A DNA stretch of 64,000 nucleotides from an uncultured Alphaproteobacteria bacterium (GTDB lineage Bacteria > Pseudomonadota > Alphaproteobacteria > Methylaequorales > Methylaequoraceae), in the NCBI GenBank assembly GCA_902540805.1, contig CACBON010000002.1, positions 27,322 through 91,321 on the forward strand. The letters are read 5' to 3'. The position numbers and the translations under genes are program-made. Positions 1 to 64,000 of this stretch are shown piece after piece (positions within the stretch are counted from its first letter, which is position 1; every line of letters starts with the position of its first letter). The notes under the pieces are model-generated. The model made no database searches. It was not told the origin of the DNA and worked only from the letters and a program-made list of their open reading frames with translations.

Positions 1-135
1 AATTCACCATTTTTAAACCTAAAACTCATATTTCTAGTTGTTTTGAAACTAAATGTTTTGTCAGTCCAGTGATGAATTTCAGTAACTTTTTCTTTTAGAA
101 GAGCCATTAAATTTTTTCAAAAAAACATCATATTA

Positions 136-3100
136 TTGATTAATAATTATGCTATAAACCTTAATTATATAATTTTTAAAGAAATGACAAGTATTAATAT
201 AAGAAAATTATCTCATTCCGAGATGGATTTGTACAGGAAACCTTTATTACCTGAAAAATGGAGTTGTTTTCCTGTTGACAGAGACATCGATACTCAACAG
301 TTAAGAAAAATTTTGCAAAAAGATTTAGATAAAATTAGATCTGGTGCAGAAAAAGATCCATTTTCCAATTCAATCACAATGTTAGCTCTTGATATTTCTA
401 GGAGGTTAGAGAAGAATAGACTAAATTATTCTGCACTTGAAGCTTTGATTCAAAGGCTAGCTGTTGGTTCATTTGGTCTTCGTGCTGATCGTTTAAAATC
501 TTATATCGGTAAAATAGATAAAAAACAAAACATTGAAATAATCAGAAAAATCATTATAAACCTAGCATTTGAAGAAAAGAAAAAGTTAACGTTTAAAGAA
601 TTTAACTGCAAGATTTCTAAAGAAATATTTGGAATTGTTTTAACAGCACATCCAACTTTTGGGATGACCTACAACATGATGTTAGAATTGGCAAAATTGG
701 CTACATCAAAAAATAATAATAAAAATCTTTCTGATAAAGAATTAAAAGGGATTGTTAAAGAAGTCTTCAAGACAGAGCAAAGACCAGAAAAGAAAATAAC
801 ACTTGATTTTGAACACAGTCTATCAATGTCTGCTCTAAAATTTCTTCAAGCTTCGCTAAGAACATTTTATGAGGTAATCATAGATGTATCAAAAAAATTA
901 TTCCCTGATAATTATCATAGAGTAACACCACAGATTTTTAGATTACATACTTGGGTTGGATATGATGTTGATGGGAGAGGGGATATATTTTGGAGTGATA
1001 GTTTTTCAAAAAGACTTAAGGTTAAGGTTGAGCAACTAGATATTTACCAACAAAGGGTAAATAAAATTATTAAATTAAATAAAGACAAAGGTTGTGAAAT
1101 TGAATTATCTCAAATAAGAAACATTATCTCTAATGCACTTAAAACTAATTCTGAGGCGCTTACAAAATTTACACAAAAAGATTTCGTTAATGATTTAAAT
1201 TCAATTAAGCAAGTATCAAATTTTCTTCACAAAAATAAAGACAAGTTGCTTACAAACTCTTTGCTAATTTTAGAAAAAATTTCAGCTGTTTTAAATTACT
1301 TAGTCGAAAAGGATTCAAGTAAAAATAACAAAACTATTTATGAGATATTAATTTTTAAAATTGAATTATCAAATTTTGGACTTGGTTTAGGAAGAACACA
1401 ATTAAGACTTAATGCAAACCAACTAAATAATGCTATATCCAAAGAAATAGATTTGATGGGAGATCCAAATGATCCCTCAAATAAACTTACCTATCTGAAT
1501 ATAATTTCAAGAATGATTGATAATGTTAAACCTGTAAAAATCAATTTTGGAAGTATTTATGAAGAAAATATGAATGCAAGAAGATATTTTATGTTAACAA
1601 AACAAATATTGAAATATATAGACGAGAATCAGTCAATAAGGTTTCTGATCGCAGAATGTGATTACCCACTTACTGTTATGACAGCATTATATTTCTCAAA
1701 ATTATTTGGAGTGGAAAGTAAAATCGATATATCACCTCTATTTGAAACCGAGAAAGGTCTTGAGATTGGTGACGATGTAATTAGGACACTTTTAAGAAAT
1801 TCAAATTTTAAAAAATATATCTTAGCAAGAAAGAAACTTACAGTTCAAACAGGATTCTCAGATGCTGGAAGATACTTAGGTCAATCTGCTGCAGTTTTAT
1901 CAATTGAAAATTTGCAAAGAAAAATTGCCAAAGCAATGCATGATTTGAATATTACAAACGTAAAACTTTTAATTTTTAATACTCACGGAGAATCGATTGG
2001 AAGAGGGGGACATCCTGTATCTTTAATTGATAGACTGAAATATGTAAATTGTAATTATACTCGAAAAAAACTTATGGATTGGAAAATTGATTTAATTCAA
2101 GAAATGAGTTTTCAGGGTGGTGACGGTTATCAATACTTTATGAATCATGATCTAGCCTTTGCTGCTATTTCAAGAATTGCAGAATTTTGCTATAATGATA
2201 GTTCTGTAAAATCAGATGCTTTGTATGATTCAGTAGATTTTGGCATAGAGTTTGTTAATACAATTAAAAATTTCAATACAGAAATTATGGACGATCCTAA
2301 TTACGCCGCACTTTTAAATGTATTTGGATCTAATTTAACTCACTCAACTGGATCAAGATCAGTGAAGCGTCATATTGACTCTTCTATAAAGACACTTGTT
2401 TATCATCCCAGTCAGACAAGAGCAATACCTCAGAATTCGATCCTTCAACAACTTGGAATGCTAGCAAACTCTCTGGGGGGAGTTGGAAGATTTATAGGGA
2501 AAGACCAAAAAAAATTCGTTAAAATATACAACAATTCTGAGAGATTTAAAAGAATTATGGATATAGTGCAACATGCATTCGCCTTTAGTGATATAGAAGT
2601 ATTAAAGGCTTACATAGATTGTTTTGATCCAGGGATGTGGTTGTCATGGTCAACAAGAACTGCAGATTCTGAAAGAAGTAAAAATATGAAAGAAGTCGCA
2701 AATTTACTTGAAAAATTTGATGTTCATTGGAGGCTTAATAAAGTTTACAGAGGACTGCACCAAGAATATATGGAAATAAGAAACTGGATTTTAGGTCGAA
2801 AACTCAGGGGAAGAATAGCTGTAGGAAGAGGAAGGGTTATTGAAAAAGAAATCAGAGACGAATTATTATTAATGCATGGAATACGAGTTGCAATTTTTCA
2901 CGAAATTTTTTTACTCTCCGTTAGAATCCCAAAGTTCAGTGATCAGGCAGGTACGTCGAGAGACGAAGTCATTGCAAAATTAATACGATTTGACGTTTTT
3001 AACGCTGTTGAGATTCTCAGGAAAATCTTTCCAGTTGGTCAAGCAAAAACTTCGAATATTGGTTTTTCTGATAAATCAAATTATGTAAGTGAGGGTAACA

Positions 3101-3210
3101 TTAATTATACAAAAGAAGAAAAAAATATTTTCCAAAAATTGGAAGCCCTATATGAATGTGCAAGACGGGTTAGCAATGGAATCAATCACTTTATAGGATC
3201 TGTAGGTTAA
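136..3210 (+). CDS. ppc: phosphoenolpyruvate carboxylase (long, divergent)
   Basis: VLTAHPTF motif matches the PEPC VxTAHPTE signature. HGESIGRGGHP matches the FHGRGGxxGRGG lysine/glycine loop. Length 1024 aa. Confidence 0.7.
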   Translation: MINNYAINLNYIIFKEMTSINIRKLSHSEMDLYRKPLLPEKWSCFPVDRDIDTQQLRKILQKDLDKIRSGAEKDPFSNSITMLALDISRRLEKNRLNYSALEALIQRLAVGSFGLRADRLKSYIGKIDKKQNIEIIRKIIINLAFEEKKKLTFKEFNCKISKEIFGIVLTAHPTFGMTYNMMLELAKLATSKNNNKNLSDKELKGIVKEVFKTEQRPEKKITLDFEHSLSMSALKFLQASLRTFYEVIIDVSKKLFPDNYHRVTPQIFRLHTWVGYDVDGRGDIFWSDSFSKRLKVKVEQLDIYQQRVNKIIKLNKDKGCEIELSQIRNIISNALKTNSEALTKFTQKDFVNDLNSIKQVSNFLHKNKDKLLTNSLLILEKISAVLNYLVEKDSSKNNKTIYEILIFKIELSNFGLGLGRTQLRLNANQLNNAISKEIDLMGDPNDPSNKLTYLNIISRMIDNVKPVKINFGSIYEENMNARRYFMLTKQILKYIDENQSIRFLIAECDYPLTVMTALYFSKLFGVESKIDISPLFETEKGLEIGDDVIRTLLRNSNFKKYILARKKLTVQTGFSDAGRYLGQSAAVLSIENLQRKIAKAMHDLNITNVKLLIFNTHGESIGRGGHPVSLIDRLKYVNCNYTRKKLMDWKIDLIQEMSFQGGDGYQYFMNHDLAFAAISRIAEFCYNDSSVKSDALYDSVDFGIEFVNTIKNFNTEIMDDPNYAALLNVFGSNLTHSTGSRSVKRHIDSSIKTLVYHPSQTRAIPQNSILQQLGMLANSLGGVGRFIGKDQKKFVKIYNNSERFKRIMDIVQHAFAFSDIEVLKAYIDCFDPGMWLSWSTRTADSERSKNMKEVANLLEKFDVHWRLNKVYRGLHQEYMEIRNWILGRKLRGRIAVGRGRVIEKEIRDELLLMHGIRVAIFHEIFLLSVRIPKFSDQAGTSRDEVIAKLIRFDVFNAVEILRKIFPVGQAKTSNIGFSDKSNYVSEGNINYTKEEKNIFQKLEALYECARRVSNGINHFIGSVG

Positions 3211-3216
3211 TAAGGG

Positions 3217-4029
3217 TTATTTCTTTTTTTCAGCTTTATAGTGATCTTCAATTGCACCTATGTCTTTATCCGATAAATTCAGTTTTTCTGATAATAACCT
3301 TAGTTCCTCTCTTTCCTCCTTATCAATAACATCGTCTTTCAGCATAAATTTTAATTTGTCTTCATATTTTTTTTGATTCCTTCTTGTGAATTCTGTAAAA
3401 GCTGATGCCATGATTCCAGCCGGTAATGCAACTGTTCCAATTCCTAAAATAATACTTATAGACCCAAAAAATTTTCCTAAATTTGTAATAGGGTACACAT
3501 CCCCGTAACCAACTGTCGTAAGAGTAACTAATGCCCACCACATGGATTGAGGGATACTTCCAAATTTTTCTGGTTGAACGTCTTTTTCAACTAAGTACAT
3601 TCCACTTGATACGATTATTAAAGCTATAAATAATAAAAAAAATGCTGCAGCAAAGGACCTTCTTTGATCCCATAATACAGAAATCAAACTATTAATTGAA
3701 CCTGAATATCTTGAAAATTTTAACAACCTTACAATCCTCAACGCTCTTATAAATCTAAGATCAATAGTTGGATAAAATAATGCGACAAGACTTGGAAGTA
3801 TTGCAACCGCGTCAATTATAGCTCCAAAACTAAAAATATATCTGACTCTTTTTTTATAATCACTCTCTTTTGCATCTTCTTTTGAAACACAAGACCACAA
3901 CCTGAGTAGATATTCTATAGTAAAAATTAATACAGAAAAATACTCGAAATAATTGAAGTAAATTTCAAATTTTTCATAAATTGAATCAACAGTTTCTAAA
4001 ATTACTGAAAAAACATTTAAAGTTATCAA
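3217..4029 (-). CDS. voltage-gated-type potassium channel
   Basis: TTVGYGD selectivity filter. S4-like segment RALRIVRLLKFSRYS with R/K at every third position. Multiple TM helices. Confidence 0.65.
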   Translation of the reverse strand: MITLNVFSVILETVDSIYEKFEIYFNYFEYFSVLIFTIEYLLRLWSCVSKEDAKESDYKKRVRYIFSFGAIIDAVAILPSLVALFYPTIDLRFIRALRIVRLLKFSRYSGSINSLISVLWDQRRSFAAAFFLLFIALIIVSSGMYLVEKDVQPEKFGSIPQSMWWALVTLTTVGYGDVYPITNLGKFFGSISIILGIGTVALPAGIMASAFTEFTRRNQKKYEDKLKFMLKDDVIDKEEREELRLLSEKLNLSDKDIGAIEDHYKAEKKK

Positions 4030-4144
4030 GGTAAGAAGAAAAAGATCAGTTATCTTACTTGCTATGTCTTTATCTTGTCCTGGTTCAAGTAATTGCCAAC
4101 ATCTATATTGTATTTGTTTAATATTAATTGGTTGCTCCTGAGAA

Positions 4145-4432
4145 TTATTTTTTAGGACACGTTATTTCTTTTTGGCATGTATTCCCTGGAGAACCGAGGT
4201 ATATCTCTTTATCTTTTGCTCCTCTTTTCTGAGATTGATAGGTGCAAACAACGTCACCTGGAACTTTTCTTTCACTAATAAGCCTACATTTTGGTTGAAT
4301 AACAATTCTCTTTCTTCTGTCAAATGTTCCCTCTTCAGGAGCATAGGTCCTGCCCTTTGTTTTTGGTAAAGAGTCGACCATAAAGGGAATTATAAAGCAA
4401 AATAATACAAAAAGACTAAGAATTTTCCTCAT
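4145..4432 (-). CDS. small secreted cysteine-rich protein (start trimmed to ATG at 4432)
   Basis: The track ORF 4145..4525 overlaps the upstream gene. The internal ATG gives an N-terminal signal peptide (MRKILSLFVLFCFIIPF) and a mature part of about 75 aa with 4 Cys. Confidence 0.35.
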   Translation of the reverse strand: MRKILSLFVLFCFIIPFMVDSLPKTKGRTYAPEEGTFDRRKRIVIQPKCRLISERKVPGDVVCTYQSQKRGAKDKEIYLGSPGNTCQKEITCPKK

Positions 4433-4664
4433 CAGGCTTTTCCTTGTTCTGAATATTTGTTTTTGTGGATGTTTCTTCTTCAGATCCAGGCATATAAGCA
4501 GATCCTTGAATTGACTTTGCAACAAATTTGTTCATTAAAGGATCTGATTTCTTTACATAATCCTCGAGCTCTTCTTGCAAAATTTTTTCTGCCTCTTCCT
4601 TACTTTTAGCTTCAATTTCAGCTAGCCCATCAACAATCCAGTGAACTTTATAAATCATCTTCAT
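4416..4664 (-). CDS. hypothetical acidic 82-aa protein
   Basis: ORF in an operon-like array with flanking same-strand genes. I recognise no motif. Confidence 0.3.
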   Translation of the reverse strand: MKMIYKVHWIVDGLAEIEAKSKEEAEKILQEELEDYVKKSDPLMNKFVAKSIQGSAYMPGSEEETSTKTNIQNKEKPDEENS

Positions 4665-5304
4665 CCTTGTTAGAATTAAAATATTTATTTTTTGTTAGGA
4701 TTTCATTGGCTTGAACCTGGATTTCAGTTATTTTTTCCTTTTCAATTAACTCTCCAACTCTATCCCTAATTTTCATAGCTTTATATATTCCTGAACTTAC
4801 AGATACAGAATACCATAAATATGATTTTTCAAAATCAATTTCTGGAGAAATTTTTTCATACCAATAACCCAATTGAAAGGCTGATATTGGATTGTTATCG
4901 TTAACATACCCATTTTCAAGAATTTTAGGGATAGTTTTGGAAATTTTTAAAAATTCATCTTCTTCAATTTTTTCTTCAATTGATTTTATTTTATTTAAAC
5001 ATTTTTTATTTCCGTTTAGTGAACAAAGCCAAGTATACTTAAGTGACTTGCTAAAGTTTTGGGTAGTTCCGATACCCTCAAAATACATATTTGATAAATT
5101 AAAAATTGCATCTTTATTTCCTTTTTCGGAAAGATTAAAAAAAACAATAAAAGATTTTTTAAACTCTCCATTTTCATAAAAATTCACCCCACTTTTGTAG
5201 TATTCCACATCATTCAAATATTTATTTTCAGGTGTTATTGTGTCTGCGAAAGACAATTCTTTAACGAGAAAAAAGTTTAAAAGAATTAAAAGAAATTGTT
5301 TCAC
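4648..5304 (-). CDS. Sel1/TPR-like repeat protein with signal peptide
   Basis: Sel1-like repeats (AIFNLSNMYFEGIGTTQNFSKSLKYTW; AFQLGYWYEKISPEIDFEKSYLWY). N-terminal signal peptide. GTG start overlaps the stop of the upstream ORF (GGTGA). Confidence 0.5.
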   Translation of the reverse strand: MKQFLLILLNFFLVKELSFADTITPENKYLNDVEYYKSGVNFYENGEFKKSFIVFFNLSEKGNKDAIFNLSNMYFEGIGTTQNFSKSLKYTWLCSLNGNKKCLNKIKSIEEKIEEDEFLKISKTIPKILENGYVNDNNPISAFQLGYWYEKISPEIDFEKSYLWYSVSVSSGIYKAMKIRDRVGELIEKEKITEIQVQANEILTKNKYFNSNKDEDDL

Positions 5305-5684
5305 CTTCCCGCCATCATTATTAACTGTAAATATAAAACTCTTAATCTAAACTTGGAATTTGGTCTTTGTTCATAAACAACAATTCTTGGTCTATCAGAA
5401 TTAGGTTTTTGAAATTCTATTGACATATCTTCTGGAAGAAATACACCATTAAATTCCAAAGTTTTTTGAGGATCTTGTTCAAACTCTTCTTTAAATTTAG
5501 AATCAATCCAAATCCTTGCCAGAACCCTTCCAAGTATATCTGGAAGAAACTTTCTTACCTCTGATCTATTTTTGAAATGATGAAGTTTATTAGTTATGTC
5601 AAGTGTTTTCGTTTTGTCTTGATTAACAGTTATAACTTCGTTTTGTTTAGTTTTGACTGGTAAATTTTGTTGTTTTTTTTTCAT
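5301..5684 (-). CDS. NHLP / nitrile-hydratase-alpha N-terminal-like domain protein
   Basis: ARIWIDSKFKEEFEQDPQKTLEFNGVFLPEDMSIEF...RIVVYEQRP parallels the conserved AKAWxDPxFKxxLLxDPxxALxExGxxxPEGxxxxVVENTP block of NHase alpha and NHLP leaders. It ends ...MMAGR with no core peptide. Confidence 0.45.
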   Translation of the reverse strand: MKKKQQNLPVKTKQNEVITVNQDKTKTLDITNKLHHFKNRSEVRKFLPDILGRVLARIWIDSKFKEEFEQDPQKTLEFNGVFLPEDMSIEFQKPNSDRPRIVVYEQRPNSKFRLRVLYLQLIMMAGR

Positions 5685-5770
5685 AGCTCAGTTTATTATA
5701 TATCTAAATCATAATTTAAAATAAATCATTAATTTATTAAAATTTTTGAAATATTGTCGTTACATTATTT

Positions 5771-6043
5771 ATGCATAGCACGAAGAACATTATTAAATTC
5801 CCAAATTTAATAAACCAAAAGAAAGAAAAAATGGTTAAAATTAGAGATGAAATTGAAAAAATTTTAACCAACTATGCCATTAATGAGAGAGATTTATGGG
5901 CTGTTTCACTTGCTGCTGGAAGATTTGCTTCAATCAATCTTGAAAAGTTGGATGGTGAAAAGCAGACAATTAATTTTTTTAAAAATTGTATTGAAACTCA
6001 AAAAAAGTTTGAACTAACCAGAAATCCTTCCAACATTCCCTGA
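5771..6043 (+). CDS. hypothetical small protein (possibly starting at the internal ATG at 5831)
   Basis: ORF only. The 3' end overlaps the convergent bactofilin gene by 30 nt. Confidence 0.2.
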   Translation: MHSTKNIIKFPNLINQKKEKMVKIRDEIEKILTNYAINERDLWAVSLAAGRFASINLEKLDGEKQTINFFKNCIETQKKFELTRNPSNIP

Positions 6044-6331
6044 AATTTGAGCTCCAGTATCAACGGAAAGCGAATTTGTTTTTAATTTACCGTCAATTAC
6101 ACCACTGTTAGAGACTTCTAGAAGGTCAGCTGTAATATCTCCATCAACCTTTCCCTCTACTTTTAAGTGTTCTGCATTTATGTTTCCATTGAAAAGTGCT
6201 GTGGATTCAATAATTACAGATCTAGCAACGATATTCCCTTTAAAATTTCCCGCTATAACAACTTGTCCTTCTTTCGACTCTAATTGTCCTTCCATGAGAA
6301 GACTTTTATTAATATAGGTTATATCACTCAT
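6014..6331 (-). CDS. bactofilin family protein (paralog 3)
   Basis: Beta-helical bactofilin (DUF583) periodicity: VIAGNFKGNIVARSVIIESTALFNGNINAEHLKVEGKVDGDITAD... Confidence 0.7.
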   Translation of the reverse strand: MSDITYINKSLLMEGQLESKEGQVVIAGNFKGNIVARSVIIESTALFNGNINAEHLKVEGKVDGDITADLLEVSNSGVIDGKLKTNSLSVDTGAQISGNVGRISG

Positions 6332-6333
6332 CT

Positions 6334-6687
6334 TTAATCCTCAGCGTGTTTATTATTTTTTAACTTATTTTCATCCCAGTTATGGATGATCTTACAGTTG
6401 AGTGCTGCACCTCTATCCATCTGAAGTGATTTATAATTAATTTCTCCAGTAATTACAGAAGAATCTGTAAGCCAAACAGAATCAGCTTTAATTTTACCTT
6501 GATAGTTTCCAGAAATTACAACTAACTCAGATATTATTGACCCTTCTAGTGAAGCATATCTTCCAAGTGTTACCTTATCAGATTTAATATCTGCTTCGAC
6601 TCTTCCATTAATTTCTATAGTTGATGCATTAGATATTTTGCCTTTAAATATCGCTCCTCTTCCTATGATTGATTGATTATCTGCCAT
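6334..6687 (-). CDS. bactofilin family protein (paralog 2)
   Basis: IGRGAIFKGKISNASTIEINGRVEADIKSDKVTLGRYASLEGSI... is a typical CcmA/BacA-like repeat pattern. Confidence 0.75.
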   Translation of the reverse strand: MADNQSIIGRGAIFKGKISNASTIEINGRVEADIKSDKVTLGRYASLEGSIISELVVISGNYQGKIKADSVWLTDSSVITGEINYKSLQMDRGAALNCKIIHNWDENKLKNNKHAED

Positions 6688-6689
6688 TA

Positions 6690-7112
6690 TTAAATACCTT
6701 TAGATTTTTTTGATGGTTTTTTTCTTTTTTCTTTCTCTAAACTTTTGTCTTCTATTCTTTTATCTAATCCACGGAAAAGCTGAATCTCTAAATTAGCACC
6801 TGGTCTTGCACTTAAACTATTGTAATACATATTACCTTTTATGTTAGCTGCAGATTCTATAGCTAATGATTCAGCAGTAACATCGCCCTCAAATTTACCT
6901 CCAATTATACATTCGAAAGCTTTTATATTACCTTTCTGATTTCCTTCAGCAGAAATATGAACATGTTCACATTCTATATTACCTTTAACAATTCCTTTAA
7001 GCACTAACTTTCCACTACATTTTATGTTACCGTTAATTTGCATTTCAGTACCAATTACACTAGAGGAAGTCGATGCTTTTTTTGGAGTTTTATCTGAGTT
7101 TCTAGAAAACAT
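6690..7112 (-). CDS. bactofilin family protein (paralog 1) with K-rich C-terminal tail
   Basis: MQINGNIKCSGKLVLKGIVKGNIECEHVHISAEGNQKGNIKAFECIIGGKFEGDVTAESLAIESAANIKGNMYY is the bactofilin repeat core. Confidence 0.75.
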   Translation of the reverse strand: MFSRNSDKTPKKASTSSSVIGTEMQINGNIKCSGKLVLKGIVKGNIECEHVHISAEGNQKGNIKAFECIIGGKFEGDVTAESLAIESAANIKGNMYYNSLSARPGANLEIQLFRGLDKRIEDKSLEKEKRKKPSKKSKGI

Positions 7113-7123
7113 ATTTCTATTTT

Positions 7124-7139
7124 TGCAATAATTTTGCCA
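7124..7139 (-). promoter_or_regulatory. sigma-54 (-24/-12) promoter candidate for the bactofilin operon
   Basis: Minus strand reads TGGCAA-AATTA-TTGCA. The -12 C is 12 nt upstream of ATG 7112, which implies a leaderless transcript. Confidence 0.55.
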
Positions 7140-7211
7140 ATTAATTTAATTTTTAGAACTTTTACCATTATCATAAAAAAAATTAAAAAAAAAGTTTTAT
7201 TATTTATATTT

Positions 7212-7227
7212 TGGCTTACTAAATGCA
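7212..7227 (+). promoter_or_regulatory. sigma-54 promoter candidate for the K-rich protein / M23 peptidase operon
   Basis: TGGCTT-ACTAA-ATGCA. GG and GC are correctly spaced. The -12 element is weaker (ATGCA). It lies about 42 nt upstream of ATG 7269. Confidence 0.4.
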
Positions 7228-7268
7228 TAAATTTACTTTTAATAAATTTTATTGTAAATTAATGAATT

Positions 7269-7811
7269 ATGAGTGAACCAGTAATTGATATTAGAGACAG
7301 GATAGAAAAGATGAGAAATCAGATGACCGTACCTGCCTCTAAAGTTTCTACTTCAGAAACAAAAGTTGAAAGTAAAAAAATTGAATCCGTACCAAGCGAC
7401 AAAGCCGCAAACATTAATGTAGAAAACTTAGAAAAAAAAATAAGTAAAAACAACTTTGAAATAGCCGATAAAGAAAATATTAAATTTAAGACAAACGAAA
7501 AATCAGCGGTCGATTCTGAAGCAAAAAAGCATAAACCAAAAAAAGCTGAAGAACCTGATTTTATTGAAAAAATAGAATTTGAAAAACAAAAGACTTTTGA
7601 AACTAAGCAAAATTATAAGACCTATGATAGCTATCAAAATGATAGAGTTGTTGATGATAAAAAACAATCAGTAAAGTTTGATGAAAAACAACCATTTCCT
7701 CAGTTTAGTTTAAACGTAAGTAATCCTATTTCTTGGAAACTAATGTTGCTAATTATGTTAATGCAACTGTTAACCAACATGATGTTGGTTGTTGTTTTAT
7801 ACCTAAAATAA
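7269..7811 (+). CDS. lysine-rich protein with C-terminal hydrophobic anchor
   Basis: Low-complexity K/E-rich sequence ending in the TM-like segment LMLLIMLMQLLTNMMLVVVLYL. It is 4 nt upstream of the M23 peptidase gene. Confidence 0.3.
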   Translation: MSEPVIDIRDRIEKMRNQMTVPASKVSTSETKVESKKIESVPSDKAANINVENLEKKISKNNFEIADKENIKFKTNEKSAVDSEAKKHKPKKAEEPDFIEKIEFEKQKTFETKQNYKTYDSYQNDRVVDDKKQSVKFDEKQPFPQFSLNVSNPISWKLMLLIMLMQLLTNMMLVVVLYLK

Positions 7812-7815
7812 CTAA

Positions 7816-9195
7816 ATGGAAAATTTATCTAAAAAATTTTCTATGAATGTGCTTAAATTTAACATTCTGAAAAATCTAAAATCAAGTACAAGATTTGGCG
7901 AAACTAGTATCTTTTCCAAAAACTTAACTGTATTTTCAAAAAACCTTAGACTCATTCTCAAAGAAAGAAGATTTCTTTATTTTACAAAAAAAGGCCCCAT
8001 AGAAGTTGTATTCAACATTAAACATTATCTGTCAGCTATTGCAATTTTTCTGGTTTTAATCTTCAAAGTATTTCAACTTTTATTCTTTGGTGTTTCGTCT
8101 TTTTTTTCTTATATGATTTACAAAAATACAGTTATAAATGAGCAGAGCTTTACAGAATCCGAAATTAAAACGTTAAAAAGTATTGCAAAAGGTAAAAATA
8201 TATCGGAGCAAGAAATTAATTCTGAAAAAGCAGAAATAGTAATAAAACAAAAAGATGAATTTAACAACACAAATAATTATCAAAATGAATTACAAGATCA
8301 ATTAAGAGAAAAATTATTAAATTTAAAAAGTATGATGCGAAATATAAAGCTTAGCCTCCCAAATGACTTGAATTATTCAGATGAAATTAAATTTGAGCAA
8401 TTTTCTAAAATTGCGAGTCCTGAAATGGTTGCAATAGAACACGCCTTCGAAAACAAGTTTGATTTAACAAAACCATCAAAAGACCAAAAGGAATCATTTT
8501 CATATAAGAAACTGCCTGTTATACCGTTTGTTGCACCAAGAACAAAAAAACTGAAAATAATTAATTTTACTAAGAAAATTGATATTGAAATTTTACAACT
8601 TTTAAGTGTTTTTGAACAATTAAAACTTCAACCAGATAAACTTGATATTCATAGGATAAACGCCTTGCTTTCTGAAAATATAAATGTAAGTGAAGATAAC
8701 GAGGATTTGTTGGATCATACTTCGCTAAGGTTTCAAATCTTGCAAGATCTTAAAGATGCAATTATTTATGTGCCTTTAAAACCACCTATGCAATATTACT
8801 ATGTCTCTAGTCCCTACGGTGTCAGAGTTCATCCTAAAAGCAAAAGAAAACAAATGCATCATGGAATTGATATGGCTGGTACTTGGCAAGAAGAGGTTAG
8901 GGCACCTGCTGATGGATATGTTTCTTTTTCAGGAAGAAATGGGTCTTTTGGTAAAACAATCAAAATAATACATAAACATGGTGTGTCAACATTGTATGGA
9001 CATCTTCATCGATTGAATGTGAAAAAAGGAAAGAATGTTACAGAGGGCGAAGTAATTGGAAAAATGGGATCAACAGGAAGAGCTGTAGGTGCGCATCTTC
9101 ATTATGAAATAAAAGTCAATGGTAAATCAGTAAATCCATATGATTTTATTTCAGTGGGACGTGATCTGCTAAGCAGTTCAATAATTAAAAAATAA
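7816..9195 (+). CDS. M23/LytM family metallo-endopeptidase (membrane anchored, coiled-coil middle)
   Basis: C-terminal HHGIDMAG...GRAVGAHLHYEI carries the HxxxD and HxH motifs of peptidase M23. One N-terminal TM helix. Confidence 0.75.
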   Translation: MENLSKKFSMNVLKFNILKNLKSSTRFGETSIFSKNLTVFSKNLRLILKERRFLYFTKKGPIEVVFNIKHYLSAIAIFLVLIFKVFQLLFFGVSSFFSYMIYKNTVINEQSFTESEIKTLKSIAKGKNISEQEINSEKAEIVIKQKDEFNNTNNYQNELQDQLREKLLNLKSMMRNIKLSLPNDLNYSDEIKFEQFSKIASPEMVAIEHAFENKFDLTKPSKDQKESFSYKKLPVIPFVAPRTKKLKIINFTKKIDIEILQLLSVFEQLKLQPDKLDIHRINALLSENINVSEDNEDLLDHTSLRFQILQDLKDAIIYVPLKPPMQYYYVSSPYGVRVHPKSKRKQMHHGIDMAGTWQEEVRAPADGYVSFSGRNGSFGKTIKIIHKHGVSTLYGHLHRLNVKKGKNVTEGEVIGKMGSTGRAVGAHLHYEIKVNGKSVNPYDFISVGRDLLSSSIIKK

Positions 9196-9204
9196 AGTAA
9201 AGTT

Positions 9205-9220
9205 TGGCACTTAAATTGCT
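9205..9220 (+). promoter_or_regulatory. sigma-54 promoter (consensus-perfect) for the SLT-domain gene
   Basis: TGGCAC-TTAAA-TTGCT. The -12 C is 12-13 nt before ATG 9232, which implies a leaderless transcript. Confidence 0.6.
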
Positions 9221-9231
9221 GAATAAAATGC

Positions 9232-9834
9232 ATGAGATTATTTTTGGCCGTTTTATTATGCTTTTTAATATTTACATTTCTTGAATCAAAAGAATTAGAT
9301 AATTGTAACTATTTAACTGAAAAGTACGGAAAAATTTATAATCTTCCCAATAAATTATTAACTTCTATCGCACTTGTAGAATCTGGGATCAAAAAGAACG
9401 AATTTAAATCATGGCCATGGACACTAAATGTTTCTGGAAAATCAATGTATTTTGATAATAAATTAGAAACCTTAGAATATTTAAAAAGTAATATAAGATT
9501 AAAAAAAAGTATCGACGTCGGTTGCATGCAAATTAATACAAGATACCACTTGAAAAATTTTAAAGATTTGTCTCATTTAGTCGAGCCCGAAGAAAATGTT
9601 AAGTATGCTGCAATTTATCTTCGTAAACTTTATAATAAACATAAATCGTGGAACGAAGCGGTTTCAAGATATCATTCATCAATTCCAAAACGAAAGAAAA
9701 ATTATCTTAAAAAAGTTCATACATATTGGAATGATTTAAGACAACAGAAAATAGTTATTAATAATTATACCAGCCATGATGAAGCAGAAAAAATAAAATT
9801 TTTTAGAGAAATACTAAATAAAGAAAATATTTAA
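9232..9834 (+). CDS. lytic transglycosylase (SLT domain) with signal peptide
   Basis: SIALVESGIKKNE (catalytic ES), VGCMQIN and AAIYLRKLY motifs of family-1 SLT domains. N-terminal signal peptide. Confidence 0.65.
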   Translation: MRLFLAVLLCFLIFTFLESKELDNCNYLTEKYGKIYNLPNKLLTSIALVESGIKKNEFKSWPWTLNVSGKSMYFDNKLETLEYLKSNIRLKKSIDVGCMQINTRYHLKNFKDLSHLVEPEENVKYAAIYLRKLYNKHKSWNEAVSRYHSSIPKRKKNYLKKVHTYWNDLRQQKIVINNYTSHDEAEKIKFFREILNKENI

Positions 9835-9839
9835 GATTT

Positions 9840-9855
9840 TGGCAAAGTATTTGCA
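9840..9855 (+). promoter_or_regulatory. sigma-54 promoter candidate for a small ORF
   Basis: TGGCAA-AGTAT-TTGCA. The -12 C is 12 nt upstream of ATG 9866. Confidence 0.55.
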
Positions 9856-9865
9856 GACATATTGT

Positions 9866-10051
9866 ATGAAAGGAAAAATAATGAATAAATACATAAGATC
9901 ACGAGAAATTAAAGATAATATTATTAATTCTAATCCAGTTATTAAAATTACTCATTTTGACAATAATAAATGTGTTAAAACTGATGTTTACCCAATTTCA
10001 CATTTCTTGGATAAAACTTCTAGAGAAATAAAAGCTCTAGTATATTCCTAA
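9866..10051 (+). CDS. small basic protein (61 aa, or 56 aa from ATG 9881 which has an AAAGGA RBS)
   Basis: ORF directly downstream of a sigma-54 motif. The track ORF starts at TTG 9839, inside the promoter motif. No recognisable domain. Confidence 0.3.
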   Translation: MKGKIMNKYIRSREIKDNIINSNPVIKITHFDNNKCVKTDVYPISHFLDKTSREIKALVYS

Positions 10052-10148
10052 GAAAAGGTATTGGCATTTTTCAAAACATATTTTTAAATATATACGAGAT
10101 TAAATCTTAAATAAAATTAGATAATTTATAAATTCATTAAAATCCAAA

Positions 10149-11609
10149 CTACATATTCATACTTTGAATTTTCATAATTTTTCTTCTAACTGAGGAGGCT
10201 GGTATATTGAGTAACTCCCTGTATTTTGCTACTGTTCTTCTAGCTAAATCAATTCCTTCATCTTGGAGTTTTTCTACTAACATTTCGTCACTCAATGGAC
10301 TGTGTACTGGTTCACTACTAATTAATTTTTTTAGAGATTCTCTTACTGATTCTGCTGAATGAGTTTCACCTTTCTTAGTACTACTTATAGAGGCACTAAA
10401 AAATAGTTTCATTTCAAAAACACCTCTTGGTGTTAGCATCAATTTATCTGATGTAACTCTACTGACTGTGCTTTCATGCATATTTATTTTTTTTGCTACA
10501 TCCTTAAGAACCATTGGTTTAAGATACTTTTTTCCCTTTTCAAAAAATTCCTTTTGTTGGTTAACAATTTCTGAGCTTATTTTCAGTGTTGTTACATTTC
10601 TTTGTTGAATTGCTTTGAGTAACCATCTTGCAGAATTTAAAGATTCATTAATAAACTTTTTATCTGATTCTCCACACTGAAGTCTCTCTATTTCTTTCAC
10701 GTAATCTTCGTTAATATTAATTTTTGGAAGTGTGCTATGATTTAATTCCACAGCCCAGTCAGAATTATTTTTTGTTACAATTACATCTGGATGAAAAATA
10801 TTGTCATTATCTATAGAATACTTACTCCCAGGTTTTGGGTTTAGAGCTCTTATAAGCCTTATTTCTTCTTTCAGTTTTTCCTCTGTTAATCCTGTAAGTT
10901 TTTGGAGACCTTTAATATTTCCACTTCCAAGTAGTTCAATATTATCAATAAGAATCTCTTTTTTTGAATCACAGTTGTTTTCGTTTATAAGTTGAATTTT
11001 TAGGCACTCTTTCAAATTTCTAGCAAATACACCATTAGGCTCAAAAGATTGCATTCTTTCTAGAACTTTTTCAATTTTATTTAATTTAAATCCACTAAAC
11101 TCTTCGATAGTTTCCAATTTTTCTGTAATCCAACCATTTTCATCAATGTAATCAATTAATATTTTTGCAATATTCTTATCTTCATCATCCTCAAATTCAA
11201 GATCTGCTTGATTATTCAAAATGGATTTTAAAGAAACTTTGTTGCTAAGTGTTTGTTCAATTACACTTCCAACGTCAACACTTTCCGTTGATGAATGCCT
11301 ACTGTTAAATTCAAAAGTCGCATCGCAATCCCACCTATTTTCAAAATCATTATTATGGGGTTCATCTGCAATAGATTCGCCATTTTTGAAAGATTCGTCT
11401 AATTCATCAGTTTTTTCTATGTCTTGATTTTCTTTATTATCTAGTTCTTCGCTCTCATTTTCCAAAAATGGATTCTCTTCCATCTCTTTATTCACTAAAT
11501 TTGTTAATTCTAAATTATTTAGCTGAAGCAATTTAATTGCTTGTTGTAACTGAGGAGTCATAACTAAAGATTGACTCTGTTTTAATTTAAGATTCTGTGA
11601 AATTTGCAT
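10149..11609 (-). CDS. rpoN: RNA polymerase sigma-54 factor
   Basis: Region I is Q/L-rich (MTPQLQQAIKLLQLNNLEL). C-terminal RpoN box ARRTVAKYRE. Confidence 0.85.
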   Translation of the reverse strand: MQISQNLKLKQSQSLVMTPQLQQAIKLLQLNNLELTNLVNKEMEENPFLENESEELDNKENQDIEKTDELDESFKNGESIADEPHNNDFENRWDCDATFEFNSRHSSTESVDVGSVIEQTLSNKVSLKSILNNQADLEFEDDEDKNIAKILIDYIDENGWITEKLETIEEFSGFKLNKIEKVLERMQSFEPNGVFARNLKECLKIQLINENNCDSKKEILIDNIELLGSGNIKGLQKLTGLTEEKLKEEIRLIRALNPKPGSKYSIDNDNIFHPDVIVTKNNSDWAVELNHSTLPKININEDYVKEIERLQCGESDKKFINESLNSARWLLKAIQQRNVTTLKISSEIVNQQKEFFEKGKKYLKPMVLKDVAKKINMHESTVSRVTSDKLMLTPRGVFEMKLFFSASISSTKKGETHSAESVRESLKKLISSEPVHSPLSDEMLVEKLQDEGIDLARRTVAKYRELLNIPASSVRRKIMKIQSMNM

Positions 11610-11668
11610 AATTCTTTTCCTTTCGTTATTATTTCACAATTTTTTTGTTAGAAATGCAAAACTTTAAT

Positions 11669-11708
11669 TTGACACTTCAACTAAGTCAGATACTTGACAC
11701 CCTTGACT
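11669..11708. repeat. three direct TTGAC(A/T)C repeats in the rpoN / 11751 intergenic region
   Basis: TTGACAC at 11669 and 11694, and TTGACT at 11703. They could be sigma-70 -35 boxes or a regulator site. Confidence 0.25.
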
Positions 11709-11750
11709 TATTAAAAAAACAATTAACAAATTTCTCTTTTATGTTGATAT

Positions 11751-12377
11751 ATGCTGGCTAATTTGAGTAAATATTCTATTATTACCCTAATGATAAAAGT
11801 TTTACCATTGTTGCTTATTCCAACGCTTTTTTTAGTATTTTTTTTGAATGTTGAAAATCTGACAGTTAAATTAGATAGTAAATTCAAATTTGAACAAATT
11901 TCTAAAACTAACGAAAATGAAGGTTTTCAGATTAAAAAAGATGAAGAAAAAACAATTTCAAATGAAAATCTAGATAAAAACAATGAAACAGAATTAGATA
12001 ATTCTTCAAAAGATTCTGGACCTATATTGTTAAAAGGGAACGAATCTAAATCAAAAACGGATTTAAATGATACCAAGAATAATCAGACAACTAATAAAAT
12101 TCCAGAAATTAAATCTAAACCCACGGTGATAGTTAGTGATAGTTTTTTAAAAATTCAATTTGGTGCTTTTTCGAAATTAAAGAATGCTGAAATACAAAAA
12201 CTAAAAATTCTTAAATTAATGTCCCAGAAGTTTCCAGATTTTGAGAAAAACTTTAGAATTTTGGAAGAAAATAATTTGTTCAAACTTATTTATAAAGCTG
12301 AGAATTCCTCAAGTGGTGAATTAATATGTAATTATTCAAAATCTATAAGAATTAACTGTTTAATTTTAAAAAGATGA
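11751..12377 (+). CDS. SPOR-like domain protein with N-terminal membrane anchor
   Basis: C-terminal LKIQFGAFSKLKNAEIQKLKI...LFKLIYKAE resembles the SPOR fold pattern (xVQxGAF...A...L). Confidence 0.35.
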   Translation: MLANLSKYSIITLMIKVLPLLLIPTLFLVFFLNVENLTVKLDSKFKFEQISKTNENEGFQIKKDEEKTISNENLDKNNETELDNSSKDSGPILLKGNESKSKTDLNDTKNNQTTNKIPEIKSKPTVIVSDSFLKIQFGAFSKLKNAEIQKLKILKLMSQKFPDFEKNFRILEENNLFKLIYKAENSSSGELICNYSKSIRINCLILKR

Positions 12378-12574
12378 AAAATTGTAGAATATGTTCTTTC
12401 ATAAGATATTTTTTAGGTTTTGTTCTGTTATTGATTATTATTTCGCTGACTTTTAAAGACAATCTAGGTTATCTTTCGTTTGTAACACCATGGAATGCAG
12501 CAATATTAATATTTGGTGTGGGTTGTTGTCTATTTTTATTTAAATTAATTGAGTATTTAAATCAGAAAGATTAA
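12374..12574 (+). CDS. small two-TM membrane protein
   Basis: ORF with two hydrophobic helices. Overlaps the upstream stop by 4 nt. Confidence 0.25.
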   Translation: MKNCRICSFIRYFLGFVLLLIIISLTFKDNLGYLSFVTPWNAAILIFGVGCCLFLFKLIEYLNQKD

Positions 12575-13047
12575 CGATCTTTTACAAATCTTACAAATAA
12601 TTCTTTCTCAGGTACAAACCTTCCATAAGAATGCCCCGTAAAGAAGTTTACTGACCAAAAAAACTTAGGTGACCACCAATTTCTTTGAGAAGTCCAGAAA
12701 GGTTCAGCCGGTGTATTAGGAAAAAAAGTTTTATTTATCTTTGCTCCCTCGCATTTTTTACAAATTAAACTTTCAAGCTCTTTTCTAGAGGGCAATCTCC
12801 ATTCACCTTCAATTTGTTCATTAAGTAAATTATTAGCCTCTTCTGCAGATTTTAAATCCAATTTAACTGCAGTTCCAAGACATTCTTGTTTGTTGTCGCT
12901 CCATTGTTGACCTGTTGTACATTTTAACCATTCAAGTTTATTTTTTAAATCTATAACGTAATATCCTTTGTCTATGAAGTTAGATGCAAAGACATTATTA
13001 CTAAAAAATAATAGGAAAAAACATATAAAAAGTTGCTTTTTAATCAT
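12571..13047 (-). CDS. DUF1566 (Lcl C-terminal domain) secreted protein
   Basis: Signal peptide. WLKCTTGQQWSD...WRLPSRKELESL matches the DUF1566 pattern. Confidence 0.5.
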   Translation of the reverse strand: MIKKQLFICFFLLFFSNNVFASNFIDKGYYVIDLKNKLEWLKCTTGQQWSDNKQECLGTAVKLDLKSAEEANNLLNEQIEGEWRLPSRKELESLICKKCEGAKINKTFFPNTPAEPFWTSQRNWWSPKFFWSVNFFTGHSYGRFVPEKELFVRFVKDR

Positions 13048-13096
13048 ATCTGTATATTACAATAAATATGTAAATTTATAAAAATATTTTCTATTT

Positions 13097-13112
13097 TGGT
13101 ATTAAAGTTGCA
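13097..13112 (+). promoter_or_regulatory. sigma-54 promoter candidate for motAB, inside a 28-bp palindrome
   Basis: TGGTAT-TAAAG-TTGCA. It sits in the inverted repeat tggtat...atacca (13097-13124), 51 nt upstream of ATG 13163. Confidence 0.45.
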
Positions 13113-13162
13113 GAATCCATACCAAAATATTAATTGTATATTAAATGAAAATGGAAAAATAA

Positions 13163-13936
13163 ATGGATTTAGCTACAATAATTGGTTTTCTTGGTACAAT
13201 TGGCATGATTGCTGGCGCAATGATTTCAGCTGGAGGCTTGGGGTCATACATTGATGTCCCTTCAATTTTAATAGTTTTTGGTGGTTCTTTTTTTGCTGTA
13301 ATGTATACGGCACCCTTACCAGTTTATCTTGGTTCTTTCGGAGCTTTTGGTAAAGCTTTTAAACCACCTGTAAAAAAAATGGACGAACTTATTGAAAGAA
13401 TAGTAGAGCTAGCAGGTATTGCAAGAAAAGATGGAATGATGGCATTAGAAGGGCAAGAAACCCCAGATCCATTTTTTGACAACGGTCTTCAAATGCTAGT
13501 AGACGGAGCAGATGAATCAAAACTTACCGTACAATTAAAAAAAGAACTAAAGGCAATGCAAGGTCGACATGAAAAAAATATTGGGTGTGCCCAATCTTGG
13601 GTAGATATAGCACCTGCAATGGGAATGATTGGAACTTTGGTTGGATTGGTTGCGATGCTTGGTAATATGGCAGATCCTAAAGCAATAGGTCCTGCAATGG
13701 CCGTTGCTCTTTTGACTACACTTTACGGGGCTATGATAGCAAATACTATTTTTATGCCGATAGTAATAAAATTAAAAGGCTACTCAGCCTACGAAACAAC
13801 CTACAGAGAAATGATCATTACAGGTTTACAATTTATTTCCAGAGGAGAGAGTCCAAGAAATATTCAGGATCAACTTGTTGCGAATCTTCCACCTAAAGAA
13901 AAGCAAAAACTCCTGGAAGCTGCAGCTGGAGGTTAA
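13163..13936 (+). CDS. motA: flagellar stator protein MotA/PomA
   Basis: MotA/TolQ/ExbB family with 4 TM helices (GTLVGLVAMLGNMADPKAIGPAMAVALLTTLYG). Immediately upstream of motB. Confidence 0.75.
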   Translation: MDLATIIGFLGTIGMIAGAMISAGGLGSYIDVPSILIVFGGSFFAVMYTAPLPVYLGSFGAFGKAFKPPVKKMDELIERIVELAGIARKDGMMALEGQETPDPFFDNGLQMLVDGADESKLTVQLKKELKAMQGRHEKNIGCAQSWVDIAPAMGMIGTLVGLVAMLGNMADPKAIGPAMAVALLTTLYGAMIANTIFMPIVIKLKGYSAYETTYREMIITGLQFISRGESPRNIQDQLVANLPPKEKQKLLEAAAGG

Positions 13937-13946
13937 TGTTTGAATC

Positions 13947-15131
13947 ATGGCTGAGGAAAAAACCGAAAATCAACAGACATCTAATGAAGAAGAGGAGCAT
14001 GAATGTCCTGAATGCCCTCCAAAAGGAGCACCTGCTTGGATGGCAACTTTTGCCGACATGGCAACACTGTTGATGGCTTTTTTTGTTTTAATCCTATCTT
14101 TCGCAGAATTTAACGTCCCAAAATTTAAACAAATAAGTGGAAGTATGAAGAATGCTTTTGGAATACAAAGAGTTATTCCAGTTGTTGAACCACCTAAAGG
14201 AACAACAATATTATCTTTAAACTTCAGTCCGAACCCGACTCCAGCAGTTCAAGAAAATTTAAAACAACAAACAACAGAGACTGATCAACCTAAAGTAGAA
14301 CTTCAAACTAAGAACGAAGATAATACTAAGGATGATGGTGAAACTGAGGACGCGAAAGAACTTGCCAAAAATATTCAGGAAGCTATTGCAAGAGGTGATA
14401 TAACCGTCGAAGCATTAGGGAGTAAAGTTGTTGTTAACTTTACACCAACAGAAGCTGACGAGAAAGAACTACCGCAACTACTTCAAGAGACTTTAAATGC
14501 TGTGGAATCTGTAAAGGCTGCATCAGGAAAATCAGATTCTGAAATTTTAATTGGTGGCTTAGAAAAACAACTCGCTGATCTTGCAACAGCATCTTCTCAA
14601 AAAGGTAAAAATGAGGCTGAAGGAGAAGATGGAGAAAGTGTAGGTCAATCTGAACAAAGCCAATCAGCTAAAGAGGAGGCTAAAAAAGCAGAGTTGGCTG
14701 AGGACAAATTAAAAATTGCACTTAAACAAGAAATTGGGGAAGGTCTTGTAAATGTTGATAGAGAGGACGACAAAGTGATAATAACTGTTGGGTCTGCTGG
14801 TGCGTTCAAGTCAGGATCTGCTGAACTTACCAACAAGGCAAGACAGATAATGTCTAAAATAGCAGAACAAAATAAAAAAGGTAGAAGTGAGATATTAGTT
14901 ATGGGTCATACGGACAATGTGCCACTTACATTTGGGTCAAATTATAGAGACAATTGGGATCTCGCAGCAGCAAGATCTGCCTCAGTGGTACAACAATTAT
15001 CAAGAAATGATACTCTCGACCCAAAAAGAATGAAGGCGATTAGTTACGGAGAGACAAGACCAGTAGAGTCAAATGATACCTCTCAGGGAAGAGCCAAAAA
15101 TAGAAGAATCGAAATTGAGATAAATTATTAA
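13947..15131 (+). CDS. motB: flagellar stator protein MotB with long acidic linker
   Basis: N-terminal TM helix with the conserved Asp region (ATFADMATLLMAFFVLIL). C-terminal OmpA-like peptidoglycan-binding domain (MGHTDNVPL...NRRIEIEI). Confidence 0.75.
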   Translation: MAEEKTENQQTSNEEEEHECPECPPKGAPAWMATFADMATLLMAFFVLILSFAEFNVPKFKQISGSMKNAFGIQRVIPVVEPPKGTTILSLNFSPNPTPAVQENLKQQTTETDQPKVELQTKNEDNTKDDGETEDAKELAKNIQEAIARGDITVEALGSKVVVNFTPTEADEKELPQLLQETLNAVESVKAASGKSDSEILIGGLEKQLADLATASSQKGKNEAEGEDGESVGQSEQSQSAKEEAKKAELAEDKLKIALKQEIGEGLVNVDREDDKVIITVGSAGAFKSGSAELTNKARQIMSKIAEQNKKGRSEILVMGHTDNVPLTFGSNYRDNWDLAAARSASVVQQLSRNDTLDPKRMKAISYGETRPVESNDTSQGRAKNRRIEIEINY

Positions 15132-15132
15132 G

Positions 15133-16056
15133 ATGAAAATAGAAAATAGTCCATTTCATATTTCTAAAAATAAGGTTTCCCCTGTAAAAGAAAATAAAGG
15201 GCCTAAAAATCAACAACTATTCAATGATAAGAAGGTTAATAAACCCGAAAAAGACGATTTTTCTTTTTGGGATTGGTTTAGAGGGTTGGTCAACCCTTTC
15301 CAAAATCTTCCAATTATAAGTGGAATTTATTCAAGCATTAATTCTGATGATAGTAAATCCGATAGAGACTTAATTCAAAATAGTCTTGGTGGTTTTATGT
15401 ACGGTGGTCCTATTGGCGCGATTGCAGGTTTTGGGAATTGGGTTTTTAATAAAATATTTGACAAAACGCCGTCAGAACTAGCGCTTGATGTTTCAGGAAT
15501 AAGCAATCTTTGGAAAGACAATAAGAACAAAGAGAGTCAGATTGCAGAAAATAATAAAATAGATGATGACAAAAATTCTTCTGTGGTTTTTTCTAATAAA
15601 AATACTTACGGAGAATGGTGGAAAGGCAACCAAAAATCTAGTACTAAAAATTATGTAGCATCTGGCAAAAATAATTTTGAAAAAACTAACCTCCCCAACT
15701 TCAAAAATGTAGGTATCGAAAATAAAAATAATGCTATCGAAAGAAATATTAATAAATATTCGACCAAACCAGTTGTTTTGGAAAATAAACAAAATATTAC
15801 TTTGGCTTTTGATGGAAAGTCTGAGTTAGTAAAAATAAATAATCAAATCTCTGGGTCGATAGATAACAAAAATGAAAATAAAAAGTCCAAAAAAGAAAAA
15901 TTTGGAGAAATCAATTTTAACTATCCGAATTGGAGTCCCAGATCTTTTGAAGTTGACAAAAATAAAAATGAATTGAAAAGCAAAGACTTAATTAATAAGA
16001 AATATATGGATCTTAAAAATGGAAATATTGGAGCAAACTTAAATTTGAAACTTTAA
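15133..16056 (+). CDS. N/K-rich low-complexity protein of unknown function
   Basis: The ORF starts 2 nt after the motB stop. Confidence 0.3.
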   Translation: MKIENSPFHISKNKVSPVKENKGPKNQQLFNDKKVNKPEKDDFSFWDWFRGLVNPFQNLPIISGIYSSINSDDSKSDRDLIQNSLGGFMYGGPIGAIAGFGNWVFNKIFDKTPSELALDVSGISNLWKDNKNKESQIAENNKIDDDKNSSVVFSNKNTYGEWWKGNQKSSTKNYVASGKNNFEKTNLPNFKNVGIENKNNAIERNINKYSTKPVVLENKQNITLAFDGKSELVKINNQISGSIDNKNENKKSKKEKFGEINFNYPNWSPRSFEVDKNKNELKSKDLINKKYMDLKNGNIGANLNLKL

Positions 16057-16656
16057 TCACTCGTATTCAAGTTCTTCGTTTTTATATTTTTCAAAATATT
16101 CGTTACCAAGAATTTCTTTTATCTTCTCAATTGTAAGATCGTTAACTTTAGACGAGTATAACTCGTGCATTTCAGAACATTTTCTAGAAACTGCGTTTGC
16201 AACCCCTTGAGATATAAAATCATTTTCAAGTGCTGTTCTTGCTCTTGTGGTTGCCTCTGATTTAGCCTTTGTAAGCCTAGCTAAACCTGAATTTTTTTTT
16301 CTATTTAAATCGTCGACAACTTCCATCAGTTGTTTATAGCCTGGTTCTGGTAGGTCAATGTTAATGAATTGCCCATCAACTTCGTAATTAAACTCTACTT
16401 CGTCAATTTTTTCAGTTAAAAGGGGAATATGATCTGTATTAAATACTAAGATTTGCACTACATTTTCATTTTCTGTTTTTTTTATATCTCCTACATCAAC
16501 TAATCTTCTTGGCTTACCCTGAATGTTGATCCGGATACCTTTTAGTGTACTTAAGTTTGCATCTGCTGATTTTATTTCTTGAATTACTTCTGTATAATCT
16601 TCAATTGCTGCTTTCATTAAAGTTTCTGCTTGTATTGTATATTTATCTGCAACCAT
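16057..16656 (-). CDS. ribosome-recycling-factor-like protein (divergent paralog)
   Basis: By eye the hydrophobic/charge pattern tracks RRF: LKGIRINIQGKPRRLVDV vs LDGIVVEYYGTPTPLRQLA; ILVFNTDHIPLLTEKI vs INVFDRSMSPAVEKAI; INIDLPEP vs IRVPLPPLTEE. Roughly 20% identity at most. Confidence 0.35.
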   Translation of the reverse strand: MVADKYTIQAETLMKAAIEDYTEVIQEIKSADANLSTLKGIRINIQGKPRRLVDVGDIKKTENENVVQILVFNTDHIPLLTEKIDEVEFNYEVDGQFINIDLPEPGYKQLMEVVDDLNRKKNSGLARLTKAKSEATTRARTALENDFISQGVANAVSRKCSEMHELYSSKVNDLTIEKIKEILGNEYFEKYKNEELEYE

Positions 16657-16665
16657 AAGATGATT

Positions 16666-17466
16666 TTATACTATTACGGTTTGATTTTCATCAACAATGT
16701 TTTGTTTATTACTGTTATTTTTATTAACATTGTCTTCTTTTTTATCTTTTTCAACCTCTTCAACAAGTGGTTTTGGTAGTTTTGAAAACTTAAATTTTGA
16801 CTTTGGGTCTAACTTTCTAATGGTTTTTTGAGCCTCATCAATTGATTTAGACAAAATTTTTATACAAAAGACTTTTCCTTCCAGCATTGAAAAACTGTAA
16901 AGAAGATTTAATTGGGCTTTGTAACAGTAAATTGAAGTAAGTAACCATCCAAGAAAAAAAATATAAATATTGACTGATATTGATATTGCCATAATTGCTG
17001 TAAACAGAAGTAAAACCCACCATTTTTGCGAATAAGCTAACCAGAATGGAGGGAAAATACCTGCTGAAAGTGAGTTTGCATTTTCGATCACCTCATAGTT
17101 TCTGTAAACGTCTCTCATCCCAATAAATTCCTTTAGTTCATCAAGATCATTTATTTTATGCGTTAAGTAATCAGATTTTATTTTACTGGTTTCCTCAGCT
17201 GTAGTCGTAATAAATTTGCAACCTAAACTATTTTCTACTAATAAATTAAAAAATGTATCGTCTCTCAGAACTGTGAGCATAGATTTTTGACTATTTTTTT
17301 TTAACTCCTTTAAATCAGCGGTAAACTGTTTTTCACCAAAAGTATAGATTTGGTTATCTAGTGCAACGATTATATCATCAGGCTTCAAAAAGTTGTTTGC
17401 AGCGTGACTTCCACTATTTATTTTATTAATTTTTAAGAGAAAGTTTCCTTCTTGCTTTTCAGACAT
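16666..17466 (-). CDS. membrane protein with PDZ-like N-terminus
   Basis: GSHAANNFLKPDDIIVALDNQ resembles the PDZ ligand-binding loop. Two central TM helices. K/N-rich tail. Confidence 0.3.
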   Translation of the reverse strand: MSEKQEGNFLLKINKINSGSHAANNFLKPDDIIVALDNQIYTFGEKQFTADLKELKKNSQKSMLTVLRDDTFFNLLVENSLGCKFITTTAEETSKIKSDYLTHKINDLDELKEFIGMRDVYRNYEVIENANSLSAGIFPPFWLAYSQKWWVLLLFTAIMAISISVNIYIFFLGWLLTSIYCYKAQLNLLYSFSMLEGKVFCIKILSKSIDEAQKTIRKLDPKSKFKFSKLPKPLVEEVEKDKKEDNVNKNNSNKQNIVDENQTVIV

Positions 17467-17473
17467 TGTTTTG

Positions 17474-18199
17474 TTACGGGAAAGTTATACTTTCTTTTTG
17501 ATCAGTTATTTCTTTAACTAATTGCTTGTTTTGGCTGGAAATCGCTTCAAGTGCCGCATTCAATGATGATGTGCTATTAGAAAGTTCTTTAAGAAGTTTT
17601 ACGTTCTGGTTCTTTTTATTATCTTTCAATAGTTTTCCAATCTCTTTGTTAACACTTGCAGATGTAACAACTCCTGACTCTTGAATTGACTTATTCAGCT
17701 TATCAGCTTCATTTTTAATTGATTTAGAAAGCCCTGATGATAAATTTGTAATTTCTTTTGATAAATTAACCATTAGTTTTTTATCATTCGAATTAATTGC
17801 ACTTGAAAGCTCTTCAATTTTAACTTTCATCTCTTCACTGGCATTTAATAAATCAGTATGTCTAGCTAAACTTTGATTCATGTTATCTACTGCTTTATTA
17901 ACATTTTCGACATTTTCAGCAAAAACAACCAAAGCTTCTCTACTAGTGCTTGTCATGTCTTCTAGTTCAGAAAGTGACTTAAAATATAGAAGTCCAGTTA
18001 AAAGAATTGCTACAATAGCAGTGGCAATTGAACTTGAAAAAATGATTGTTGTATATTTGTGAATTTCTTTCATTTTTTGCTCCGTCTTTAAGTATTCGTT
18101 TTTAATTCTTTTGTATTCTGAAGTCACATCGGTGGCTGCGTCAGCAGCATCCAAAGCTATTTTAATGCTTTCCTGCATTGCATTAAGTTGTTGAGTCAT
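17474..18199 (-). CDS. single-pass membrane coiled-coil protein
   Basis: One TM helix (residues about 50-72) followed by about 170 aa of S/N/K/L heptad-like sequence. No MCP signalling core. Confidence 0.3.
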   Translation of the reverse strand: MTQQLNAMQESIKIALDAADAATDVTSEYKRIKNEYLKTEQKMKEIHKYTTIIFSSSIATAIVAILLTGLLYFKSLSELEDMTSTSREALVVFAENVENVNKAVDNMNQSLARHTDLLNASEEMKVKIEELSSAINSNDKKLMVNLSKEITNLSSGLSKSIKNEADKLNKSIQESGVVTSASVNKEIGKLLKDNKKNQNVKLLKELSNSTSSLNAALEAISSQNKQLVKEITDQKESITFP

Positions 18200-18396
18200 G
18201 CAATTCTTCCTTTATTTAGTATTTTAACACTTTTTTGTTTTTTTTGAAATAGTGCACAATCTGTGCCAGAAACTTTCTTTATTTCTAAATATGGGTTATT
18301 TTTTGAAATTATACCAAATGCTTTACAACCATATGGAAAGTTTTTCTTATAGGTCACATAAAAATGCGAGCAGTTATTACAGTTATTTTGATTCAT
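18196..18396 (-). CDS. small Cys4 (putative zinc-ribbon) protein
   Basis: CNNC ... C(24) ... C(47) spacing. Overlaps its neighbours by 4 nt on each side. Confidence 0.3.
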   Translation of the reverse strand: MNQNNCNNCSHFYVTYKKNFPYGCKAFGIISKNNPYLEIKKVSGTDCALFQKKQKSVKILNKGRIA

Positions 18397-18625
18397 TTTT
18401 CATTAGATCTCTTATTTTATAATATAGTTTTGCAATTTGGAATCTCAACGCACCACAAAAAGAAGTTAAAGCACAAAACCAAAGAAATAAAGCAAGAAGA
18501 AAATTTTTCTCTTCGAATACTTCAATGGCTTTGAAGTGACATATTAATGAGCTATAAAAAAAAGCAAGAGTAACAATTAGTTGTGAAATGTTTCTATTGA
18601 TCATTTTTTCTTCCGAACTCGTCAA
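18383..18625 (-). CDS. small two-TM protein
   Basis: ORF overlapping the flhB 3' end by 32 nt. Two hydrophobic helices. Confidence 0.2.
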   Translation of the reverse strand: MTSSEEKMINRNISQLIVTLAFFYSSLICHFKAIEVFEEKNFLLALFLWFCALTSFCGALRFQIAKLYYKIRDLMKNESK

Positions 18626-19745
18626 AAATCATATCTTCAGGTATCTCTATCTCTGGTTTCTCAATTTCTTCTCCATTATCTATTTTATAAATATATGCTA
18701 AGGCAATAGCAACAGCATTATAGAGTTTACTCATGATTTCATCACCAATTTCGGATGTATAGTATATTGCTCTTGCCAGTTTAGGACTTTGCATGGTACC
18801 AATTTTAAGTTCTTTTCCTTTCTTAATTATGGATTCAGCAATTTTACCCCTTCCTTTGGATATAATTATAGGAGCTTTTGCGTCCCCAACTTCATATTTA
18901 AGAGCTACAGCAAAGTGTGTTGGGTTTGTAATTATTGCAGTAGCTTCTTCAAGGTTATCAACAGACGACGCTTCTTTTCTACTTTTTGTTGCAGCTTCGG
19001 CTTGAAGTTTTCTTATTTTTTGTTTGACTTCAGGTTGTCCGTCAGTCTCTTTGTATTCGTCTTTGAGGTCTTGATGAGACATTCTAAGTTGCTTAATATA
19101 ATCATACTTTTGGTAAACTACATCTATAAAAGCTATAAATGCGAGAACGACAAGGAGATAAGCAATTATTTCTGGAAAAAAAGAAAAAAGTCTATTTACT
19201 GCGGAAAAAATATTAGCGGTTGTTAAATTGACTAAATCAGATAAATTATTTTCAATCAAAAAGAAAGCTACTAGACCAAGAAGACTGACTTTTAATATAG
19301 CCTTTACTAATTCTACTAATCCCTTAAGTGAAAATATTCTTTTTAATCCTTTAATTGGATTCATTTTCTCAAACTTCCAGTAAATTGATTTTATGGAGAA
19401 GTTTATTCCACCAATTAAAAACTGCGTTAGTACACTTACTACCAATAGTGGTATTGAAAAAATTAAAAATACTTGAATGAAAAATTTTACAACTACAGCA
19501 ACAGATTCAAGTGGAGACTTTCCAGAGGCTAATTCTGGACCAAAGGAAAATAGAGATTTACAAATTTTTAAAAAATCGTCTAAAAGCATTGGTGCAAGAT
19601 AAAATAGTAATACTCCCATGAACATTGAACTGAAAACAAAAGCTTCTTTGGAAGACAGAACTTTCCCATCCTCTTTTGCTTTTTCAAGCCTTCGGGCTGT
19701 AGGTTCCTGGGTTTTTTCTTGACTTTCGTCTTTATCTTCCGCCAT
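18594..19745 (-). CDS. flhB: flagellar export apparatus protein FlhB
   Basis: Four TM helices. NPTH autocleavage motif (AIITNPTHFAVALKY). Confidence 0.85.
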   Translation of the reverse strand: MAEDKDESQEKTQEPTARRLEKAKEDGKVLSSKEAFVFSSMFMGVLLFYLAPMLLDDFLKICKSLFSFGPELASGKSPLESVAVVVKFFIQVFLIFSIPLLVVSVLTQFLIGGINFSIKSIYWKFEKMNPIKGLKRIFSLKGLVELVKAILKVSLLGLVAFFLIENNLSDLVNLTTANIFSAVNRLFSFFPEIIAYLLVVLAFIAFIDVVYQKYDYIKQLRMSHQDLKDEYKETDGQPEVKQKIRKLQAEAATKSRKEASSVDNLEEATAIITNPTHFAVALKYEVGDAKAPIIISKGRGKIAESIIKKGKELKIGTMQSPKLARAIYYTSEIGDEIMSKLYNAVAIALAYIYKIDNGEEIEKPEIEIPEDMIFDEFGRKNDQ

Positions 19746-19760
19746 TAAATTATATCCTTT

Positions 19761-20576
19761 TTAATTAATGAGTATATTTTCTATCGATTCTAAAGAACTT
19801 TTCGTAAGCTCTGCAAATGCATTTCCCATAGATTGAGAAGCTAAATACATTATGAAGAAAGCTAGGATCATAGTTACAGGGAATGCAAACGAAAACATAT
19901 TTAATTGAGGAGCTGCTCTTGTTATAATTCCTATTGCAATGTTTGTTAGTAAAAGTGCTCCAACAACTGGAAGCATTATTAATCCTCCTGTATAAAACAT
20001 AGCACCAGCAGCTTCTATGCCCAAACCGACAAGACCAAATGGTGGTATTCCATCATTAATATTAAAAATTTCAAAGCTTTTAAATAAAAATTCAATTGCG
20101 ATTAAATGTCCATTTAACGATAAAAAAATAGTAATTAAGAATAAGTCTAATATTAGACTAATTACTGGTGTTTGTCCGCCTGTATCTGGATCAACCATTT
20201 GGGAAAAACCTAACCCAGTAGTAGCTGCTATTTTCTCTCCAGCCAAACTTGCTGCTGCAAACCATATTGTTAGTGTTAAACCCAGTGATAATCCAATCAA
20301 AGCTTCTACTATTACAACAATAACAAGGTTATCAAGAATTTGTTCTGACACTTGAATATCAGAGAGATACCCATAATAAAAAAATGAAATCACTAGAGAA
20401 AAAATTATTTTTACATTCAAAGGAATAACTCTTGAACCAAAAAAAGGGCTTGATATGAAAAATGCTGATAATCTTATCGAACATAAAAAGAATTTAAATA
20501 AGTACTCAATAAGAGAGTTTAATTCGAGTCCTGGTAAGGCATCCATAGGACTGTAAAAAGGTAATGGAATAAACAT
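19761..20576 (-). CDS. fliR: flagellar export apparatus protein FliR
   Basis: Polytopic membrane protein in the fliPQR position. Its stop abuts the flhB gene. Confidence 0.8.
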   Translation of the reverse strand: MFIPLPFYSPMDALPGLELNSLIEYLFKFFLCSIRLSAFFISSPFFGSRVIPLNVKIIFSLVISFFYYGYLSDIQVSEQILDNLVIVVIVEALIGLSLGLTLTIWFAAASLAGEKIAATTGLGFSQMVDPDTGGQTPVISLILDLFLITIFLSLNGHLIAIEFLFKSFEIFNINDGIPPFGLVGLGIEAAGAMFYTGGLIMLPVVGALLLTNIAIGIITRAAPQLNMFSFAFPVTMILAFFIMYLASQSMGNAFAELTKSSLESIENILIN

Positions 20577-20842
20577 TAATTTATTCCTGAAATTGTATCA
20601 AAAATAAATTGAAAATAATCAGTTAAACTCACTAAAAGAAAATTAGCTAAAAAGCCTATTGCAAAGATAACTATGACAATTTTTGGAACAAAACTAAGTG
20701 TCATTTCCTGGATTGATGTGGCTGCTTGTATAATTCCAATAATCAAGCCAATAGCAAGAGCTGCACCTAGAAATGGGCCACTAGAAATCAAAACTTGGTA
20801 AAAAGCTAATCTTATCATTTCAACATTTTGATCAAATCCCAT
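20576..20842 (-). CDS. fliQ: flagellar export apparatus protein FliQ
   Basis: 88-aa two-TM protein between fliP and fliR. Confidence 0.8.
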   Translation of the reverse strand: MGFDQNVEMIRLAFYQVLISSGPFLGAALAIGLIIGIIQAATSIQEMTLSFVPKIVIVIFAIGFLANFLLVSLTDYFQFIFDTISGIN

Positions 20843-20868
20843 TATCTATTACTCCTATAACACTAAAT

Positions 20869-21615
20869 TCACGAGAACGTTCCAACAAGAGATCCCACAG
20901 TCATTGACCAACCATCAACCAAAACAAAAAGGAGTAGTTTAAAGGGTAGGGCAATTAACATTGGAGATAACATCATCATACCAAGTGACATCAAAACAGA
21001 AGCTACGACCATATCAATTACCAAAAAAGGTAAAAAAAGTAAAAAACCAATCTGAAATGCAGTTTTTAATTCACTCGTAATATATGCTGGCAAAACAATG
21101 TAAAAAGGGATTTGAGAACTATTTTCAAACTTTCCCTCATTTGCCATTTCTGCAAACATCAATAAATCATTCTTTCGTGTATTTTTAACCATGAATTTTT
21201 TTAACTCACCGCCGCCACTTTCAACTGCCTCAGATAAATTCATTTCTCCATTATTATAGGGTTCGGAGACATCAGAGTAAATTTTATTAAATGTAGGAGC
21301 CATTACAAAAAAAGTAAGGAATAGGGAGATAGCGACTAAAATTTGGTTGGGCGGTGTTTGCTGTGTCCCAAGAGCTTGTCTTAAAATTGACATAACAATA
21401 ATAATTCTTGTAAAAGCAGTCATTCCTAAAACGAGTGAAGGCAGAATTGTTAAAGCTGTCATCAACGCTAAAATTTTTAGAGAAACAGAATATGTTTTTG
21501 TGCCATTTTCTGACTCAGTAATAGTTAATGCTTCTAATCCTTCGGGAGCCATTTGAGAAAACCCAAAAAATGGAAAAAGAATAATAATTAAAAACAAAAA
21601 ATTAATTTTTTTCAT
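20869..21615 (-). CDS. fliP: flagellar export apparatus protein FliP
   Basis: Signal peptide plus a conserved FliP core (TAFTRIIIVMSILRQALG...). Confidence 0.85.
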   Translation of the reverse strand: MKKINFLFLIIILFPFFGFSQMAPEGLEALTITESENGTKTYSVSLKILALMTALTILPSLVLGMTAFTRIIIVMSILRQALGTQQTPPNQILVAISLFLTFFVMAPTFNKIYSDVSEPYNNGEMNLSEAVESGGGELKKFMVKNTRKNDLLMFAEMANEGKFENSSQIPFYIVLPAYITSELKTAFQIGFLLFLPFLVIDMVVASVLMSLGMMMLSPMLIALPFKLLLFVLVDGWSMTVGSLVGTFS

Positions 21616-21928
21616 TTTTTAGCCTATTTTCAAATACTTTCTCAAGATTGTTACCTTTGAGACTGTTGTTTTTTATTTCTGTCAATAAAGAACCAGAATT
21701 TTTCCCAGAAATAAAAAGATAATCTTTATTATCTAAATTTAAGATTAAAGCTCTGTCACCCTGTCCCAGTAGGGTAACTTCAGATACTTTCATTCTTTTC
21801 CTTGAATTAATGGTTCTTGAGATTAAGTGTTTGTTTTTCTTAATATAATACAAGCCTACAAAAAGCAGAGCTAAAAATCCTAACACTAGTAAATAGTTTG
21901 ATAAACTTGGACCTACATATTCTGGCAT
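21602..21928 (-). CDS. fliO: FliO-like single-TM protein (start set to ATG 21928, which has a GAGGGG RBS)
   Basis: Small protein with one TM, located before fliP. The track ORF starts at TTG 21955, which lies inside the predicted transcript start. Confidence 0.45.
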   Translation of the reverse strand: MPEYVGPSLSNYLLVLGFLALLFVGLYYIKKNKHLISRTINSRKRMKVSEVTLLGQGDRALILNLDNKDYLFISGKNSGSLLTEIKNNSLKGNNLEKVFENRLKNEKN

Positions 21929-21961
21929 TTTTCCCCTCTTGTTTGGTTTATACAAGAGAGA

Positions 21962-21977
21962 TGCAAAAACCTTGCCG
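21962..21977 (-). promoter_or_regulatory. sigma-54 promoter candidate for fliO-P-Q-R-flhB and the downstream unknown genes
   Basis: Minus strand reads CGGCAA-GGTTT-TTGCA. The -12 C is 12 nt upstream of about 21951. The RBS-equipped ATG is at 21928. Confidence 0.5.
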
Positions 21978-22055
21978 AAACAACAGTAGTCACTTTAAAT
22001 AGCTGATTTAATTGATAAATTATTCATTAAAAAAAAGATGTCAATTTGCTGACAA

Positions 22056-22457
22056 CTATAAGTTTTCGATTAGTTCCTCTGGGGTAGCAACTTCAGTAAA
22101 CCTTATACCAAATTTTTCACCAACCATAACAACTTCGCCTTTGGCAATTTTTGTCCCATTTGCTAAAATATCTAAGGCGTCTCCAGCTAATCTGTCAAGC
22201 TCAACAACAGATCCTTCATTTAATCGTAGCAAATCTTTGATTTTAATTTCAGTATTTCCAACTTCAACAGTAAGTTTTACTTCGATGTTTTCCAAAAGTC
22301 TTAAATTACTTACTGCTGTGGTATTTTTATCTGAAGTCTTTGAGGATTCTGCTTCAGATTTATTAGCTTGATTTTCAGCTGAGGCTTCAGGTGCCTTAGT
22401 TTCTTCTTGAGTTTGTTCGGTCTGATTTTTATCTTTTTCTGCTATTTCTGCATTCAT
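22056..22457 (-). CDS. fliN: flagellar motor switch protein FliN
   Basis: C-terminal SpoA domain (VKLTVEVGNTEIKIKDLLRLNEGSVVELD). Confidence 0.8.
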   Translation of the reverse strand: MNAEIAEKDKNQTEQTQEETKAPEASAENQANKSEAESSKTSDKNTTAVSNLRLLENIEVKLTVEVGNTEIKIKDLLRLNEGSVVELDRLAGDALDILANGTKIAKGEVVMVGEKFGIRFTEVATPEELIENL

Positions 22458-22468
22458 AATTTTTCTCC

Positions 22469-23446
22469 TTAATTATTTCGTGTAGCAAGCTTTACTGAAG
22501 CATTGCCGTTTAGTTCTCCCATTTCAGCCTTAAAGTATTTTTGATTCTCAACATAAAAATCCACCGTATCCTCTAAATTTACGTTTAATGTATCTCCTGC
22601 CTTCATTCTAAGCAATTTAGACATGGAGACAACCGGTTCGCTTAGATTACTTTTAACTAATAAGGGAATTTCTAATATTGCTTTTTCTAACTTATCTCGC
22701 CACGTCATGTTAGATTCGACCACATCAGATTGTACTCTAGATCTCAGTAAAGATGAAACTGGTTTAAGTGTTTGAAGTGGATACACCACATCAAAAGACA
22801 TTGAGTCAATATTAGGTAATTGCATTACAAATGAACATACTATAACTAAATCTGTAGATTCTACAAAAGCAGCAAACTGAGGATTTTGCTCTCTACTTTG
22901 AAATTTGATTGAAATAGGCGTTAAATCTTTCCAACACTGTTCAAGAACCTTGGAGATTCCATTATTTATAACTTCGATTATTTTTTCTTCGGTTGCAGTA
23001 AATTCGGTTCTTTCAGTATCATTAACCTCCAATTTTCCTCCATATCTGCTACTAGTACAAAGACTAACAAAAGATGGTGGCAGTACAGTCAGCATGGAAC
23101 CTCTTAACTCGTCTATTCTACTGTTTGTTAAACTCATAAATGCATCTAAACCAGAACTGTACTCCTCGAAAGATTTTACTTCTGGGGGAAACGAACTTAT
23201 TCTCGGTTGAACTCTAAGCAAAGGGAGAAATACACCACGCACTGTTCTTGCGAATCTCTCGTTTATCAGTCTTAAAGCGTAATAATCTCCTAAGAGTGAA
23301 AGATCATCTGAGCCGAAATTAAATTTTTTATATTCAATCTCAGTCCCATCTTTGACTGTAGTTGATGCACTTAAATCTCCCGATTTTAGTCCATCCATTA
23401 ATGCGTTGACTTCTTCGGTAGATAATTTCCTTGATGGTTCAGACAT
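22469..23446 (-). CDS. fliM: flagellar motor switch protein FliM
   Basis: N-terminal LSTEEVNALMDG matches the CheY-P binding motif LSQDEIDALL. Located at the fliL-fliM-fliN position. Confidence 0.8.
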   Translation of the reverse strand: MSEPSRKLSTEEVNALMDGLKSGDLSASTTVKDGTEIEYKKFNFGSDDLSLLGDYYALRLINERFARTVRGVFLPLLRVQPRISSFPPEVKSFEEYSSGLDAFMSLTNSRIDELRGSMLTVLPPSFVSLCTSSRYGGKLEVNDTERTEFTATEEKIIEVINNGISKVLEQCWKDLTPISIKFQSREQNPQFAAFVESTDLVIVCSFVMQLPNIDSMSFDVVYPLQTLKPVSSLLRSRVQSDVVESNMTWRDKLEKAILEIPLLVKSNLSEPVVSMSKLLRMKAGDTLNVNLEDTVDFYVENQKYFKAEMGELNGNASVKLATRNN

Positions 23447-23458
23447 AACTTTTATTTC

Positions 23459-24091
23459 CTATTGTACTACAAATGAGGTAAAATGTACATTCTCGATTCC
23501 ACCAAACCCTTCAACTTTTACAAGAACCTCATTAATTCCATCTCTCAATGATTCAGCTAAATTATTTTTACCCTCTTTACCGGCAATATCTTCAGAAGAA
23601 AATTCGGACATGATAGTTAATATTTCTGATCTCAGAGCAAGCTGATGACTCTCCACATTTACCATTACTTGTTCGTCATATTGAGTTGAAACTCCAACTG
23701 AGAGTTGTAGAAACTTTTTTGATCCCTTTAAGTTGGCTGTAAAATTGCCAGGAAATTCATAATACGTTGTTGTAAAGATTTCTTCGTCAGGTGTAATCTT
23801 TGGAATCTTCTTTGGGCCTGCAGGACAATTACCTTCTTCATCTTTTTCTTCTTCAGCGCATTCAGCTGCAGCCTCATCAATATTTTCTTCATCTTCATTT
23901 TTTGATGGTTCAGGATTGTCTTTTTTTTCAATAATCTGAGATATTTCAGTTGATGGGTCTGTCTCCTCTCCACCGCCTACAAAAATTCCAACTCCAATAC
24001 CTGTTCCTAGAAGAACTATGCCACCTACAATCATCAAAATTAATTTTAAGGGTGACTTCTTTTCATTTTCTTGATTATTCTCTTCTGCCAT
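23459..24091 (-). CDS. fliL: flagellar basal-body-associated protein FliL
   Basis: Single N-terminal TM helix and a periplasmic domain. Located upstream of fliM. Confidence 0.7.
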   Translation of the reverse strand: MAEENNQENEKKSPLKLILMIVGGIVLLGTGIGVGIFVGGGEETDPSTEISQIIEKKDNPEPSKNEDEENIDEAAAECAEEEKDEEGNCPAGPKKIPKITPDEEIFTTTYYEFPGNFTANLKGSKKFLQLSVGVSTQYDEQVMVNVESHQLALRSEILTIMSEFSSEDIAGKEGKNNLAESLRDGINEVLVKVEGFGGIENVHFTSFVVQ

Positions 24092-24118
24092 TATTTTCTC
24101 CTTAATATTTTAAATTAA

Positions 24119-25429
24119 TTAGGCATTCACATCAATATTATGATTACTAAATTTTTGATTTTTATTTTCAACATTTTTTTTATTCTTTTTGGAAATTTCA
24201 TTGTTTACCAAAAAATTTTCTCTTTCATTTTTTTGGTTAAAATAATTACTATTGTTATTTTCATTATTCATATTAGCTGAGAAACTTTTGCTTTCTTTAT
24301 CAATTGATTCTAAAAGTTTTGGAATATTGTCATTAAGGAGGCTCACAACATCCTGATTCTCTGAACCAATATTAATGGCTGTGACACTATTTTTTACAGA
24401 AACCTGGAGGTTTAATTTGCCTAAATTTTTGGGTTTAACCTGAATTTCTAATTTGTTTACACCATTATTAATTGCATTTTTTACAATTCTAGAGAATTTT
24501 TCGCCCCAGCTACTCTCTAATAAATCTAAAAAGATTTGTCCTTTATTTTGCATCTGATTGTCTTTAGTTTCCAAAGTTTTTGAAAAATCTTTATTGCTGA
24601 TTTCTCTTTTCTGACCTATTTGATTTTCTGCTGATTTTTTTATAATTTGAGAAAAATTAGTGTTTTTTCTATTCTCGATTTTGACTTGTTTTGTAACAAG
24701 GTCGTTGTTTTCAATTGTATCTTTTGCAGAAACTTTAAATTGTTTATTCTTTTTGTTTATTTTCTTGTTAATAATTGCAGTTTCAAAGTTTGAATTCTTG
24801 GCTTTGTAATTAAATTCATTTTGCTGCTTTAATACTTTACTATCAATTTGACTTTTATTTTCAGTATAATATTTTGGATTTTTTTCATTTTTGTTAATTC
24901 TTTTTGAAGATGAAGGACCTTTAATTATATTTATAACAATTTTTTTTGAATTTTCATTTTTAAACGCTAAATCAGATTCATTAGGATCCAATTTATTCTC
25001 TATAGCTATTTTTTTTTCCTCTGTTATAAAATTTTTATTTAATAATGGTTTTGGATTTTGATTTAAACTGTTTGGATTAGAATTTTTTGTTTGATTCAAA
25101 GGTTCGACAATACCAATTTCTTTATAAAACACCTCTATAAGTGATTTTGCAGTCTCGTATTCAGAATCTGTGACCTCTAATTTATTTCTCTGCTCGGAAG
25201 TTACTTTTAACAAACTCTTTTCAGAGATATTTTTATTTACATCCAAAAATCCTTCGGTATCAGTTTTTTGTAAGACCACATCTTTCAGCAAGTTTTTATT
25301 TTCAGGATCTAAACTATTTGTATTTATTAGTGCAAAGAGTTCAGCAAATAACTCATTTGTTTTTTCAGAATGTAAAGTTGAGTTTACGAAATTTATGTTT
25401 TTGCTAGTATCATTTTTTATTGCAACCAT
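24119..25429 (-). CDS. fliK: flagellar hook-length control protein FliK-like
   Basis: Low-complexity N-terminal part. C-terminal Flg_hook-like block LEIQVKPKNLGKLNLQVSVKNSVTAINIGSENQDVVSLLNDNIPKLLESI. Confidence 0.55.
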   Translation of the reverse strand: MVAIKNDTSKNINFVNSTLHSEKTNELFAELFALINTNSLDPENKNLLKDVVLQKTDTEGFLDVNKNISEKSLLKVTSEQRNKLEVTDSEYETAKSLIEVFYKEIGIVEPLNQTKNSNPNSLNQNPKPLLNKNFITEEKKIAIENKLDPNESDLAFKNENSKKIVINIIKGPSSSKRINKNEKNPKYYTENKSQIDSKVLKQQNEFNYKAKNSNFETAIINKKINKKNKQFKVSAKDTIENNDLVTKQVKIENRKNTNFSQIIKKSAENQIGQKREISNKDFSKTLETKDNQMQNKGQIFLDLLESSWGEKFSRIVKNAINNGVNKLEIQVKPKNLGKLNLQVSVKNSVTAINIGSENQDVVSLLNDNIPKLLESIDKESKSFSANMNNENNNSNYFNQKNERENFLVNNEISKKNKKNVENKNQKFSNHNIDVNA

Positions 25430-25452
25430 AACTGCCCCTTGTTAAAGCAATT

Positions 25453-25468
25453 CTGCAATTATAATGCC
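25453..25468 (-). promoter_or_regulatory. sigma-54 promoter (consensus-like) for fliK-L-M-N
   Basis: Minus strand reads TGGCAT-TATAA-TTGCA in the 43-nt fliJ-fliK gap. The RBS AAGGGG and ATG 25429 follow. Confidence 0.6.
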
Positions 25469-25472
25469 ACTA

Positions 25473-25886
25473 TTAAAGAGAAACTGAATTTTTAGGTTTG
25501 AAATAATTTTCTTTTTTTAATTCTTTTACTTTATCTTCTTGAATTTTAATAAATTTCTTTTTTTCATTTATTTTTTCTTTTTGTTTTTCAATTTTTACTA
25601 TTTCTTTTAGATTATGACTAATTTCGTCTAAAACATGATTTTCCCTATTTTTTGAAACCTCAAGTTTATTTATTAAATTGCTGGTAAAAGAAGCTCTAAA
25701 TTTTAAATCTGAACCTGAAAGTTCACCAGATTCCTCTACGGCGCTTTGATTTAACATTTCATTCAACGTTTCTTTTACAAAATCTAACCTTTTTTTTTCA
25801 TCATTTAGTGTAGATAAATTGTTAAGTAGTTTATTTTTCTTTAATTTTTTGAGAGTTAAAAAAATATCATATTTATTTTTTTTCAT
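25473..25886 (-). CDS. fliJ: FliJ-like coiled-coil export chaperone
   Basis: 137-aa charged coiled-coil protein immediately downstream of fliI. Confidence 0.45.
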   Translation of the reverse strand: MKKNKYDIFLTLKKLKKNKLLNNLSTLNDEKKRLDFVKETLNEMLNQSAVEESGELSGSDLKFRASFTSNLINKLEVSKNRENHVLDEISHNLKEIVKIEKQKEKINEKKKFIKIQEDKVKELKKENYFKPKNSVSL

Positions 25887-25890
25887 GTCA

Positions 25891-27210
25891 TCAGTTAATC
25901 TTTTTCAAGCTTGTTATGCTGTCTTCAAAACTCGATTTTTTTTTAAAGTGTTGTTTTATATGACTGCAAATTTTATTCCAATTATTTAATGCACTATCAA
26001 TTTCAGGGTTTTGCCCTTGGGCATATCCCCCCATAAGAATTAGATCTTTGTTTTCTTGGTATATGGAGTATAATTTTTTTACTAAATCAGAATGATTTTG
26101 ATGTTCCTCGGTAACAATAGAATTCATTACTCTACTTAATGATTGATTCAAATCAATTGCAGGAAAAATTCCAAGTTGTGCAAGTTCTCTAGATAATACA
26201 ATATGTCCATCTAATATTGCCCTGGCAGTGTCTACTACAGGATCGTTCGTATCATCAGAATCTGCCAGTATTGTATAGAAACTTGTTATAGTTCCTTCAT
26301 TTGTTGAACCGGCTCCAGTTCTTTCGATTAGATTTGGAATCATTGAAATTACAGATGTTGGGTATCCTTTTGAAGTAGGTTGTTCACCAAGTGCCAACCC
26401 CACCTCTCGTTTAGCATGTGCTATTCTGGTAAGAGAGTCCATAATAAGCAAAACGTTTTTTCCTTTAGACCTAAAATATTCTGCAATTGAAGTTGCTCTT
26501 TCTGCTCCTTTAATTCTTAATAATGGCGATTTGTCTGCTGGCACGGCTACAGTGACAGTTCTTTTTCTTGATTCGTCATTCAATATTTCTGATACAAAAT
26601 TTCCTAACTCTCTTCCTCTTTCTCCGATGAGTGCTACAACAACAACATCAGCGTCAGTAAACTTAGTCATCATTCCAAGTAAAATAGATTTTCCAACTCC
26701 AGAACCTGCAATGATTCCAAGCCTTTGCCCCCTTCCTACAGTAAAAAGTGAATTGATCGCTCTAATACCAACATCTAGCACTTCATTTATTGGTTTTTTT
26801 GACATTGGGTTATCGGGTTTTCCATTAATTGGCCATGTTTCTGAAGAATCATTTATTTTTGCCCCTCCATCTATTGGATTCCCAAAAGCATCTAAAACCC
26901 TTCCAAGTAAATGAGAACCCACAATTACATCATTTGATGAATTTAAGACTCTTATTTCAGACCCCAAAATTATGTTTGCATTATTTTCATGAACGGCAAT
27001 AATATTTTTATTTTCTTTGAAACCAATGATTTCTCCCGTGACTATAGATTTGTCATTACATTCTATTTCACATGTTGTCCCGATTGGTGCGGGAAATGCT
27101 TCACATTCGACAACTTTACCGTCATATTTTGATGTTTTACTCTTATAGATCCTGTTTTGAGATATAGTATGTGAATCTACAGTCTGAAGTATTTTTTTTG
27201 CTATAACCAT
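25891..27210 (-). CDS. fliI: flagellum-specific ATPase FliI
   Basis: Walker A motif GSGVGKS. F1/T3SS ATPase family core. Confidence 0.9.
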   Translation of the reverse strand: MVIAKKILQTVDSHTISQNRIYKSKTSKYDGKVVECEAFPAPIGTTCEIECNDKSIVTGEIIGFKENKNIIAVHENNANIILGSEIRVLNSSNDVIVGSHLLGRVLDAFGNPIDGGAKINDSSETWPINGKPDNPMSKKPINEVLDVGIRAINSLFTVGRGQRLGIIAGSGVGKSILLGMMTKFTDADVVVVALIGERGRELGNFVSEILNDESRKRTVTVAVPADKSPLLRIKGAERATSIAEYFRSKGKNVLLIMDSLTRIAHAKREVGLALGEQPTSKGYPTSVISMIPNLIERTGAGSTNEGTITSFYTILADSDDTNDPVVDTARAILDGHIVLSRELAQLGIFPAIDLNQSLSRVMNSIVTEEHQNHSDLVKKLYSIYQENKDLILMGGYAQGQNPEIDSALNNWNKICSHIKQHFKKKSSFEDSITSLKKIN

Positions 27211-27234
27211 TTACATTTAATTCTAAATAGAAGT

Positions 27235-28101
27235 TTATTTTTGAGAACTTAATTTGGCATCTTCAAGATCTTTCTCAATTTCATCAGGTATTGAAAATTT
27301 AATTTTTTTAGAAACAATATCACTCATCTCTATTGATCCTGATTTTATTCTCATATCACCTCGTTCAAGTTTTGCATCTTGATTGATTTCAAATGACAAA
27401 CTTAAATTATTTTTACTGTTGTAAACCTTTATAGCTTCAAAATCTTTTGGATTTAAAAAAACTACAATATTTTCAATTGAGTTTTCAATTGAATTAACAA
27501 CTTGCTTAATTTTTTCTTGAAAGAATTTATTGTTATTATCTATCTCGTAACCTAAAACTTCTTTTGATAAATTTGAAAGTAAATTAGTTATTGATTTGTT
27601 TAATTCATTAACAAATTCTGGTGTCATTTTAAAAATATTATCAGTTGTATTTTTAAGAGTCACAGCAAGTGACTTTTCTCCTTTTTGAAGCTCTTCGGTA
27701 GTTTTTTTTACTCCAAGTTTATAACCATTATTGTAATATTGTTTTGCCATATCATTGGCTAATTTTTGTGCTTCTTTTTCTGTATATATTTTTTCATTGT
27801 CTGGTTTTTTTTCATCGATAACATCACTTGTTGGTTCCTTGTCTTTACTTTCAGAAACCTCATTTAAATCTTTTGTTACTTCTTCTTTTTTTTCAGATGT
27901 TATTTCTTGATTTTTTTGTGCAAGGGATAACGGAGTAACTTTTTTAAACAAATTTGTGATGTTAGAAGTGATATCTGACTCTTTTACGAAGTCTTTGTTA
28001 CTTTTATTTAATAAACTAACAATTTCTTCAGTGCTTAGTGCTCCAGAAATTTTTTCATCACTTTTTTCCTGAGCTTCGGTTTTGTCTGTGAGTGGCATCA
28101 T
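27235..28101 (-). CDS. fliH: flagellar assembly protein FliH-like
   Basis: Charged K/E-rich protein between fliG and fliI. Overlaps fliG by 4 nt. Confidence 0.5.
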   Translation of the reverse strand: MMPLTDKTEAQEKSDEKISGALSTEEIVSLLNKSNKDFVKESDITSNITNLFKKVTPLSLAQKNQEITSEKKEEVTKDLNEVSESKDKEPTSDVIDEKKPDNEKIYTEKEAQKLANDMAKQYYNNGYKLGVKKTTEELQKGEKSLAVTLKNTTDNIFKMTPEFVNELNKSITNLLSNLSKEVLGYEIDNNNKFFQEKIKQVVNSIENSIENIVVFLNPKDFEAIKVYNSKNNLSLSFEINQDAKLERGDMRIKSGSIEMSDIVSKKIKFSIPDEIEKDLEDAKLSSQK

Positions 28102-29147
28102 ACGAAGTCATCTCCACCTCTTCCAGCAAGTACAATTGTTCCTTCGTCTGACATAGTTCTTGCTACATTGATGATGGCCTTCTGAGCCTCTTGAACTTCT
28201 GTAAGTCTCAATGGGCCAAGTACCTCCATTTCATCTCTGATGTTTGCCGAAGCTCTTTGAGACATGCACGAGAAAATCTTATCTTTCAATTCATCTTCTG
28301 TTCCTTTAAGCGCAATTATAAGAATTTCTTGATCAACATTTCTTAATAAAGTTTGCATGCTTCTATCATCCATTAAAATTAATGTATCAAAGGTAAACAT
28401 ACTTTCCTGAATTTCTTTAGCTAAATTTCTGTCCTTTTCACCTAACGTTTTCATGATTCTTTGTTCCATATTCTGCTTTGTAAAATTCATTATTGATGCA
28501 GCATCTTTTATTCCTCCGACTGATGAGGCTCGCAATGAAGTGTTTGTTTTAAATTTAAGTTGCATAACTCTTTCCAATTCTGCCAAAGCGTCTGGTTGAA
28601 CTGTTTCTAGAGTTGCAATACGATGAATAATATCAGATTGAGTTTCTTCGGGTAGCAAAGTTAAAACATCTGCTGCAACACCAGGCTCTAAATACGAAAT
28701 TATCAATGCCATTATTTGAGGATGTTCATCAGAAATTAACTCTGCAACTGATCTGGCATCCATCCAATCTAAAATTTCTATTGGCTTGTCACTTTCAGTA
28801 GGAGTAATTCTTCCAAGAACAGACTGAGCTTTATTTTCACCTAAAGCTTTTGTCATTACATTTCTAATGTAGTTTGTAGAACCCATACCCAAGTCAGTTT
28901 GTGTTTTTATTATGGCTAAAAATTCGTCTAAAACTCTATTCACAGTTTCTTGATCTAAACCTTGAACATTGTACATCTCTTTACCGAGTTGCTGCACTTC
29001 TTTTGGACCCAAATTTTTTAAAATTTCTGAAGCCTCTTCCTCGCCTAAAAGCATCATCAAAATAGCACATTTTTGAGTACTTGTTAATTGTTCATATTGC
29101 GACTTTTCTTCTTCTTCTTTATTTTCTTCCTTTGCTTTTTCAGCCAT
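28098..29147 (-). CDS. fliG: flagellar motor switch protein FliG
   Basis: Typical FliG N-terminal, middle and C-terminal domains (LTSTQKCAILMMLLGEEEASEILKNL...). Confidence 0.85.
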   Translation of the reverse strand: MAEKAKEENKEEEEKSQYEQLTSTQKCAILMMLLGEEEASEILKNLGPKEVQQLGKEMYNVQGLDQETVNRVLDEFLAIIKTQTDLGMGSTNYIRNVMTKALGENKAQSVLGRITPTESDKPIEILDWMDARSVAELISDEHPQIMALIISYLEPGVAADVLTLLPEETQSDIIHRIATLETVQPDALAELERVMQLKFKTNTSLRASSVGGIKDAASIMNFTKQNMEQRIMKTLGEKDRNLAKEIQESMFTFDTLILMDDRSMQTLLRNVDQEILIIALKGTEDELKDKIFSCMSQRASANIRDEMEVLGPLRLTEVQEAQKAIINVARTMSDEGTIVLAGRGGDDFV

Positions 29148-29171
29148 TTGAGTACTCCTTATTAATTTATA

Positions 29172-30896
29172 TTATACATCTTTTTTCATAAGTTGTCTGA
29201 ATACATTTGAAACTTTTCCAGCTTCATCTCCCACTATCATCCTGATAACAGCAACTTTATCGTCGTAAGTATTGGCCGTATCGAGCATATCTGCTGAAAT
29301 AGTTGATTTTTTTGGTTTAAGTTTAGCTTTTATGTCTTCAAGAGATTCGCCTTCTTGAACTTGAACTTCATCTTCTGCTTCTTCTGCCTCAAGATCAGCT
29401 TCAGAAGTACCACCTGGACCTGCAGCTGTTCCAGCTGAAGGAACTAAAATTCTATTTAACAATGGCTTTAATGCACCGAATGTTACGATTGCAAGAATTA
29501 GAACAGTCGATAACTGACCAACCATATTTTGAAACCATGATTGTTCATACCATTTAGTTGTTATAACATCCATTTCTTGGATAAAATCTCCACTTGTTAC
29601 AACAATTGTGTCTTCTCTATCCTCATTGAAACCAACTGCTTCTTTAACAAGAGAAGTAATTTTTTCTCTATCTTCTTCACTTATTGGCTCAGAGACAACT
29701 GTGCCTTCTGGAGTTTCAATCATTTTGTTTTTAACTAAAACAGCCGTCTTAACTTTCTTAATTTTTCCGATTTGACCAACAGTTGTACTAAGTTTTTTAC
29801 TAACCTCATAGTTTTTAACATTACTGGATGATCTTTGCTTGAATTCTGCTGGTTCCCCAGTTTCAGGAGCTGCAACCTGTAAATCAGCAGCTAGAGGTGC
29901 TTGGTTAGCTACAGCACCAGGAATACCTCTTGCCGGTCTATCAGTGGATTCGTCTTGACTATTTTGTTCACTTCTAGTCGAAATGCTCTCTGGATCAAAA
30001 ATTTCTTCTGTTGTTTGATTGCTTGTAAAATCCATTTCAACATTTACTTGTGCCGTTAAATTACCTGCACCAACGATTGGAGAAACTAATGATAAAATTC
30101 TTTCTCTGTATATTGATTCAATTTTTACTCTATGAGCTAACTGTTTTTCTGTCATTGCTAAATTTGGGTCATCTTCTGGTTTCGACAATAACGAACCATA
30201 TTGATCCACAACTGTTACGTTATCGGAAGTCATATTAGGAATTGATGATGATACTATATGAACAATTGATCTAATTTGCTCTAATCCTAAAGCTCTTCCA
30301 TCAGCTAGTTTCACAAATACAGATGCAGTGGGAGGAGAGGAGTCTCTGACAAAAACAGATTTTTCAGGAATTGCTAGATGTACTCTTGCTCCAATAATAT
30401 TAGCTATTTCATTTATCGATCTGGCAAGCTCTATTTCTTGCGTCTGTTTCATTTTCATAAATTCAACTGACCTACTTGTTCCCATTGGGATTTTTTCAAG
30501 AATATCATAACCTTGAGGAACTGAACTCGGCAAACCTTCTGCGGCAAGTTTCATCTTTGCTTCATAATATTCAGGCGACGGAACTAAAATTTCACCTGTA
30601 GTTCTGTCGATTGAAACATCAATTCCATTAGATCTTAAAACATCAATTACTCTGGATTTTTCATGTTCAGGTAAAGTTGCAAATAAAGTTGTTCTTGGGG
30701 GTTCTCTGAAAGATATAAAAAAAACTAAACCAAGAAAAATAACAAATAAAGTTATCATAACTGGAATAGATCTTTGAACAGCAGGTTCATTAGAAAATTT
30801 TTTAATTTTTTCTATGGAGTTAGTTATGTTTGACAACATTCCTTGATTTGATATTGAATTTTTTGTTATTTCAGTAGTTTGAATCTCTTCAGCCAT
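29172..30896 (-). CDS. fliF: flagellar MS-ring protein FliF
   Basis: 574 aa with two TM helices and a YscJ/FliF fold. Located between fliE and fliG. Confidence 0.85.
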   Translation of the reverse strand: MAEEIQTTEITKNSISNQGMLSNITNSIEKIKKFSNEPAVQRSIPVMITLFVIFLGLVFFISFREPPRTTLFATLPEHEKSRVIDVLRSNGIDVSIDRTTGEILVPSPEYYEAKMKLAAEGLPSSVPQGYDILEKIPMGTSRSVEFMKMKQTQEIELARSINEIANIIGARVHLAIPEKSVFVRDSSPPTASVFVKLADGRALGLEQIRSIVHIVSSSIPNMTSDNVTVVDQYGSLLSKPEDDPNLAMTEKQLAHRVKIESIYRERILSLVSPIVGAGNLTAQVNVEMDFTSNQTTEEIFDPESISTRSEQNSQDESTDRPARGIPGAVANQAPLAADLQVAAPETGEPAEFKQRSSSNVKNYEVSKKLSTTVGQIGKIKKVKTAVLVKNKMIETPEGTVVSEPISEEDREKITSLVKEAVGFNEDREDTIVVTSGDFIQEMDVITTKWYEQSWFQNMVGQLSTVLILAIVTFGALKPLLNRILVPSAGTAAGPGGTSEADLEAEEAEDEVQVQEGESLEDIKAKLKPKKSTISADMLDTANTYDDKVAVIRMIVGDEAGKVSNVFRQLMKKDV

Positions 30897-30913
30897 AATT
30901 TTTTCCTTTTAAT

Positions 30914-31252
30914 TTAAACAGGCATATTCATAATGTCTTTGTATGCACTCAGGACTTTATTTCTTACGTTCAAAGTCATTTGAAAACCCAGACTTGATAA
31001 TTGTTGTTGAATCATAACCTTGGTAAGATCGTTTTCTAATCCAAGTTCAAAGTTTTTTGTTAACTCAGCACTTTGTTTTTGAGTATCAGAAACTTCTTGA
31101 ATAGCTGATTTAATACTATCCAAAAAACCACCATCTTGTGGTTCCATAATTTTTGGAGACAGATTTGCAATATCCTCTTGAACTTTTTTTATTTCATTTT
31201 GATTGTTTGGTGTAATAACTGTTGGTTTTAAATTAGTAAGGTTTGGTTTCAT
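30914..31252 (-). CDS. fliE: flagellar hook-basal body protein FliE
   Basis: The C-terminal ...VLSAYKDIMNMPV matches the FliE C-terminal motif (AYQEIMRMQV). Confidence 0.75.
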   Translation of the reverse strand: MKPNLTNLKPTVITPNNQNEIKKVQEDIANLSPKIMEPQDGGFLDSIKSAIQEVSDTQKQSAELTKNFELGLENDLTKVMIQQQLSSLGFQMTLNVRNKVLSAYKDIMNMPV

Positions 31253-31268
31253 TATTTCTCCTTCAAAA

Positions 31269-32426
31269 TTAAGCTTGCATCAATTTTTTTTCTGACAAAT
31301 TTTCTTGAATGTTATTATAAAAATTACTTTCTTTCGAAACATCTATCATTATGTCTTTATCTTCAATTATATTTCTTTCAGAGAGAACTATAGCTCTTTG
31401 CAGAACATTTTCCAACTCTCTAACATTTCCGGGCCAACTATACTCTCTTAATATTTTTTGAGCATCTTTGTTGATGTAAGGTAGGGCGCTTTTTTCTGTG
31501 TGTCTATTCAATAAAGCTATACTAATTGGCAAAATATCATCAGGTCTTTCAGATAAATTATGTGTTTCTATTGGGAACACATTAAGTCTGTAATATAAAT
31601 CCTCTCTGAATTTTTTATCTTTTACTTCGTTTAACATATCTCTATTAGTTGTTGCAATTACTCGAACATTAACATCAATATCTCGTTGTCCGCCAATCGG
31701 TGTAACTTTTTTTTCTTGGAGAACTCTAAGAAGCTTAGCTTGAAGGGACAAAGGCATTTCAGATACTTCATCAAGAAGTAATGTTCCATTATCAGCAGCT
31801 CGAAAAATTCCTTTATTCGCAGAGGAAGCTCCTGTAAAAGCTCCTTTTTCATGTCCAAATAACATTGCTTCAAGCATATTTTCTGGTATCGCAGCACAAT
31901 TTATTGCAATAAAAGGTTTTTCATGTCTATCCGACTTTTTATGAATAAGATTGGAAATAACTTCTTTTCCAGTTCCAGTCGGTCCATGAATAAACACTGT
32001 AACATCTGTTTTTGAAACCTTTTCAACCATATTAATTAAAGAAAGTGTTTTCTTATCTGAGAAACTATACTTTTCCTTAGATATAATCTGAAAAATAATT
32101 TCTTTTATAACCTCATCCATAATCTGGAAAGAAATTTGAATATAAGCTCCGCCCATTTCTTTTTTTAAGTCATAACTACTATCATTTTCTGAATCCAAAA
32201 CTATTAATTTTGTAGAACCTATATTTCTAGCAATTTTAAGAATGTTTGATTGACCACCTTGTTGGTTTTCGAATTTTTTATCGATAATCAATGTGGATTG
32301 AGAACTTTTAATTTCACTGATCTCATCAGAATCAATTAATTTGATTTCCTTTCCTTTTTTACTAAAAAAATCATTTATATCATTGTGTACTTCAAAACAA
32401 TCTTTAATAATAAATATTTCCTTCAT
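31269..32426 (-). CDS. sigma-54-dependent activator lacking a DNA-binding domain (FlgR/FleT-like); start set to ATG 32426
   Basis: Degenerate receiver-like N-terminus. AAA+ core with GPTGTGKE and GAFTGA. About 40 aa follow GNVREL and contain no Fis-type HTH. The track ORF starts at TTG 32453. Confidence 0.8.
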   Translation of the reverse strand: MKEIFIIKDCFEVHNDINDFFSKKGKEIKLIDSDEISEIKSSQSTLIIDKKFENQQGGQSNILKIARNIGSTKLIVLDSENDSSYDLKKEMGGAYIQISFQIMDEVIKEIIFQIISKEKYSFSDKKTLSLINMVEKVSKTDVTVFIHGPTGTGKEVISNLIHKKSDRHEKPFIAINCAAIPENMLEAMLFGHEKGAFTGASSANKGIFRAADNGTLLLDEVSEMPLSLQAKLLRVLQEKKVTPIGGQRDIDVNVRVIATTNRDMLNEVKDKKFREDLYYRLNVFPIETHNLSERPDDILPISIALLNRHTEKSALPYINKDAQKILREYSWPGNVRELENVLQRAIVLSERNIIEDKDIMIDVSKESNFYNNIQENLSEKKLMQA

Positions 32427-32459
32427 ACTTAAATCCTTTATTTTCGTTTTCAATCTAAA

Positions 32460-32475
32460 AGCAAAAATATTGCCA
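32460..32475 (-). promoter_or_regulatory. sigma-54 promoter candidate driving the EBP-fliE-F-G-H-I-J operon
   Basis: Minus strand reads TGGCAA-TATTT-TTGCT. The -12 C is about 12 nt upstream of 32449. RBS AAAGGA precedes ATG 32426. Confidence 0.55.
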
Positions 32476-32617
32476 AATAAGAAAACGAATTTTTACAAAA
32501 TTAATTTTAAATAGTAATATCAACTACTTAGAAATTTTTTTTTTTTTTAATTTTTTTTAAAATTTGCTTATTGTCAGTTTTCTGACATTATTTTATTTAT
32601 AAATAAGTTAATTTATT

Positions 32618-33682
32618 ATGTCTGAGATCATCAAAGGAAAATGTGAGGCAACTTTACAATTAAAAAAACTTGTAGAGATGGTTGCAAAATCAAATTCAAC
32701 AGTTTTACTTAGAGGTGAGACTGGGTGTGGTAAAGATGTGGTTGCCAGAGCTATTCATGAATCATCAAAAAGAAACGGTGAATTAATTAATGTTAATTGT
32801 GCAGCAATACCGTCTGAGCTTTTAGAATCTGAATTATTTGGTCACGAAAAAGGAGCATTTACTGGTGCAGATTCAAAAAGAGAAGGAAGATTCGAGGCTT
32901 CCAATAATGGCACCTTGTTTCTAGATGAAATAGGTGACATGCCTATGGCACTTCAGGCTAAATTACTCAGAGCGATTGAAACTAGAAAAATTCAACGAGT
33001 TGGAGGAAGAAAAGAGATTGATCTTAATTTAAGGCTTATTTGTGCTACTCACCAAGACATTGAAAAAAAAATTGATGAGGGTAATTTTAGGGCTGATCTA
33101 TTTTTTCGGATCAACGTATTTCCAATTGAAATTCCATCACTCGCAGAGAGAAAGGAGGATATTCCAATTCTTGTTAATCATATCTTAGAGGATTTAAAAT
33201 ACAGTGGATCTATTATTCCTCAAATTGATAATTCGGGAATAAAAGCGCTTCAAGAATATTTATGGCCAGGTAATGTAAGAGAATTAAAAAATGTTATTGA
33301 GAGGGCAGCAATAATCTTCCCAGAAAAAAGTATTAATGGCAAAAACATTAAAGAAAATTTGTTAAAAGTTAATTTACCTGACAACTCTCAAGAAAAAGAG
33401 GAGTTATGGGAAATGACTTCTGATCTTTCTCCAATAAAAATCGAAACGAGTTCTGATTCTCATTCAATGCCACACCCAAATCATTATAAAAAATGGTTTG
33501 ATTTCTTAGACAAGATAGATCTTCGTAGACATTTAAGTGATGTTGAATTTAACTTAATAGAAGGAGCACTAAAGAAAAGTAACGGATCTGTGACCGAGGC
33601 TTCGAAATGTTTAAAAATAAACAGAACGACTTTAATTGAAAAAATGAAAAAATACTCTATTCCTAAGCTCGGAAATGACTAA
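32618..33682 (+). CDS. sigma-54-dependent activator with C-terminal Fis-type HTH and no regulatory N-domain
   Basis: Starts directly with the AAA+ domain ([20 protein letters not shown]). C-terminal HTH ([29 protein letters not shown]). Confidence 0.8.
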
Positions 33683-34590
33683 CTTCCTATATGTTTTATT
33701 CCTTTTTCTTTTGCAATTTGCATTTGTCTTCGACGTTCGTTATATCTAGCTTTTTGCTTTTTAGATTTTTCTTTAAAACATTTAGGACAAGATACTCCTT
33801 GTTTAAAATATTTTGATTTAGTGTCTACGTAATTTATTGCAGATCTACATGCAAAACATTGAGAATACAATCCTTTTTCAAGTTTATCATTTAGTGAAAC
33901 TCTTTCATCAAAAACGAAACATTCACCCTGCCACATTTTATTTTTATTTTTAGTTTTTTTTAAATATTCAATAATTCCACCCTTAAGTTGAAAGATATTT
34001 TTATACCCTTCATTAATTAAAAAATTACTTGCTTTTTCACACCTGATTCCACCAGTACAAAACATTCCAATTTTTTTTTCAAAAAGTTTTTTTTTATTTT
34101 TCTTAAACCAAATAGGAAACTCTCTAAAGTTAGTGGTTTTAGTTTTAACTGAAGATCTGAAAGTACCAATATCAGATTCATATTTATTTCTTGTATCGAT
34201 AATTATGGAGTTTGGATCAGAAATTAACTTCTCCCACGCATCAGGGTCTAGAAAATTACCAGTCATTTTCTCTGGACATATATTTTTTTGTCCTAGAGAT
34301 ACAATTTCTTTTTTTTCTTTAATTTTAAGTCTTAAAAAAGAATGATTATTATTATATTGATTTTTAAATTTAATTTGCTTTTGAATAAAAGTATTGATTA
34401 AAATCTCAACTTTCTCAAATTGTTCTGCTAATACTGAAAATGATGCATTGATTCCTTCTTTTCCAATAATAAACGTTCCTTTAATATTAAGTTTTTTCAA
34501 ACCAGCTGAGAGTTTTTCTTTTATTACACCAGGATTTCTTAGATAGACAAATTTGTAAAAGCTGGATACTATAAATTTTTTTTTATGCAT
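33679..34590 (-). CDS. trhO: rhodanese-domain protein TrhO/YceA family (tRNA U34 hydroxylase)
   Basis: UPF0176 architecture. Rhodanese active-site loop CTGGIRCEK and C-terminal Cys-rich tail. Confidence 0.6.
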
Positions 34591-35205
34591 GACTTATTTC
34601 TTCAGAATTTTTTAAAAGCTTTCATTGCCATTGATCCAATTTCTTTAATTCCTATTTTAACAATAATTACTCAAGGTTTAAATACAAAAAACACAATTAA
34701 ACTTTCTGGATTTGTGTTTTTAATTACATGCAGTGTATTAACCTTTTTTTCATTTTATGGAAATTCTTTTTTAGTTTTTATGGGTATATCCATATCATCT
34801 TTTCAAATTATTGGAGGTTTTTTTCTTTTAATCATTTCTTATGAGATGGTATTTGAAAAAAGGGTAAAAAGAAAGACAACCATTGCCAATGAATTAATTG
34901 ACGAACAGGAATTGAATAGTTTGGCTGTATTTCCTATTTCAATACCACTGGTTGCTGGACCATCAGCCATAACACTCTCTGTTTTAATTTCAAAGGATAT
35001 CGACTACACAATGGTTAGTTTTTATACTCAAATTTTTCCACTCGTATTGACATTATTTTTAACTTCTATAATTATCATCTTCTCGAATTTTTTTATGTAT
35101 TTGCTTAATAAAACAATTATGAATGTATTACAAAAACTATTTGGATTAATTTTAGGTGCCCTGGCGGTCGAATACGTAATAAAGGGATGGAGTTTAATAG
35201 TATGA
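34585..35205 (+). CDS. MarC family membrane protein
   Basis: About 200 aa with six TM helices and a MarC/UPF0056-like profile. Confidence 0.45.
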   Translation: MHDLFLQNFLKAFIAIDPISLIPILTIITQGLNTKNTIKLSGFVFLITCSVLTFFSFYGNSFLVFMGISISSFQIIGGFFLLIISYEMVFEKRVKRKTTIANELIDEQELNSLAVFPISIPLVAGPSAITLSVLISKDIDYTMVSFYTQIFPLVLTLFLTSIIIIFSNFFMYLLNKTIMNVLQKLFGLILGALAVEYVIKGWSLIV

Positions 35206-35669
35206 ATGTAAAATCTCCATGCATAAATGTATGCAAGTTAAACCCTACAAACAATTTGTGTGAGGGATGTTTAAGGACTTCTGATGAAATAAGTAATTGG
35301 TCTAAATATACAGAAAATAAAAAAAAGAATATAATTGCAACGTTGAAAAATAGAAAGTTAGCAACCTTAATAGTATTATTTTTAATTTTTTTTAACGAAT
35401 GTTTTGCAAATGAGTTGTGGGTAGGTAAATGGAAAGCCCTGGATAAATGGCAATCTGAGTTCCTAATCGAAGTATATGCTGATGGCACAGCTTCAACTAA
35501 TTATGGAAATGGAGAAAATGGAAATTGGACGATTGTTGATGGAAATTTACAAATTATTTGGGAATCTGGAAAAAAAGATTATATCTTCAGTGGAGTTATG
35601 GGCTATCAAAGACTTTCAAAAAGCAGAAATGATAGTTATACCTCTGGAATGAAAAAATTATTTGACTAA
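35187..35669 (+). CDS. DUF1289-domain protein with C-terminal extension
   Basis: N-terminal SPCINVCKLNPTNNLCEGCLRTSDEISNW matches the DUF1289 CxxxC...CxGCxRTxxEI motif. Confidence 0.5.
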   Translation: MEFNSMNVKSPCINVCKLNPTNNLCEGCLRTSDEISNWSKYTENKKKNIIATLKNRKLATLIVLFLIFFNECFANELWVGKWKALDKWQSEFLIEVYADGTASTNYGNGENGNWTIVDGNLQIIWESGKKDYIFSGVMGYQRLSKSRNDSYTSGMKKLFD

Positions 35670-35966
35670 CTTTAAATATGGTTTTTTTAAATAGCTAATA
35701 ACTTTTCTTAAACTTTTAGAACTTGTTAAAATATTATTCTGTGATGAAAGTGTAAAAACACTGTTATTTTTATAATTTTTCTTTATCTCCAGACTCGGAC
35801 CGTGCTTAAAAGATCTATGAATGGCAAATACAGCATAACTTTTTTGAAAAGTAATCGAATAATCCTTCCATTCACCTATTGAAATTTTTTTTGAATATAA
35901 TTCCATAATTTCATGTATTTCTTGTTTTTTAAAACTAATAATTTTGGATTTTTTTAAATTATTCAT
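35658..35966 (-). CDS. hypothetical basic protein
   Basis: ORF only. Confidence 0.2.
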   Translation of the reverse strand: MNNLKKSKIISFKKQEIHEIMELYSKKISIGEWKDYSITFQKSYAVFAIHRSFKHGPSLEIKKNYKNNSVFTLSSQNNILTSSKSLRKVISYLKKPYLKLVK

Positions 35967-36051
35967 AAATATAAAATTGAAATTTTAATCTGATAGAATA
36001 TAAATACATTAAATATATGATATTAAACTATTTTGGAAAATAAATAAAAAA

Positions 36052-36696
36052 ATGAGTGAAGAATTTATTAGAGAAGTTGACGAGGATTTAAAAGAAGAAA
36101 AAAGACTAAAACTTTGGAAAAAACTACTCCCATACGTTGTCAGCATCTCCTTGGGTGTAATCTTAAGTACAAGTGGGTATGTTTTTTGGGAAAATTATAC
36201 AAATAAAACGAAACAACAACTTGGAGATGATTTCACTGCAGCTGTTGAACTTTCTAATGAAGAAGATATAGATGCTGCATTGATTGCATTAGATAGAATA
36301 GTAGACAAAGGCTCTGACGGATATGTAACTATGGCAAAAATAAAAAAAGCATCCATACTCATCGCTAAAGGTGATATAAATAAAGGGCTTGATATTTATT
36401 TAGATCTTGAAAAAAATGCAGTAGATCAATCATTTAGAGACATTGCAACAATACTTTTTGTAATGAATTCGATAGATTTTGAACAACCAGAAAAACTTTT
36501 AGATAAATTGGATCCATTAAGAAATAGTATGATCTGGAAATCATCTGCACTTGAATTGACAGCTTTTATTTATCTTAAAAATGATCAAAAGAAAGAAGCA
36601 TTAGAAACTTTTCAAGAAATTAAAATGCTTCCAAACAAGCCTTCTTCATTAGGCTTAAGAGCTCAGAATATGATTGATTTTCTACAGAAAGAATAA
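36052..36696 (+). CDS. YfgM-like TPR membrane protein
   Basis: N-terminal TM helix and a TPR-like C-terminus. Conserved position upstream of bamB-der. Confidence 0.45.
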   Translation: MSEEFIREVDEDLKEEKRLKLWKKLLPYVVSISLGVILSTSGYVFWENYTNKTKQQLGDDFTAAVELSNEEDIDAALIALDRIVDKGSDGYVTMAKIKKASILIAKGDINKGLDIYLDLEKNAVDQSFRDIATILFVMNSIDFEQPEKLLDKLDPLRNSMIWKSSALELTAFIYLKNDQKKEALETFQEIKMLPNKPSSLGLRAQNMIDFLQKE

Positions 36697-37984
36697 ATTG
36701 AGAAAAAAGCATATAATAATAAGTTTTTTTTTTTTCATTATTTATTCATGCTCATACTTTGACGAGACAGAAGAGATTCTTCCAGGAAAAAGACAAAGCG
36801 TCTTTAAATTTGAAAACGAAATAATCCTAAAATCAAACGAAAGAATCAATATAGATAAAAGTATTTCCGTTGATTCTTGGTCTCAGCAATTCCAAAACGA
36901 AAGAAATCATTTATTCCATTTTAAGAGTAAACCCAACCTTTCACTAAAAAAAAAAATTAAACTCAATGATATAGCCTTTGATAAGATAGATTATGTTACT
37001 ACCCCAGTATTTGATTTAAAAAATGTATATTATGCAGACAACGATTTTAACGTTTATTCCACCGGTTTAGAAAATGGAAAAATAAATTGGATTGTCAAAT
37101 TAGTAAACGAAAAAACAGAGAATTTACCATTTATAGGTGGTTTTTCTCTTCACAAAAATGAATTATTTATTACATCCGGTTTAGGAAATATTTATTCTGT
37201 AAATGCAGAAAATGGAAAAATTTTATGGAAAAAAAAGTTATTAGTTCAATTCTCCAGGCCCCCTTTGGTATTCAAGAATAAAATTATTGTTGTTTCTGAT
37301 GATAACCAAACATTCGCTTTAAATACTGAAGATGGAAATTTAATGTGGTCCCACGCTGGAAATATCGAAGAAGTCTCAATCATTGGTGGCTCAAAACCAG
37401 TGGTCACAGAAAATATTGTAATTGTTTCATATTCTTCTGGCGAAATTTACGCACTTGATCATAATGATGGAACATTATTATGGTTTGATAATGTAGCATC
37501 TGGAAATTTTTTTAGTAAATCATCGTTGAATGATATTCAATCGCCCATTTCGATTGTAGGTGACACGGTATTTGTTCCATCATTTTCAGACAAATTTATA
37601 GCATATGAAGTTAGTAATGGAAATAAAATATGGAATCTTAAATTATCTTCAATTAATCCTTTTGTTGTTTCTGGAAGATCAATTTATTTAATAGACACTT
37701 TAGGAAGATTATTGTGTATCGACAAAGCTAACGGAAAATTATTATGGGCTGTACAGTTAAAAGTTTCAAATAATGGTGATGAAATCAGTTGGTTTGGTCC
37801 ACTTCTAACTTCCAATAAATTGATATTAAATAATTCAGAAGGACAGGTAATTTCAATCTCTCCGTTTACTGGAAAATTATTAAGTAAAATAAAGTTCTAC
37901 GAAGAATTTGTTTCTAATCCAATTAACATAGGAGATCAAATAATTCTAATTTCAAAAAAAGGAACATTATATATTTTGGGTTAA
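36674..37984 (+). CDS. bamB: outer membrane protein assembly factor BamB (PQQ beta-propeller lipoprotein)
   Basis: Lipobox-like FIIYSC. Repeated GxxYALDxxxGxxLW PQQ-like blades. yfgM-bamB-der synteny. Confidence 0.6.
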   Translation: MIFYRKNKLRKKHIIISFFFFIIYSCSYFDETEEILPGKRQSVFKFENEIILKSNERINIDKSISVDSWSQQFQNERNHLFHFKSKPNLSLKKKIKLNDIAFDKIDYVTTPVFDLKNVYYADNDFNVYSTGLENGKINWIVKLVNEKTENLPFIGGFSLHKNELFITSGLGNIYSVNAENGKILWKKKLLVQFSRPPLVFKNKIIVVSDDNQTFALNTEDGNLMWSHAGNIEEVSIIGGSKPVVTENIVIVSYSSGEIYALDHNDGTLLWFDNVASGNFFSKSSLNDIQSPISIVGDTVFVPSFSDKFIAYEVSNGNKIWNLKLSSINPFVVSGRSIYLIDTLGRLLCIDKANGKLLWAVQLKVSNNGDEISWFGPLLTSNKLILNNSEGQVISISPFTGKLLSKIKFYEEFVSNPINIGDQIILISKKGTLYILG

Positions 37985-37986
37985 AA

Positions 37987-39303
37987 ATGCCAGTTAAAAT
38001 AATTATACTAGGTAAGCCAAATGTGGGAAAATCATCATTATTTAATATGATTTTAAAAAAAAATATTGCAATTGTTGATAACCTTCCTGGTTTGACTGTA
38101 GACTTAAGAAAAAAAATAATAAGCTTATGGGATCTTAAATGTGAATTTGTTGATTCACCTGGTCTTGTAAATCCATCTAACGAAATTGAAGAAAAAATAA
38201 AGAAGAACACAATTGAATATTCAAAATTATCTGATTTGATAGTAATTGTATTTGATGGTAAATCAGATTTATCATATGAAGATTTAGAAATAATAGTTTT
38301 GGCAAGAAAATTTAATAAACCTATTTTATTGGTAGTAAATAAAACTGAGGGAAATTACTCTCAAAACGTTTTAAATGAATTAAATAAATCTGGTTTAGGT
38401 AAACCAATACTTGTATCTGCAGCTCATAATCAGTCAATTGATCAATTGAAATGGCAAATATATGAATCTTTAAAGAACTTGAAAATAATGGAAGAAAATG
38501 AGGAGCAATTTAATGACTTTTCAATTGCAATTATTGGCAAGACTAATACGGGTAAATCAACAATGTTTAATTTGATAAAAAAAAAAAAGATTGCAATAAC
38601 TGGCTCTCAACCAAATCTAACAAGAGATTCGGTTGAAACTAATGTAAGTTTAAAGAATTCTAATTTTAAGATGTTTGATACTGCCGGTTTCTCGAAAAGT
38701 AATAAAGAACATGTTCATGAATTAGCAATTAATCAAACTCTAAAAAAAATAAGACTATGTAATGTTTTATTAATAGTTTTGGATATTAATAATTATTATG
38801 AAAAAATAAACTCTAAAATTTTAAGTTTGGTCAATTCTGAGAATAGATGTCATGTATTATTGATGAATAAAATAGATAGCGTGAATGATTTTCAACAACA
38901 AAAAATTAAAAAACATCTTCAAGATTTAAATCCACAAATAAGAGAAACACCTGTATTATTTGTTTCAGCAAAAGAAAATATTGGTTTTGAGAAATTGCAT
39001 TCAATAATCGAGAAACAATTAAAATCATGGAAAAGAAGAATTACAACAAGTGATTTAAACGAATGGTTGGGTAAAGTAATGATTGAAAACCCTCCCCCCT
39101 TAAAAAATGGAAGAGTTGTAAAACTGAAATTCGCTTCACAGGTGAGTATTTCTCCTCCCAAATTTAATATTTTTTCAAATCACCCTGGTGCAATTAATAA
39201 CCAATATAAAAAGTATTTATCCAACAAGCTCAAAAAAAGATTCCAATTAGAAGCTGTGCCAATAAAGGTTAGATTTAAAAAAACTAATAACCCTTATGAG
39301 TAA
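37987..39303 (+). CDS. der: ribosome-associated GTPase Der/EngA
   Basis: Two GTPase domains (GKPNVGKSS and GKTNTGKST) plus a C-terminal KH-like domain. Confidence 0.85.
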   Translation: MPVKIIILGKPNVGKSSLFNMILKKNIAIVDNLPGLTVDLRKKIISLWDLKCEFVDSPGLVNPSNEIEEKIKKNTIEYSKLSDLIVIVFDGKSDLSYEDLEIIVLARKFNKPILLVVNKTEGNYSQNVLNELNKSGLGKPILVSAAHNQSIDQLKWQIYESLKNLKIMEENEEQFNDFSIAIIGKTNTGKSTMFNLIKKKKIAITGSQPNLTRDSVETNVSLKNSNFKMFDTAGFSKSNKEHVHELAINQTLKKIRLCNVLLIVLDINNYYEKINSKILSLVNSENRCHVLLMNKIDSVNDFQQQKIKKHLQDLNPQIRETPVLFVSAKENIGFEKLHSIIEKQLKSWKRRITTSDLNEWLGKVMIENPPPLKNGRVVKLKFASQVSISPPKFNIFSNHPGAINNQYKKYLSNKLKKRFQLEAVPIKVRFKKTNNPYE

Positions 39304-39583
39304 ATTTTTATCTTATTTTATTTTATTTTTATCAAGTAATTTGTATGCAGATCAAGATAAAACTATAAACATAATAGTTGAAAATTGTAAATCTTGCCAT
39401 AACCTCAATATAGAAGTTACAAAAAAAATTCCAGATCTAAATAATTTAGAAAAAGAAGAATTTATTAGATTAATGACGAAATATAAAAATGATAAGGATA
39501 ATAGTGTAATGAACAGGATTTCTAGAGTCTTAACAGAAAATGATATTTTAAAAATGGCGGACAAAATATATGGTAAAAGATAG
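39296..39583 (+). CDS. monoheme c-type cytochrome (FccA-like small subunit)
   Basis: Signal peptide. Single CKSCH heme-binding motif. Overlaps the flavoprotein gene by 14 nt. Confidence 0.5.
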   Translation: MSKFLSYFILFLSSNLYADQDKTINIIVENCKSCHNLNIEVTKKIPDLNNLEKEEFIRLMTKYKNDKDNSVMNRISRVLTENDILKMADKIYGKR

Positions 39584-40868
39584 ATTTGGCAGAAGAAAAT
39601 TTATTTCTAATATAATGACTAATTTAGCGTTTCTTTTTCTTGCAAATACTTTTTTATTAAAAAGACTAAATTCCAAAACAAGACCAAAAATTGTAATTGT
39701 AGGTTTGGGAATAGGGGGAGCTACCTGCCTTCAATATTTAAGTAAAATTTCTAACTTGGTTGACATCATTGTTATTGAAAAACAAAATGAATATCAAACA
39801 GGTCCTCTTTCTAATCTTGTGATCGGGAATATCTTAGAACGCAAAGATATTTGTTTTAAAATAAATAAAAACAAATATAAAAACGTAAAATTTATTTTCG
39901 AAAATGTAAGAAGAATTGATGTTGAAGATAAAAGTGTAATATTTTCAAAAAACTTGAAAGTAAAATTTGATTTCTTAATTTTATCTCCTGGAATTAGTTA
40001 TAAAAATGATATTTTGCAGGGATATAGTGTATCAGACAAAAAAAATATTCCACACTGTTGGGATGGAGAAAGCAATATCACTCAGTTTAAAAAAAGGTTA
40101 AGAGATTTAGAAAATAACTCAAAAATAATAATAACCTCGCCTGACTATCCCTACAGATGCCCTCCAGCACCATACGAGAGAGCTTCTTTAATTGCTAATT
40201 ATCAAAGAAAATTAAATAAAAAGGTTAAAATTTTAATTCTTGATTCAAAAAATTCATTTACTAAACAAGAAAACTTTTTTCGTGAGTGGCAAATTAGTTT
40301 TGGTGACGAAATTGAGTGGATACCTAGAAGTAAGGGTGGCAAAGTTGTCTTTTATGATCAAAAAAAAAATCTAGTAAAAAATTCAGATGGTCAAGTCTTT
40401 AAAGGAGATTTCATACATATAATACCTGAACAAAAAGCAGCTAATATTTTTTCTGATTCAGATTTATTGAATGACGGAAAAGACTGGTGTGAAATAAATC
40501 CATTATCATTCGAAGTTAATCGTTTCAAGGATATTTATGCAGTTGGTGATTCAATAGACGCTTGGGCAATGCCAAAATCAGCATTTTCAGCGAACAGTCA
40601 AGCTAAGGTTTTGGCAATAAATTTAATTAATAAAATTCTGGAAAAGGACTATATTGATCCTGTCTTTTTGAATACTTGTTATAGTTTTTCTAAAGAAGAT
40701 AGAGCATTTTCAATTTCTGCTTGGTATAGGTTGAATATTACAAAAGACAAAATTATTTCGTTAGGAAGTAACGAAAGTAGTGTATACGCTAATAATAATG
40801 ACAGGAAATTAGAGGCTCAACACGCTTTTGGCTGGTATGAAACTATGGTTAATGATCTTTTTATGTAA
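39570..40868 (+). CDS. flavocytochrome c sulfide dehydrogenase flavoprotein subunit (FccB/SoxF-like)
   Basis: Twin-arginine signal (FGRRKFIS). FAD Rossmann fold (KIVIVGLGIGGATC). FCSD-family length and organisation. Confidence 0.55.
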   Translation: MVKDRFGRRKFISNIMTNLAFLFLANTFLLKRLNSKTRPKIVIVGLGIGGATCLQYLSKISNLVDIIVIEKQNEYQTGPLSNLVIGNILERKDICFKINKNKYKNVKFIFENVRRIDVEDKSVIFSKNLKVKFDFLILSPGISYKNDILQGYSVSDKKNIPHCWDGESNITQFKKRLRDLENNSKIIITSPDYPYRCPPAPYERASLIANYQRKLNKKVKILILDSKNSFTKQENFFREWQISFGDEIEWIPRSKGGKVVFYDQKKNLVKNSDGQVFKGDFIHIIPEQKAANIFSDSDLLNDGKDWCEINPLSFEVNRFKDIYAVGDSIDAWAMPKSAFSANSQAKVLAINLINKILEKDYIDPVFLNTCYSFSKEDRAFSISAWYRLNITKDKIISLGSNESSVYANNNDRKLEAQHAFGWYETMVNDLFM

Positions 40869-40872
40869 AAAA

Positions 40873-41535
40873 CTAAAAACATTTTTTTATTACTCTGTCT
40901 GATATCTCTTTCAATTTTCTTTCATCAACTTTATGTTTTCCTGCAAGGGATAAAGACATACCTGCATTGACTTTTTCAATTTCAATAAAATGTACTTTAA
41001 TTTTGAACTTTGAATTTTCTTTTCTAAAGATTTTTAACATTGTTTCTTTAGCTTTTTGACAAATACTAAATGTATTATGATACGCTTTCCCGGAAGAGAT
41101 ATCTCTGTTTTCGAGAAAAATTATTTTAGCATTTGATGATTTTCTCAATAAAGGTTCTAATTCCTTGACAATTCTCCAATAAGAGGAAAGATTTATTTCA
41201 ATAAGATCATCCCATTCTTTATGTGAAAAATTAGTCAACGGTCTCAATCCAAAAAAGACTCCAACTAAATTTATTATAAAGTCAATTCTTAAAAATTTTG
41301 AGCCTACTTTTCTTAACAAATTTGTCGCAAATTTCTTATTTGTTATATCGGCTTGAAAAAATGTAACATTCTTGTTTACTTTTTTTATTTCATCATCTAA
41401 TTTGATGAGTTTTTCAAGAGACTTACCATGTAGAATAAGATTTGTATTCATATGCGCTAAATCTAAAGAAATTCTTGTTCCTAAAATTCCTGTTGAACCA
41501 AAGATGATTCCATTACTAATTTTTTTAAGTTTCAT
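40873..41535 (-). CDS. short-chain dehydrogenase/reductase
   Basis: N-terminal TGxxxG-type dinucleotide motif (GSTGILG). About 220 aa. Confidence 0.5.
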   Translation of the reverse strand: MKLKKISNGIIFGSTGILGTRISLDLAHMNTNLILHGKSLEKLIKLDDEIKKVNKNVTFFQADITNKKFATNLLRKVGSKFLRIDFIINLVGVFFGLRPLTNFSHKEWDDLIEINLSSYWRIVKELEPLLRKSSNAKIIFLENRDISSGKAYHNTFSICQKAKETMLKIFRKENSKFKIKVHFIEIEKVNAGMSLSLAGKHKVDERKLKEISDRVIKKCF

Positions 41536-41539
41536 CTAT

Positions 41540-43000
41540 TTATTTTGTAGGTTCGATTAATAAAGATAGTTGAGAAGGATTAATACCCGCGTCTTGATCA
41601 ATGAGTTTAACAGGATAATCACCACTAAAATAATGATCAGTAAACATTGGCTTTTCTTTTTCTCTTCCATTTTGAAAGCCTAATGCTTTGTAAACTCCGT
41701 CTAATGTTACAAATTTGAGACTATCTACACCAATATATTTCTTTATTTCATCTATTGTGAACTTTGATGCTAAGAGTTCTTCTTTAGTAGGTGTATCGAT
41801 TCCATAGAAGCATGGATATTTTACCGGAGGACTTGCAATTCGCATGTGAACATTTTTGACACCACAATTCCTCAACATTTCGACAATCTTAACAGAGGTT
41901 GTACCTCTGACTATTGAGTCGTCAACTAAAGCAATGCTTTTATTTTTAAATGATAAAATATTTGGATTATGCTTTAACTTTACTGATAAATTTCTCACTG
42001 AAATAGAATCCTCAATAAAAGTTCTTCCAGTGTAGTGATTTCTTATTATTCCAAATTCAAATGGTTTTTTTATCTTTTCAGAATAACCCAACGCAGAGGC
42101 GTTTCCGGAATCTGGAATTGGAATTACAACATCAATAATTTTGTTGTCTTCCGGATTTTCAGATGCCAACTGATGTCCGATACTTTTTCGAACATCATAA
42201 ACATTTCTTCCTTCCAGAATACTATCTGGTCTAGAAAAGTAAATATATTCAAATAGACATGGTTTAAGATATGTTTTTTTAAAAGGTTTTATTGAATCAA
42301 TTTTATTATTTTTGAGAATTAAAATTTCACCAGGCTCAACATCTCTTATTAAATTTGCTCCAATAATATCTAGTCCACAACTTTCAGAGCTTAAAATGTA
42401 TGAACCACCAAGCTTACCTAAAACAAGTGGCCTTATTCCAAACGGATCTCTTACACCAATGAGGCAATCATTTGTAAGCATTACCAGAGAGAATGCACCT
42501 GTTATTGACTGAAGGGCGTATACAATTCTATCAATAAGAGTACCTTTAGCAGTCGAAATCAAATGAAGAATCACCTCTGTATCAGATGTTGATTGAAAGA
42601 TAGCTCCATTCTTAATTAGTTTTTCTTTAATTTGATTCGTATTTGTTAAATTCCCATTGTGTGCGATTGCAATACCTCCGAAGTCTAATTCAGAGAAAAG
42701 CGGTTGAACATTTTTAAGTGCGGATTCACCAGTTGTACCATAACGGTTATGACCTATTGATGCCCTTCCCATAAGTTTGGGTATTATTTCTTTATTTGAA
42801 AAAACATCAGAAACTTGACCCATTCCTCTATGAGCAAAAAATTTTTGATTATTTGAAGTCACAATTCCTGCTGAATCTTGTCCTCTATGTTGCAGAGCAT
42901 GTAGACCTAATGCAGTAAGATTTGCAGCTTTATCATGATTGTAGACACCATACACACCACATTCGTCTCTTGGTTTTGATTTTGAAAAGAGATATTTCAC
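41540..43000 (-). CDS. purF: amidophosphoribosyltransferase
   Basis: Ntn-hydrolase Cys after a short propeptide (CGVYGV). PRTase motif. cvpA-purF synteny. Confidence 0.85.
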   Translation of the reverse strand: MKYLFSKSKPRDECGVYGVYNHDKAANLTALGLHALQHRGQDSAGIVTSNNQKFFAHRGMGQVSDVFSNKEIIPKLMGRASIGHNRYGTTGESALKNVQPLFSELDFGGIAIAHNGNLTNTNQIKEKLIKNGAIFQSTSDTEVILHLISTAKGTLIDRIVYALQSITGAFSLVMLTNDCLIGVRDPFGIRPLVLGKLGGSYILSSESCGLDIIGANLIRDVEPGEILILKNNKIDSIKPFKKTYLKPCLFEYIYFSRPDSILEGRNVYDVRKSIGHQLASENPEDNKIIDVVIPIPDSGNASALGYSEKIKKPFEFGIIRNHYTGRTFIEDSISVRNLSVKLKHNPNILSFKNKSIALVDDSIVRGTTSVKIVEMLRNCGVKNVHMRIASPPVKYPCFYGIDTPTKEELLASKFTIDEIKKYIGVDSLKFVTLDGVYKALGFQNGREKEKPMFTDHYFSGDYPVKLIDQDAGINPSQLSLLIEPTK

Positions 43001-43001
43001 T

Positions 43002-43637
43002 TTATTCCAAATTATTTTCTATAATACTCTCAATATTTTTTCTTCCACTCTCGTTATAAATGTTTTCTTGATTTTTACTATTTTTTTTTATACGAAGTTT
43101 TGAATCTATACTTTTTTCAAAAAGAAGATCAGACTTTTTTTTTATTTCACTGCTTAAATTTTCAGAATAACTATTATCAATATCAAGAAATCTCAATATC
43201 TCATTATTTGTAATCTTTATGACTGGAATAATTTTTGAATTATCAATAAATTTCAAACTTTTTCCTTGATAAAAATAGTCAAAGCAAAAAAAACACAAAC
43301 CAACTATTACGTATCCTCTCAAAATTCCAAATATAAAACCAAGACTTTTATCAATAAGTCCAACATAACTATTCTTTATATAAACTGAAAACTTTCTAGT
43401 AAAAAAAGAAAAAAAAATAAAAATTACCAAGAATGCTAAAACGTAAGATATCCCAGTTGAGATCAGAATATTATTTATTATCTTGTTAAAAAAATTAACA
43501 AAATTGTTTCCATATGCGTAAGATCCAAAAAAAGATATAACCCAGACACTTATTGATAATAATTCAAGAGAAAATCCTCTAAAAAATGCAAATAGAGCTG
43601 ATATGAGAATTAAAACTAAAATTATTAAATCAAACAT
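43002..43637 (-). CDS. cvpA: CvpA family membrane protein
   Basis: Four TM helices. Immediately upstream of purF. Confidence 0.6.
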   Translation of the reverse strand: MFDLIILVLILISALFAFFRGFSLELLSISVWVISFFGSYAYGNNFVNFFNKIINNILISTGISYVLAFLVIFIFFSFFTRKFSVYIKNSYVGLIDKSLGFIFGILRGYVIVGLCFFCFDYFYQGKSLKFIDNSKIIPVIKITNNEILRFLDIDNSYSENLSSEIKKKSDLLFEKSIDSKLRIKKNSKNQENIYNESGRKNIESIIENNLE

Positions 43638-43638
43638 A

Positions 43639-44352
43639 CTATGTGATTCCTTTTATAAATTTAATCATAGAACTATTTTTTGATTGATTGATTTTTCTTG
43701 CTTTTCCGTACCATTCAATAATTCCGTTTTTTAAAAAAGCAACATAATCAGCAAACTCATATACACTTTCCATGTCGTGTGTAACTGTTATCGTAGTTAT
43801 CTTTTTTTTTCTGACTAAATTTTTAATAAGTAAGTTTATTTGTCTAGCAATGATTGGATCTAAACCAGTTGTTGGCTCGTCTAAGATAAGAACCTCAGGT
43901 TTTTTAAGAATTGCTCTGGCAAGCCCAACCCTTTTTTGCATTCCCACTGAAAGTTCGGAAGGATACTTCTCCAAGATTGATTGAGGTAGACCTACTTCAT
44001 TCAAAATTTTTTTTAAAGAATTCTTTTTATAAGCAAATTTGAGGTTTTCTCTAATATTTAAACTGTCCAGAAGAGCTGAATTCTGAAATAATATTCCAAA
44101 TTTTGACATATAATTCATTTTTTCTTTATCACTTAGAGTGTTAATATTATTTAGTTTTCCAAAATCAATCGATCCGTCATCATATTTTAGCAAGCCAACT
44201 ATGCATCTTGTAAGAATTGACTTACCCGAACCTGACTCTCCTATAATTGAAAGAGATTCAGATTCATAAACGTCGAGATTAAGTTTATTTAACACAACCT
44301 TATTTTTAAAACTTTTACTAACATTTTTAACGATTATTTTTTTTTTTCTCAT
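43639..44352 (-). CDS. mlaF: ABC transporter ATP-binding protein (MlaF-like)
   Basis: Walker A GESGSGKS. Signature LSVGMQKR. Walker B ILDEPT. Paired with an MlaE-type permease. Confidence 0.6.
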   Translation of the reverse strand: MRKKKIIVKNVSKSFKNKVVLNKLNLDVYESESLSIIGESGSGKSILTRCIVGLLKYDDGSIDFGKLNNINTLSDKEKMNYMSKFGILFQNSALLDSLNIRENLKFAYKKNSLKKILNEVGLPQSILEKYPSELSVGMQKRVGLARAILKKPEVLILDEPTTGLDPIIARQINLLIKNLVRKKKITTITVTHDMESVYEFADYVAFLKNGIIEWYGKARKINQSKNSSMIKFIKGIT

Positions 44353-45146
44353 AGTCTAAAAAAAAAGGAAGTGATTATATAATTCATTAGTAAAATCAAT
44401 ATAGAGGATGAAACAACTGAATATGTTGTTGATTGACCAACTCCTTGTGCACCCCCGTTTGCATTAAATCCGTGATAGCAACCCATAAAGGTTATCAAAA
44501 AACCAAAAACAGAAGCTTTAACTAAGCCACTAAAAACATCTAGGAATTGAACAAAATTGTATGTATTTTGAAGGTACACAGTAGGATTAAAGTTTAAAAG
44601 ATTTACGCAAATTAAATATCCACCCAAAACTCCGATAATGTCCCCAACTATCACAAGAATTGGGAGTGAAATAATACCTGCTAAAATTCTTGGAATGATA
44701 AGATAATTAAATGGGTTAGTTGATAGTGTTTTGAGTGCATCAATTTGCTCAGTGACTTTCATTGTTCCTATTTCAGCAGCAATAGCTGCACCTGATCGTC
44801 CTGCCACCATTAGACCAGCTAATACTGGGGCTAGTTCTCTTGTAATAGATAAAACAACAACATTGGGAATTGCACTTTCTGCAGAGAATCTTGAAAATCC
44901 AGTGTAAGACTGAAGTGCTAAAACCATACCTGTAAATATAGAAGTTAAACCTACGACTGGTAAAGAGTTAAAACCAATCTTGATAAATTGTTTAAGAAAA
45001 ATATTAAAGTAGAATTTTTCAGTGATGAAATATTTAACACATTTAAGAAAAAAGTCGACTATCTCACCGATGGAATAAAAAAAAGAGAATATAAGATTTA
45101 ACAATCTTTTTGATAAAGCTAAGGCACTGGAAAGCAATCTTGTCAT
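44349..45146 (-). CDS. mlaE: ABC transporter permease (MlaE-like)
   Basis: Permease of about 260 aa (MlaE/YrbE family) upstream of the ATPase gene, with a 4-nt overlap. Confidence 0.6.
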   Translation of the reverse strand: MTRLLSSALALSKRLLNLIFSFFYSIGEIVDFFLKCVKYFITEKFYFNIFLKQFIKIGFNSLPVVGLTSIFTGMVLALQSYTGFSRFSAESAIPNVVVLSITRELAPVLAGLMVAGRSGAAIAAEIGTMKVTEQIDALKTLSTNPFNYLIIPRILAGIISLPILVIVGDIIGVLGGYLICVNLLNFNPTVYLQNTYNFVQFLDVFSGLVKASVFGFLITFMGCYHGFNANGGAQGVGQSTTYSVVSSSILILLMNYIITSFFFRL

Positions 45147-45233
45147 TACTGCAAATATATTGTTTTTTTTAATATAAATAAATAATAATAAAATTTCCTA
45201 TTTTTTTTGTATTTCCAGGAATTTTAAAAAATT

Positions 45234-46718
45234 TTAATTAAAATTATTGTCAGCTAAATCTGAAAATTTTGTCCAACTTGGATTAAAATGTAGTTTAACT
45301 TTAGAAATTGGACCATGTCTATGTTTTGCAATTATGGCTTCAGCTATATTATGTACTTTCTCCATTTTGTTTGTCCACATTTCATGTTTGTCTGTCCCTT
45401 CAGGTGGCTCGGTTCGAGCAAGGTAGTATTCCTCTCTATATAAAAAAACAACTAAATCGGCGTCTTGTTCTATAGCACCTGATTCACGAAGATCTGCTAG
45501 CTGAGGTCTTTTTTCTTCTCTATCTTCAACTTTTCTTGATAATTGAGACAGAGCAATGACAGGTATATCAAGTTCTTTGGCAATAGCTTTAAGTCCTCTT
45601 GTAATATCGGAAATTTCCTGAACGCGATTATCATTCGTTTTTTTTGATTCTCCATTTACTAATTGAAGATAATCTAAAATAATTAAATCTAAACCTAATT
45701 TTCTTTTTAACCTTCTAGCTCTTGTTCTAATTGCTGAAATACTTAATGCTGGAGTATCATCTATAAATAAATTTAGCTTTTTTAAATCATCACTTGAAGA
45801 TAATATCTTGCTAAAATCTTGCTTTGAGAGATTACCAGTCCTGATGTTTTCTGATGAAATTTCAGCCAATTCACCTAACAGTCTTGTTGCTAGTTGCTCA
45901 GAGGACATTTCGAGAGAAAAGAAAAGAACGTTTTTTTTTTTATTATCAAACTCTTTTGATATATTAGAAGCTATATTTGTAGCAAATGCTGTCTTACCCA
46001 TTGATGGTCTTCCTGCAACAATAATTAAGTCAGACTTGTGAAGTCCTCCAATCTTCTTATCAAAATCACTTAATCCTGTTTTTAAACCTATTACATCTTC
46101 GCTCTTTTTAAAAGCTTTCTCAGCATAATCAACGGTTCTCTGCATTATTTCTTTAAAATCTTTGGGTCCACTGTCAAATTCATTATTTTGTATTAAATTA
46201 AAGAGATTTTGTTCAGTTTTTTCAATTAAGGATATTGAATTATCCTCTTCCTCAGTGTTATAAGAATTGTTTATCAAATTTGTACCAAGGTCTATCAGTC
46301 GCCTTCTCAAATATAGGTCATAAATTAATTCTCCGTACTGTTTTGAATTTATAATACTTACTGTGTTTTCACAAAGCTTTAAAAGATAAGATAGCCCTCC
46401 ATTTTCTCCAAACTCTTCATTTCCATCAAGTTGAACCTTAACTGTATTTAAATCAGCAATTTGATCATTGTTAATCAATTTTTTAATTGATTTATAAATA
46501 ATCCTATTAATTTTACTTGAAAAATACTCAGGTTCCAAGAATTCCTCTACTTTTTCATAAGCTAGGTTATTTGAAAGAATTGCTCCTAAAAGAGCTTGCT
46601 CTGCTCCGGTATTTACCGGGACTTCTCTAATAAGATTTAAATTTTTGGATGAGAGGATATTGGTTAATTTGTTACTTTCTGATGTGGACATAAAGGTATA
46701 ATAACAAATTTGTTTCAT
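45234..46718 (-). CDS. dnaB: replicative DNA helicase
   Basis: DnaB N-terminal domain. RecA-like core with Walker A GRPSMGKTAFA. Confidence 0.85.
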   Translation of the reverse strand: MKQICYYTFMSTSESNKLTNILSSKNLNLIREVPVNTGAEQALLGAILSNNLAYEKVEEFLEPEYFSSKINRIIYKSIKKLINNDQIADLNTVKVQLDGNEEFGENGGLSYLLKLCENTVSIINSKQYGELIYDLYLRRRLIDLGTNLINNSYNTEEEDNSISLIEKTEQNLFNLIQNNEFDSGPKDFKEIMQRTVDYAEKAFKKSEDVIGLKTGLSDFDKKIGGLHKSDLIIVAGRPSMGKTAFATNIASNISKEFDNKKKNVLFFSLEMSSEQLATRLLGELAEISSENIRTGNLSKQDFSKILSSSDDLKKLNLFIDDTPALSISAIRTRARRLKRKLGLDLIILDYLQLVNGESKKTNDNRVQEISDITRGLKAIAKELDIPVIALSQLSRKVEDREEKRPQLADLRESGAIEQDADLVVFLYREEYYLARTEPPEGTDKHEMWTNKMEKVHNIAEAIIAKHRHGPISKVKLHFNPSWTKFSDLADNNFN

Positions 46719-46768
46719 TAAGCATTTATTTTTTGCCTGTTAATTAAGTGGATAATGAGCATAACTTT

Positions 46769-47725
46769 TTAAAAATTAGTGAAATATAAATTTCCAAGGT
46801 ACATTAAATAAATTAAGAAACATAAAAAAGAAACCTTTCTTCCAATTCGAATTCTTTTTAAAATAAATAAAGTGAAAATAATGGCTATAAGACCCAAGAA
46901 ATAAACATCATCTAATAGAATGTTTTTGTCGTATGAGAAAGAGTTAAAAAGTGATGTAAACCCAAGAATAAGTAGTAAATTATAAATGTTTGACCCAATA
47001 ATATTTCCAATGATAATATTAGATTTACCTTTTTTAGCGGCCGTAATCGATGTCGCTATCTCTGGCAGAGAAGTTCCAAGTGCAATTATAGTCAAGCCTA
47101 TAAATGAGTCTGAAACATTAAGAATCATCGAGATAGATATGGCAGAATCGACAGTTATATCTGCACCAAAAAGAGTGATACATATAGCTAATGCAGATAT
47201 AGGTAATCCAAAAAGTAAAGGACTTTTAAATGAAATTTTTGAAAAAAAATCATTTTCTAAGATAATCTCGTCTTTGTCTTTTGCATCAGAATTTTTAAAA
47301 CTTCGAAATAAATAAAATGAAAATAAACAAATAAAGAGCAATCCATATCCTGAACTTAAAAATGCAAAAACGAAAATTAATACAAAAATAAGGTGTGTGC
47401 TAAGATGGAATGAAAGATCAAATTTTGATACTTTAATAGATTTCAATTCAGAAGTCAGTCCTGCTGCCAAGGTCACTAAAAGTATGTTGGCAATATTTGA
47501 ACCAATAACGTTGCCTACAGAAATATCGGGAGACTCTTTTAAAACTGCATCTATTGAAACTACCAGTTCGCAAAGTGATGTTCCAAAACCTACTACAATC
47601 AATCCGATAAAAAATTCTGAAATCCTCAGTTTTTTACCAACCGCAATTGCACTAGATATTAATATTTCAGCTCCTTTTACTAAAAGTATAAGTCCTGTTG
47701 TAAGTGTAAATATGCTTAACAGCAT
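46769..47725 (-). CDS. Ca2+/cation antiporter (CaCA/YrbG family)
   Basis: Two alpha-repeats with GNxIGSNIxNxLL motifs. Confidence 0.6.
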   Translation of the reverse strand: MLLSIFTLTTGLILLVKGAEILISSAIAVGKKLRISEFFIGLIVVGFGTSLCELVVSIDAVLKESPDISVGNVIGSNIANILLVTLAAGLTSELKSIKVSKFDLSFHLSTHLIFVLIFVFAFLSSGYGLLFICLFSFYLFRSFKNSDAKDKDEIILENDFFSKISFKSPLLFGLPISALAICITLFGADITVDSAISISMILNVSDSFIGLTIIALGTSLPEIATSITAAKKGKSNIIIGNIIGSNIYNLLLILGFTSLFNSFSYDKNILLDDVYFLGLIAIIFTLFILKRIRIGRKVSFLCFLIYLMYLGNLYFTNF

Positions 47726-47824
47726 TTTAATATCAGATAAATTAGTTAAGATTAATCTTATTTTATATTATTTTTAAAAGGTTATAAATCTTTATCTGAC
47801 CTTTTCTTTAAAGCAATAAAAAGG

Positions 47825-48547
47825 CTAATTAGGAATATTTTTTTTTTTTTCTTTAATTGAAGAAGTTTCGATTTCTTCTACCCTTTTTAAGTCAGCGGCA
47901 TTTTCAATCTTTGTATCATGAGTAACACCATCAGAATCGTTATTAGTTCTTTTGGTTTTATCGATTTTTCCAGAGATTTTGTCTTCAGTTTGAATTTTTG
48001 ATATATTCTTATCATCTGCCTGATTGTCATCAATGGTCTTTGTTGACTCATTTGTTTTTTTAACTAGAGCATCTAAATCATTTTTTTGTTTCTTTGCGTT
48101 TTCTTCTGATGTTGCTACATTAATCTTTAGATTACAACCTACATCCGAGTGTAACTTTATATTTAAATCGTATATTCCAATTTTTTTTATAGATGAATGT
48201 AAATTAATATTTGAAGGTTTAATGCTAATCTTTTTTTCATTGAAGTAATTTGCAATATCTTTTGGTGAAACGGATCCATAGAGTTGTCCATTGTCACTAG
48301 CATTTCTAATAAAAATAATTTCTTTTTTCTCAATCTTTTTTAAAGTGAGTTTAGACTCTTCTATTATTTTTTTATTTTTTTCGAGCAAATCATTTTTTAT
48401 TTTTAAAAATTTATCTTTGTTCTCTTTATTAGCTCTTAGAGCCTTTTTTTGGGGAATTAAATAATTACGAGCAAATCCGTTCTTTACTTTAACAATATCT
48501 CCAATTTGACCTAGCCTATCGAATGATTCCAATAAAATTACTTCCAT
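47825..48547 (-). CDS. rplI: 50S ribosomal protein L9 with long low-complexity C-terminal extension
   Basis: N-terminal MEVILLESFDRLGQIGDIVKVKNGFARNYLIPQKKA. Total 240 aa versus about 150 aa typical. Confidence 0.75.
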   Translation of the reverse strand: MEVILLESFDRLGQIGDIVKVKNGFARNYLIPQKKALRANKENKDKFLKIKNDLLEKNKKIIEESKLTLKKIEKKEIIFIRNASDNGQLYGSVSPKDIANYFNEKKISIKPSNINLHSSIKKIGIYDLNIKLHSDVGCNLKINVATSEENAKKQKNDLDALVKKTNESTKTIDDNQADDKNISKIQTEDKISGKIDKTKRTNNDSDGVTHDTKIENAADLKRVEEIETSSIKEKKKNIPN

Positions 48548-48549
48548 AA

Positions 48550-49494
48550 TTATCTCTTTTTATTCCTTTTTTTACTTATGTTTTCAAATAAACCAATAAA
48601 CAACAATATAAGAAGAAGAACATACCCTAAAAAAAACAAAAGTAAAAACATAATTATAAATTTTATGAAAGTATTAATTTTAATTTTTTTAAAATAATTG
48701 TTAAACGAAATATATCCCTCTAAAAGAAAACAAAATGACATGCAAATTAAAGTATTAATACTTAAAACAAAAATTTTGGAATTTGGGTTCTGTGTTAAAA
48801 CAAGAATTAGCATCATTAAATAAATAAATGAAAACCATAATGGAGTTGTAAAATCCGTTAAATTAACATTGGTTAATTGTCTTATCTCAAATTTTTTCAA
48901 AATAAATTTCGATAAAATTAGATTCAAACTGAATGTTGTAAAAAAAATCAAAGAATTAACCGATGGCAAAATTATCATTATAATTTTGATAATTCTATCC
49001 ATATCATTATCTTTCTGTATTCCGTAACTTGAAATAATTTGATCTATCGATTTTTGTATAAAAGAACGTAATTTCTCATATTCTAAATCATTAAAAAATA
49101 ATATGTAAAAGATAGCAAAAATAAATAAAAAAAAAATGAGTATTCCTGATAAAAAATTAGAACTATCAAGGTTTATTTTTTTCGAAAAATGATAAGATCC
49201 TAAAAAGGATAGTGTCACAAATGAAATTATAAAATGAAAAATAATCAGTTGTTTGGAAAAAAAATTCTCATCAAAAAAATTAAAAAAAATCAAAGTTATT
49301 AAAGCCAAAGCACATGATTTTAAAAAATCTGAATATTTGATGGCTAGTCCAATAATCAAAAAAGGTAAAGGATTAAAAATTGAATAAACTTGTGGAGAGA
49401 CTTTAAAAAATAGAAGTTGAAAGACCAATATAAAAAGTGTCGAATAAAAAATTATGAATGATCTTTGTTTTTTTGATTGTAACGAATCCATCAA
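48550..49494 (-). CDS. polytopic membrane protein (conserved rpsR-rplI intervening gene)
   Basis: Multiple TM helices. Same position as the DUF2232-type gene in alphaproteobacterial rpsF-rpsR-rplI clusters. Confidence 0.35.
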
Positions 49495-49736
49495 CTAGAT
49501 ACATATGGAAGTAACGCTAAGTATCTTGCTCTTTTTATCGCTGCAGATAATTGTTTTTGTTTTTTTGTTGATACTTGTGTAACTCTGCTTGGTAAAATTT
49601 TTCCCTTTTCAGTTACATATTTTCTTAAAAGGTTTAAATTTTTATAATCAACAGAGGGTGCATCTTTTCCTGATAATGGACAGGTTTTTGAAAAAACTAT
49701 TTTGGATGACGTGTTGTCAAAGACTTTATTTCTCAC
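49491..49736 (-). CDS. rpsR: 30S ribosomal protein S18
   Basis: The C-terminal ...[13 protein letters not shown] is the S18 signature. Confidence 0.75.
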
Positions 49737-49744
49737 GTTAACCT

Positions 49745-50071
49745 TTAACTTTCTTTACTTTCTACAAGAAGCGATGGTTCTTTTCCAACTTCTTTAATTT
49801 TAATTGTCATTAAACGCAAAAAACTCAGATCTTGTTTAACTTTAATGTTTAAAGATTCAAAAACTTTTGGGTTACATTGGCAATTAATCATGAAATAATA
49901 TCCTTTAGAATTTTTCTTTATTTTGTATGCAAGATCTCTTAAACCCCAGGCTTCCTCTTTTAAAATCTCTCCTCCAGTTTGCTTAATTTCATCTAGACAT
50001 TCTTTAAATTTGTCATCAGCAGATTTCTTTGATAATTGCCCACTGAATATAAAAACATTTTCATACAACAT
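49745..50071 (-). CDS. rpsF: 30S ribosomal protein S6
   Basis: Size and position upstream of rpsR. N-terminal YE(N/I)VFI pattern. Confidence 0.6.
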
Positions 50072-50183
50072 AATGCTACCTTATGGGTAAACTTTGTTAG
50101 TTTAGCTATTAAATAATTAATTAAATAGCAAGGTTAAATCATTGTGTATATAACAATATTATAAATTTTTAATCAACAAAAAA

Positions 50184-51146
50184 ATGCTGAATAAAATTAT
50201 TGTAGTTTTTCCTGGTCAAGGTTCTCAAATCGTTGGAATGGGAAGAGACTTATTTAAAAATCATCATATAGCTAAACAAGTTTTCGATGAAGTTGATAAT
50301 ACATTAAATCAAAAACTTTCAAAAATCATTTTCGATGGTCCTGAAAACGAACTAACTCTTACTAAAAATACTCAACCTGCTATTATGTCAGTAAGTATGG
50401 CGTTAGTAAGAGTAATCGAATATGAATCAAAAAAAAAAATTTTTGAATTTGCAGATACAATTTTGGGCCATTCATTGGGAGAATATTCAGCACTTTGTAG
50501 CTTAAATGCTCTCAGTTTAAAAGATACAACTCTGCTTTTGAAAAAAAGAGGAAAAGCTATGCAAGATTCAGTTAAAAATTTGAAAACTAAGATGGTTGCA
50601 GTAATTGGGCTAGATATTAATAAAGTTGAAAAAATTATTGAAGAAAACATTATTGATAAATCAGAAATATGTGAAATTGCAAATGATAACTGTCCTGGTC
50701 AAGTAATTTTATCTGGGACAGAGAAGGGGGTAATCTTTATGTCTAACATTCTGAAAGATAATGGTGCTAGAAGTATTATAGATCTCAAAGTAAGTGCTCC
50801 ATTTCATTGTAGTCTGATGAATAAAGCATCAGATGTGATGAAAGATTGTTTGCATGAAATTTCATTAAAGGAGTTAAAGTCTAATTTTATAAGCAATGTA
50901 ACAGCTAATTTTGAAAAAAATTCTGAAAAAATCAAAGAATTGTTAATTAAACAAGTTTCAAGTAGAGTCAGGTGGAGAGAAAGTATTATTAAATCAACAA
51001 AAAAAACAAACACTATAGTTGAAATAGGACCAGGAAAAATACTAAGTGGAATGAGTAAAAGAATTAATAGAGATTACAACTTATTTAGTGTATCAAATTT
51101 AGATGAGGTTGAAAAATTTCTGAAACAGTTTGAGGAAATTTTATGA
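50184..51146 (+). CDS. fabD: malonyl-CoA:ACP transacylase
   Basis: GHSLGEYSAL active-site motif. Position in the fab cluster. Confidence 0.8.
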   Translation: MLNKIIVVFPGQGSQIVGMGRDLFKNHHIAKQVFDEVDNTLNQKLSKIIFDGPENELTLTKNTQPAIMSVSMALVRVIEYESKKKIFEFADTILGHSLGEYSALCSLNALSLKDTTLLLKKRGKAMQDSVKNLKTKMVAVIGLDINKVEKIIEENIIDKSEICEIANDNCPGQVILSGTEKGVIFMSNILKDNGARSIIDLKVSAPFHCSLMNKASDVMKDCLHEISLKELKSNFISNVTANFEKNSEKIKELLIKQVSSRVRWRESIIKSTKKTNTIVEIGPGKILSGMSKRINRDYNLFSVSNLDEVEKFLKQFEEIL

Positions 51147-51862
51147 AAAAAATTCTTATTACAGGAGCCAACGGTGGTATTGGAGAAGCAGTTTGTAATT
51201 TGTTAGGGGATAGATACGAAATTTTTGTATTGGGTAGAAATGAATCTAAAATAAAAGAACTTTGTAAAAAATATAAGTTTATTAAGGGAAGTTTTATTTG
51301 CGACTTAAAAAACGAAAATCAAATAACTGAAATAATTAAAGAAATCAATACAAATTCTATTGATTTTGATATTTTGATAAATAATGCTGGAATTACAAAT
51401 GACGCCTTATTTTTAAGAATGGATTTAGAAAAATGGCAGAGGGTAATCGATACAAATTTAAAAGCTAATTTTTTACTTACAAATGCGTTATCAAAAATTA
51501 TGATTAAAAAAAAATGGGGACGTATTATAAATATTACGTCAGTCGTAGGTCATACTGGAAACTTTGGTCAATCAAATTATAGTGCTTCAAAAGCAGGAAT
51601 AGTAGGTATGTCAAAATCTATAGCACTAGAATTAGCAAAGAGGAACATCACTGTGAACTGTATAGCACCTGGATTCATTGAAACGTCAATGACAGCTATT
51701 CTGTCTGAATCTCAGCGAAAATCTTTAATTGAAAAAATACCGATGGGGAAAATTGGGTCACCTTTAGATGTAGCAAATTGCGTTGAATTTTTAGTATCTG
51801 AAAAATCAGAATACGTCACAGGACAAACATTTCATGTCAATGGTGGATTGGCAATGTTATAA
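51143..51862 (+). CDS. fabG: 3-oxoacyl-ACP reductase
   Basis: SDR with TGANGGIG motif and YSASK catalytic residues. Located between fabD and acpP. Confidence 0.8.
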   Translation: MKKILITGANGGIGEAVCNLLGDRYEIFVLGRNESKIKELCKKYKFIKGSFICDLKNENQITEIIKEINTNSIDFDILINNAGITNDALFLRMDLEKWQRVIDTNLKANFLLTNALSKIMIKKKWGRIINITSVVGHTGNFGQSNYSASKAGIVGMSKSIALELAKRNITVNCIAPGFIETSMTAILSESQRKSLIEKIPMGKIGSPLDVANCVEFLVSEKSEYVTGQTFHVNGGLAML

Positions 51863-51919
51863 TATATTTGATTTAAAAAAAACATTTATTAATATATGAT
51901 TGAACTTTAATTAAAAGGG

Positions 51920-52162
51920 ATGTTTATGAGTGATATAACAGAAAGAGTTAAAAAAATAGTAGTGGAGCATTTAGGAGTTGAAAAAAATAAAGTGATCGAA
52001 AGTGCGAGTTTTGTTGATGATCTAGGAGCAGATAGCTTGGATACAGTTGAACTAGTAATGGCTTTCGAAGAAGAGTTTAATATCGAGATACCAGACGATA
52101 TAGCAGAGAAAATAACTACAATAAAAGAAGCAATAGAGCATATAGAAAATTCCCAAAACTAG
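51920..52162 (+). CDS. acpP: acyl carrier protein
   Basis: [20 protein letters not shown] is the phosphopantetheine attachment site. Confidence 0.9.
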
Positions 52163-52163
52163 A

Positions 52164-53423
52164 ATGAGAAGGGTGGTGGTTACAGGAATTGGAATGTGTA
52201 CTCCACTTGGGTTTGGTTACAACCACTGCTGGCAACAACTCATTTCTTCAAAATCTGGTATTAGGAAACTTTCTGGCTTTGAAATTGCTGACCTAAAATC
52301 TAAAGTTGGTGGTCAATTAATTTTAGAGGGAGACTCTTCTCTTTTTCCAGAACAAGTCATTGACCAAAAAAATAGAAAGAAGATTGAACCATTTATTGAA
52401 TACGCACTAATAGCAGCAAAAGAAGCAATTTTGGATTCTGGATGGAATCCAGCTAATGAAATTGAATCAATGAGAACGGGGGTAATGGTTGGTTCAGGTA
52501 TTGGTGGGCTCGATGGTATCAGAAAAAGTGCTGAAAACTTAAAAAATAGCCCAAGAAAAATTTCCCCCTTCTTTATTCCCTCCTGTCTTATAAATTTAGC
52601 AAGTGGACACATTTCAATTAAATATAATTTCAAAGGACCAAATCATTCAGTGGTAACTGCGTGTGCTTCCGGAGCACATGCTATAGGTGACTCATTTAGA
52701 ATAATATCTCAGGGAGATGCAGATGTTATGATTTCAGGCGGAACCGAATCAGCATGTACAAGGTTTGGTATTGCAGGATTTTGTGCAATGAGAGCTCTTT
52801 CAACAGGTTTTAATGATTTTCCTGAAAAGGCGTCAAGACCGTGGGATAAAAATAGAGACGGATTTGTACTTTCTGAGGGATCAGGAATGATTGTTCTTGA
52901 AGAACTTGAACACGCAAAAAAAAGATCTGCGAATATATATGCTGAAATTATAGGTTATGGTTTATCTGGCGATGCTTATCACCCTACAGCGCCCGCATCA
53001 GACGGGGATGGTGGGTTTAGGGCAATGAAAATGGCTTTAAAAAATGCTCATCTTGACTCTGAAGATATTGATTATATAAATGCACATGGTACATCTACTC
53101 CACTAGGTGATGAGATTGAATTTAATTCTGTAAAAAAACTATTTGTAGACAATACTGATAATTTATTAATGTCATCTACAAAATCCTCTACAGGTCATCT
53201 CCTTGGCGCATCGGGAGCCGTTGAAGCAATATTTTCCATATTATCAATCAAGGATGGTGTTGCCCCTCCAACTTTAAATCTGGAGGAATTATCGGATGGT
53301 TGCGTTGGAATTAATTTAGTCCCCAAAGAAAGTATTGATAAAGAAATAAATCATGTTTTATCCAATTCGTTTGGATTTGGAGGAACAAATGTATCTTTAA
53401 TTTTCAAAAAAATTAATAAGTGA
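52164..53423 (+). CDS. fabF: 3-oxoacyl-ACP synthase II
   Basis: KAS II family. Active-site Cys (TACASG) and His motifs (NAHGTST, GHLLGASG). Confidence 0.85.
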   Translation: MRRVVVTGIGMCTPLGFGYNHCWQQLISSKSGIRKLSGFEIADLKSKVGGQLILEGDSSLFPEQVIDQKNRKKIEPFIEYALIAAKEAILDSGWNPANEIESMRTGVMVGSGIGGLDGIRKSAENLKNSPRKISPFFIPSCLINLASGHISIKYNFKGPNHSVVTACASGAHAIGDSFRIISQGDADVMISGGTESACTRFGIAGFCAMRALSTGFNDFPEKASRPWDKNRDGFVLSEGSGMIVLEELEHAKKRSANIYAEIIGYGLSGDAYHPTAPASDGDGGFRAMKMALKNAHLDSEDIDYINAHGTSTPLGDEIEFNSVKKLFVDNTDNLLMSSTKSSTGHLLGASGAVEAIFSILSIKDGVAPPTLNLEELSDGCVGINLVPKESIDKEINHVLSNSFGFGGTNVSLIFKKINK

Positions 53424-54367
53424 TTAAAAATCTTATTTTCCTTTTTATTATTCTCCTAAATTTGTTTTACTATACCTTCTTCAAGGAAGAAAATATTAAT
53501 GAAGTTAAAATAATAATCAAACCAGGGATGCAGCTAGACCAAATAGTACATTTACTTAAAGAAAATAGATTAATTAAAAATGAATCTATTTTTAAAACTT
53601 GGGTAATAATCAATAACTCTCAAAAGAAGTTAAAATTCGGAGAATATTATTTTAGCAAAAAAATATCTGCAAACATACTTTTAGAAAAATTAAAGAAGGG
53701 AAAATCTGTATATAGAAAACTTACAATAATTGAGGGCTCAAATAAAAGTGATTTATTTAAAATTTTAAATGAGTTGGATAAATATAAAAGTATAGAGTTT
53801 GACGATATTCCTAACTTTTTGGTGGCTGATACCTATTTTTATAAAGTTACTGACAATCCAAAAGTTATTTTAAACAACATAATAAAAAAAAGTAATGAGA
53901 TTTCTAAAAAAATTTGGAATCAGAGAGATCAGAAAATTCCCCTTAATAATATTAATGAGTTATTTATACTTGCCTCCATTGTCGAAAAAGAAACCTTTAT
54001 TAAAGAGGAAAAATCAATTATTTCAGGTGTTTTCTATAATAGATTTGAAAAAAATATGAAACTTCAATCGGATCCAACAGTCGTTTATGCGATAACTTTG
54101 GGGAAAAAAAAAATGGATAGGAAATTACTCAGAAAAGACCTCAAGATTAAATCAAAATTCAATACCTATGTTAATAAAGGGCTTCCACCAGAACCTATTT
54201 GTATACCAGGGATAGAATCTTTAGTTGCAACTTCGAGACCTTTCAAAAGCAATTTTTTATATTTTGTTTCTAAAAATAAGAAAAATGAAGGACATCTTTT
54301 CTCTGAGAAATATAAAGATCATTTGGAAAATATAAAGTCTGTGAAAAAAAAAGTTAATCATGAATGA
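53420..54367 (+). CDS. mltG: endolytic transglycosylase MltG (YceG family)
   Basis: N-terminal TM helix. YceG-like domain. Located downstream of fabF. Confidence 0.7.
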   Translation: MIKNLIFLFIILLNLFYYTFFKEENINEVKIIIKPGMQLDQIVHLLKENRLIKNESIFKTWVIINNSQKKLKFGEYYFSKKISANILLEKLKKGKSVYRKLTIIEGSNKSDLFKILNELDKYKSIEFDDIPNFLVADTYFYKVTDNPKVILNNIIKKSNEISKKIWNQRDQKIPLNNINELFILASIVEKETFIKEEKSIISGVFYNRFEKNMKLQSDPTVVYAITLGKKKMDRKLLRKDLKIKSKFNTYVNKGLPPEPICIPGIESLVATSRPFKSNFLYFVSKNKKNEGHLFSEKYKDHLENIKSVKKKVNHE

Positions 54368-54992
54368 AAACAAAATATCAAGGAAAGGACTAATGTTGGT
54401 TTTATCTTCCCCCTCTGGTGCGGGTAAAACGTCAATATGTAAAAAAGTAATAAGTTTGGACAAAAAAATTTCACTATCTGTATCCTACACAACCAGACCA
54501 AAAAGAAAGAGTGAAAAAGATGGTAAGGATTATTTTTTTGTTTCAAAGGAAAAATTTGAGGATCTAAAAAAAAAAAATTTTTTTATTGAATTTGCCAACG
54601 TTTTTGATCACTGGTACGGAACTCCAAAAAACTTTATAGAAAATAATCTTAATAATGGTGAAGATGTTATTTTTGATATTGATTGGCAGGGAGCTCAGAA
54701 ACTCTCTGATTTTTCAAAAAATGACGTTGTATCTGTTTTTATTTTACCACCTAGTAATAAGGAACTTCATGAGAGACTAAAAAAGAGAGCAGAAGACAGT
54801 GTTGAAATCGTTAGTAAAAGAATGAGTAAGGCTAGATCAGAAATAAGTCATTGGATAGAATATGATTATGTATTAATAAATCACAATCTGAAAGATTGCT
54901 CAATTGAGGTTCTAAATATTCTTAACGCTGAAAGAAAAAAAAGAAACAGACAAAAATTTATATATGATTTTATTGCCAAATTGTTAGATTAA
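54360..54992 (+). CDS. gmk: guanylate kinase
   Basis: P-loop SSPSGAGKTS. About 210 aa. Confidence 0.8.
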   Translation: MNENKISRKGLMLVLSSPSGAGKTSICKKVISLDKKISLSVSYTTRPKRKSEKDGKDYFFVSKEKFEDLKKKNFFIEFANVFDHWYGTPKNFIENNLNNGEDVIFDIDWQGAQKLSDFSKNDVVSVFILPPSNKELHERLKKRAEDSVEIVSKRMSKARSEISHWIEYDYVLINHNLKDCSIEVLNILNAERKKRNRQKFIYDFIAKLLD

Positions 54993-55754
54993 TACTTTTG
55001 AAAGTTTTACAAAATCTATTGGTTTCAAATCCTGCGGTCTTGAGTTTGGGTCAATGCCGCATTTTAAAATTTTTTTTTCAGCATCAATGAAGAATGTTTT
55101 TAAATTATTTTTGATTGTTTTTCTTCTTTGTCTGAATGAAATTTTAAGAACATTATCTAATCTATCATAATGAATTTTTCTTTTCCTATATGGCATGATC
55201 TTTATTACTGTAGATTCAACTTTTGGTCTTGGGTTAAAATTATAAGGTTCTACATCAAATACTTTTTCTACCTCTGCGTGAAGCTGTACTAATACTGATA
55301 ATCTGCTATAAAATGACGTTGAAACTCTTGCACTTAATCTTTCGGCAACTTCTTTTTGGACCATCAATACCATCGATTCTATTATATCATAGTTTTTTAT
55401 TAATTTTATTATCAAAGTGCTTGCAATATTATAAGGAAGATTAGATATAATTTTAATTTTACTATAATTAAAATGTTTTAAATTAATGTTTAGAACATCA
55501 TCATCTATAAGAGAAATTATATCTTTAAATTTTTCCTGAAGTTTAAACAAGTATGTTTTGAGATTCTTATCCTTTTCTATGAGAATCAGCCTTTTTGGCT
55601 TATTTTGAAGTATTTCTTTTGTTAGTGCACCTCGACCTGGTCCTATTTCAAAAATAACCTTGTCTTTTATATCATCTAAAGAAACTATTTTTTTTAAAAT
55701 TGATTTGTTTATTAAGAAATGCTGACCTAAGCTCTTCTTAAAAAAATGTTGCAT
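54984..55754 (-). CDS. rsmA: 16S rRNA (adenine1518/1519-N6)-dimethyltransferase
   Basis: SAM motif GPGRGALT. pdxA-rsmA synteny. Confidence 0.8.
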   Translation of the reverse strand: MQHFFKKSLGQHFLINKSILKKIVSLDDIKDKVIFEIGPGRGALTKEILQNKPKRLILIEKDKNLKTYLFKLQEKFKDIISLIDDDVLNINLKHFNYSKIKIISNLPYNIASTLIIKLIKNYDIIESMVLMVQKEVAERLSARVSTSFYSRLSVLVQLHAEVEKVFDVEPYNFNPRPKVESTVIKIMPYRKRKIHYDRLDNVLKISFRQRRKTIKNNLKTFFIDAEKKILKCGIDPNSRPQDLKPIDFVKLSKVLI

Positions 55755-56777
55755 TTAAAATCTTTTTCTTAAGAAATTAAATGATGCTATTAAACTCTCA
55801 GGATTAGCAATATTTCTTTTAGCTATATCAAAGGCCGGACCGTGGTCTGGAGAGACTCTAAGAAAAGGAAGTCCACCAGTTATATTTATTGAATGATTGA
55901 AATCTAATGTTTTGACTGGAATTAAACCTTGATCATGATAGAAGCAAAGAATGCCGTCAAATTGTTCTCTTTTAGATTTATGAAAACAAGAGTCACTGCT
56001 AAGCGGTCCAAAAATTTTAATTTTGTTTTTAATGCATCTATTAAGCAGAGGTTTTATAATTTCTATTTCTTCACTTCCAATAAGACCCTCTTCACCTGCA
56101 TGAGGATTTAGACTAGTTATTGCAATTTTTGGTGATTTAATTTTCCAAATTGTGGTTAAAGAGTTTCTAAAAGCAATAATTTTTTCATAAATAATATTCT
56201 GATTTATAAATTTGTGAATTTTTTTGAGTGGTATGTGAGTAGTTATTAAACCTACAATTAGATTTTTCCCTTTATCAGAGGGCTTTGTGGTAGATAAAAT
56301 CATTATTTCAGAATATTTTTTTTTATTTTTTTTGGATGCTAAGTAAGATAAATATTCAGTCTGCCCATTAAAATTGAATTTTGCTTTTTTTAGTGTTGTC
56401 TTACATACCGGAAGTGTAAGTATTCCTGATGATTTTCTCTTACACACAAACTCAAAAGCTTCTGTGATAGACTTTAAAACATATTTACTATTTTTGGCGT
56501 TAGGTTTTCCTGGATAGAAATCTATATTTGCTTTAAGATCAATAACTGGGATTGATCTCGAAAAAATGTGATTTATGTCATTATCATTATTTATAGCTTG
56601 AAAATTAGCTTTTAAATTAAATAGGCTATTAACTTGATTTAACTTTTTTAAATCGTCAACCAAAATGAAAGGTGGAATTTTATATAAATTTCTCTTCAAC
56701 CATACTTTGATTATTATTTCAGATGAAATACCAGAAGGTTCTCCCATGCTGACAATTATAGGTTTGCATGATTTCAT
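55755..56777 (-). CDS. pdxA: 4-hydroxythreonine-4-phosphate dehydrogenase
   Basis: PdxA family. C-terminal SPDHGPAFDIA motif. Confidence 0.75.
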   Translation of the reverse strand: MKSCKPIIVSMGEPSGISSEIIIKVWLKRNLYKIPPFILVDDLKKLNQVNSLFNLKANFQAINNDNDINHIFSRSIPVIDLKANIDFYPGKPNAKNSKYVLKSITEAFEFVCKRKSSGILTLPVCKTTLKKAKFNFNGQTEYLSYLASKKNKKKYSEIMILSTTKPSDKGKNLIVGLITTHIPLKKIHKFINQNIIYEKIIAFRNSLTTIWKIKSPKIAITSLNPHAGEEGLIGSEEIEIIKPLLNRCIKNKIKIFGPLSSDSCFHKSKREQFDGILCFYHDQGLIPVKTLDFNHSINITGGLPFLRVSPDHGPAFDIAKRNIANPESLIASFNFLRKRF

Positions 56778-58153
56778 TTATTAAAAAACTTAATGTTTGT
56801 ACTTTTTCTAATATTTGATAAGTAAGTATTAGTCAGTTGGTTAAATTTTTTGGAGAAGGCTTGTCTTTCTATTGCTTCTCTGGAAATATTGTTTGATCTA
56901 GAAATTTTTTTTTCACATACGTATAGTAAATTATGTTCTCCATCAAAATCAAAAACTTCAGTAAAACTTTTCTCTTCTGAAATATCTAATTTTTCAAGAA
57001 ATAAATTTGATATATCTTTTGAAGCCATGTCTTTTATTTTTAATAATTTAACTCCTTCTCCAATTTCTGACTCTTTTATATTGTCACAACTTATATTTTT
57101 TTTATACATTTTTTGAATCTGGTTTTTATCAAATGAGGAAAACTTTAAGAAAGAAAACTTTATTTGATCACTTCCAAACCTTCTTTTTTGATTGAGTTTT
57201 AAAATTTTAAATCCATTACTTATTTTTATATTAGTTTTTATATCACCTGGATTCATATTATAAAGAATCTCTTTTGTTTCAGAATCGAGACTGTCTTCAA
57301 ATATCCATCCAGTTTTAAGTCTATTTCCTTGTGGATTAAGATCACTAAATTTATTCGCTAAAAGCTCAAAAGAGGTTCCTGAGTCGAGAAGCGAAATAAC
57401 AGTTTCCATTTTCTTCTTTGATGATTCCCAATTATTTAGTTCTTGGTTAAGAAAGATTATTTCAGAAAAATTAAATTCAATTTTACCAACTTTATTTTTG
57501 TAATTATTAAGTATTGCGTCTATATCTGCTGAATTAATAGTAATTTTTGTTGCAAACATTTGCTGAGAGAGTTTTTTCCATAATAACTCATTTTTTAGTT
57601 GCTCTACCACTATCTCAGCATCTATGTTTTCACTTTCTAAAAATAATTGAAAATCTTCAAATTCTTCTACTGGAAAGTTATAGATTGCCGCAGCGAGTTC
57701 AACTATTTCATCTTTACCAGCAGTAATTTCAGCTTTTTTGGCTTCAATTTTCTTTAGTTTCTCTATTATTAATAATTCGAGTACACGGTCCCTTACTGAA
57801 TCTCTGTTTCTAATATTATCTTCAAGTTTCAGTGATTTAAGAACAAGCTTTATTCTCTCAGATAGGTCATATGTTGTTATTGCTTCAGAATCAACAGATG
57901 CTATTATTCCCTCAAACTTTTGTTCAGCTAAAGTTATTTTAAACAAGAAAAGTAAGATTAGAAATATAAAAGAATTAAATATCGTTCTCCATAATTTCTT
58001 TAAGCGAGAAAAGAAACTGGAAACTGTTTGATGTCGGGTTTTCTGGCATATGAGTGTATTGTCTTGACCAATTGAATGAAAATCCAAGACATTCGTCTTC
58101 GTATTTAATTTTTGCATTGATACCATGAAATTTAATTTTATTTTTTTTATCAA
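56774..58153 (-). CDS. surA: SurA-like periplasmic chaperone (true start uncertain; the track ORF overlaps the lptD 3' end by about 180 nt)
   Basis: Position between lptD and pdxA. Signal-peptide-like stretch LWRTIFNSFIFLILLFLF. SurA N-terminal-domain-like sequence. Confidence 0.5.
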   Translation of the reverse strand: MIKKIKLNFMVSMQKLNTKTNVLDFHSIGQDNTLICQKTRHQTVSSFFSRLKKLWRTIFNSFIFLILLFLFKITLAEQKFEGIIASVDSEAITTYDLSERIKLVLKSLKLEDNIRNRDSVRDRVLELLIIEKLKKIEAKKAEITAGKDEIVELAAAIYNFPVEEFEDFQLFLESENIDAEIVVEQLKNELLWKKLSQQMFATKITINSADIDAILNNYKNKVGKIEFNFSEIIFLNQELNNWESSKKKMETVISLLDSGTSFELLANKFSDLNPQGNRLKTGWIFEDSLDSETKEILYNMNPGDIKTNIKISNGFKILKLNQKRRFGSDQIKFSFLKFSSFDKNQIQKMYKKNISCDNIKESEIGEGVKLLKIKDMASKDISNLFLEKLDISEEKSFTEVFDFDGEHNLLYVCEKKISRSNNISREAIERQAFSKKFNQLTNTYLSNIRKSTNIKFFNK

Positions 58154-60149
58154 ATGTTGAGGATGTAGTAAAGCTCCAGTATTCTGAAAATTTTTGCTCT
58201 ATTGAGAGATTAAACTGATTTTTTGCTTCAATAAGATTTTTTCCGTCATTATCTAATACTGCTGGAGCATTAATATTTCTGATATTTAGGAATGTTTTTT
58301 CTATATTCAACATAAGAGTGGAGTAAGCGCTTTTGATTGAAAAATCATTTTTATCTAAAGATAAATAAAAACTAAGATTTAAAGAATCAACCGGTGATAT
58401 TTCAACATTTGCAAGAAAATCTGAAAATTTATCATTAATACCTGAGTTTGTTGGTAAAAACTTATGATTATCAAAGTGATAACTTTGGGCTAATCCAATT
58501 CTACTAAACTTTTTTGTAGAATTGGTTTGTTTTAAAAATGATAATCCATAATCAAATCTATCTAAACTATCAGCTCTATAGAATCCTGATAATCTATTTC
58601 TATTAAATAAATCAAAATAATCTAAGTAAAAGTTATTAATATTACTTTCGTCTGGAATTTCCCTATTGAATGCTTTTGGAGAAGTTTTAAGATACATAAA
58701 CTTCGGTTTTATTATTGTTTTATATTTTTCTGTGTATTTTACGTATGGTTTTGTTAATTCAACAGAAATTTGAGGATAAAAGTTTGATTTAAATTCACTA
58801 TGTTTAAATTTTCCAGTTTTCGGGTTATGGTATTTTTTTATATGGAACATCCCTGCATTTAAATGTGCTCCAAAATTAATCATAGTGCCATCACTAAATA
58901 TTGTTGGGAAAAAAATATTTTGATTTACAAAAAACTTTTTTGTTTCATTACCTTGATTTCTTTTTAAATTGATTATTTCAAGATTGGTCTCAAAATTTAA
59001 AAGGTTCAATTTTTTTTCTGAATTTAAATTTAAGCGAAGTCTTGGAAAAATTTTTGGTATTATTCTTCGATTTACGTCCTGCCTAAGATCCTGAAATAAG
59101 TAAGATTCTAAACTGTAGAAATTTGAATGTCTATGGGAATTCAATTTTAAAAAGGATGTAAGTGTGTCTTGATATCCATATTTATAAGTATTTAAGTAGT
59201 GTCGATCAGCCGTTCGATGTACCTGAAAGTCAACATACGAATTTTTATTCAAATCAAAACTACCTGTTGATTTGAAATGACCTCTTTTTTTGTCCTCCTT
59301 TATACCATTTTCCTTTTTGTTATTTTCAATTGTTCCGCTAAATTCTGAAAAAATTTCACCGTTGAGGAAATTTTTCCTATGCTCAATAAATAAAACTGGA
59401 TTTTTTTTTTGTGAAAATTTTGGTTTTACAGTTATGTCCTGATAGTCATCAATTGGAATATAATACGGAAGATCCGTTGCGAATCCAAAATAATGATTTT
59501 GGATAAAACTCGGTGAAATAAGTCCTGCTTTTCTCTTTACAAGAGGTGAGGCATGAGAAAAGTAGGGGAGGTAAAACACACTTTTACCTTTAAAATCCAC
59601 AAATGTGTCATAATATTTTACGTTTAGAGATTTTTTGTCGTGTATGATTTTTTTTGCTCGTAATTGCACTAAAGGTTCGTCATAACGTCCAGTTTTTTCG
59701 TTAAAACATATTTCGCATGCAGTAAATACTCCATTTTGAAGCTTTTCCCAGTTTTCTCCTCTTCTTTCAACCCTTTCAGCAGCAAACCTCAAATAATTTT
59801 TTTTTTCTTTAAAAGGGTTTGATGGCAAATACAAAAAATTTTTTTCAATTATCGCATTTCTTAGTTCCTGATCAGCCACAATTTTCTCAGCTTTGAGTAT
59901 TGAACCGTCTGAATTAAAAATTGTTACGTTATCTCTAGCTGATAAAACATTTGATGTATTATTTAAAAAAACTTTATCTGCACTTAATTTAAATTTTTCA
60001 TCCACGATTTTTACACCACCTGTTGCATAAATTCTCGTGTTATCTTTGTCATAGGTAAATTGTTCTGCCGTTATTTCGAGTTCTTCATCTGAATATGAGT
60101 GGTTATTAATAAATAACAAAATTAAAATCAAGTATCTAACCATCTTCAA
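57975..60149 (-). CDS. lptD: LPS assembly outer-membrane protein LptD
   Basis: 724 aa with signal peptide. OstA N-terminal and beta-barrel-rich C-terminal. lptD-surA-pdxA-rsmA synteny. Confidence 0.7.
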   Translation of the reverse strand: MKMVRYLILILLFINNHSYSDEELEITAEQFTYDKDNTRIYATGGVKIVDEKFKLSADKVFLNNTSNVLSARDNVTIFNSDGSILKAEKIVADQELRNAIIEKNFLYLPSNPFKEKKNYLRFAAERVERRGENWEKLQNGVFTACEICFNEKTGRYDEPLVQLRAKKIIHDKKSLNVKYYDTFVDFKGKSVFYLPYFSHASPLVKRKAGLISPSFIQNHYFGFATDLPYYIPIDDYQDITVKPKFSQKKNPVLFIEHRKNFLNGEIFSEFSGTIENNKKENGIKEDKKRGHFKSTGSFDLNKNSYVDFQVHRTADRHYLNTYKYGYQDTLTSFLKLNSHRHSNFYSLESYLFQDLRQDVNRRIIPKIFPRLRLNLNSEKKLNLLNFETNLEIINLKRNQGNETKKFFVNQNIFFPTIFSDGTMINFGAHLNAGMFHIKKYHNPKTGKFKHSEFKSNFYPQISVELTKPYVKYTEKYKTIIKPKFMYLKTSPKAFNREIPDESNINNFYLDYFDLFNRNRLSGFYRADSLDRFDYGLSFLKQTNSTKKFSRIGLAQSYHFDNHKFLPTNSGINDKFSDFLANVEISPVDSLNLSFYLSLDKNDFSIKSAYSTLMLNIEKTFLNIRNINAPAVLDNDGKNLIEAKNQFNLSIEQKFSEYWSFTTSSTFDKKNKIKFHGINAKIKYEDECLGFSFNWSRQYTHMPENPTSNSFQFLFSLKEIMENDI

Positions 60150-61230
60150 TATGTATGAGAGTGCTTAGTAAAAATAAATTTAAAATTATAGGTGGTGACC
60201 ACACTGCAAAGAACACATTAATATTTCCTGTATGACCAAGAGTTTTAACAAGATCAGAAAAAAAATGAAACAAAACTCCAATAATTATTCCTAGTATTAT
60301 TTTAGCGATATTTTTTTTTATTCTTTCTTTTTTGATCGATAAGACACAACCTAAAAGAACCATCGCCATTAATACTAAGGGAAACGAAAAAAGGTAATTT
60401 TTATAAATTACGTGCTTTCTTACTGAAAATCCAGAATTCTCCAAATTCTTAATATATTTTTTTAATTCCCAAAAACTAATTGTTTCTGGAGGTCTAAAGT
60501 TTTTTTCAATTTTTTTTGCATCTAAATTTATTTCAATATCCATTTCATCGAATTTCTGGGGTGGTTTGTTTAATTCGAGCCTATATCCATCGATCAGTAA
60601 CCACAACCTATCATTAATCATTTTCACATTTTCAGTATCAATTCTCTCAAGAAATTTATCATTAAGATCAAACTTAAATATTTTTACTTCTTTTAGAAAT
60701 CTCTCCTGAGAGGAATAATGTTTTGCATTAATTACGTATTCAAAAGTCTCATTTCTTTCTCTTAACCATAATCCTGTTTGTGAAATAGAATATAAACCTG
60801 AACTTCCTTTAAAATAAATGCTTTCGTAATTTTTAAATTTTATGTTCATAAGTGCAAAAATTGGATTGAATAATAAAATGAAGATTGCACTTATTAAAAT
60901 TACGTTGATTAATGCTGGAAATATTAGCGACCAAATAGAAAAACCTGAAGCTCTTAGGACGCTTAATTCGTTATTTCTATTAAGTTTCATGTATGTGTTC
61001 ATTGATGATAACAAGAATACAGTAGGCAATATTATAGGAAAAAGTGATGGAATGTGAAGGATGGACATTTTCAATAGAATTCCAAATTCAATATTTTTAC
61101 TAGAGCCCCTTCTTATGAGTTCAATTAAATCAATTGAAATAAAAAGAAGGCATGAAAATATAAAAATTATTAAAAATGATATAAAATTTTCTTTAATGAG
61201 ATACTGCAAGATTATTTTATTTTTTAACAT
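60136..61230 (-). CDS. lptG: LPS export permease LptG
   Basis: YjgP/YjgQ family with six TM helices and a periplasmic insert. Paired with the upstream paralog. Confidence 0.6.
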   Translation of the reverse strand: MLKNKIILQYLIKENFISFLIIFIFSCLLFISIDLIELIRRGSSKNIEFGILLKMSILHIPSLFPIILPTVFLLSSMNTYMKLNRNNELSVLRASGFSIWSLIFPALINVILISAIFILLFNPIFALMNIKFKNYESIYFKGSSGLYSISQTGLWLRERNETFEYVINAKHYSSQERFLKEVKIFKFDLNDKFLERIDTENVKMINDRLWLLIDGYRLELNKPPQKFDEMDIEINLDAKKIEKNFRPPETISFWELKKYIKNLENSGFSVRKHVIYKNYLFSFPLVLMAMVLLGCVLSIKKERIKKNIAKIILGIIIGVLFHFFSDLVKTLGHTGNINVFFAVWSPPIILNLFLLSTLIHIEDG

Positions 61231-62369
61231 TATACTTTTTGTGACCTGTTGCTAAAAAAAAATACTGAAAATAAACAAAATATTGCCGGAAAAAAGTTTA
61301 AAATTTGAAAATCTTGGTATTTAATTGAAATATTAGAAGAAACTATAGAAATAATTTGAAGCAAAATAATTGTTCCAAAAACAATAATTGGTTTCAAAAC
61401 GCTTTCTTTTCTTTGATAACTAAAAGACATAATCACAAATGAAACTACTACCCCAAATCCAATTATGTTTAGTGGCATTGAATACCTCAGAGTAAGCTCT
61501 GCTTTAAATGCTTGAATGTTTTTTAAATCATCTTGAGACTCTAAGTCAGGGTTTTTCAATTCATACAATGATCTTTCTGAGGGAGATTTCCATCTATTTA
61601 GAAGGTTTGTTTGATCATTTTGATTCACATCTAAAAGATACTCGTCAAAGTACAAAACTGAAAGTTTTTTATCTTTGCCTTGAAAATGTTGAGACCCATT
61701 TTGTAGAAGAATTTTTGTAGAATCTGGATGTGTTATTAATCTTCCTTTTTTTGCTATTAAGGTTGATGTTCTTTTCTCATCCCTTGTATCGTGAATAAAG
61801 ACATTATGAAGACCATCTTTTTTTCTTTCTTTAACAAATATAGTAAAGTCTTTGCCAAAGTTATTAAATGTTCCTTCTTGAAGAAGAGATGAAGAGTAAT
61901 CATTTTTTAATGTATACAAAAGAATTTTAAAATTTTCATTTGATTTAGGTGATTGATAAAGAGTAAAGAAAAAGCTAATACAACTCATCAGAATTGAAAA
62001 AACCAAAGTAGGTTTAATAATATTATAGATTGAGAAGCTAGATGATAGCAGAATCACCAATTCCTTATCAGACTGCATTCTTGAAAGAACAAAAAAAATT
62101 GAAAGACTGACTATGATTGGGAGAAGTATTGGTATTATTTGAGGTAATGATAAAAAAATAAGTTTAGAGAAAATAAAAAACGGAAGTCCCCTTCCAACCA
62201 TTAATTCTATCAACTGAACACTTTTAGATAGGCAAAAAAGAGAAATTATTAGTATCAATATTAGAATAGAATTATTAAATAGTTGCCGTAGAATATATTT
62301 ATCAACTAAATTCATTGAATAATGGAAAAAAAAACAATATACATTATTTATTACAAATTTTATCAACAA
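61230..62369 (-). CDS. lptF: LPS export permease LptF
   Basis: YjgP/YjgQ family. Divergent from pepA as in many proteobacteria. Confidence 0.6.
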   Translation of the reverse strand: MLIKFVINNVYCFFFHYSMNLVDKYILRQLFNNSILILILIISLFCLSKSVQLIELMVGRGLPFFIFSKLIFLSLPQIIPILLPIIVSLSIFFVLSRMQSDKELVILLSSSFSIYNIIKPTLVFSILMSCISFFFTLYQSPKSNENFKILLYTLKNDYSSSLLQEGTFNNFGKDFTIFVKERKKDGLHNVFIHDTRDEKRTSTLIAKKGRLITHPDSTKILLQNGSQHFQGKDKKLSVLYFDEYLLDVNQNDQTNLLNRWKSPSERSLYELKNPDLESQDDLKNIQAFKAELTLRYSMPLNIIGFGVVVSFVIMSFSYQRKESVLKPIIVFGTIILLQIISIVSSNISIKYQDFQILNFFPAIFCLFSVFFFSNRSQKV

Positions 62370-62381
62370 TTAATACAATAA

Positions 62382-63851
62382 ATGAAAATAACTTTTGAAA
62401 CAAAAAAAACAGAAAAAGATCACTTAGTTTTTATTTACAAAAATAAACTAAGTTTTAGTAATCTAGCCCTTAATAGTGAACAGATAGATCTACTCAAAAA
62501 TTCTAATTTATCTTTTAAAGGAAGAAAAGAATTTACTGAAACCCTACACTATAGTGCAAAAGCAGAAATCCACTCTCTTACAATAGCTAAAATAAATACT
62601 AAATCAGCAGCAGAAGAATGTGTTAGACTCGAAAGTTTTGGTGGAAGTTTATTATCTTATCTGGAAAAAAAAAAGATTCTTAATGCTGCAATAATTTTTG
62701 AAGATAAAGAATTTGATCTATCTGAAAAAAAATTAATTATTAACGGATTGAACCTAAAATCATACAAATTTAATAAATACAAAACTAAAAGTAATGAAAA
62801 GAAATTTTTAGAAACTTTAAAGATCATAGATTATCAGAATAAATTTAATAACAACGACAAAAGGGAAATAACTTCAGGTAAAAGAGTAAAAGGTATTTTC
62901 CTGACAAGAGATTTGGTATCAGAGCCTGCAAATGTTTTGTACCCATCTAAATTTGTGGATATGTGCAAAATTTTAGAAAAAACAGGAGTTAAGATCGAGG
63001 TTTTAGATGAAAAAAAAATGAAATCTCTGGGAATGAATGCACTATTAGGAGTTTCACAAGGGTCAGTTCGACCGGCGAAAACTATGATTATGAAATGGAA
63101 TGGAAATCCAAGCAATAAAAAACAACCAATTGCTTTTATTGGTAAAGGTGTGACTTTTGATACAGGTGGAATTTCAATCAAACCATCAGGTGGTATGGAA
63201 GACATGAAATGGGATATGGGAGGAGCTGGTGTTGTTGCAGGCTTGATGTATACGCTAGCTTTGAGAAAAGCAAAAACAAACGTCATAGGTGCCGTAGGTC
63301 TCGTTGAAAATATGCCTGACGGAAATGCTCAAAGACCAGGTGATATTGTTAAATCAATGTCAGGACAAACTATAGAAGTTTTAAATACTGACGCTGAAGG
63401 TAGGTTAGTTCTTGCGGATGTTTTATGGTATGTGAAAGAAAAGTTTAAACCAAAACTGATGGTTGACTTAGCCACATTGACTGGAGCAATAATTGTTGCA
63501 CTTGGTGACAGATACGCAGGAATGTTTTCAAATAGTAACGACCTAGCCGATAAGCTTTATAATTCATCAAAAGAAACGCAAGAACTTATTTGGAGACTTC
63601 CACTCGATAGCGACTTTGATAAACTTCTTAATTGCCAGGTTGCTGATATGAAAAATATAACAGGAGCCCGTGGAGCAGGAAGTATAACTGCAGCTCAATT
63701 TCTCAAGAGATTTGTGGGCGAAATTGAATGGGCACATCTCGATATAGCTGGAGTTACTTGGTCGAAAAAAGGTACAAGCCTCTCCAGACCTGGTGGCACA
63801 GGATTTGGTGTGAGGCTATTAGACAACTTTGTAAAGAAAAATTATGGTTAG
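62382..63851 (+). CDS. pepA: leucyl aminopeptidase
   Basis: M17 peptidase with NTDAEGRL motif and the [10 protein letters not shown] region. Confidence 0.85.
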
Positions 63852-64000
63852 CGACAATAAAACTACTTTGAACTTTTATTCAATTTCTTCGAATTTTAAT
63901 GACATTTTATTGAAGCTTTGTAATAAAATTGTAAACTCTGAAGAAAATTTATACGTGAACTTTGATAAATCAGATACAAAGAAAGAAGTTGATAAGTTTT

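Follow-up and report, generated by a model that had tools for sequence, protein, structure and literature searches.

Gene content of the island

What would bactofilins and cell wall hydrolases do behind sigma-54 promoters, beside the genes for sigma-54 itself and for the flagellar motor? The question is raised by an island within a 64-kb stretch of DNA (the window) from an AT-rich (genome about 29% G+C), uncultured, marine alphaproteobacterial group. We compared this island with 30 related loci (M23 proteins 51-94% identical; 27 of the loci full) and with loci from six distant lineages.

The three tandem bactofilin genes reported in the preliminary description all retrieved PF04519 matches on the minus strand: bacA (6690-7112, 140 aa, E 4e-21), bacB (6334-6687, 117 aa, E 9e-21) and bacC (6014-6331, 105 aa, E 3e-22). 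The N-terminus of BacA, MFSRNSDKTPKK, is similar to the bactofilin membrane-targeting sequence, whose MFSK-type consensus is MFSKKKK (PMC12448750); BacB and BacC have no N-terminal tail of this type. The best conserved of the three is bacB (72-99% identity across the clade), and bacC is present in all related loci. Convergent with bacC is a plus-strand 90-aa ORF (5771-6043) with no Pfam match and no named function, a conserved member of the island that tblastn placed in synteny in 27/27 full clade loci. By eye, similar proteins beside bacC in the distant loci L115 and L119 have the motif IRDEIE...AVSLAAGRF in common with it, and a protein with this motif lies just 3' of the M23 gene in L116 and L117.

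The bacABC operon (6014-7112) is divergent from a plus-strand operon (7269-9195) described earlier as encoding a K-rich anchored protein and an M23 endopeptidase, with an SLT gene behind it; matches to PF01551 and PF01464 and a C-terminal TM segment in the K-rich protein bear this out. The K-rich protein (7269-7811, 180 aa, 16% Lys), here called the adaptor, has no family match, and hydropathy and alignment mark it as tail-anchored. Its single hydrophobic segment lies at the extreme C-terminus (residues 156-180, hydropathy), and in the alignment its N-terminal peptide and C-terminal TM helix are invariant, while the charged linker between them varies. It has 474 homologues, none of which bears a name.

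The M23 gene (7816-9195, plus strand, 459 aa) encodes a bitopic, LmdC-like DD-endopeptidase (PF01551, 1.4e-30, residues 346-441) whose cytoplasmic tail, bearing the hairpin motif ERRFLYFTKKGPIE, is followed by a TM helix, then by a helical part in the periplasm and finally, at the C-terminus, by the M23 domain, in which the zinc site is intact (HxxxD and HxH). The hydrophobic stretch covers residues 62-98, and residues E50, R52, L54, G60, P61, E63, H348, D352, H427 and H429 are invariant across distant relatives. The AF2 secondary structure comprises strands at 51-57 and 60-66 followed by a helix at 68-109, at a low-confidence pLDDT of 46, and because this value is so low the hairpin is assigned from sequence conservation together with a weak secondary-structure call.

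Downstream of the M23 gene, the SLT-family lytic transglycosylase gene (9232-9834, plus strand, 200 aa, PF01464 E 4e-10) encodes an SltF-like protein with an N-terminal hydrophobic signal (residues 1-22), E50-S51 and GCMQ motifs by direct reading of the sequence, and weak NCBIfam matches to the machine-associated transglycosylases IagB and VirB1. It is followed by a small plus-strand ORF (9881-10051, 56 aa) with no family match and no named function. In most of the distant lineages a small ORF likewise comes after the M23 gene, and a common ...V.FD...F(L/I) motif can be seen by eye. The next gene is a complete rpoN (10149-11609, minus strand), matching all three Pfam sigma-54 domains, and Pfam searches assigned the genes at 12571-15131 as an Lcl_C-domain secreted protein (minus strand) and motA-motB (plus strand).

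Sigma-54 sites in the window

The shared 156-bp intergenic region (7113-7268) does carry one sigma-54 motif per strand, as had been proposed. The -24/-12 site of bacABC, TGGCAAAATTATTGCA (7124-7139, minus strand), has the GC of its -12 element only 12 nt before the bacA ATG, so the bacABC mRNA is predicted to be leaderless. The K-rich/M23 site, TGGCTTACTAAATGCA (7212-7227, plus strand), stands 42 nt from the K-rich ATG and departs from consensus at -12, with ATGCA instead of TTGCA. The SLT gene was said to have a perfect-consensus site of its own, and TGGCACTTAAATTGCT (9205-9220, plus strand) is indeed a full match to TGGCAC-N5-TTGCW; the SLT mRNA is likewise predicted to be leaderless. Absent from the earlier list is the small-ORF site TGGCAAAGTATTTGCA (9840-9855, plus strand), which is followed by an AAGGAG Shine-Dalgarno sequence. 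Between the Lcl_C gene and motA, two sites lie face to face (13097-13112, plus strand; 13109-13124, minus strand) with the -12 TGCA common to both, and the motif also occurs at fliK, in the fliO region and at the fleT-fliE operon, as well as at motA.

In the 72-bp spacer that separates the two divergent promoters lies a shared control region (7164-7193, plus strand) with a box, ATGMTTATCAY in relatives and ACCATTATCAT here, that abuts two phased A-tracts (A8-TT-A9). Almost every related locus retains both the box and the A-tracts. Exact A8TTA8 occurs twice in the window, here and, in the same orientation, upstream of the fleT promoter.

One possible explanation is that these GG-N10-GC matches are due to chance or are non-functional, and that sigma-70 transcribes the operons. 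The low G+C content of the genome, the imperfect -12 of the plus-strand site in 7113-7268 and the sigma-70-like hexamers that can be found in the spacer of that region would all fit such an account. However, sigma-70-like matches are no commoner than in shuffled sequence (33 vs 34.4), whereas the strict motif TGGC-N7-TTGCW is enriched, with seven occurrences in the 64-kb window against 0.64 expected and none of 100 shuffles reaching seven. Of the seven, five fall between genes in the correct orientation, all of them within the flagellar region at 6-33 kb; the remaining two, located in rpoN and fabF, are apparently fortuitous.

Conservation in related and distant loci

The K-rich/M23 site is kept in 27/27 related loci, those of the subclade at 51% identity among them, the SLT site in 30/30 (27 of which have a GC-to-ATG distance of 11-13 nt) and the small-ORF site in 29/30. 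The motA site, a genuine motility promoter, is invariant in 24/24, its minus-strand partner being present in 17 of these. In all of this the -24/-12 sites hold while the flanking sequence drifts. The bacA site is kept in only 13/27 loci, 10 with a spacing of 11-12 nt and three with 26-36 nt, so the bactofilin promoter is not a general feature of the clade. All loci, related and distant, with contigs extending that far have rpoN adjoining the module.

In the six distant lineages, three bactofilin genes again face an adaptor-family gene and an M23 gene, and the adaptor retains an N-terminal (V/I)IDIR(E/D)RIEK and a TM tail. Identities there are about 31-37% for M23 over its full length (three aligned end to end), 40-44% for RpoN (four compared) and 67-75% for MotA. 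Where the contig is long enough, rpoN, Lcl_C and motAB come next, and in three of the six lineages housekeeping genes flank the island on both sides. Sigma-54 sites are again found 5' of bacA and/or the adaptor gene, SLT, the small ORF and motA, with the geometry reshuffled, and the face-to-face pair between Lcl_C and motA is also present in L115, L117, L119 and L120. One distant lineage (L116, L117 and L120) is missing the adaptor/M23 promoter, and L115 and L119, which have the same arrangement, have no SLT gene in the island. In L117 and L120 the SLT orthologue lies inside the bactofilin operon and retains a sigma-54 site of its own, 12 nt ahead of the ATG; SLT is thus found either beside M23 or at the end of the bactofilin operon, with its own site in both positions, which argues for a functional tie to the bactofilins.

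The sigma-54 wiring put forward in the preliminary description therefore finds support both in the clade (27/27, 30/30 and 29/30) and in six distant lineages. Perfect retention of sites in 27-30 loci with diverging flanks, their recurrence at 40-44% RpoN identity and the fixed spacing to the start codon argue against chance matches and sigma-70 transcription, an account that we regard as very improbable.

Activators and flagellar context

The only two sigma-54 activators in the window are encoded divergently at 31269-33682. The FleT-like activator (394 aa, minus strand), in which no HTH was detected, is encoded by the first gene before fliE-F-G-H-I and has a sigma-54 site at 32460-32475; the FleQ-like activator (354 aa, plus strand) has AAA+ and HTH_8 domains. 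The palindrome TGTCAG-N4-CTGACA between the two genes (32572-32587) is conserved in relatives.

A comparable arrangement is known from the Fla1 system of Rhodobacter (Cereibacter) sphaeroides, where the cluster includes rpoN2, motAB belongs to sigma-54 class III and SltF is the flagellar transglycosylase (PMC7277832). Common to the FleQ/FleT/RpoN2 system and the present region are an rpoN gene in the motility region, a FleQ-type activator, a sigma-54 promoter for motAB, and an activator without a DNA-binding domain heading fliEFGHIJ behind a sigma-54 promoter; in contrast, no bactofilin or M23 genes have been described in the Fla1 regulon. Membership of the module in the flagellar regulon, which had been suggested before, is also what we infer from gene context, namely the linkage to rpoN and motAB, the same motif at flagellar genes and the FleQ/FleT-like activators.

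It could instead be that the promoters are sigma-54-dependent but answer to a non-flagellar activator from another part of the genome, and that their position near motility genes is a matter of gene order only. Envelope stress, nitrogen and the cell cycle are candidate signals for such an activator. We found no enhancer site common to the module and fli promoters, and 7113-7268 lacks the TGTCA-N6-TGACA palindrome present in the fleQ/fleT and fliO regions. The ATGMTTATCAY box, which has no second copy anywhere in the window, could bind a dedicated regulator, and the activator census covers the 64-kb window, so that NtrC-type or other activators are possible elsewhere in the genome. Nevertheless, the two activators in the window are of flagellar type, rpoN sits between the module and motAB in every lineage showing both, and the A-tract layout upstream of -24 is common to the module, motA and fleT promoters. 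We consider a non-flagellar activator unlikely.

Comparison with known systems

The preliminary description likened the locus to csd1/csd2-ccmA of Helicobacter pylori. This parallel holds as far as a bactofilin is encoded with an M23 peptidase acting on peptidoglycan cross-links, but the H. pylori genes all point the same way in one operon, which encodes a single bactofilin and pairs an active M23 protein with an inactive one, whereas there is no inactive M23 paralogue here. We know of no sigma-54 control of csd1-csd2-ccmA. The closest known system is rather BacA-LmdC, the bactofilin/M23 endopeptidase module of Hyphomonas neptunium and Rhodospirillum rubrum (Pohl et al. 2024, PMC10945521). The two are alike in architecture. 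In each, the bactofilin gene or genes adjoin that of a bitopic M23 peptidase; the short cytoplasmic tail of this protein carries a conserved hairpin immediately ahead of the TM helix, a helical region lies in the periplasm, and the zinc ligands of the C-terminal M23 domain are intact. The expected mechanism, recruitment of the hydrolase by the polymer, would be the same. The present locus differs in its three bactofilin paralogues, its divergent orientation instead of a single lmdC-bacA operon, the tail-anchored adaptor gene before M23, the associated SLT, and the sigma-54 promoters and fixed rpoN and motAB linkage, none of which has been reported for BacA-LmdC. The literature library that we searched yielded no paper tying bactofilins or M23 peptidases to sigma-54, in agreement with the earlier view that no such module had been described.

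The main alternative to a flagellar reading is that the module sets cell curvature or helicity, sigma-54 only co-expressing shape and swimming, with no direct role in building the flagellum; we hold this to be possible, though doubtful. Bactofilin/M23 gene pairs are found in 226 species and govern shape wherever tested (PMC10945521). The M23 protein has the architecture of LmdC and the conserved pre-TM hairpin motif, and in NCBIfam it comes closest to Pgp6 and Pgp3, shape peptidases of Campylobacter, although at 79-83 bits it is far below the cut-offs of 300-600. On the other side, the module stays linked to rpoN and, as far as the contigs extend, to Lcl_C and motAB even without other flagellar genes nearby, and it is accompanied by a secreted SLT with its own sigma-54 promoter, both of which are also compatible with a shape role. 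To our knowledge, characterised shape modules include no secreted transglycosylase of that kind.

The SLT gene is best compared with that for the flagellar transglycosylase SltF (PMC7277832), which likewise encodes an SLT domain behind a Sec-type signal and lies among alphaproteobacterial sigma-54-dependent motility genes. Whereas sltF is within the flgG operon, the present gene is linked to those for bactofilins and M23 and has a sigma-54 promoter to itself, from which a leaderless mRNA is predicted. FlgJ is not encoded in the 64-kb window. Bactofilins have been functionally tied to flagellum assembly in Bacillus subtilis, where BacE/BacF are required for the hook and filament (PMC4627819), with a motility defect that is strain-dependent (PMC9103452); that organism is Gram-positive, and neither an M23/SLT partner nor sigma-54 control has been reported.

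Proposed function

We tentatively favour, at slightly below an even chance, a peptidoglycan-remodelling module guided by a cytoskeletal scaffold within the motility sigma-54 regulon, which would serve flagellum assembly and motor anchoring. Against a flagellar role stands the fact that BacA-LmdC and CcmA-Csd, the characterised systems, set cell shape and not flagellar assembly, and counting against the favoured reading as a whole are the bacA promoter missing in 14/27 loci, the adaptor/M23 promoter missing in one distant lineage, the L115/L119 island without SLT and the want of a common enhancer site.

In the favoured scheme, E-sigma54 would be activated by the FleQ-like and FleT-like ATPases, whose genes lie 22 kb away, and would drive the module promoters along with those of motAB and the fli operons. 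On the inner face of the membrane, BacA would polymerise with BacB and BacC and capture the cytoplasmic hairpin of the M23 protein, much as BacA binds that of LmdC (PMC10945521). The adaptor may assist this capture, using its TM helix and the invariant peptide at its N-terminus. The endopeptidase would then cut peptide cross-links at a single place, where SLT would cut glycan strands, and the local opening or softening of the wall would allow the flagellum to be assembled and its motor anchored at the flagellated site. Taken with the rpoN and motor-gene neighbours, the sigma-54 promoters suggest that local wall cutting may be switched on together with the flagellum.

Gene content and predicted products

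The window has a G+C content of about 29% and was matched in sequence by contig CACEFO010000009.1 from a marine single-cell genome (GCA_902558875.1, uncultured alphaproteobacterium). Three tandem bactofilin genes (bacC-bacB-bacA; 6014-7112, minus strand) each matched PF04519, with E-values from 3e-22 to 9e-21. On the plus strand, four genes run in the opposite direction. The first encodes a 180 aa protein, here called the adaptor (7269-7811), with 16% lysine and a sole hydrophobic segment formed by its final 25 residues. It is followed by a 459 aa M23 peptidase (7816-9195; PF01551, E 1.4e-30, domain at residues 346-441), a 200 aa SLT transglycosylase (9232-9834; PF01464), and a small ORF of 56 aa (9881-10051). 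The sigma-54 gene rpoN lies next to these on the minus strand (10149-11609). The adaptor, the small ORF, and orf90, an ORF beside bacC (5771-6043, plus strand), retrieved no match in family searches, and an Rfam search of 5000-13500 likewise returned nothing. Homologues of the M23 and adaptor genes are present in marine metagenome assemblies, from hundreds to more than 1,000 of each.

The M23 protein has a single hydrophobic stretch (residues 62-98), then a helical middle region and the M23 domain at its C-terminus, and the domain's best match among solved structures was 3slu, with a chain named "M23 peptidase domain protein" (E 2e-30). This bitopic order of short cytoplasmic N-terminus, transmembrane helix, helical periplasmic part and M23 domain agrees with the secondary structure of an AlphaFold2 model, which was built from a 10-sequence alignment, has a pLDDT of 46, and was used as a weak guide to secondary structure alone. 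The zinc-binding and catalytic residues H348, D352, H427, and H429 (HxxxD, HxH) are invariant among relatives. Ahead of the transmembrane helix, the cytoplasmic segment carries a motif, ERRFLxFTxxGPxE, which is invariant across distant relatives and which the same model predicts, with low confidence, as two strands (51-57 and 60-66). The SLT protein begins with a signal-like hydrophobic stretch (residues 1-22) and contains the motifs VESG (catalytic Glu-Ser) and GCMQ, read from its sequence. In the adaptor, alignment of relatives yielded an invariant stretch of 20 N-terminal residues, a variable charged linker, and an invariant transmembrane tail. The N-terminus of BacA, MFSRNSDK, is similar to MFSK(KKK), the membrane-targeting sequence of bactofilins (PMC12448750); BacB and BacC have no such tail.

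Several further features of the region are recorded here. A terminator-like hairpin with a T-run (7771-7791) lies within the invariant transmembrane helix codons at the adaptor's 3' end, 25 nt before the M23 start, and may be due to chance, with 1 such structure seen against 2.1 expected in the region. The orf90 family (motif IRDEIE...AVSLAAGRF) shifts its place, standing either beside bacC, as in the window, or directly after the M23 gene, always within the island that extends from the bactofilins to the motAB neighbourhood; members in two distant loci lie at 11653-11952 (L116) and 11799-12101 (L117), and orf90 is probably a further component of the module. A 127 aa protein (5301-5684, minus strand) is syntenic with the module and 70-98% identical across the clade. 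It retrieved a sub-threshold match to the NHLP leader peptide, a RiPP precursor model (TIGR03793, E 6e-7, 29 bits, cut-off 51), and no maturation genes were noticed near it. A SPOR domain guessed by eye in orf208 (11751-12377) was rejected, as Pfam gave no support for it even at E-values up to 1.

Candidate sigma-54 promoters of the module

Four candidate sigma-54 promoters were located in the module, each intergenic, gene-facing, and with GG and GC 10 nt apart within a sequence resembling TGGCAC-N5-TTGCW. Two of them share the 156-bp spacer at 7113-7268, one directed toward bacA (TGGCAAAATTATTGCA, 7124-7139, minus strand) and one toward the adaptor and M23 genes (TGGCTTACTAAATGCA, 7212-7227, plus strand). 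The others precede the SLT gene (TGGCACTTAAATTGCT, 9205-9220, plus strand) and the small ORF (TGGCAAAGTATTTGCA, 9840-9855, plus strand). The window contains the strict motif TGGC-N7-TTGCW 7 times, where 0.64 occurrences were expected, and none of 100 shuffled sequences reached 7. The preliminary description, which had placed a sigma-54 motif on each strand of the spacer and a separate one before SLT, was therefore correct in every coordinate. Within the window, the organism encodes sigma-54 itself and two AAA+ activators (31269-32453 and 32618-33682). A scan of the region for sigma-70 promoters and terminators performed no better than on shuffled sequence. We would like to note that a complete sigma-54 motif (TGGCGAATCTATTGCA) also occurs within the rpoN coding sequence, on its coding strand (11367-11382, minus strand), and it was treated as a chance occurrence.

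The SLT and bacA sites stand so near their start codons, with 11-13 nt from GC to ATG, that both mRNAs should be leaderless, a prediction based on the canonical spacing between the -12 GC and the start of transcription. For SLT, 27 of the 30 related loci have this spacing of 11-13 nt (28 when the true site of locus L003 is taken), and it is found again in a lineage with about 40% RpoN identity. We know of no described sigma-54 promoter which gives rise to a leaderless mRNA.

Conservation in close relatives

Species-representative genomes were scanned, and 30 related loci were retrieved, with M23 proteins 51-94% identical to that of the window. The gene order (the gene for the 127 aa protein, orf90, and bacC-bacB-bacA, divergent from the adaptor, M23, SLT and small ORF, then rpoN) is kept in all loci long enough to contain it, and the -24 and -12 elements are unchanged while the intergenic flanks have diverged. 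The adaptor/M23 promoter was found in 27/27 loci, the SLT promoter in 30/30, and the small ORF promoter in 29/30, the one exception having Ns in the motif. The bacA site was found in 13 of 27 loci: it lies 11-12 nt from the ATG in the 10 loci of the window's own subclade and 26-36 nt away in three others, and it is absent from the 14 loci with short spacers. Judged from these sequences, the bactofilin promoter is lineage-dependent.

The two -24 elements of the spacer are 72 bp apart, and between them related loci carry a conserved box, ATGMTTATCAY, which abuts two phased A-tracts. The form present here, ATGATNATCAT, was found at this locus alone within the window; a likeness to a Fur box, noted by eye, was dropped as support for it was lacking.

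Distant lineages

An exhaustive HMMER search retrieved full-length M23 relatives outside the clade, which share the ERRFLxFTxxGPxE motif at the N-terminus, the transmembrane helix, and the histidines and aspartate of the catalytic site. A profile search followed by context look-ups gave six much more distant loci (L115-L120). Their G+C content is 27-44%. Identity to the window is 40-44% for RpoN and 67-75% for MotA (four loci compared), and 31-37% for M23 in the three loci which align over the full length. All six loci have three bactofilins facing an adaptor of 124-145 aa and an M23 gene, and the adaptor forms one family throughout, with an N-terminal (V/I)IDIR(E/D)RIEK and a transmembrane tail. 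Downstream, the five loci with enough contig share an order which starts with one or two small ORFs, except in L119, where none was called, and continues with rpoN, a single small ORF, the gene for an Lcl_C-domain protein, and motAB. In L116, L117, and L120 the bactofilin operon ends with an SLT orthologue, and housekeeping genes flank the island on both sides; no SLT gene is found within the island in L115 and L119.

The promoters recur in altered geometry. In L118 the adaptor and bacA sigma-54 promoters are arranged back-to-back with a common palindromic -24 element (TGGCATGCCA), and in L115 and L119 they are face-to-face and overlap at a -12 TGCA. In L116, L117, and L120, bacA alone has a sigma-54 site, 139-140 nt upstream, and no plus-strand site was found for the adaptor, also after correction of its probable start codon. 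The SLT site in L117 and L120 lies 12 nt from the ATG, as in the close relatives. This recurrence in distant lineages argues that sigma-54 control of the module is old and maintained, with individual promoters apparently gained, lost, or moved.

The motility region and its regulators

The stretch from 6 to 34 kb of the window is a motility region, containing motAB, flhB, fliR, fliP, fliO, fliN, fliM, fliL, fliK, fliI, fliH, fliG, fliF, and fliE, with a 137 aa ORF without assignment in the position of fliJ. Beyond it the window is housekeeping in content (annotated up to about 55 kb). A FleT-like activator of 394 aa with no detected HTH (31269-32453, minus strand) lies ahead of fliE behind a sigma-54 promoter, and divergent from it is a FleQ-like activator of 354 aa with AAA+ and HTH_8 domains (32618-33682, plus strand). 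Well-placed sigma-54 sites precede motA, the fliO region, fliK, and the FleT-like gene; that of motA is unchanged in 24/24 relatives.

Between rpoN and motA, in the window as in the five distant lineages with contigs extending that far, lies a gene for a secreted Lcl_C/DUF1566 protein (12571-13047, minus strand; PF07603, E 1e-21), which in most loci has its own sigma-54 site and whose product may be a motor-associated periplasmic component. The divergence between this gene and motA holds a near-palindrome, TTTTGGTATTAAAGTTGCAGAATCCATACCAAAA (13097-13124), which reads as two face-to-face sigma-54 promoters with a common -12 TGCA, such that the predicted start of each promoter lies on the -24 element of the other. 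The pair is also present in L115, L117, L119, and L120, and its minus-strand partner in 17 of 24 close relatives.

Other sequence elements were observed in and around these promoters. The exact sequence A8TTA8 occurs twice in the 64 kb, in the same orientation, before the adaptor/M23 promoter (7175-7193) and before the fleT promoter (32541-32558). Its two A8 tracts are in helical phase, tracts of A9-A17 lie just upstream of the -24 element in relatives' motA promoters, and the element may act through intrinsic bending or as an UP-like element. The region which separates the fleQ-like and fleT-like genes contains a palindrome, TGTCAG-N4-CTGACA (32572-32587), which is kept in relatives (L035-L047) as TGTCA-N6-TGACA. 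A second exact copy is found upstream of the fliO-region promoter (22039-22054), and a copy with one mismatch in the gap between rpoN and orf208 (11684-11699). We regard it as a candidate FleQ site; TGTCA-N6-TGACA occurs 4 times in the window against 2.3 expected, which is not above chance. It is absent from 7113-7268, and no activator-binding palindrome common to the module and fli promoters was found. The motility region also contains a 199 aa ORF (16057-16656, minus strand) with a modest match to ribosome recycling factor (PF01765, E 3e-12), and in L119 a 269 aa gene directly after motB (16272-17081) has a weak match to the same factor; this looks like a recycling factor-like paralogue linked to motility genes.

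Comparison with known systems

The closest known system, judged by architecture and catalytic residues, is BacA-LmdC: the M23 protein of the window has in common with LmdC its bitopic architecture and intact zinc-binding and catalytic residues. BacA recruits LmdC via a cytoplasmic hairpin, and the published screen for bactofilin/M23 pairs demanded immediate gene neighbours (PMC10945521), whereas here the two genes share a locus but are divergent, with the adaptor gene between them. The preliminary description had likened the locus to csd1/csd2-ccmA of Helicobacter pylori, but it is not a locus of that type. That locus is a single operon with an active/inactive M23 pair and one bactofilin; the window has a single M23 gene in an operon divergent from that of the three bactofilins, and its M23 protein scored far below the cut-offs of the Pgp3 and Pgp6 models.

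The motility region matches the Fla1 system of Rhodobacter sphaeroides, in which rpoN2 lies in the cluster, fleT-fliEFGHIJ is activated by FleQ, motAB and other class III genes are activated by FleQ/FleT, and the flagellar transglycosylase SltF is exported by Sec (PMC7277832). The window likewise has an HTH-less activator placed first in fliE-F-G-H-I(-J) behind a sigma-54 promoter, a separate HTH-bearing FleQ-type activator, and rpoN in the motility region. Similar to SltF, its SLT protein has a Sec-type signal and an SLT domain with the Glu-Ser motif, and is encoded in a flagellar and sigma-54 setting, with its own conserved sigma-54 site and flanking rpoN and motility genes; by this analogy it would work like SltF. 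No FlgJ is encoded in the window.

Full-text literature searches retrieved no paper tying bactofilins, LmdC, or M23 peptidases to sigma-54, RpoN, or FleQ, in keeping with the preliminary description, whose author was aware of no account of a sigma-54-controlled module of this kind. A broad survey naming sigma-54 a controller of the bacterial exterior leaves M23 peptidases and transglycosylases unmentioned. Given the fit to BacA-LmdC, the mismatch to csd1/csd2-ccmA, the likeness to SltF, and this lack of a literature link to sigma-54, we rate the module as a variation on known kinds rather than a wholly new kind.

Proposed function

To our knowledge, bactofilin/M23 modules are known solely as cell-shape devices, and a module which sets cell curvature, as in Rhodospirillum rubrum, is nearly as likely here as one acting at the flagellar site. 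We favour the flagellar site because the transglycosylase travels with the bactofilins, because the island remains joined to rpoN and motAB also in lineages which have no further flagellar gene in the vicinity, and because bactofilins of Bacillus subtilis are required for hook and filament assembly (PMC4627819).

By analogy with BacA-LmdC, the bactofilin polymer would recruit the endopeptidase through the latter's predicted cytoplasmic hairpin, and the adaptor may serve to bridge the two or to regulate their contact. Wall cutting by the endopeptidase and transglycosylase would then take place locally, timed with flagellum assembly by the FleQ and FleT homologues. Taken as a whole, the module could be a cytoskeleton-positioned wall-opening device for the flagellum, a tentative reading which we consider possible but somewhat doubtful. 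Bactofilins would mark the site and, via the adaptor, hold the LmdC-like endopeptidase there with the SltF-like transglycosylase alongside, which would let the rod and stator ring pass and anchor in the peptidoglycan. The device would form a class of the sigma-54 hierarchy with unusual promoters, namely predicted-leaderless ones and overlapping face-to-face or back-to-back pairs.

How alphaproteobacteria with a hydrolase-less FlgJ restrict wall cutting to the flagellar site is an open question (PMC7277832). Two promoter designs occur at the locus in compact natural form: sigma-54 promoters expected to give leaderless mRNAs, and sigma-54 promoters which overlap and are bidirectional. The deeply conserved island unites bactofilins, an LmdC-like endopeptidase, an SltF-like transglycosylase, rpoN, and motAB under putative sigma-54 promoters, and it thus provides a concrete, testable link between the cytoskeletal positioning of wall hydrolases and motility.

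Follow-up and report, generated by a model that had tools for sequence, protein, structure and literature searches.

In Rhodobacter sphaeroides, FleQ activates the fleT-fliEFGHIJ operon and a FleQ/FleT complex activates the class III genes, including motAB (PMC7277832; PMC11999139). FleT by itself does not activate flagellar promoters (PMC11999139). For Pseudomonas aeruginosa the FleQ consensus is GTCaNTAAAtTGAC, which is debated even in Pseudomonas (PMC6120874). Bactofilin genes next to M23 genes are known as a conserved module (PMC10945521), and bactofilins have MFSKKKK as membrane-targeting consensus (PMC12448750).

The locus described here belongs to an uncultured, gene-dense and AT-rich marine alphaproteobacterium; the window is the whole 64-kb stretch of DNA that was analysed. 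A sequence-only reading had claimed eight sigma-54-like motifs in it. All eight 16-mers were present as quoted and seven positions were exact, the fliK site lying at 25454-25469 instead of 25453-25468. The gene labels then given were in good agreement with the Pfam gene content (Table 1). With considerable confidence, we infer that these are true -24/-12 promoters, used by the sigma-54 of the island, and that they form the transcriptional programme of the flagellar cluster, probably in two tiers.

Table 1. Target genes, regulators, predicted sigma-54 promoters and FleQ-box-like palindromes in the window (n/11, match to the consensus)
Feature	Sequence	Position	Strand	Remarks
Accessory or non-flagellar targets		6014..9834	.	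three bactofilins (-), orf180 + M23 peptidase (+), SLT lytic transglycosylase (+)
Three bactofilins		6014-7112	-	Pfam Bactofilin x3
Predicted bactofilin-operon promoter	TGGCAAAATTATTGCA	7124..7139	-	serves three-bactofilin operon; predicted +1 about 7113
Predicted orf180-M23 promoter	TGGCTTACTAAATGCA	7212..7227	+	weak consensus, 8/11; predicted +1 about 7238
orf180 + M23 peptidase		7269-9195	+	Pfam Peptidase_M23
Predicted SLT (SltF-like) promoter	TGGCACTTAAATTGCT	9205..9220	+	occupies 36-nt M23-SLT gap; predicted +1 about 9231, ATG 9232
SLT		9232-9834	+	Pfam SLT
Predicted small-ORF promoter	TGGCAAAGTATTTGCA	9840..9855	+	for 56-aa ORF 9881-10051; predicted +1 about 9866
rpoN (sigma-54), 486 aa		10149..11609	-	Sigma54_AID, Sigma54_CBD, Sigma54_DBD; RpoN box ARRTVAKYR at residue 456
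Third palindrome	AGTCAGATACTTGACA	11684..11699	.	divergent rpoN/orf208 intergenic region
Predicted motA-motB-orf307 promoter	TGGTATTAAAGTTGCA	13097..13112	+	9/11, unusual T after GG; predicted +1 about 13123
Candidate divergent promoter	TGGTATGGATTCTGCA	13109..13124	-	8/11; faces Lcl_C-domain gene (12571-13047); TGCA common with motA promoter
Flagellar targets		13163..32426	.	motAB-orf307 (+); EBP1-fliEFGHIJ, fliKLMN, fliOPQR-flhB-orf80-cys66, orf241-orf266 and RRF-like gene (-); Pfam
motAB		13163-15131	+	Pfam
Predicted intragenic promoter	TGGCACAGATTGTGCA	18253..18268	-	10/11; inside 66-aa Cys-rich gene (18196-18396), 53 nt before orf241 (17474-18199); predicted +1 about 18242
fliOPQR-flhB		18594-21928	-	Pfam
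Predicted fliO-P-Q-R-flhB (and following genes) promoter	CGGCAAGGTTTTTGCA	21962..21977	-	predicted +1 about 21951
FleQ-box-like palindrome	TGTCAGCAAATTGACA	22039..22054	.	candidate enhancer (UAS); directly 3' of fliN stop, about 95 nt upstream of predicted fliO start site
fliKLMN		22056-25429	-	Pfam
Predicted fliK-L-M-N promoter	TGGCATTATAATTGCA	25454..25469	-	in 43-nt fliJ-fliK gap; predicted +1 about 25443
EBP-fliEFGHIJ		25473-32426	-	Pfam
Possible internal promoter	TGGAATAAAATTTGCA	25965..25980	-	fliI 3' end, 78 nt before fliJ
EBP1		31269..32426	-	FlrC-like AAA+ core; GAFTGA at residue 195; first gene of fliE-J operon
Predicted EBP1-fliE-F-G-H-I-J promoter	TGGCAATATTTTTGCT	32460..32475	-	predicted +1 about 32449
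FleQ-box-like palindrome	TGTCAGAAAACTGACA	32572..32587	.	candidate enhancer; about 130 nt upstream of predicted EBP1 start site, near EBP2 start codon
EBP2		32618..33682	+	AAA+ and HTH_8 (Pfam); GAFTGA at residue 79

The significance of the motif set comes from position, not from the number of matches. Intergenic DNA amounts to 2,494 nt, 3.9% of the window, and contains nine GG-N10-GC matches of at least 8/11. All nine point at a start codon that follows within 11-61 nt, and 0.19 matches so placed are expected. At a level of at least 9/11, seven promoter-positioned matches were found against 0.03 expected, and the overall excess in this position is about 50-fold or more. The 31 kb of housekeeping genes (half of the window) gave zero matches of at least 8/11 in promoter position. 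It had been estimated that fewer than one such motif would occur by chance. This is correct under strict definitions, as GGCA-N6-TTGC occurs 6 times in the window against 0.81 expected (all six intergenic and correctly oriented) and matches of at least 10/11 with GG/GC fixed 5 times against 0.31. It is too optimistic for the weakest sites, since up to two mismatches yield 22 matches against 9.3 and a threshold of 8/11, the level of the loosest accepted site (orf180), 33 against about 10.6 per window. The motifs were confirmed as intergenic, correctly oriented and in that position far commoner than chance. Each had also been placed before the first gene of a transcription unit. As no terminator-like sites were detected between co-directional units, this should be read as a gene that follows a promoter, not as a demonstrated operon boundary. 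Much of the expression could then come from read-through, and some of the promoters may be minor.

Conservation was evaluated in 98 related loci, with RpoN identity down to 67% and FliI identity down to 56%, counting distinct upstream regions among the loci that contain the region. Wherever a related locus has the region, seven of the eight motifs recur at the orthologous position, while spacers and flanks have diverged. Conserved -24/-12 elements precede SLT (11/11), the small ORF (10/10), motA (10/10), orf180 (11/11), fliO (17/17), fliK (10/10) and EBP1 (11/11), and 26 of 30 non-target genes have no motif upstream. Among the exceptions, fliJ has a candidate site in the fliI 3' end, and the others show scattered matches within neighbouring coding sequence. 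A look-alike motif in fliN serves as an internal negative control, varying precisely at synonymous positions. Several coding-region matches are accounted for by peptide conservation (ELENVLQ of EBP1, V-G-T-M-I-A of FliN). The gene order of the flagellar targets is conserved in all relatives.

The fliO motif occurs with 10 different spacers and can be followed to relatives in which FliO is only 28% identical; FliO itself is a weak Pfam match (E 0.0014). Anchoring on the fliK motif gave 38 loci, representing 35 distinct 58-mers and 17 spacers, in which TGGCA and TTGCA alone attain 90% conservation. The EBP1 motif is present in all 17 loci with the EBP2/EBP1 intergenic region; distant relatives have it in the form TGGCTT-N5-TTGCC. 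In front of the small ORF (12/12 loci, 5 different spacers) conservation is limited to TGGCA, TTGCA, the ATG and an AAGGAG Shine-Dalgarno sequence. The start of this 56-aa ORF had been set at 9839; the true start is 9881, behind the Shine-Dalgarno sequence AAGGAA. Two sites are off-consensus, motA (TGGTAT; 11/11 loci) and orf180 (TGGCTT...ATGCA), and both have invariant spacers. At orf180 the distinct orthologous regions all share (11/11) the 21-nt block TTGGCT(T/C)A..AAATGCATAAA, even though Orf180 protein identity drops to 39%. The invariant spacers could reflect another bound factor, instead of or besides sigma-54.

The listing of the bactofilin site needs a qualification: it is clade-specific (6/11 distinct regions) and absent at about 70% RpoN identity. 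An identical 11-nt distance is kept in six loci (L001, L003-L006, L012), and the motif is absent via a 22-nt indel in five others (L007, L009, L010, L011, L013). A distance of 12 nt separates its GC element from the ATG at 7112. This start codon is validated by the protein's N-terminus, MFSR..., in agreement with the membrane-targeting consensus. The SLT start is likewise validated by a signal peptide at the N-terminus. The SLT motif was found in 14/14 loci with varying bases between motif and ATG; the distance from the motif end to the ATG is 10-11 nt, constant in these 14 SLT loci and in 7 bactofilin loci. No Shine-Dalgarno sequence precedes SLT or the first bactofilin gene. Because the GC element is placed 12 nt before a validated ATG, both transcripts are predicted to be leaderless, that of the bactofilins possibly with a 1-nt leader.

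Three further sites, one good and two weaker, were absent from the earlier list. The motif inside the 66-aa Cys-rich gene is present in 20/20 distinct regions. Its codons GGC, TGT and GCA are invariant at the third position in 15 distinct orthologues, with protein identity down to 33%, while the codons beside it show synonymous variation; in the window as a whole, just 7% of Gly codons are GGC. The site within fliI is a possible promoter, reaching at least 8/11 in 24/24 distinct regions with a weak -24 half. The Cys within it is encoded by TGC throughout the AT-rich clade, although TGT accounts for 71% of the Cys codons in the window, and the motif is lost in distant relatives. As promoter of the Lcl_C-domain gene, the divergent site next to motA is a weak candidate; it was found with a variable spacer in 7/9 distinct orthologous regions, and GG is lost in L011.

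The presence of rpoN and two EBP genes in the island was borne out: rpoN is intact, with all three Pfam domains and an RpoN box, and both EBPs carry a GAFTGA loop. Upstream of rpoN and EBP2 a sigma-54 motif was found in 0/10 and 0/24 regions, respectively. EBP2 lacks an N-terminal regulatory domain, and its best solved relative is FleQ (8p53, E 1.8e-83), EBP2 residues 7-351 aligning with FleQ 150-485, HTH included. Its 13-residue recognition helix was compared with IRRTTLVEKMRKY of FleQ. EBP2 is a FleQ-like activator and the candidate master regulator. EBP1 is closest to FlrC (4qhs, E 2.6e-80) among solved structures. It has no DNA-binding domain (no HTH_8 by Pfam), and its 125-aa N-terminal region has no Pfam match at E<5 beyond noise. 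Gene callers return the same 385-aa product in relatives. Heading the fliE-J operon, this HTH-less EBP holds the position of FleT in R. sphaeroides.

The exact palindrome GTCA-N6-TGAC occurs three times in the window against 0.38 expected, always intergenic. Of its 51 occurrences over 915 kb of loci, 45 are at these same three positions. In form it equals the Pseudomonas FleQ box, a likeness drawn by analogy; the fliO palindrome TGTCAGCAAATTGACA differs from the P. aeruginosa consensus at one specified position. The fliO copy keeps its position in 24 loci, high-GC relatives included. The EBP1 copy, followed by a long A-tract, is kept in close relatives; distant ones have one or two copies of GTGTCAGAAAtTTGAA. 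The rpoN/orf208 copy, with no sigma-54 motif nearby, is at the same position in 11 loci and is then continued by a conserved TGTCAAATT half-site. A 2-mismatch scan within about 300 nt gives a palindrome for no promoters but those of EBP1 and fliO; the tier assignment depends on its absence within this distance, and enhancers may be degenerate, downstream or farther away.

All motifs had been assigned to one regulon. The regulon is supported, and it probably has two tiers, as suggested by boxes at the EBP1 and fliO promoters only and by an HTH-less EBP1 heading fliE-J as FleT does. EBP2, itself not sigma-54 dependent, would bind the palindromes upstream of EBP1-fliEFGHIJ and fliOPQR-flhB and open the sigma-54 closed complexes by DNA looping and ATP hydrolysis. 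The products would be EBP1, FliG, the MS ring and the export apparatus. The palindrome upstream of rpoN may be a further site of EBP2 action. In the second tier EBP1, either by itself from solution or in a hetero-oligomer with EBP2, would activate the box-less promoters of fliKLMN, motAB, the SltF-like transglycosylase, the 56-aa ORF, orf180 with M23, and orf241 with its downstream genes, and in this clade only, the bactofilins.

Alternatively, all promoters may be real and driven solely by EBP2/FleQ, with EBP1 as a modulator or anti-activator and no temporal tier. We consider this unlikely, while giving it some weight: EBP1 has no DNA-binding domain, FleT alone activates no flagellar promoters in R. 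sphaeroides (PMC11999139), and EBPs can act from solution or from degenerate or coding-region sites missed by the 2-mismatch scan. However, the palindrome is strictly kept at two promoters and absent at the rest in every relative, and an HTH-less EBP placed first in fliE-J behind a box-bearing promoter is the architecture that gives the tier in R. sphaeroides.

It is rather improbable that some motifs are sites for the sigma-54 holoenzyme or another protein and not productive promoters, the genes being expressed by read-through or sigma-70. Candidates would be SLT and bactofilin (12 nt from the ATG), the off-consensus motA and orf180, whose invariant spacers are needless for a pure -24/-12 promoter, and the intragenic sites. 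The motA region forms an imperfect palindrome (TGGTAT-N16-ATACCA), every relative, whether or not it has the sigma-54 motif, shows a conserved GATAAT-like element upstream of the bactofilin gene, and no terminators separate the units, SLT following M23 after 36 nt. Yet the motifs are always oriented toward the gene, the rigid SLT distance with changing bases is better explained by a fixed start site than by a roadblock, and the missing Shine-Dalgarno sequences are as expected of leaderless messages. Chance matches in AT-rich DNA, or functionless by-products of coding or composition, are scarcely credible, even if the motif is common once two or three mismatches are allowed and conserved peptides explain several coding-region matches. 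Against this stand the excess in promoter position, the conservation of the sites at orthologous positions in about 100 loci although their spacers have diverged, and the coincidence with rpoN, two EBPs and conserved candidate enhancers. For practical purposes, a chance origin is refuted by the positional statistics and the target/non-target conservation counts.

The two-tier circuit proposed here belongs to a well-known kind, of which it would be a new example with a few unusual details, namely that the SLT and bactofilin transcripts are predicted to lack a leader and that the regulon takes in a cell-shape module.

All eight 16-mers that the sequence-only reading had assigned to sigma-54 were found in the window. 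The coordinates proved exact for seven of them, while the fliK site was one base off and corresponds to 25454-25469. The claimed GG-N10-GC spacing was observed in all eight sites and also at 18253-18268, with GG and GC fixed and scores of 8-10 of the 11 positions of the consensus TGGCAC-N5-TTGCW. Fewer than one such match had been estimated to occur by chance. This held for the strict patterns: GGCA-N6-TTGC was found 6 times in the window against 0.81 expected, and 5 matches with at least 10/11 consensus positions were found against 0.31. The estimate failed for the loosest accepted site, that of orf180 (8/11), at whose level 33 matches were found and about 10.6 are expected per window. The decisive statistic is the position of the matches. 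Nine intergenic matches of at least 8/11 were detected, each oriented towards a downstream start codon at a distance of 11-61 nt (expected 0.19). Promoter-positioned matches of at least 9/11 numbered 7 against 0.03 expected, the chance expectation for such matches being obtained from 300 Markov simulations. When the whole window was scanned, no promoter-positioned match was found outside 7-33 kb. As had also been proposed, rpoN and two EBP genes lie in the same island: rpoN is intact and encodes the RpoN box, and both EBPs, EBP1 (31269-32426, minus strand) and the divergent EBP2, carry GAFTGA. The interpretation of the motifs as a sigma-54 promoter set is supported, and we consider it very probable that most of the sites predicted from the sequence are functional sigma-54 promoters.

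Features of the motility island in window positions, with the share of distinct upstream regions in which the motif was found
Feature	Position	Strand	Basis or location	Motif in distinct regions
Three bactofilins	6014-7112	-	Pfam	
orf180 (180-aa ORF) and M23 peptidase	7269-9195	+	M23 label by Pfam	orf180, 11/11
SLT-domain protein with signal peptide	9232-9834	+	Pfam	11/11
56-aa ORF				10/10
rpoN	10149-11609	-	Pfam	
Palindrome AGTCAGATACTTGACA	11684-11699		Upstream of rpoN, no sigma-54 promoter there	
Possible promoter TGGTATGGATTCTGCA	13109-13124	-	Faces Lcl_C-domain gene; TGCA common to motA promoter	7/9
motAB	13163-15131	+	Pfam	motA, 10/10
Ninth promoter TGGCACAGATTGTGCA	18253-18268	-	53 nt upstream of orf241, inside 66-aa Cys-rich gene	
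fliOPQR-flhB	18594-21928	-	Pfam	fliO, 17/17
Palindrome TGTCAGCAAATTGACA	22039-22054		After fliN stop; ~95 nt upstream of predicted fliO start	
fliKLMN	22056-25429	-	Pfam	fliK, 10/10; 38 loci with motif as anchor
EBP1, then fliEFGHIJ	25473-32426	-	Pfam	EBP1, 11/11
fliJ candidate	25965-25980	-	3' end of fliI, 78 nt before fliJ	
Perfect palindrome TGTCAGAAAACTGACA	32572-32587		EBP2/EBP1 intergenic; ~130 nt upstream of predicted EBP1 start	
EBP2 (second, divergent EBP)	32618-33682	+	Pfam	

The gene labels of the earlier reading were confirmed by Pfam. No Pfam/NCBIfam assignment was obtained for orf180, the 56-aa ORF, orf241, the 66-aa Cys-rich ORF, orf208, orf307 or the N-terminus of EBP1. The region at 34-64 kb contains housekeeping genes (bamB, der, purF, dnaB, rpsF, rplI, fab genes, gmk, ksgA, pdxA, surA, lptDFG, pepA). 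The coding share of the window is 96.1%, leaving 2,494 intergenic bases (3.9%), at a GC content of about 29%, and Rfam and tRNA scans of the window gave no matches. Two of the sigma-54 targets encode membrane proteins: the product of orf180 (7269-7811, plus strand; directly 5' of the M23 peptidase gene) is lysine-rich with a C-terminal membrane anchor, and that of orf241 (17474-18199, minus strand) is bitopic with a coiled-coil region. The size and topology of the latter recall MotF of R. sphaeroides, which we take as a lead. At 16057-16656 (minus strand), the end of the co-directional string from fliO, a 199-aa protein is encoded with a full-length but weak match to ribosome recycling factor (PF01765, E 3e-12). 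The position of this gene is kept in all relatives, and its product resembles a divergent RRF paralogue that has joined a flagellar operon. A gene conserved beside the island in all relatives (136-3210, plus strand) encodes a 1,024-aa protein whose PEP carboxylase match is weak and partial (E 1e-18, profile positions 114-623 of 919).

The conservation of the sites was evaluated in related loci. With RpoN as query, genome collections yielded 13 loci with conserved synteny, which come from uncultured marine Alphaproteobacteria (RpoN 67-96% identical), namely single-cell genomes named AG-... and one MAG labelled Pelagibacteraceae. A FliI scan of metagenomes gave 80 more (FliI 56-98% identical), many of them sharing the EBP2-to-orf266 gene order, and an exact FliG look-up gave six further loci on contigs up to 1.5 Mb, the identical FliG being encoded on ERZ28548095 contig_4068 and ERZ28548065 contig_7091, each of about 1.5 Mb. 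For seven of the eight targets, the -24/-12 elements were kept at the orthologous position in every distinct upstream region. At the fliK site, 35 distinct 58-mers with 17 spacers were collected, and conservation of at least 90% was found only for TGGCA and TTGCA. The motif was missing from 26 of 30 non-target genes, including rpoN (0/10 regions) and EBP2 (0/24 regions), at a threshold of 8/11. Among the exceptions, fliJ showed a match in 24/24 regions, which is the candidate site at 25965-25980, and flhB in 15/27; scattered matches were seen upstream of fliQ, fliL and fliM. At motA and orf180, the sites depart from the consensus and have invariant spacers, which leaves room for an additional factor.

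Several matches are located in coding sequence. At 18253-18268, the third positions of the codons GGC, TGT and GCA are fixed across 15 distinct orthologues with protein identities as low as 33%. Adjacent codons show free variation, and only 7% of the Gly codons here are GGC. This indicates selection at the nucleotide level, and the site was therefore accepted as a ninth promoter, a single stretch being under coding and promoter constraint. The surrounding 66-aa Cys-rich gene (18196-18396, minus strand; CNNC...C...C) is also called by gene callers in relatives. It is an unannotated-looking gene without family match, placed between flhB/orf80 and orf241, and its stop overlaps the orf241 ATG. In the fliJ candidate, the Cys codon TGC is invariant in the AT-rich clade despite a TGT preference of 71:29, and a promoter with a weak -24 half is possible. 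Other matches were rejected as coding coincidences, namely 22143-22158 in fliN, kept only through the peptide V-G-T-M-I-A with variable synonymous sites, 31399-31414 in EBP1, which encodes the conserved ELENVLQ, and the matches upstream of flhB, all of which fall within the fliR coding sequence.

The reverse-strand motif at 13109-13124 is a possible sigma-54 promoter. Together with the motA promoter it forms an imperfect palindrome, TGGTAT-N6-TGCA-N6-ATACCA (13097-13124), which represents either two divergent sigma-54 promoters with a common -12 TGCA or the site of a dimeric factor. Control by other sigma factors was also considered. No fliA gene or sigma-28 promoters were seen in the window. 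A near-perfect sigma-28 match, TAAA-N15-GCCGATAA (7445-7471, plus strand), lies inside orf180; 1.04 Mb of loci contained no further copy except in L001, the closest relative, so it is probably due to chance. Sigma-70 and terminator scans gave counts not exceeding the shuffle expectation and were uninformative in this AT-rich DNA, except that no terminators were found between co-directional units. Read-through may therefore add to expression.

Three 14-bp palindromes, GTCAGCAAATTGAC, GTCAGAAAACTGAC and GTCAAGTATCTGAC, were identified in the window. Exact matches to GTCA-N6-TGAC number 3 against 0.38 expected, always in intergenic DNA. All three correspond in form to the proposed P. aeruginosa FleQ box, the 14-bp palindrome GTCaNTAAAtTGAC (PMC6120874). 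Related loci totalling 915 kb contain 51 occurrences, of which 45 fall on the same three positions, much more GC-rich relatives included. No FleQ boxes above background were detected at the other promoters when up to 2 mismatches were allowed within -300/+120. The candidate enhancers lie roughly 100 nt from their promoters on the upstream side, with an A-tract or IHF-like element in between. At fliO, a conserved ATCAATaAAtTCAaTtACTTA-like element is found between both (21978-22038 in the window, and in relatives), which we take to resemble the IHF site WATCAANNNNTTR. At EBP1, the equivalent place is occupied by a 24-nt A/T-tract that follows the palindrome at 32572-32587.

The best solved relative of EBP2 was FleQ (8p53, E 1.8e-83), with an alignment running from the AAA+ domain through the HTH. 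EBP2 carries HTH_8, and its recognition helix is almost identical to that of FleQ, IRRTTLVEKMRKY. The AAA+ domain begins at residue 7 of 354 and the alignment at FleQ residue 150; neither the domain search nor the FleQ alignment revealed an N-terminal FleQ/REC-like domain. EBP2 is therefore a truncated relative and not a canonical FleQ. EBP1 was closest to V. cholerae FlrC among solved structures (E 2.6e-80). It consists of Sigma54_activat and AAA_lid_14 domains and ends 9 residues past the lid match, HTH_8 being absent; no domain model, receiver included, matched the N-terminal 125 residues.

Based on these features, EBP2 is proposed to bind the palindromes, and would thereby activate EBP1-fliEFGHIJ and fliOPQR-flhB. 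The palindrome positions suggest rpoN and the divergent promoter of EBP2 itself as additional targets. EBP1, alone or complexed with EBP2, would then serve the promoters without a box, namely those of fliKLMN, motAB, SLT, the 56-aa ORF, orf180-M23 and orf241, and in this clade the bactofilin promoter would be a further target of EBP1, with or without EBP2. Directly observed are the promoter elements with their placement and conservation, the intact sigma-54 and two EBPs, and the conserved palindromes at enhancer distance from two promoters. We give this two-tier assignment an even chance of being correct.

At the SLT and first bactofilin genes, the C of the GC element precedes the A of the ATG by 12 nt, so that canonical initiation would give a leader of 0-1 nt. 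Both mRNAs are thus predicted to be leaderless, from a start site that is itself a prediction. The distance between motif and ATG was constant in 14 SLT and 7 bactofilin loci, and the bases between them change. No Shine-Dalgarno sequence was found at either gene; one is present at fliK, fliO, EBP1 and the small 56-aa ORF. The SLT ATG opens a signal peptide and the bactofilin ATG opens MFSR..., which matches the membrane-targeting consensus of bactofilins, MFSKKKK (PMC12448750). Both start codons are credible for these reasons.

The bactofilin site, always 11 nt from the ATG, was found only in the closer clade (RpoN at least 81% identical), and five loci of greater distance lack it owing to an indel of 22 nt. 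Within the bactofilin/orf180 intergenic region (7140-7211), a block ATG(C/A)TTATCA(T/C)AAAA...TTAAAAAAAAAG is conserved in all relatives and, when read on the strand of the bactofilins, gives a -10 element of the GATAAT type. Possibly the bactofilin operon was ancestrally transcribed from this element by sigma-70, and the 22-nt indel then brought the sigma-54 promoter into one clade or removed it from the others. The adjacency of bactofilin and M23 genes is known as a cell-shape module (PMC10945521). Its location in a flagellar island, with predicted sigma-54 promoters on either side, suggests joint control of shape and motility.

A broader reading would join these elements in a minimal, streamlined circuit coupling cell shape to motility. 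In it, the SLT and bactofilin mRNAs would be leaderless products of sigma-54 promoters fused to start codons, the bactofilin/M23 module would have been recruited in one clade by a 22-nt indel carrying a complete -24/-12 promoter, and the programme would be run by a FleQ without sensory N-terminal domain, with a conserved site upstream of rpoN. Taken as a whole, this combination is plausible but somewhat doubtful.

The host is a flagellated, streamlined pelagic lineage. An exact look-up of FliK gave no match. A placement in the flagellated, deep-branching Rickettsiales group Mitibacteraceae was considered and is not supported: the GC content described for that group exceeds that of classical Rickettsiales, and no link to it was seen here. 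Its relatives include the MAG labelled Pelagibacteraceae, a family usually regarded as non-motile. Sigma-54 control of flagella by FleQ/FlrA-type and FleR/FlrC/FleT-type activators is textbook knowledge for Pseudomonas, Vibrio and Rhodobacter, and the finding is therefore confirmatory and not surprising. It provides a precise, testable regulatory map for an uncultured streamlined lineage of marine alphaproteobacteria, with 9-11 promoters and 3 enhancer sites. The start sites, expected about 12 nt downstream of the GC element, are predicted at 7113, 7238, 9231, 9866, 13123, 18242, 21951, 25443 and 32449, and for the two candidate promoters at 13098 and 25954. It also shows how a circuit is compacted at 4% non-coding DNA, where promoters fill whole gaps, abut start codons or sit in coding sequence. 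Furthermore, it suggests joint regulation of the flagellum with the bactofilin/M23 module and with an enzyme that remodels peptidoglycan, one promoter having apparently been gained or lost recently. If true, the gain or loss of the bactofilin promoter is a small natural example of regulon rewiring.

The sites resemble canonical sigma-54 promoters in the GG-N10-GC spacing, the TGGCA and TTGCA/T elements, the upstream enhancer and the A-tract or IHF-like element. They differ in that two abut the start codon, one lies within the 66-aa gene and one pair may be divergent with a common -12 TGCA. As in BacA-LmdC of Hyphomonas neptunium and CcmA-Csd1 of Helicobacter (PMC10945521), the bactofilin genes adjoin an M23 gene, and the first bactofilin opens with the MFS(K/R) membrane-targeting motif of known modules (PMC12448750). 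In contrast to these modules, the genes lie inside a flagellar island and both divergent operons have sigma-54 promoters, that of the bactofilins in one clade only. We are not aware of a published case in which a bactofilin/M23 module is under joint sigma-54/flagellar control.

Compared with the four-tier cascades FleQ to FleS/FleR of Pseudomonas and FlrA to FlrB/FlrC of Vibrio, EBP2 is nearest among solved structures to P. aeruginosa FleQ, HTH included, and EBP1 to V. cholerae FlrC. In P. aeruginosa, fliE-J and fliL-R/flhB are FleQ-dependent class II genes and fliK is a FleR-dependent class III gene, a split that matches which promoters bear a box here. Unlike in those cascades, EBP2 has no N-terminal FleQ/REC-like domain, the FleR/FlrC-like EBP1 has lost its HTH and has a 125-aa N-terminus matching no receiver model, and no FleS/FlrB kinase gene is present.

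In the Fla1 system of R. sphaeroides (Cereibacter), rpoN2 is in the flagellar locus, FleQ switches on fleT-fliEFGHIJ, FleT, which has no DNA-binding domain, works together with FleQ at class III genes, motAB included, and SltF is a Sec-exported flagellar transglycosylase (PMC7277832, PMC11999139). The island described here likewise has its sigma-54 gene within the flagellar locus and an HTH-bearing EBP at the top, whose own upstream region has no sigma-54 motif (EBP2, 24 distinct regions). The HTH-less second EBP is the first gene of EBP-fliEFGHIJ behind a sigma-54 promoter (32460-32475), motAB and other later genes are predicted to be sigma-54 dependent, and a Sec-exported lytic transglycosylase, as SltF, replaces the FlgJ muramidase domain. 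The FleQ/FleT likeness of EBP2/EBP1 is one of domains, gene order and published descriptions. On the other hand, the SLT gene has its own promoter beside M23 and the bactofilins and is not in a flgG operon, motAB lies within the island, and at about 29% GC and 96% coding the promoters occupy 36-47-nt gaps and coding sequence. By analogy, the proposed two-tier logic would be that of R. sphaeroides Fla1, and would parallel the FleQ to FleR and FlrA to FlrC cascades.

Follow-up and report, generated by a model that had tools for sequence, protein, structure and literature searches.

A candidate SltF-type lytic transglycosylase with a predicted sigma-54 promoter next to bactofilin and M23 peptidase genes in an alphaproteobacterial flagellar island

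Genes between the bactofilin cluster and rpoN

The window, by which we mean the whole 64-kb stretch of DNA analysed, contains a gene for a 200-aa protein with an SLT domain (the SLT gene), which is located between a gene for an M23 peptidase and rpoN (Table 1). The M23 gene is preceded by g7269, and three tandem bactofilin genes are divergent from this g7269-M23 unit, an arrangement which is kept in loci L001-L011. Between the SLT gene and rpoN a conserved small ORF was found, the product of which contains the motif PVI-x-ITHFD...YP-x-SHFL, also kept in L001-L011. Genes for flagellar motor and export components and for two sigma-54 activators complete the island, and this two-activator organisation agrees with the Fla1 hierarchy described for R. 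sphaeroides (PMC7277832). With E. coli and Rhodobacter queries, no flg rod/hook genes, flgJ, flhA or fliC were detected in the 64-kb window. A Pfam scan (E <= 1) of ten neighbouring genes without assignment (g4145, g4648, g5301, g5771, g7269, g11751, g15133, g16666, g17474 and an RRF-like gene) gave a weak Sel1 match and the RRF match, and nothing useful beyond these.

Table 1. Positions of the genes, promoters and protein motifs in the window.
Feature	Position	Strand	Basis or remark
Three tandem bactofilin genes (140, 117 and 105 aa)	6014..7112	-	Pfam Bactofilin, E 4e-21 to 3e-22
Sigma-54-type promoter TGGCAAAATTATTGC of the bactofilin operon	7125..7139	-	GC element 13 nt before the ATG at 7112
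Variant sigma-54-like element TGGCTTACTAAATGC 5' of g7269-M23	7212..7226	+	GG-N10-GC spacing; putative function
g7269, conserved 180-aa protein, first gene of the g7269-M23 unit	7269..7811	+	ORF; no Pfam match
LmdC-like bitopic M23 DD-endopeptidase, 459 aa	7816..9195	+	Pfam M23 PF01551, E 1.4e-30
Sigma-54 (-24/-12) promoter TGGCACTTAAATTGC of the SLT gene	9205..9219	+	TGGCAC-N5-TTGC consensus
SltF-family lytic transglycosylase gene, 200 aa	9232..9834	+	ORF and Pfam SLT
Putative signal peptide of the SLT protein, about residues 1-19	9232-9288	+	Inspection
Catalytic E50-S51 of the SLT protein	9379-9384	+	LVES motif
GCMQIN of the SLT protein, residues 97-102	9520-9537	+	Alignment; VGCMQIN is residues 96-102
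C-terminal tail motif K187-IKFFREIL-195	9790..9816	+	K-[IV]-x-x-F-R-x-x-L; candidate FlgJ-contact region
Sigma-54-type promoter TGGCAAAGTATTTGC of the downstream small ORF	9840..9854	+	Motif scan; kept in all own-clade loci
Conserved 56-aa ORF between SLT gene and rpoN	9881..10051	+	Shine-Dalgarno present; no Pfam match
rpoN (sigma-54)	10149..11609	-	Pfam Sigma54_AID, CBD, DBD; convergent with the SLT and small-ORF units
PomA/MotB-like genes	13163-15131		
flhB, fliR, fliP, fliN, fliM, fliL, fliK, fliI, fliH, fliG, fliF, fliE	18.6-31.3 kb		
FleT-like sigma-54 activator	31269-32453	-	Pfam; without HTH; directly upstream of fliE-F-G-H-I
FleQ-like sigma-54 activator	32618-33682	+	Pfam; HTH_8, without receiver domain

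An earlier note, made from the sequence alone, had described here an SLT domain with an ES motif and VGCMQIN, a signal peptide, a consensus-perfect sigma-54 promoter and an adjoining LytM/M23 peptidase, all within a flagellar island. Each of these features was recovered, the island being represented around the SLT gene by rpoN, pomAB and fli/flh genes. The position 9205, given there as the start, is the first base of the promoter, and the CDS starts at 9232.

Promoters of the sigma-54 type

Across the 64 kb, TGGCAC-N5-TTGC is matched exactly just once, by the promoter TGGCACTTAAATTGC. When up to one mismatch was tolerated, 8 matches were found vs 1.17 expected, and this number was reached in none of 100 shuffles. 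The same promoter type is located 5' of pomA, fliK, fliO/P, the operon of the FleT-like activator and fliE, and the g17474 operon. At the SLT gene the motif is kept with the same spacing in all 11 loci of the window's own clade; relative to the ATG it lies at -26/-27, both in L001-L011 and in many loci of SAR116. Among more distant loci, a sigma-54-type site was present 5' of the SLT homologue in 48 of 73 cases, compared to 6 of 73 on the opposite strand, which served as a control, and it is precisely the Rickettsiales members of the family that lack such a promoter.

Judged by its conservation, the predicted sigma-54 promoter of the SLT gene is real, and the SLT gene and the M23 gene have separate promoters. 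In the gap between the two genes, neither a strong sigma-70 promoter above background nor a terminator was detected. As far as can be read from these sequences, the SLT gene would be co-expressed with the flagellar basal-body genes. Being under sigma-54 is, on its own, no proof of flagellar control.

The C of the GC element lies 13 nt 5' of the ATG, and thus the transcript is predicted to start at the start codon or 1 nt before it. The SLT gene has no Shine-Dalgarno sequence, and with this geometry its mRNA would be translated without one.

The SLT protein and its relation to SltF

The SLT protein matches Pfam SLT (PF01464) with an E value of 4.2e-10 and 39.7 bits (cut-off 21.3) and has the catalytic domain with the catalytic Glu in an E-S motif. 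In alignments, E50-S51 is invariant across 39 homologues, and the cysteines C25 and C98 are invariant, too. The N-terminus consists, by inspection, of MR, LFLAVLLCFLIFTFL and ES/K, with the slash at the putative cut; 15 hydrophobic residues stand between MR and LES. In the alignment, position -1 of the homologues is occupied by A or S and position -3 by L, I, V or S, their sites being AXA-like, and the AF2 model (pLDDT 77) contains a helix at residues 2-18 followed by a low-confidence linker. This N-terminus is consistent with a predicted Sec signal peptide.

In a fold search against PDB, the best match was the T3SS transglycosylase EtgA (8urn; probability 1.0, TM 0.42/0.54, weak E 0.057), followed by MltC, MltF and MltE. 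Although weak, this best match to a solved structure speaks for a flagellar role, since EtgA is a transglycosylase which is dedicated to a secretion system and controlled by a rod protein. IagB was the only NCBIfam match (E 1.8e-4, below the family threshold). The predicted structure supports a family-1 transglycosylase fold and no finer assignment. Like EtgA, IagB and IpgF, the SLT protein would be a small secreted family-1 transglycosylase for an envelope-spanning machine. It differs from them by scores far below the family thresholds, by the outcome of a PDB sequence search (nothing at E <= 1, whether the single protein or the family profile served as query), and by a WPWTLN beta-segment and two invariant cysteines specific to the alphaproteobacterial family.

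SltF of Rhodobacter sphaeroides, a flagellum-dedicated peptidoglycan cutter, is encoded in the flgG operon, is composed of a signal peptide and an SLT domain and was reported to bind FlgJ via its C-terminus (PMC7277832). Our comparison to SltF runs through positional orthologues in other Rhodobacterales; the best 120 matches of a search with the Rhodobacterales profile included Rhodobacter sp. NSM, Paracoccus and Fuscovulum, and no entry labelled Cereibacter sphaeroides. When the flagellar context of the Rhodobacterales loci was screened with E. coli Flg proteins as queries, the relatives were found directly 3' of flgE-F-G-H-I-flgJ-flgK-flgL, where FlgJ has 100-124 aa and a Rod-binding domain only. 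Thus, a flagellar linkage, the lack of which the earlier note had named as a ground for refutation, exists elsewhere, and the position corresponds to that published for sltF in the flgG operon (PMC7277832). The order in Rhodobacter sp. NSM is a Rod-binding-only FlgJ of 100 aa, FlgK of 1363 aa, the SLT protein, a FleQ-like activator, fliD, fliC and rpoN.

To the flgL-adjacent protein P0349 of this strain the SLT protein shows 38% identity over 143 aa (BLASTP, E 6e-37), and its catalytic Glu50 aligns with E57 in the VES of P0349. We take E57 to be the number of the catalytic Glu in R. sphaeroides SltF, with which the P0349 sequence agrees. In a profile-profile comparison, hhalign aligned the SLT family with the SltF-position proteins over 154 columns (probability 100%, E 9.8e-53). 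A neighbour-joining tree without bootstrap of 83 family members agrees for the most part with taxonomy, which is what a single orthologous group should give. Altogether, the sequence comparisons support homology between the SLT protein and the flagellar lytic transglycosylase of the SltF type.

The likeness to SltF (R. sphaeroides is also named Cereibacter sphaeroides) extends to the layout, in which a predicted signal of the Sec type precedes an SLT domain whose catalytic Glu lies in VES, to a comparable C-terminal x-V/I-x-x-F-R tail and to predicted sigma-54 expression in a system of the FleQ/FleT/RpoN type; the motifs WPWTLN, (I/V)DVGCMQ(I/L)N and YHS are shared with the SltF-position proteins. 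However, at 200 aa the SLT protein is shorter than the positional orthologue P0349 (about 266 aa), and the variable linker between catalytic domain and tail is almost deleted. Its gene is not part of an flgG operon but a transcription unit of its own between the M23 gene and rpoN, and unlike that of sltF its mRNA is predicted to be leaderless.

The tail was found by a regular expression in the last 15 or so residues of all 11 own-clade proteins and of 13 of 14 SAR116-like ones; the exception, L065, carries the near-variant IVLKFR. Several Rhodobacterales SltF-position proteins have the motif as well (AVESFR in L015 and P0349), and it is not recognisable in Rickettsiales, where 3 of 9 proteins gave unconvincing matches (NIRKYK). 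By analogy with SltF, we infer that the K-[IV]-x-x-F-R tail of the SLT protein may bind FlgJ.

The family is not exclusively flagellar, which counts against a flagellar role. It was found in Rickettsia australis and Tisiphia, which to our knowledge have no flagella, and in most lineages the homologue is located among metabolic genes and usually unlinked to flagellar genes (FGase and GNAT at Rhodospirillales-type loci; enoyl-CoA hydratase, nitroreductase and MFS in SAR116). These observations, together with a tree resembling that of a vertically inherited core gene, would suit a general housekeeping lytic transglycosylase, and genome compaction would then explain both the promoter and the location in the island. 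Nevertheless, we regard this explanation as very unlikely, given that the dedicated sigma-54 promoter is kept across orders and missing just in the Rickettsiales members, that the gene stands inside flgG-type operons in Rhodobacterales, and that synteny with rpoN and pomAB is kept down to 48% identity.

Passage of the rod through the wall without a FlgJ hydrolase has been worked out in few species, with SltF in Rhodobacter, PleA in Caulobacter and BB0259 in Borrelia. With PleA of Caulobacter crescentus and BB0259 of Borrelia burgdorferi the SLT protein shares the property of being a stand-alone transglycosylase, and they are functional analogues by description only. Both are required for flagellum assembly where FlgJ has only the scaffold domain, and PleA serves pilus assembly, too (PMC13584718, PMC8517470, PMC8781033).

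On balance, we consider it probable that the product of the SLT gene is an SltF-family lytic transglycosylase which is exported to the periplasm by Sec and cuts the wall at the rod, and that the M23 peptidase is a separate device. RpoN, the gene of which is 300 nt away, and presumably the FleQ/FleT-like activators of the island would fire the -24/-12 promoter. The protein would be exported by Sec and cut after about residue 19, and its domain, which is of the goose-lysozyme type, should split MurNAc-GlcNAc bonds with the help of Glu50, as its family membership suggests. Finally, the tail may dock the enzyme to a presumably single-domain FlgJ rod cap, in analogy to SltF, so that a hole would be cut only where the rod grows. 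With this, a candidate wall cutter for the rod is assigned in an abundant, uncultured and genome-streamlined lineage of marine low-GC alphaproteobacteria. The family, of which a search at E <= 0.001 gave 5547 representatives, is spread over the Alphaproteobacteria, and its genes usually carry a sigma-54 promoter of their own, also when they stand apart from flagellar clusters. This provides a simple rule, at the level of sequence, by which the enzyme can be recognised in further genomes.

The M23 peptidase and the bactofilin genes

The M23 protein consists of a predicted cytoplasmic beta-hairpin (E50-Y71), a TM helix (about 71-103), a helical periplasmic region and the M23 domain (346-441), to which Pfam M23 was matched in full length (1-96 of 96). 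The zinc ligands HxxxD (H348..D352) and HxH (H427, H429) are invariant in 22 homologues, and so is, in the alignment, the sequence ERRFLYFTKxGPIExVFNxKHY before the hydrophobic helix. The AF2 model, which is of low confidence (pLDDT 55), has strands at 51-57 and 60-66, a helix at 68-109, more helices and a beta-rich domain at 316-439. The best NCBIfam matches, all below the cut-offs, were ShyC, MepM and the shape peptidases Pgp6/Pgp3.

The gene g7269, whose product has a C-terminal hydrophobic segment, is kept 5' of the M23 gene in L001-L011, and TGGCTTACTAAATGC is near-identical in all own-clade loci, with a conserved A-tract 5' of the element. The promoter of the bactofilin operon is kept in L001, L005, L006, L007 and L009 and occurs as an ATGC variant in L010; it was not detected in L004, L008 and L011. 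At L071, a SAR116 locus, the genes are arranged as M23(-) / bacABC(+) / SLT(+), with TGGCATAATCGTTGC 5' of bacA, which means that the linkage of M23 and bactofilin genes is kept and the position relative to the SLT gene differs.

A very similar layout was described for LmdC, in which a cytoplasmic tail with a conserved, bactofilin-binding beta-hairpin is followed by a TM helix, a periplasmic region rich in coiled coils and, at the C-terminus, the M23 domain; the module of bactofilin and M23 peptidase is well established in morphogenesis (PMC10945521). Set side by side by the description of their architecture and not by sequence, the M23 protein resembles the LmdC of the BacA-LmdC pairs of Hyphomonas neptunium and Rhodospirillum rubrum in its bitopic layout and in the neighbouring bactofilin genes (PMC10945521). 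It differs from them by its three bactofilin paralogues, where they have one or two, by a divergent arrangement instead of a bacA-lmdC operon, by the extra conserved 180-aa gene 5' of the M23 gene, and by the sigma-54-type promoters and the position inside a flagellar island. As far as sequence and predicted structure can tell, the LmdC-like bitopic architecture, the intact zinc and catalytic residues and the bactofilin adjacency are all present. Most likely, then, the M23 endopeptidase is a separate hydrolase of the LmdC type, recruited by the three adjacent bactofilins and shaping the cell or its pole, and its expression seems to be driven by the sigma factor that also serves the SLT gene. 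Accordingly re-annotated, it would be a bactofilin-linked, LmdC-type shape enzyme.

The earlier note had gone further and read the SLT and M23 proteins as a candidate pair of split FlgJ-like enzymes. The SltF half of this reading is supported by the homology described above; the M23 half is not supported, in view of the bactofilin linkage and because PF01551 was the only domain found and the Rod-binding domain PF10135 is missing; as a FlgJ-type peptidase the M23 protein was therefore rejected. One may still imagine that both enzymes jointly replace the hydrolase domain of FlgJ, the cross-links being cut by M23 and the glycan strands by SLT. A second class of FlgJ has, according to the passage of PMC13584718 in which Nambu 2006 is cited, a C-terminal peptidase domain instead of a glucosaminidase; like it, the M23 protein is an M23-type endopeptidase associated with flagellar genes. 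Moreover, the two genes are adjacent, with sigma-54-type elements 5' of both, and the adjacency is kept within the window's own clade. It is, however, limited to this clade: elsewhere, M23-like genes were found within 10 kb of the SLT homologue in L047, L071 and L081 only and do not directly adjoin it in any of them; in L071 the bactofilin genes are the neighbours of the M23 gene, and the Rhodobacterales SltF-position loci contain no M23 gene. In contrast to FlgJ with a fused peptidase, the M23 protein is predicted to be anchored in the inner membrane with a cytoplasmic N-terminus, it has a hairpin like the bactofilin-binding one of LmdC (PMC10945521), and its gene is divergent to the bactofilin genes. 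We therefore think a joint action at the rod highly improbable.

Our preferred reading, an SltF-type enzyme beside an independent shape device, has to be weighed also against the possibility that the SLT enzyme serves the bactofilin-LmdC-like module and not the rod. Bactofilin polymers would place the M23 endopeptidase, the transglycosylase would help to remodel the wall, and curvature or pole shape would be set under sigma-54 induction together with motility. The location of the SLT gene next to this module, and not next to rod genes or flgJ, fits such a role, as do the four sigma-54-type promoters within 3 kb (bacABC, g7269-M23, SLT and small ORF), the linkage of the SLT gene to bactofilins and M23 in the rearranged locus L071 and the morphogenetic function already known for bactofilin and M23 (PMC10945521). 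On the other hand, at least 60 other loci have the SLT homologue without a bactofilin or M23 neighbour, the text of the LmdC paper does not mention any lytic transglycosylase (PMC10945521), and homology and the common tail motif point to SltF. We judge this alternative to be unlikely.

A broader and speculative reading, to which as a whole we give a small chance, is that the 4 kb from 6014 to 10051 form one sigma-54-controlled unit for wall remodelling at the flagellar pole. It would comprise the three bactofilins, the 180-aa protein as a tail-anchored component, the LmdC-like endopeptidase, the SltF-like transglycosylase and the 56-aa protein, and the bactofilin scaffold might either place both hydrolases at the site of the flagellum or couple curvature to motility. 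Under the same reading, the SltF family would count among the conserved parts of the sigma-54 flagellar regulon throughout the Alphaproteobacteria, including cases in which its gene is no longer in the flagellar cluster, with leaderless sigma-54 transcripts in these marine lineages. A literature search yielded no relevant paper in which bactofilins are tied to flagella and sigma-54. The shape module seems to use the flagellar sigma factor, and this, if confirmed, would link the control of cell shape to motility expression.

M23 proteins identical to that of the window are encoded in the single-cell assemblies GCA_902558875.1 and GCA_902591405.1.

Membership of the SLT protein in the SltF family

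The 200-aa protein of the window carries an SLT domain (PF01464, residues 30-161, E 4.2e-10 in Pfam), with the catalytic pair E50-S51 within LVESG and the motif VGCMQIN at residues 96-102. The E-S pair, VGCMQIN, WPWTLN, YHSS, C25 and C98 are invariant in 39 homologues. The N-terminus consists of MR, 15 hydrophobic residues and LES|K, the aligned homologues having A or S at position -1, and by inspection it looks like a Sec signal peptide. The features listed in the earlier note (SLT domain, ES motif, VGCMQIN, sigma-54 motif, M23 neighbour and flagellar island) are all present. The AF2 model (pLDDT 77) has a helical lysozyme-like fold, in which the WPWTLN-GKS segment forms a three-stranded sheet. 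Foldseek retrieved only family-1 transglycosylases from the PDB, first EtgA (E 0.057, probability 1.0, TM 0.42/0.54), then MltC, DslA, MltF and MltE. EtgA is a type III secretion-specific enzyme crystallized as a fusion with the inner-rod protein EscI; the sole NCBIfam match of the SLT protein, below threshold, is IagB, a type III secretion transglycosylase. Sequence searches of the PDB with the single protein and with the profile gave no match. At the level of a predicted model, the structure comparison supports the enzyme class and nothing finer.

Marine metagenomes and single-cell genomes contain 324 close relatives, and an exhaustive profile search returned 5547 representatives at E <= 0.001. 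The best 80 of 597 matches in species-representative genomes all belong to Alphaproteobacteria (among them SAR116, Rhodospirillales, Rhodobacterales, Acetobacteraceae, Parvibaculum, Rickettsia and Tisiphia), save one bin labelled Patescibacteria. The context of the distant loci was screened with E. coli Flg, FlhA and FliC proteins as queries. The Rhodobacterales homologues (Nereida, Meridianimarinicoccus, Roseovarius, two Paracoccus and two MAGs) are located directly 3' of flgE-F-G-H-I-(short flgJ)-flgK-flgL. The gene calls for Rhodobacter sp. NSM show flgE, flgF, flgG, flgH and flgI followed by genes for a 100-aa FlgJ with only the Rod-binding domain and a 1363-aa FlgK, by flgL and by the SLT gene (product P0349, 266 aa), beyond which lie a FleQ-like activator gene, fliD, fliC, rpoN and further genes up to flhB, fliR and fliQ. 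This cluster is of the Fla1 type, and P0349 serves here as the positional orthologue of SltF, the Fla1 lytic transglycosylase of R. sphaeroides.

Aligned over 143 residues, the window protein and P0349 are 38% identical (E 6e-37), and their catalytic Glu residues coincide. When the profile of the own clade was compared with that of the Rhodobacterales set, the match extended over the whole mature domain (probability 100%, E 9.8e-53). The likeness to SltF suggested in the earlier note is supported, and its reservation that the closest homologs might have no flagellar linkage elsewhere is contradicted by the flgL-adjacent relatives. A neighbour-joining tree of the 148-column core, indicative only since it has no bootstrap, largely tracks taxonomy, as expected of a single orthologous family; its groups are the own clade, the Rickettsiales, Rhodospirillales-type groups, and SAR116 with Rhodobacterales. 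The SLT gene is a new SltF-family member from an uncultured marine alphaproteobacterium of about 29% GC.

Between the catalytic domain and a short conserved tail of the form K-[IV]-x-x-F-R-x-x-[LF] lies a variable linker, almost lost in the window protein. A regular expression for this tail matched 11 of 11 own-clade proteins and 13 of 14 SAR116-like ones, the fourteenth (L065) having the near-variant IVLKFR. The flgL-adjacent Rhodobacterales tails read AVESFR (L015, P0349), KIQRFR (L020) or KVQAFR (L017), and in Rhodospirillales-type proteins the variants QLxxWR or KLxEYR take its place; the two Paracoccus proteins have no tail motif. Since the C-terminus of SltF binds FlgJ (PMC7277832), the tail is the obvious candidate for a FlgJ contact, and by analogy we infer that the window protein could bind FlgJ through it.

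Several observations weigh against a flagellar task. The neighbours of the SLT homologue are, in most lineages, metabolic genes (FGase and GNAT, or enoyl-CoA hydratase, nitroreductase and MFS). Further, the family is present in Rickettsia australis and Tisiphia, which to our knowledge are non-flagellate; these members have no sigma-54 site, and no tail motif is recognisable in them or in the Rickettsiales proteins generally, which implies that the family can serve other purposes. Sigma-54, too, runs other regulons in many Alphaproteobacteria. Taking both sides together, we regard rod penetration as the most likely task of the window protein, with fair though not high confidence.

Sigma-54 promoters in the flagellar island

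The flagellar island spans about 5 to 34 kb of the window and contains PomA/MotB-like stator genes, flhB, fliR, fliP, fliN, fliM, fliL, fliK, fliI, fliH, fliG, fliF and fliE; flg rod or hook genes, flgJ, flhA and fliC were searched for in the 64-kb window and not found. The entire block is syntenic in the own-clade loci (48-94% identity), in the order PEP carboxylase, ion channel, three small genes, three bactofilins, g7269 (encoding a 180-aa protein), M23, SLT, small ORF, rpoN, Lcl_C gene and pomAB, onward to flhB.

Genes and sigma-54-type promoters in the window
Feature	Position	Strand	Remark
SLT gene	9232-9834	+	200-aa product
M23 peptidase gene	7816-9195	+	Pfam; upstream of SLT gene
Promoter, bactofilin operon	7139-7125	-	
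Variant element TGGCTTACTAAATGC, preceded by an A-tract, ahead of g7269-M23	7212	+	conserved
Promoter, small ORF	9840	+	conserved
Promoter, pomA	13097-13111	+	TGGTAT variant
Promoter, g17474-g16666-RRF-like operon	18268-18254	-	
Promoter, fliO/P	21977-21963	-	
Promoter, fliK	25469-25455	-	
Promoter, FleT-like activator/fliE operon	32475-32461	-	

TGGCAC-N5-TTGC has a single exact match in the window, TGGCACTTAAATTGC at 9205-9219. If one mismatch is tolerated, the window contains 8 sites versus 1.17 expected; 0 of 100 shuffles had as many as 8. Between the M23 and SLT genes, sigma-70-like sites are at background level and no terminator was found. In 11 of 11 own-clade loci TGGCAY-N5-TTGC lies 26-27 nt before the ATG, as it does in most SAR116 loci, including those with no flagellar gene within 10 kb; many Rhodospirillales-type loci have the motif about 47-53 nt upstream. 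A uniform count (GG and GC intact, at most two mismatches, 300 nt before the catalytic region) gave a sigma-54-type site in 48 of the 73 distant loci (L012-L084) versus 6 of 73 on the opposite strand, the background being 0.07 per 300 nt. The same count gave none in all Rickettsia and Tisiphia loci, and the Acetobacteraceae and Parvibaculum loci likewise have no such promoter. Where present in distant loci, it is kept even amid metabolic genes. A promoter of this kind throughout the family would go beyond the known picture.

The conserved promoter of the SLT gene is of the same kind as those of the flagellar operons of the island, of which almost all transcription units appear, judged by their motifs, to be sigma-54-dependent. 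The bactofilin promoter was undetected in L004, L008 and L011. A site at 22130-22144 inside fliN may be an internal promoter or a chance match. Two sigma-54 activators are encoded at 31269-33682; an HTH is missing from the one directly upstream of fliE and present in the divergent one, which has no receiver domain. In R. sphaeroides, FleQ and sigma-54 switch on fleT-fliEFGHIJ, and FleQ/FleT switch on the basal-body class (PMC7277832). The activator pair parallels FleT and FleQ, and together with rpoN, 300 nt downstream of the SLT gene on the opposite strand, it amounts to the Fla1-type regulatory layout of R. sphaeroides in a low-GC marine lineage, a point relevant to the gammaproteobacterial origin proposed for Fla1. 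Probably these flagellar activators drive the SLT promoter. A similar-looking layout is found in SAR116 loci.

The distance from the C of the -12 GC element to the A of the SLT ATG is 13 nt in the window and 12-13 nt in relatives, with no Shine-Dalgarno sequence in this spacer. The first bactofilin gene, bacA, has the same geometry (7112-7139, minus strand; 12-13 nt, no Shine-Dalgarno), and both own-clade and SAR116 loci (e.g. L012:9975-10003) keep this spacing. In the neighbouring sigma-54 units (small ORF, fliK, fliO/P, FleT-like gene) the element is 26-35 nt from the ATG, and there are clear AGGA/GGAG boxes. The standard -24/-12 numbering sets the predicted transcript start, so that SLT and bacA transcripts would begin at or 1 nt before the start codon, and their mRNAs are predicted to be leaderless. 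This would be a second item beyond the known picture.

The M23 peptidase and the bactofilins

The M23 and SLT enzymes had been proposed to form a split FlgJ, a reasonable idea since one FlgJ class has a peptidase domain according to the passage on Nambu 2006 in PMC13584718. The pairing is not supported: in Pfam the M23 protein has no FlgJ rod-binding domain, and no M23 gene is present in the Rhodobacterales loci with an SLT gene in the SltF position. M23 as half of a split FlgJ is unlikely, the defining rod-binding/peptidase fusion being absent.

The top NCBIfam matches of the M23 protein, all below cut-off, are Pgp6 and Pgp3, shape peptidases of Campylobacter/Helicobacter, then ShyC and MepM. 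Its zinc ligands are invariant, and the most conserved stretch beyond the catalytic domain, ERRFLYFTKxGPIExVFNxKHY, lies immediately ahead of a hydrophobic helix. The low-confidence AF2 model (pLDDT 55) contains a beta-hairpin (51-57, 60-66), a long helix (68-109), more helices and a C-terminal beta domain. From this model and the sequence, the architecture is that of LmdC, a bitopic M23 endopeptidase that binds bactofilin by a conserved beta-hairpin on its cytoplasmic side and is, in many species, encoded beside bactofilin genes (PMC10945521). Here, three tandem bactofilin genes (6014-7139 including the promoter, minus strand) are divergent to g7269-M23 (7212-9195, plus strand). The SAR116 locus L071 keeps the divergent arrangement of M23 and bacABC, with SLT following the bactofilins; M23-SLT adjacency is seen in the window's clade only. 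Because of the missing rod-binding domain, the LmdC architecture and these gene arrangements, the M23 enzyme is best read as a partner of the bactofilins. This cell-shape module inside the flagellar island apparently shares the sigma factor of the island. Such sigma-54 control, suggested by promoter motifs, would be a third item beyond the known picture and, like the family-wide promoter and the leaderless transcripts, is worth follow-up.

Further genes of the island

Two genes of no assigned function upstream of the bactofilins (4648-5684, minus strand) encode proteins of 218 aa (weak Sel1 repeat) and 127 aa. In the SAR116 locus L065 (8169-9205) their homologues are flanked by a FlgG-like gene on one side and the SLT homologue on the other, and the same region carries flhA and fliA; the two proteins are candidate uncharacterised flagellar components. 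A divergent ribosome recycling factor paralogue (RRF-like; 16057-16656, minus strand; Pfam RRF E 3e-12, NCBIfam frr 32 bits versus a cut-off of 149) between the stator genes and flhB is kept in every own-clade locus. The small ORF between SLT and rpoN (region 9840-10051, plus strand) encodes a 56-aa protein with no family match and the conserved motif PVI-x-ITHFD...YP-x-SHFL, possibly a small flagellar regulator or chaperone. Finally, a gene for a secreted Lcl_C protein (PF07603; 12571-13047, minus strand) between rpoN and pomAB is kept in the own clade and in SAR116/Puniceispirillales loci (L019, L056, L071); its product may be a periplasmic component tied to the stator or basal body.
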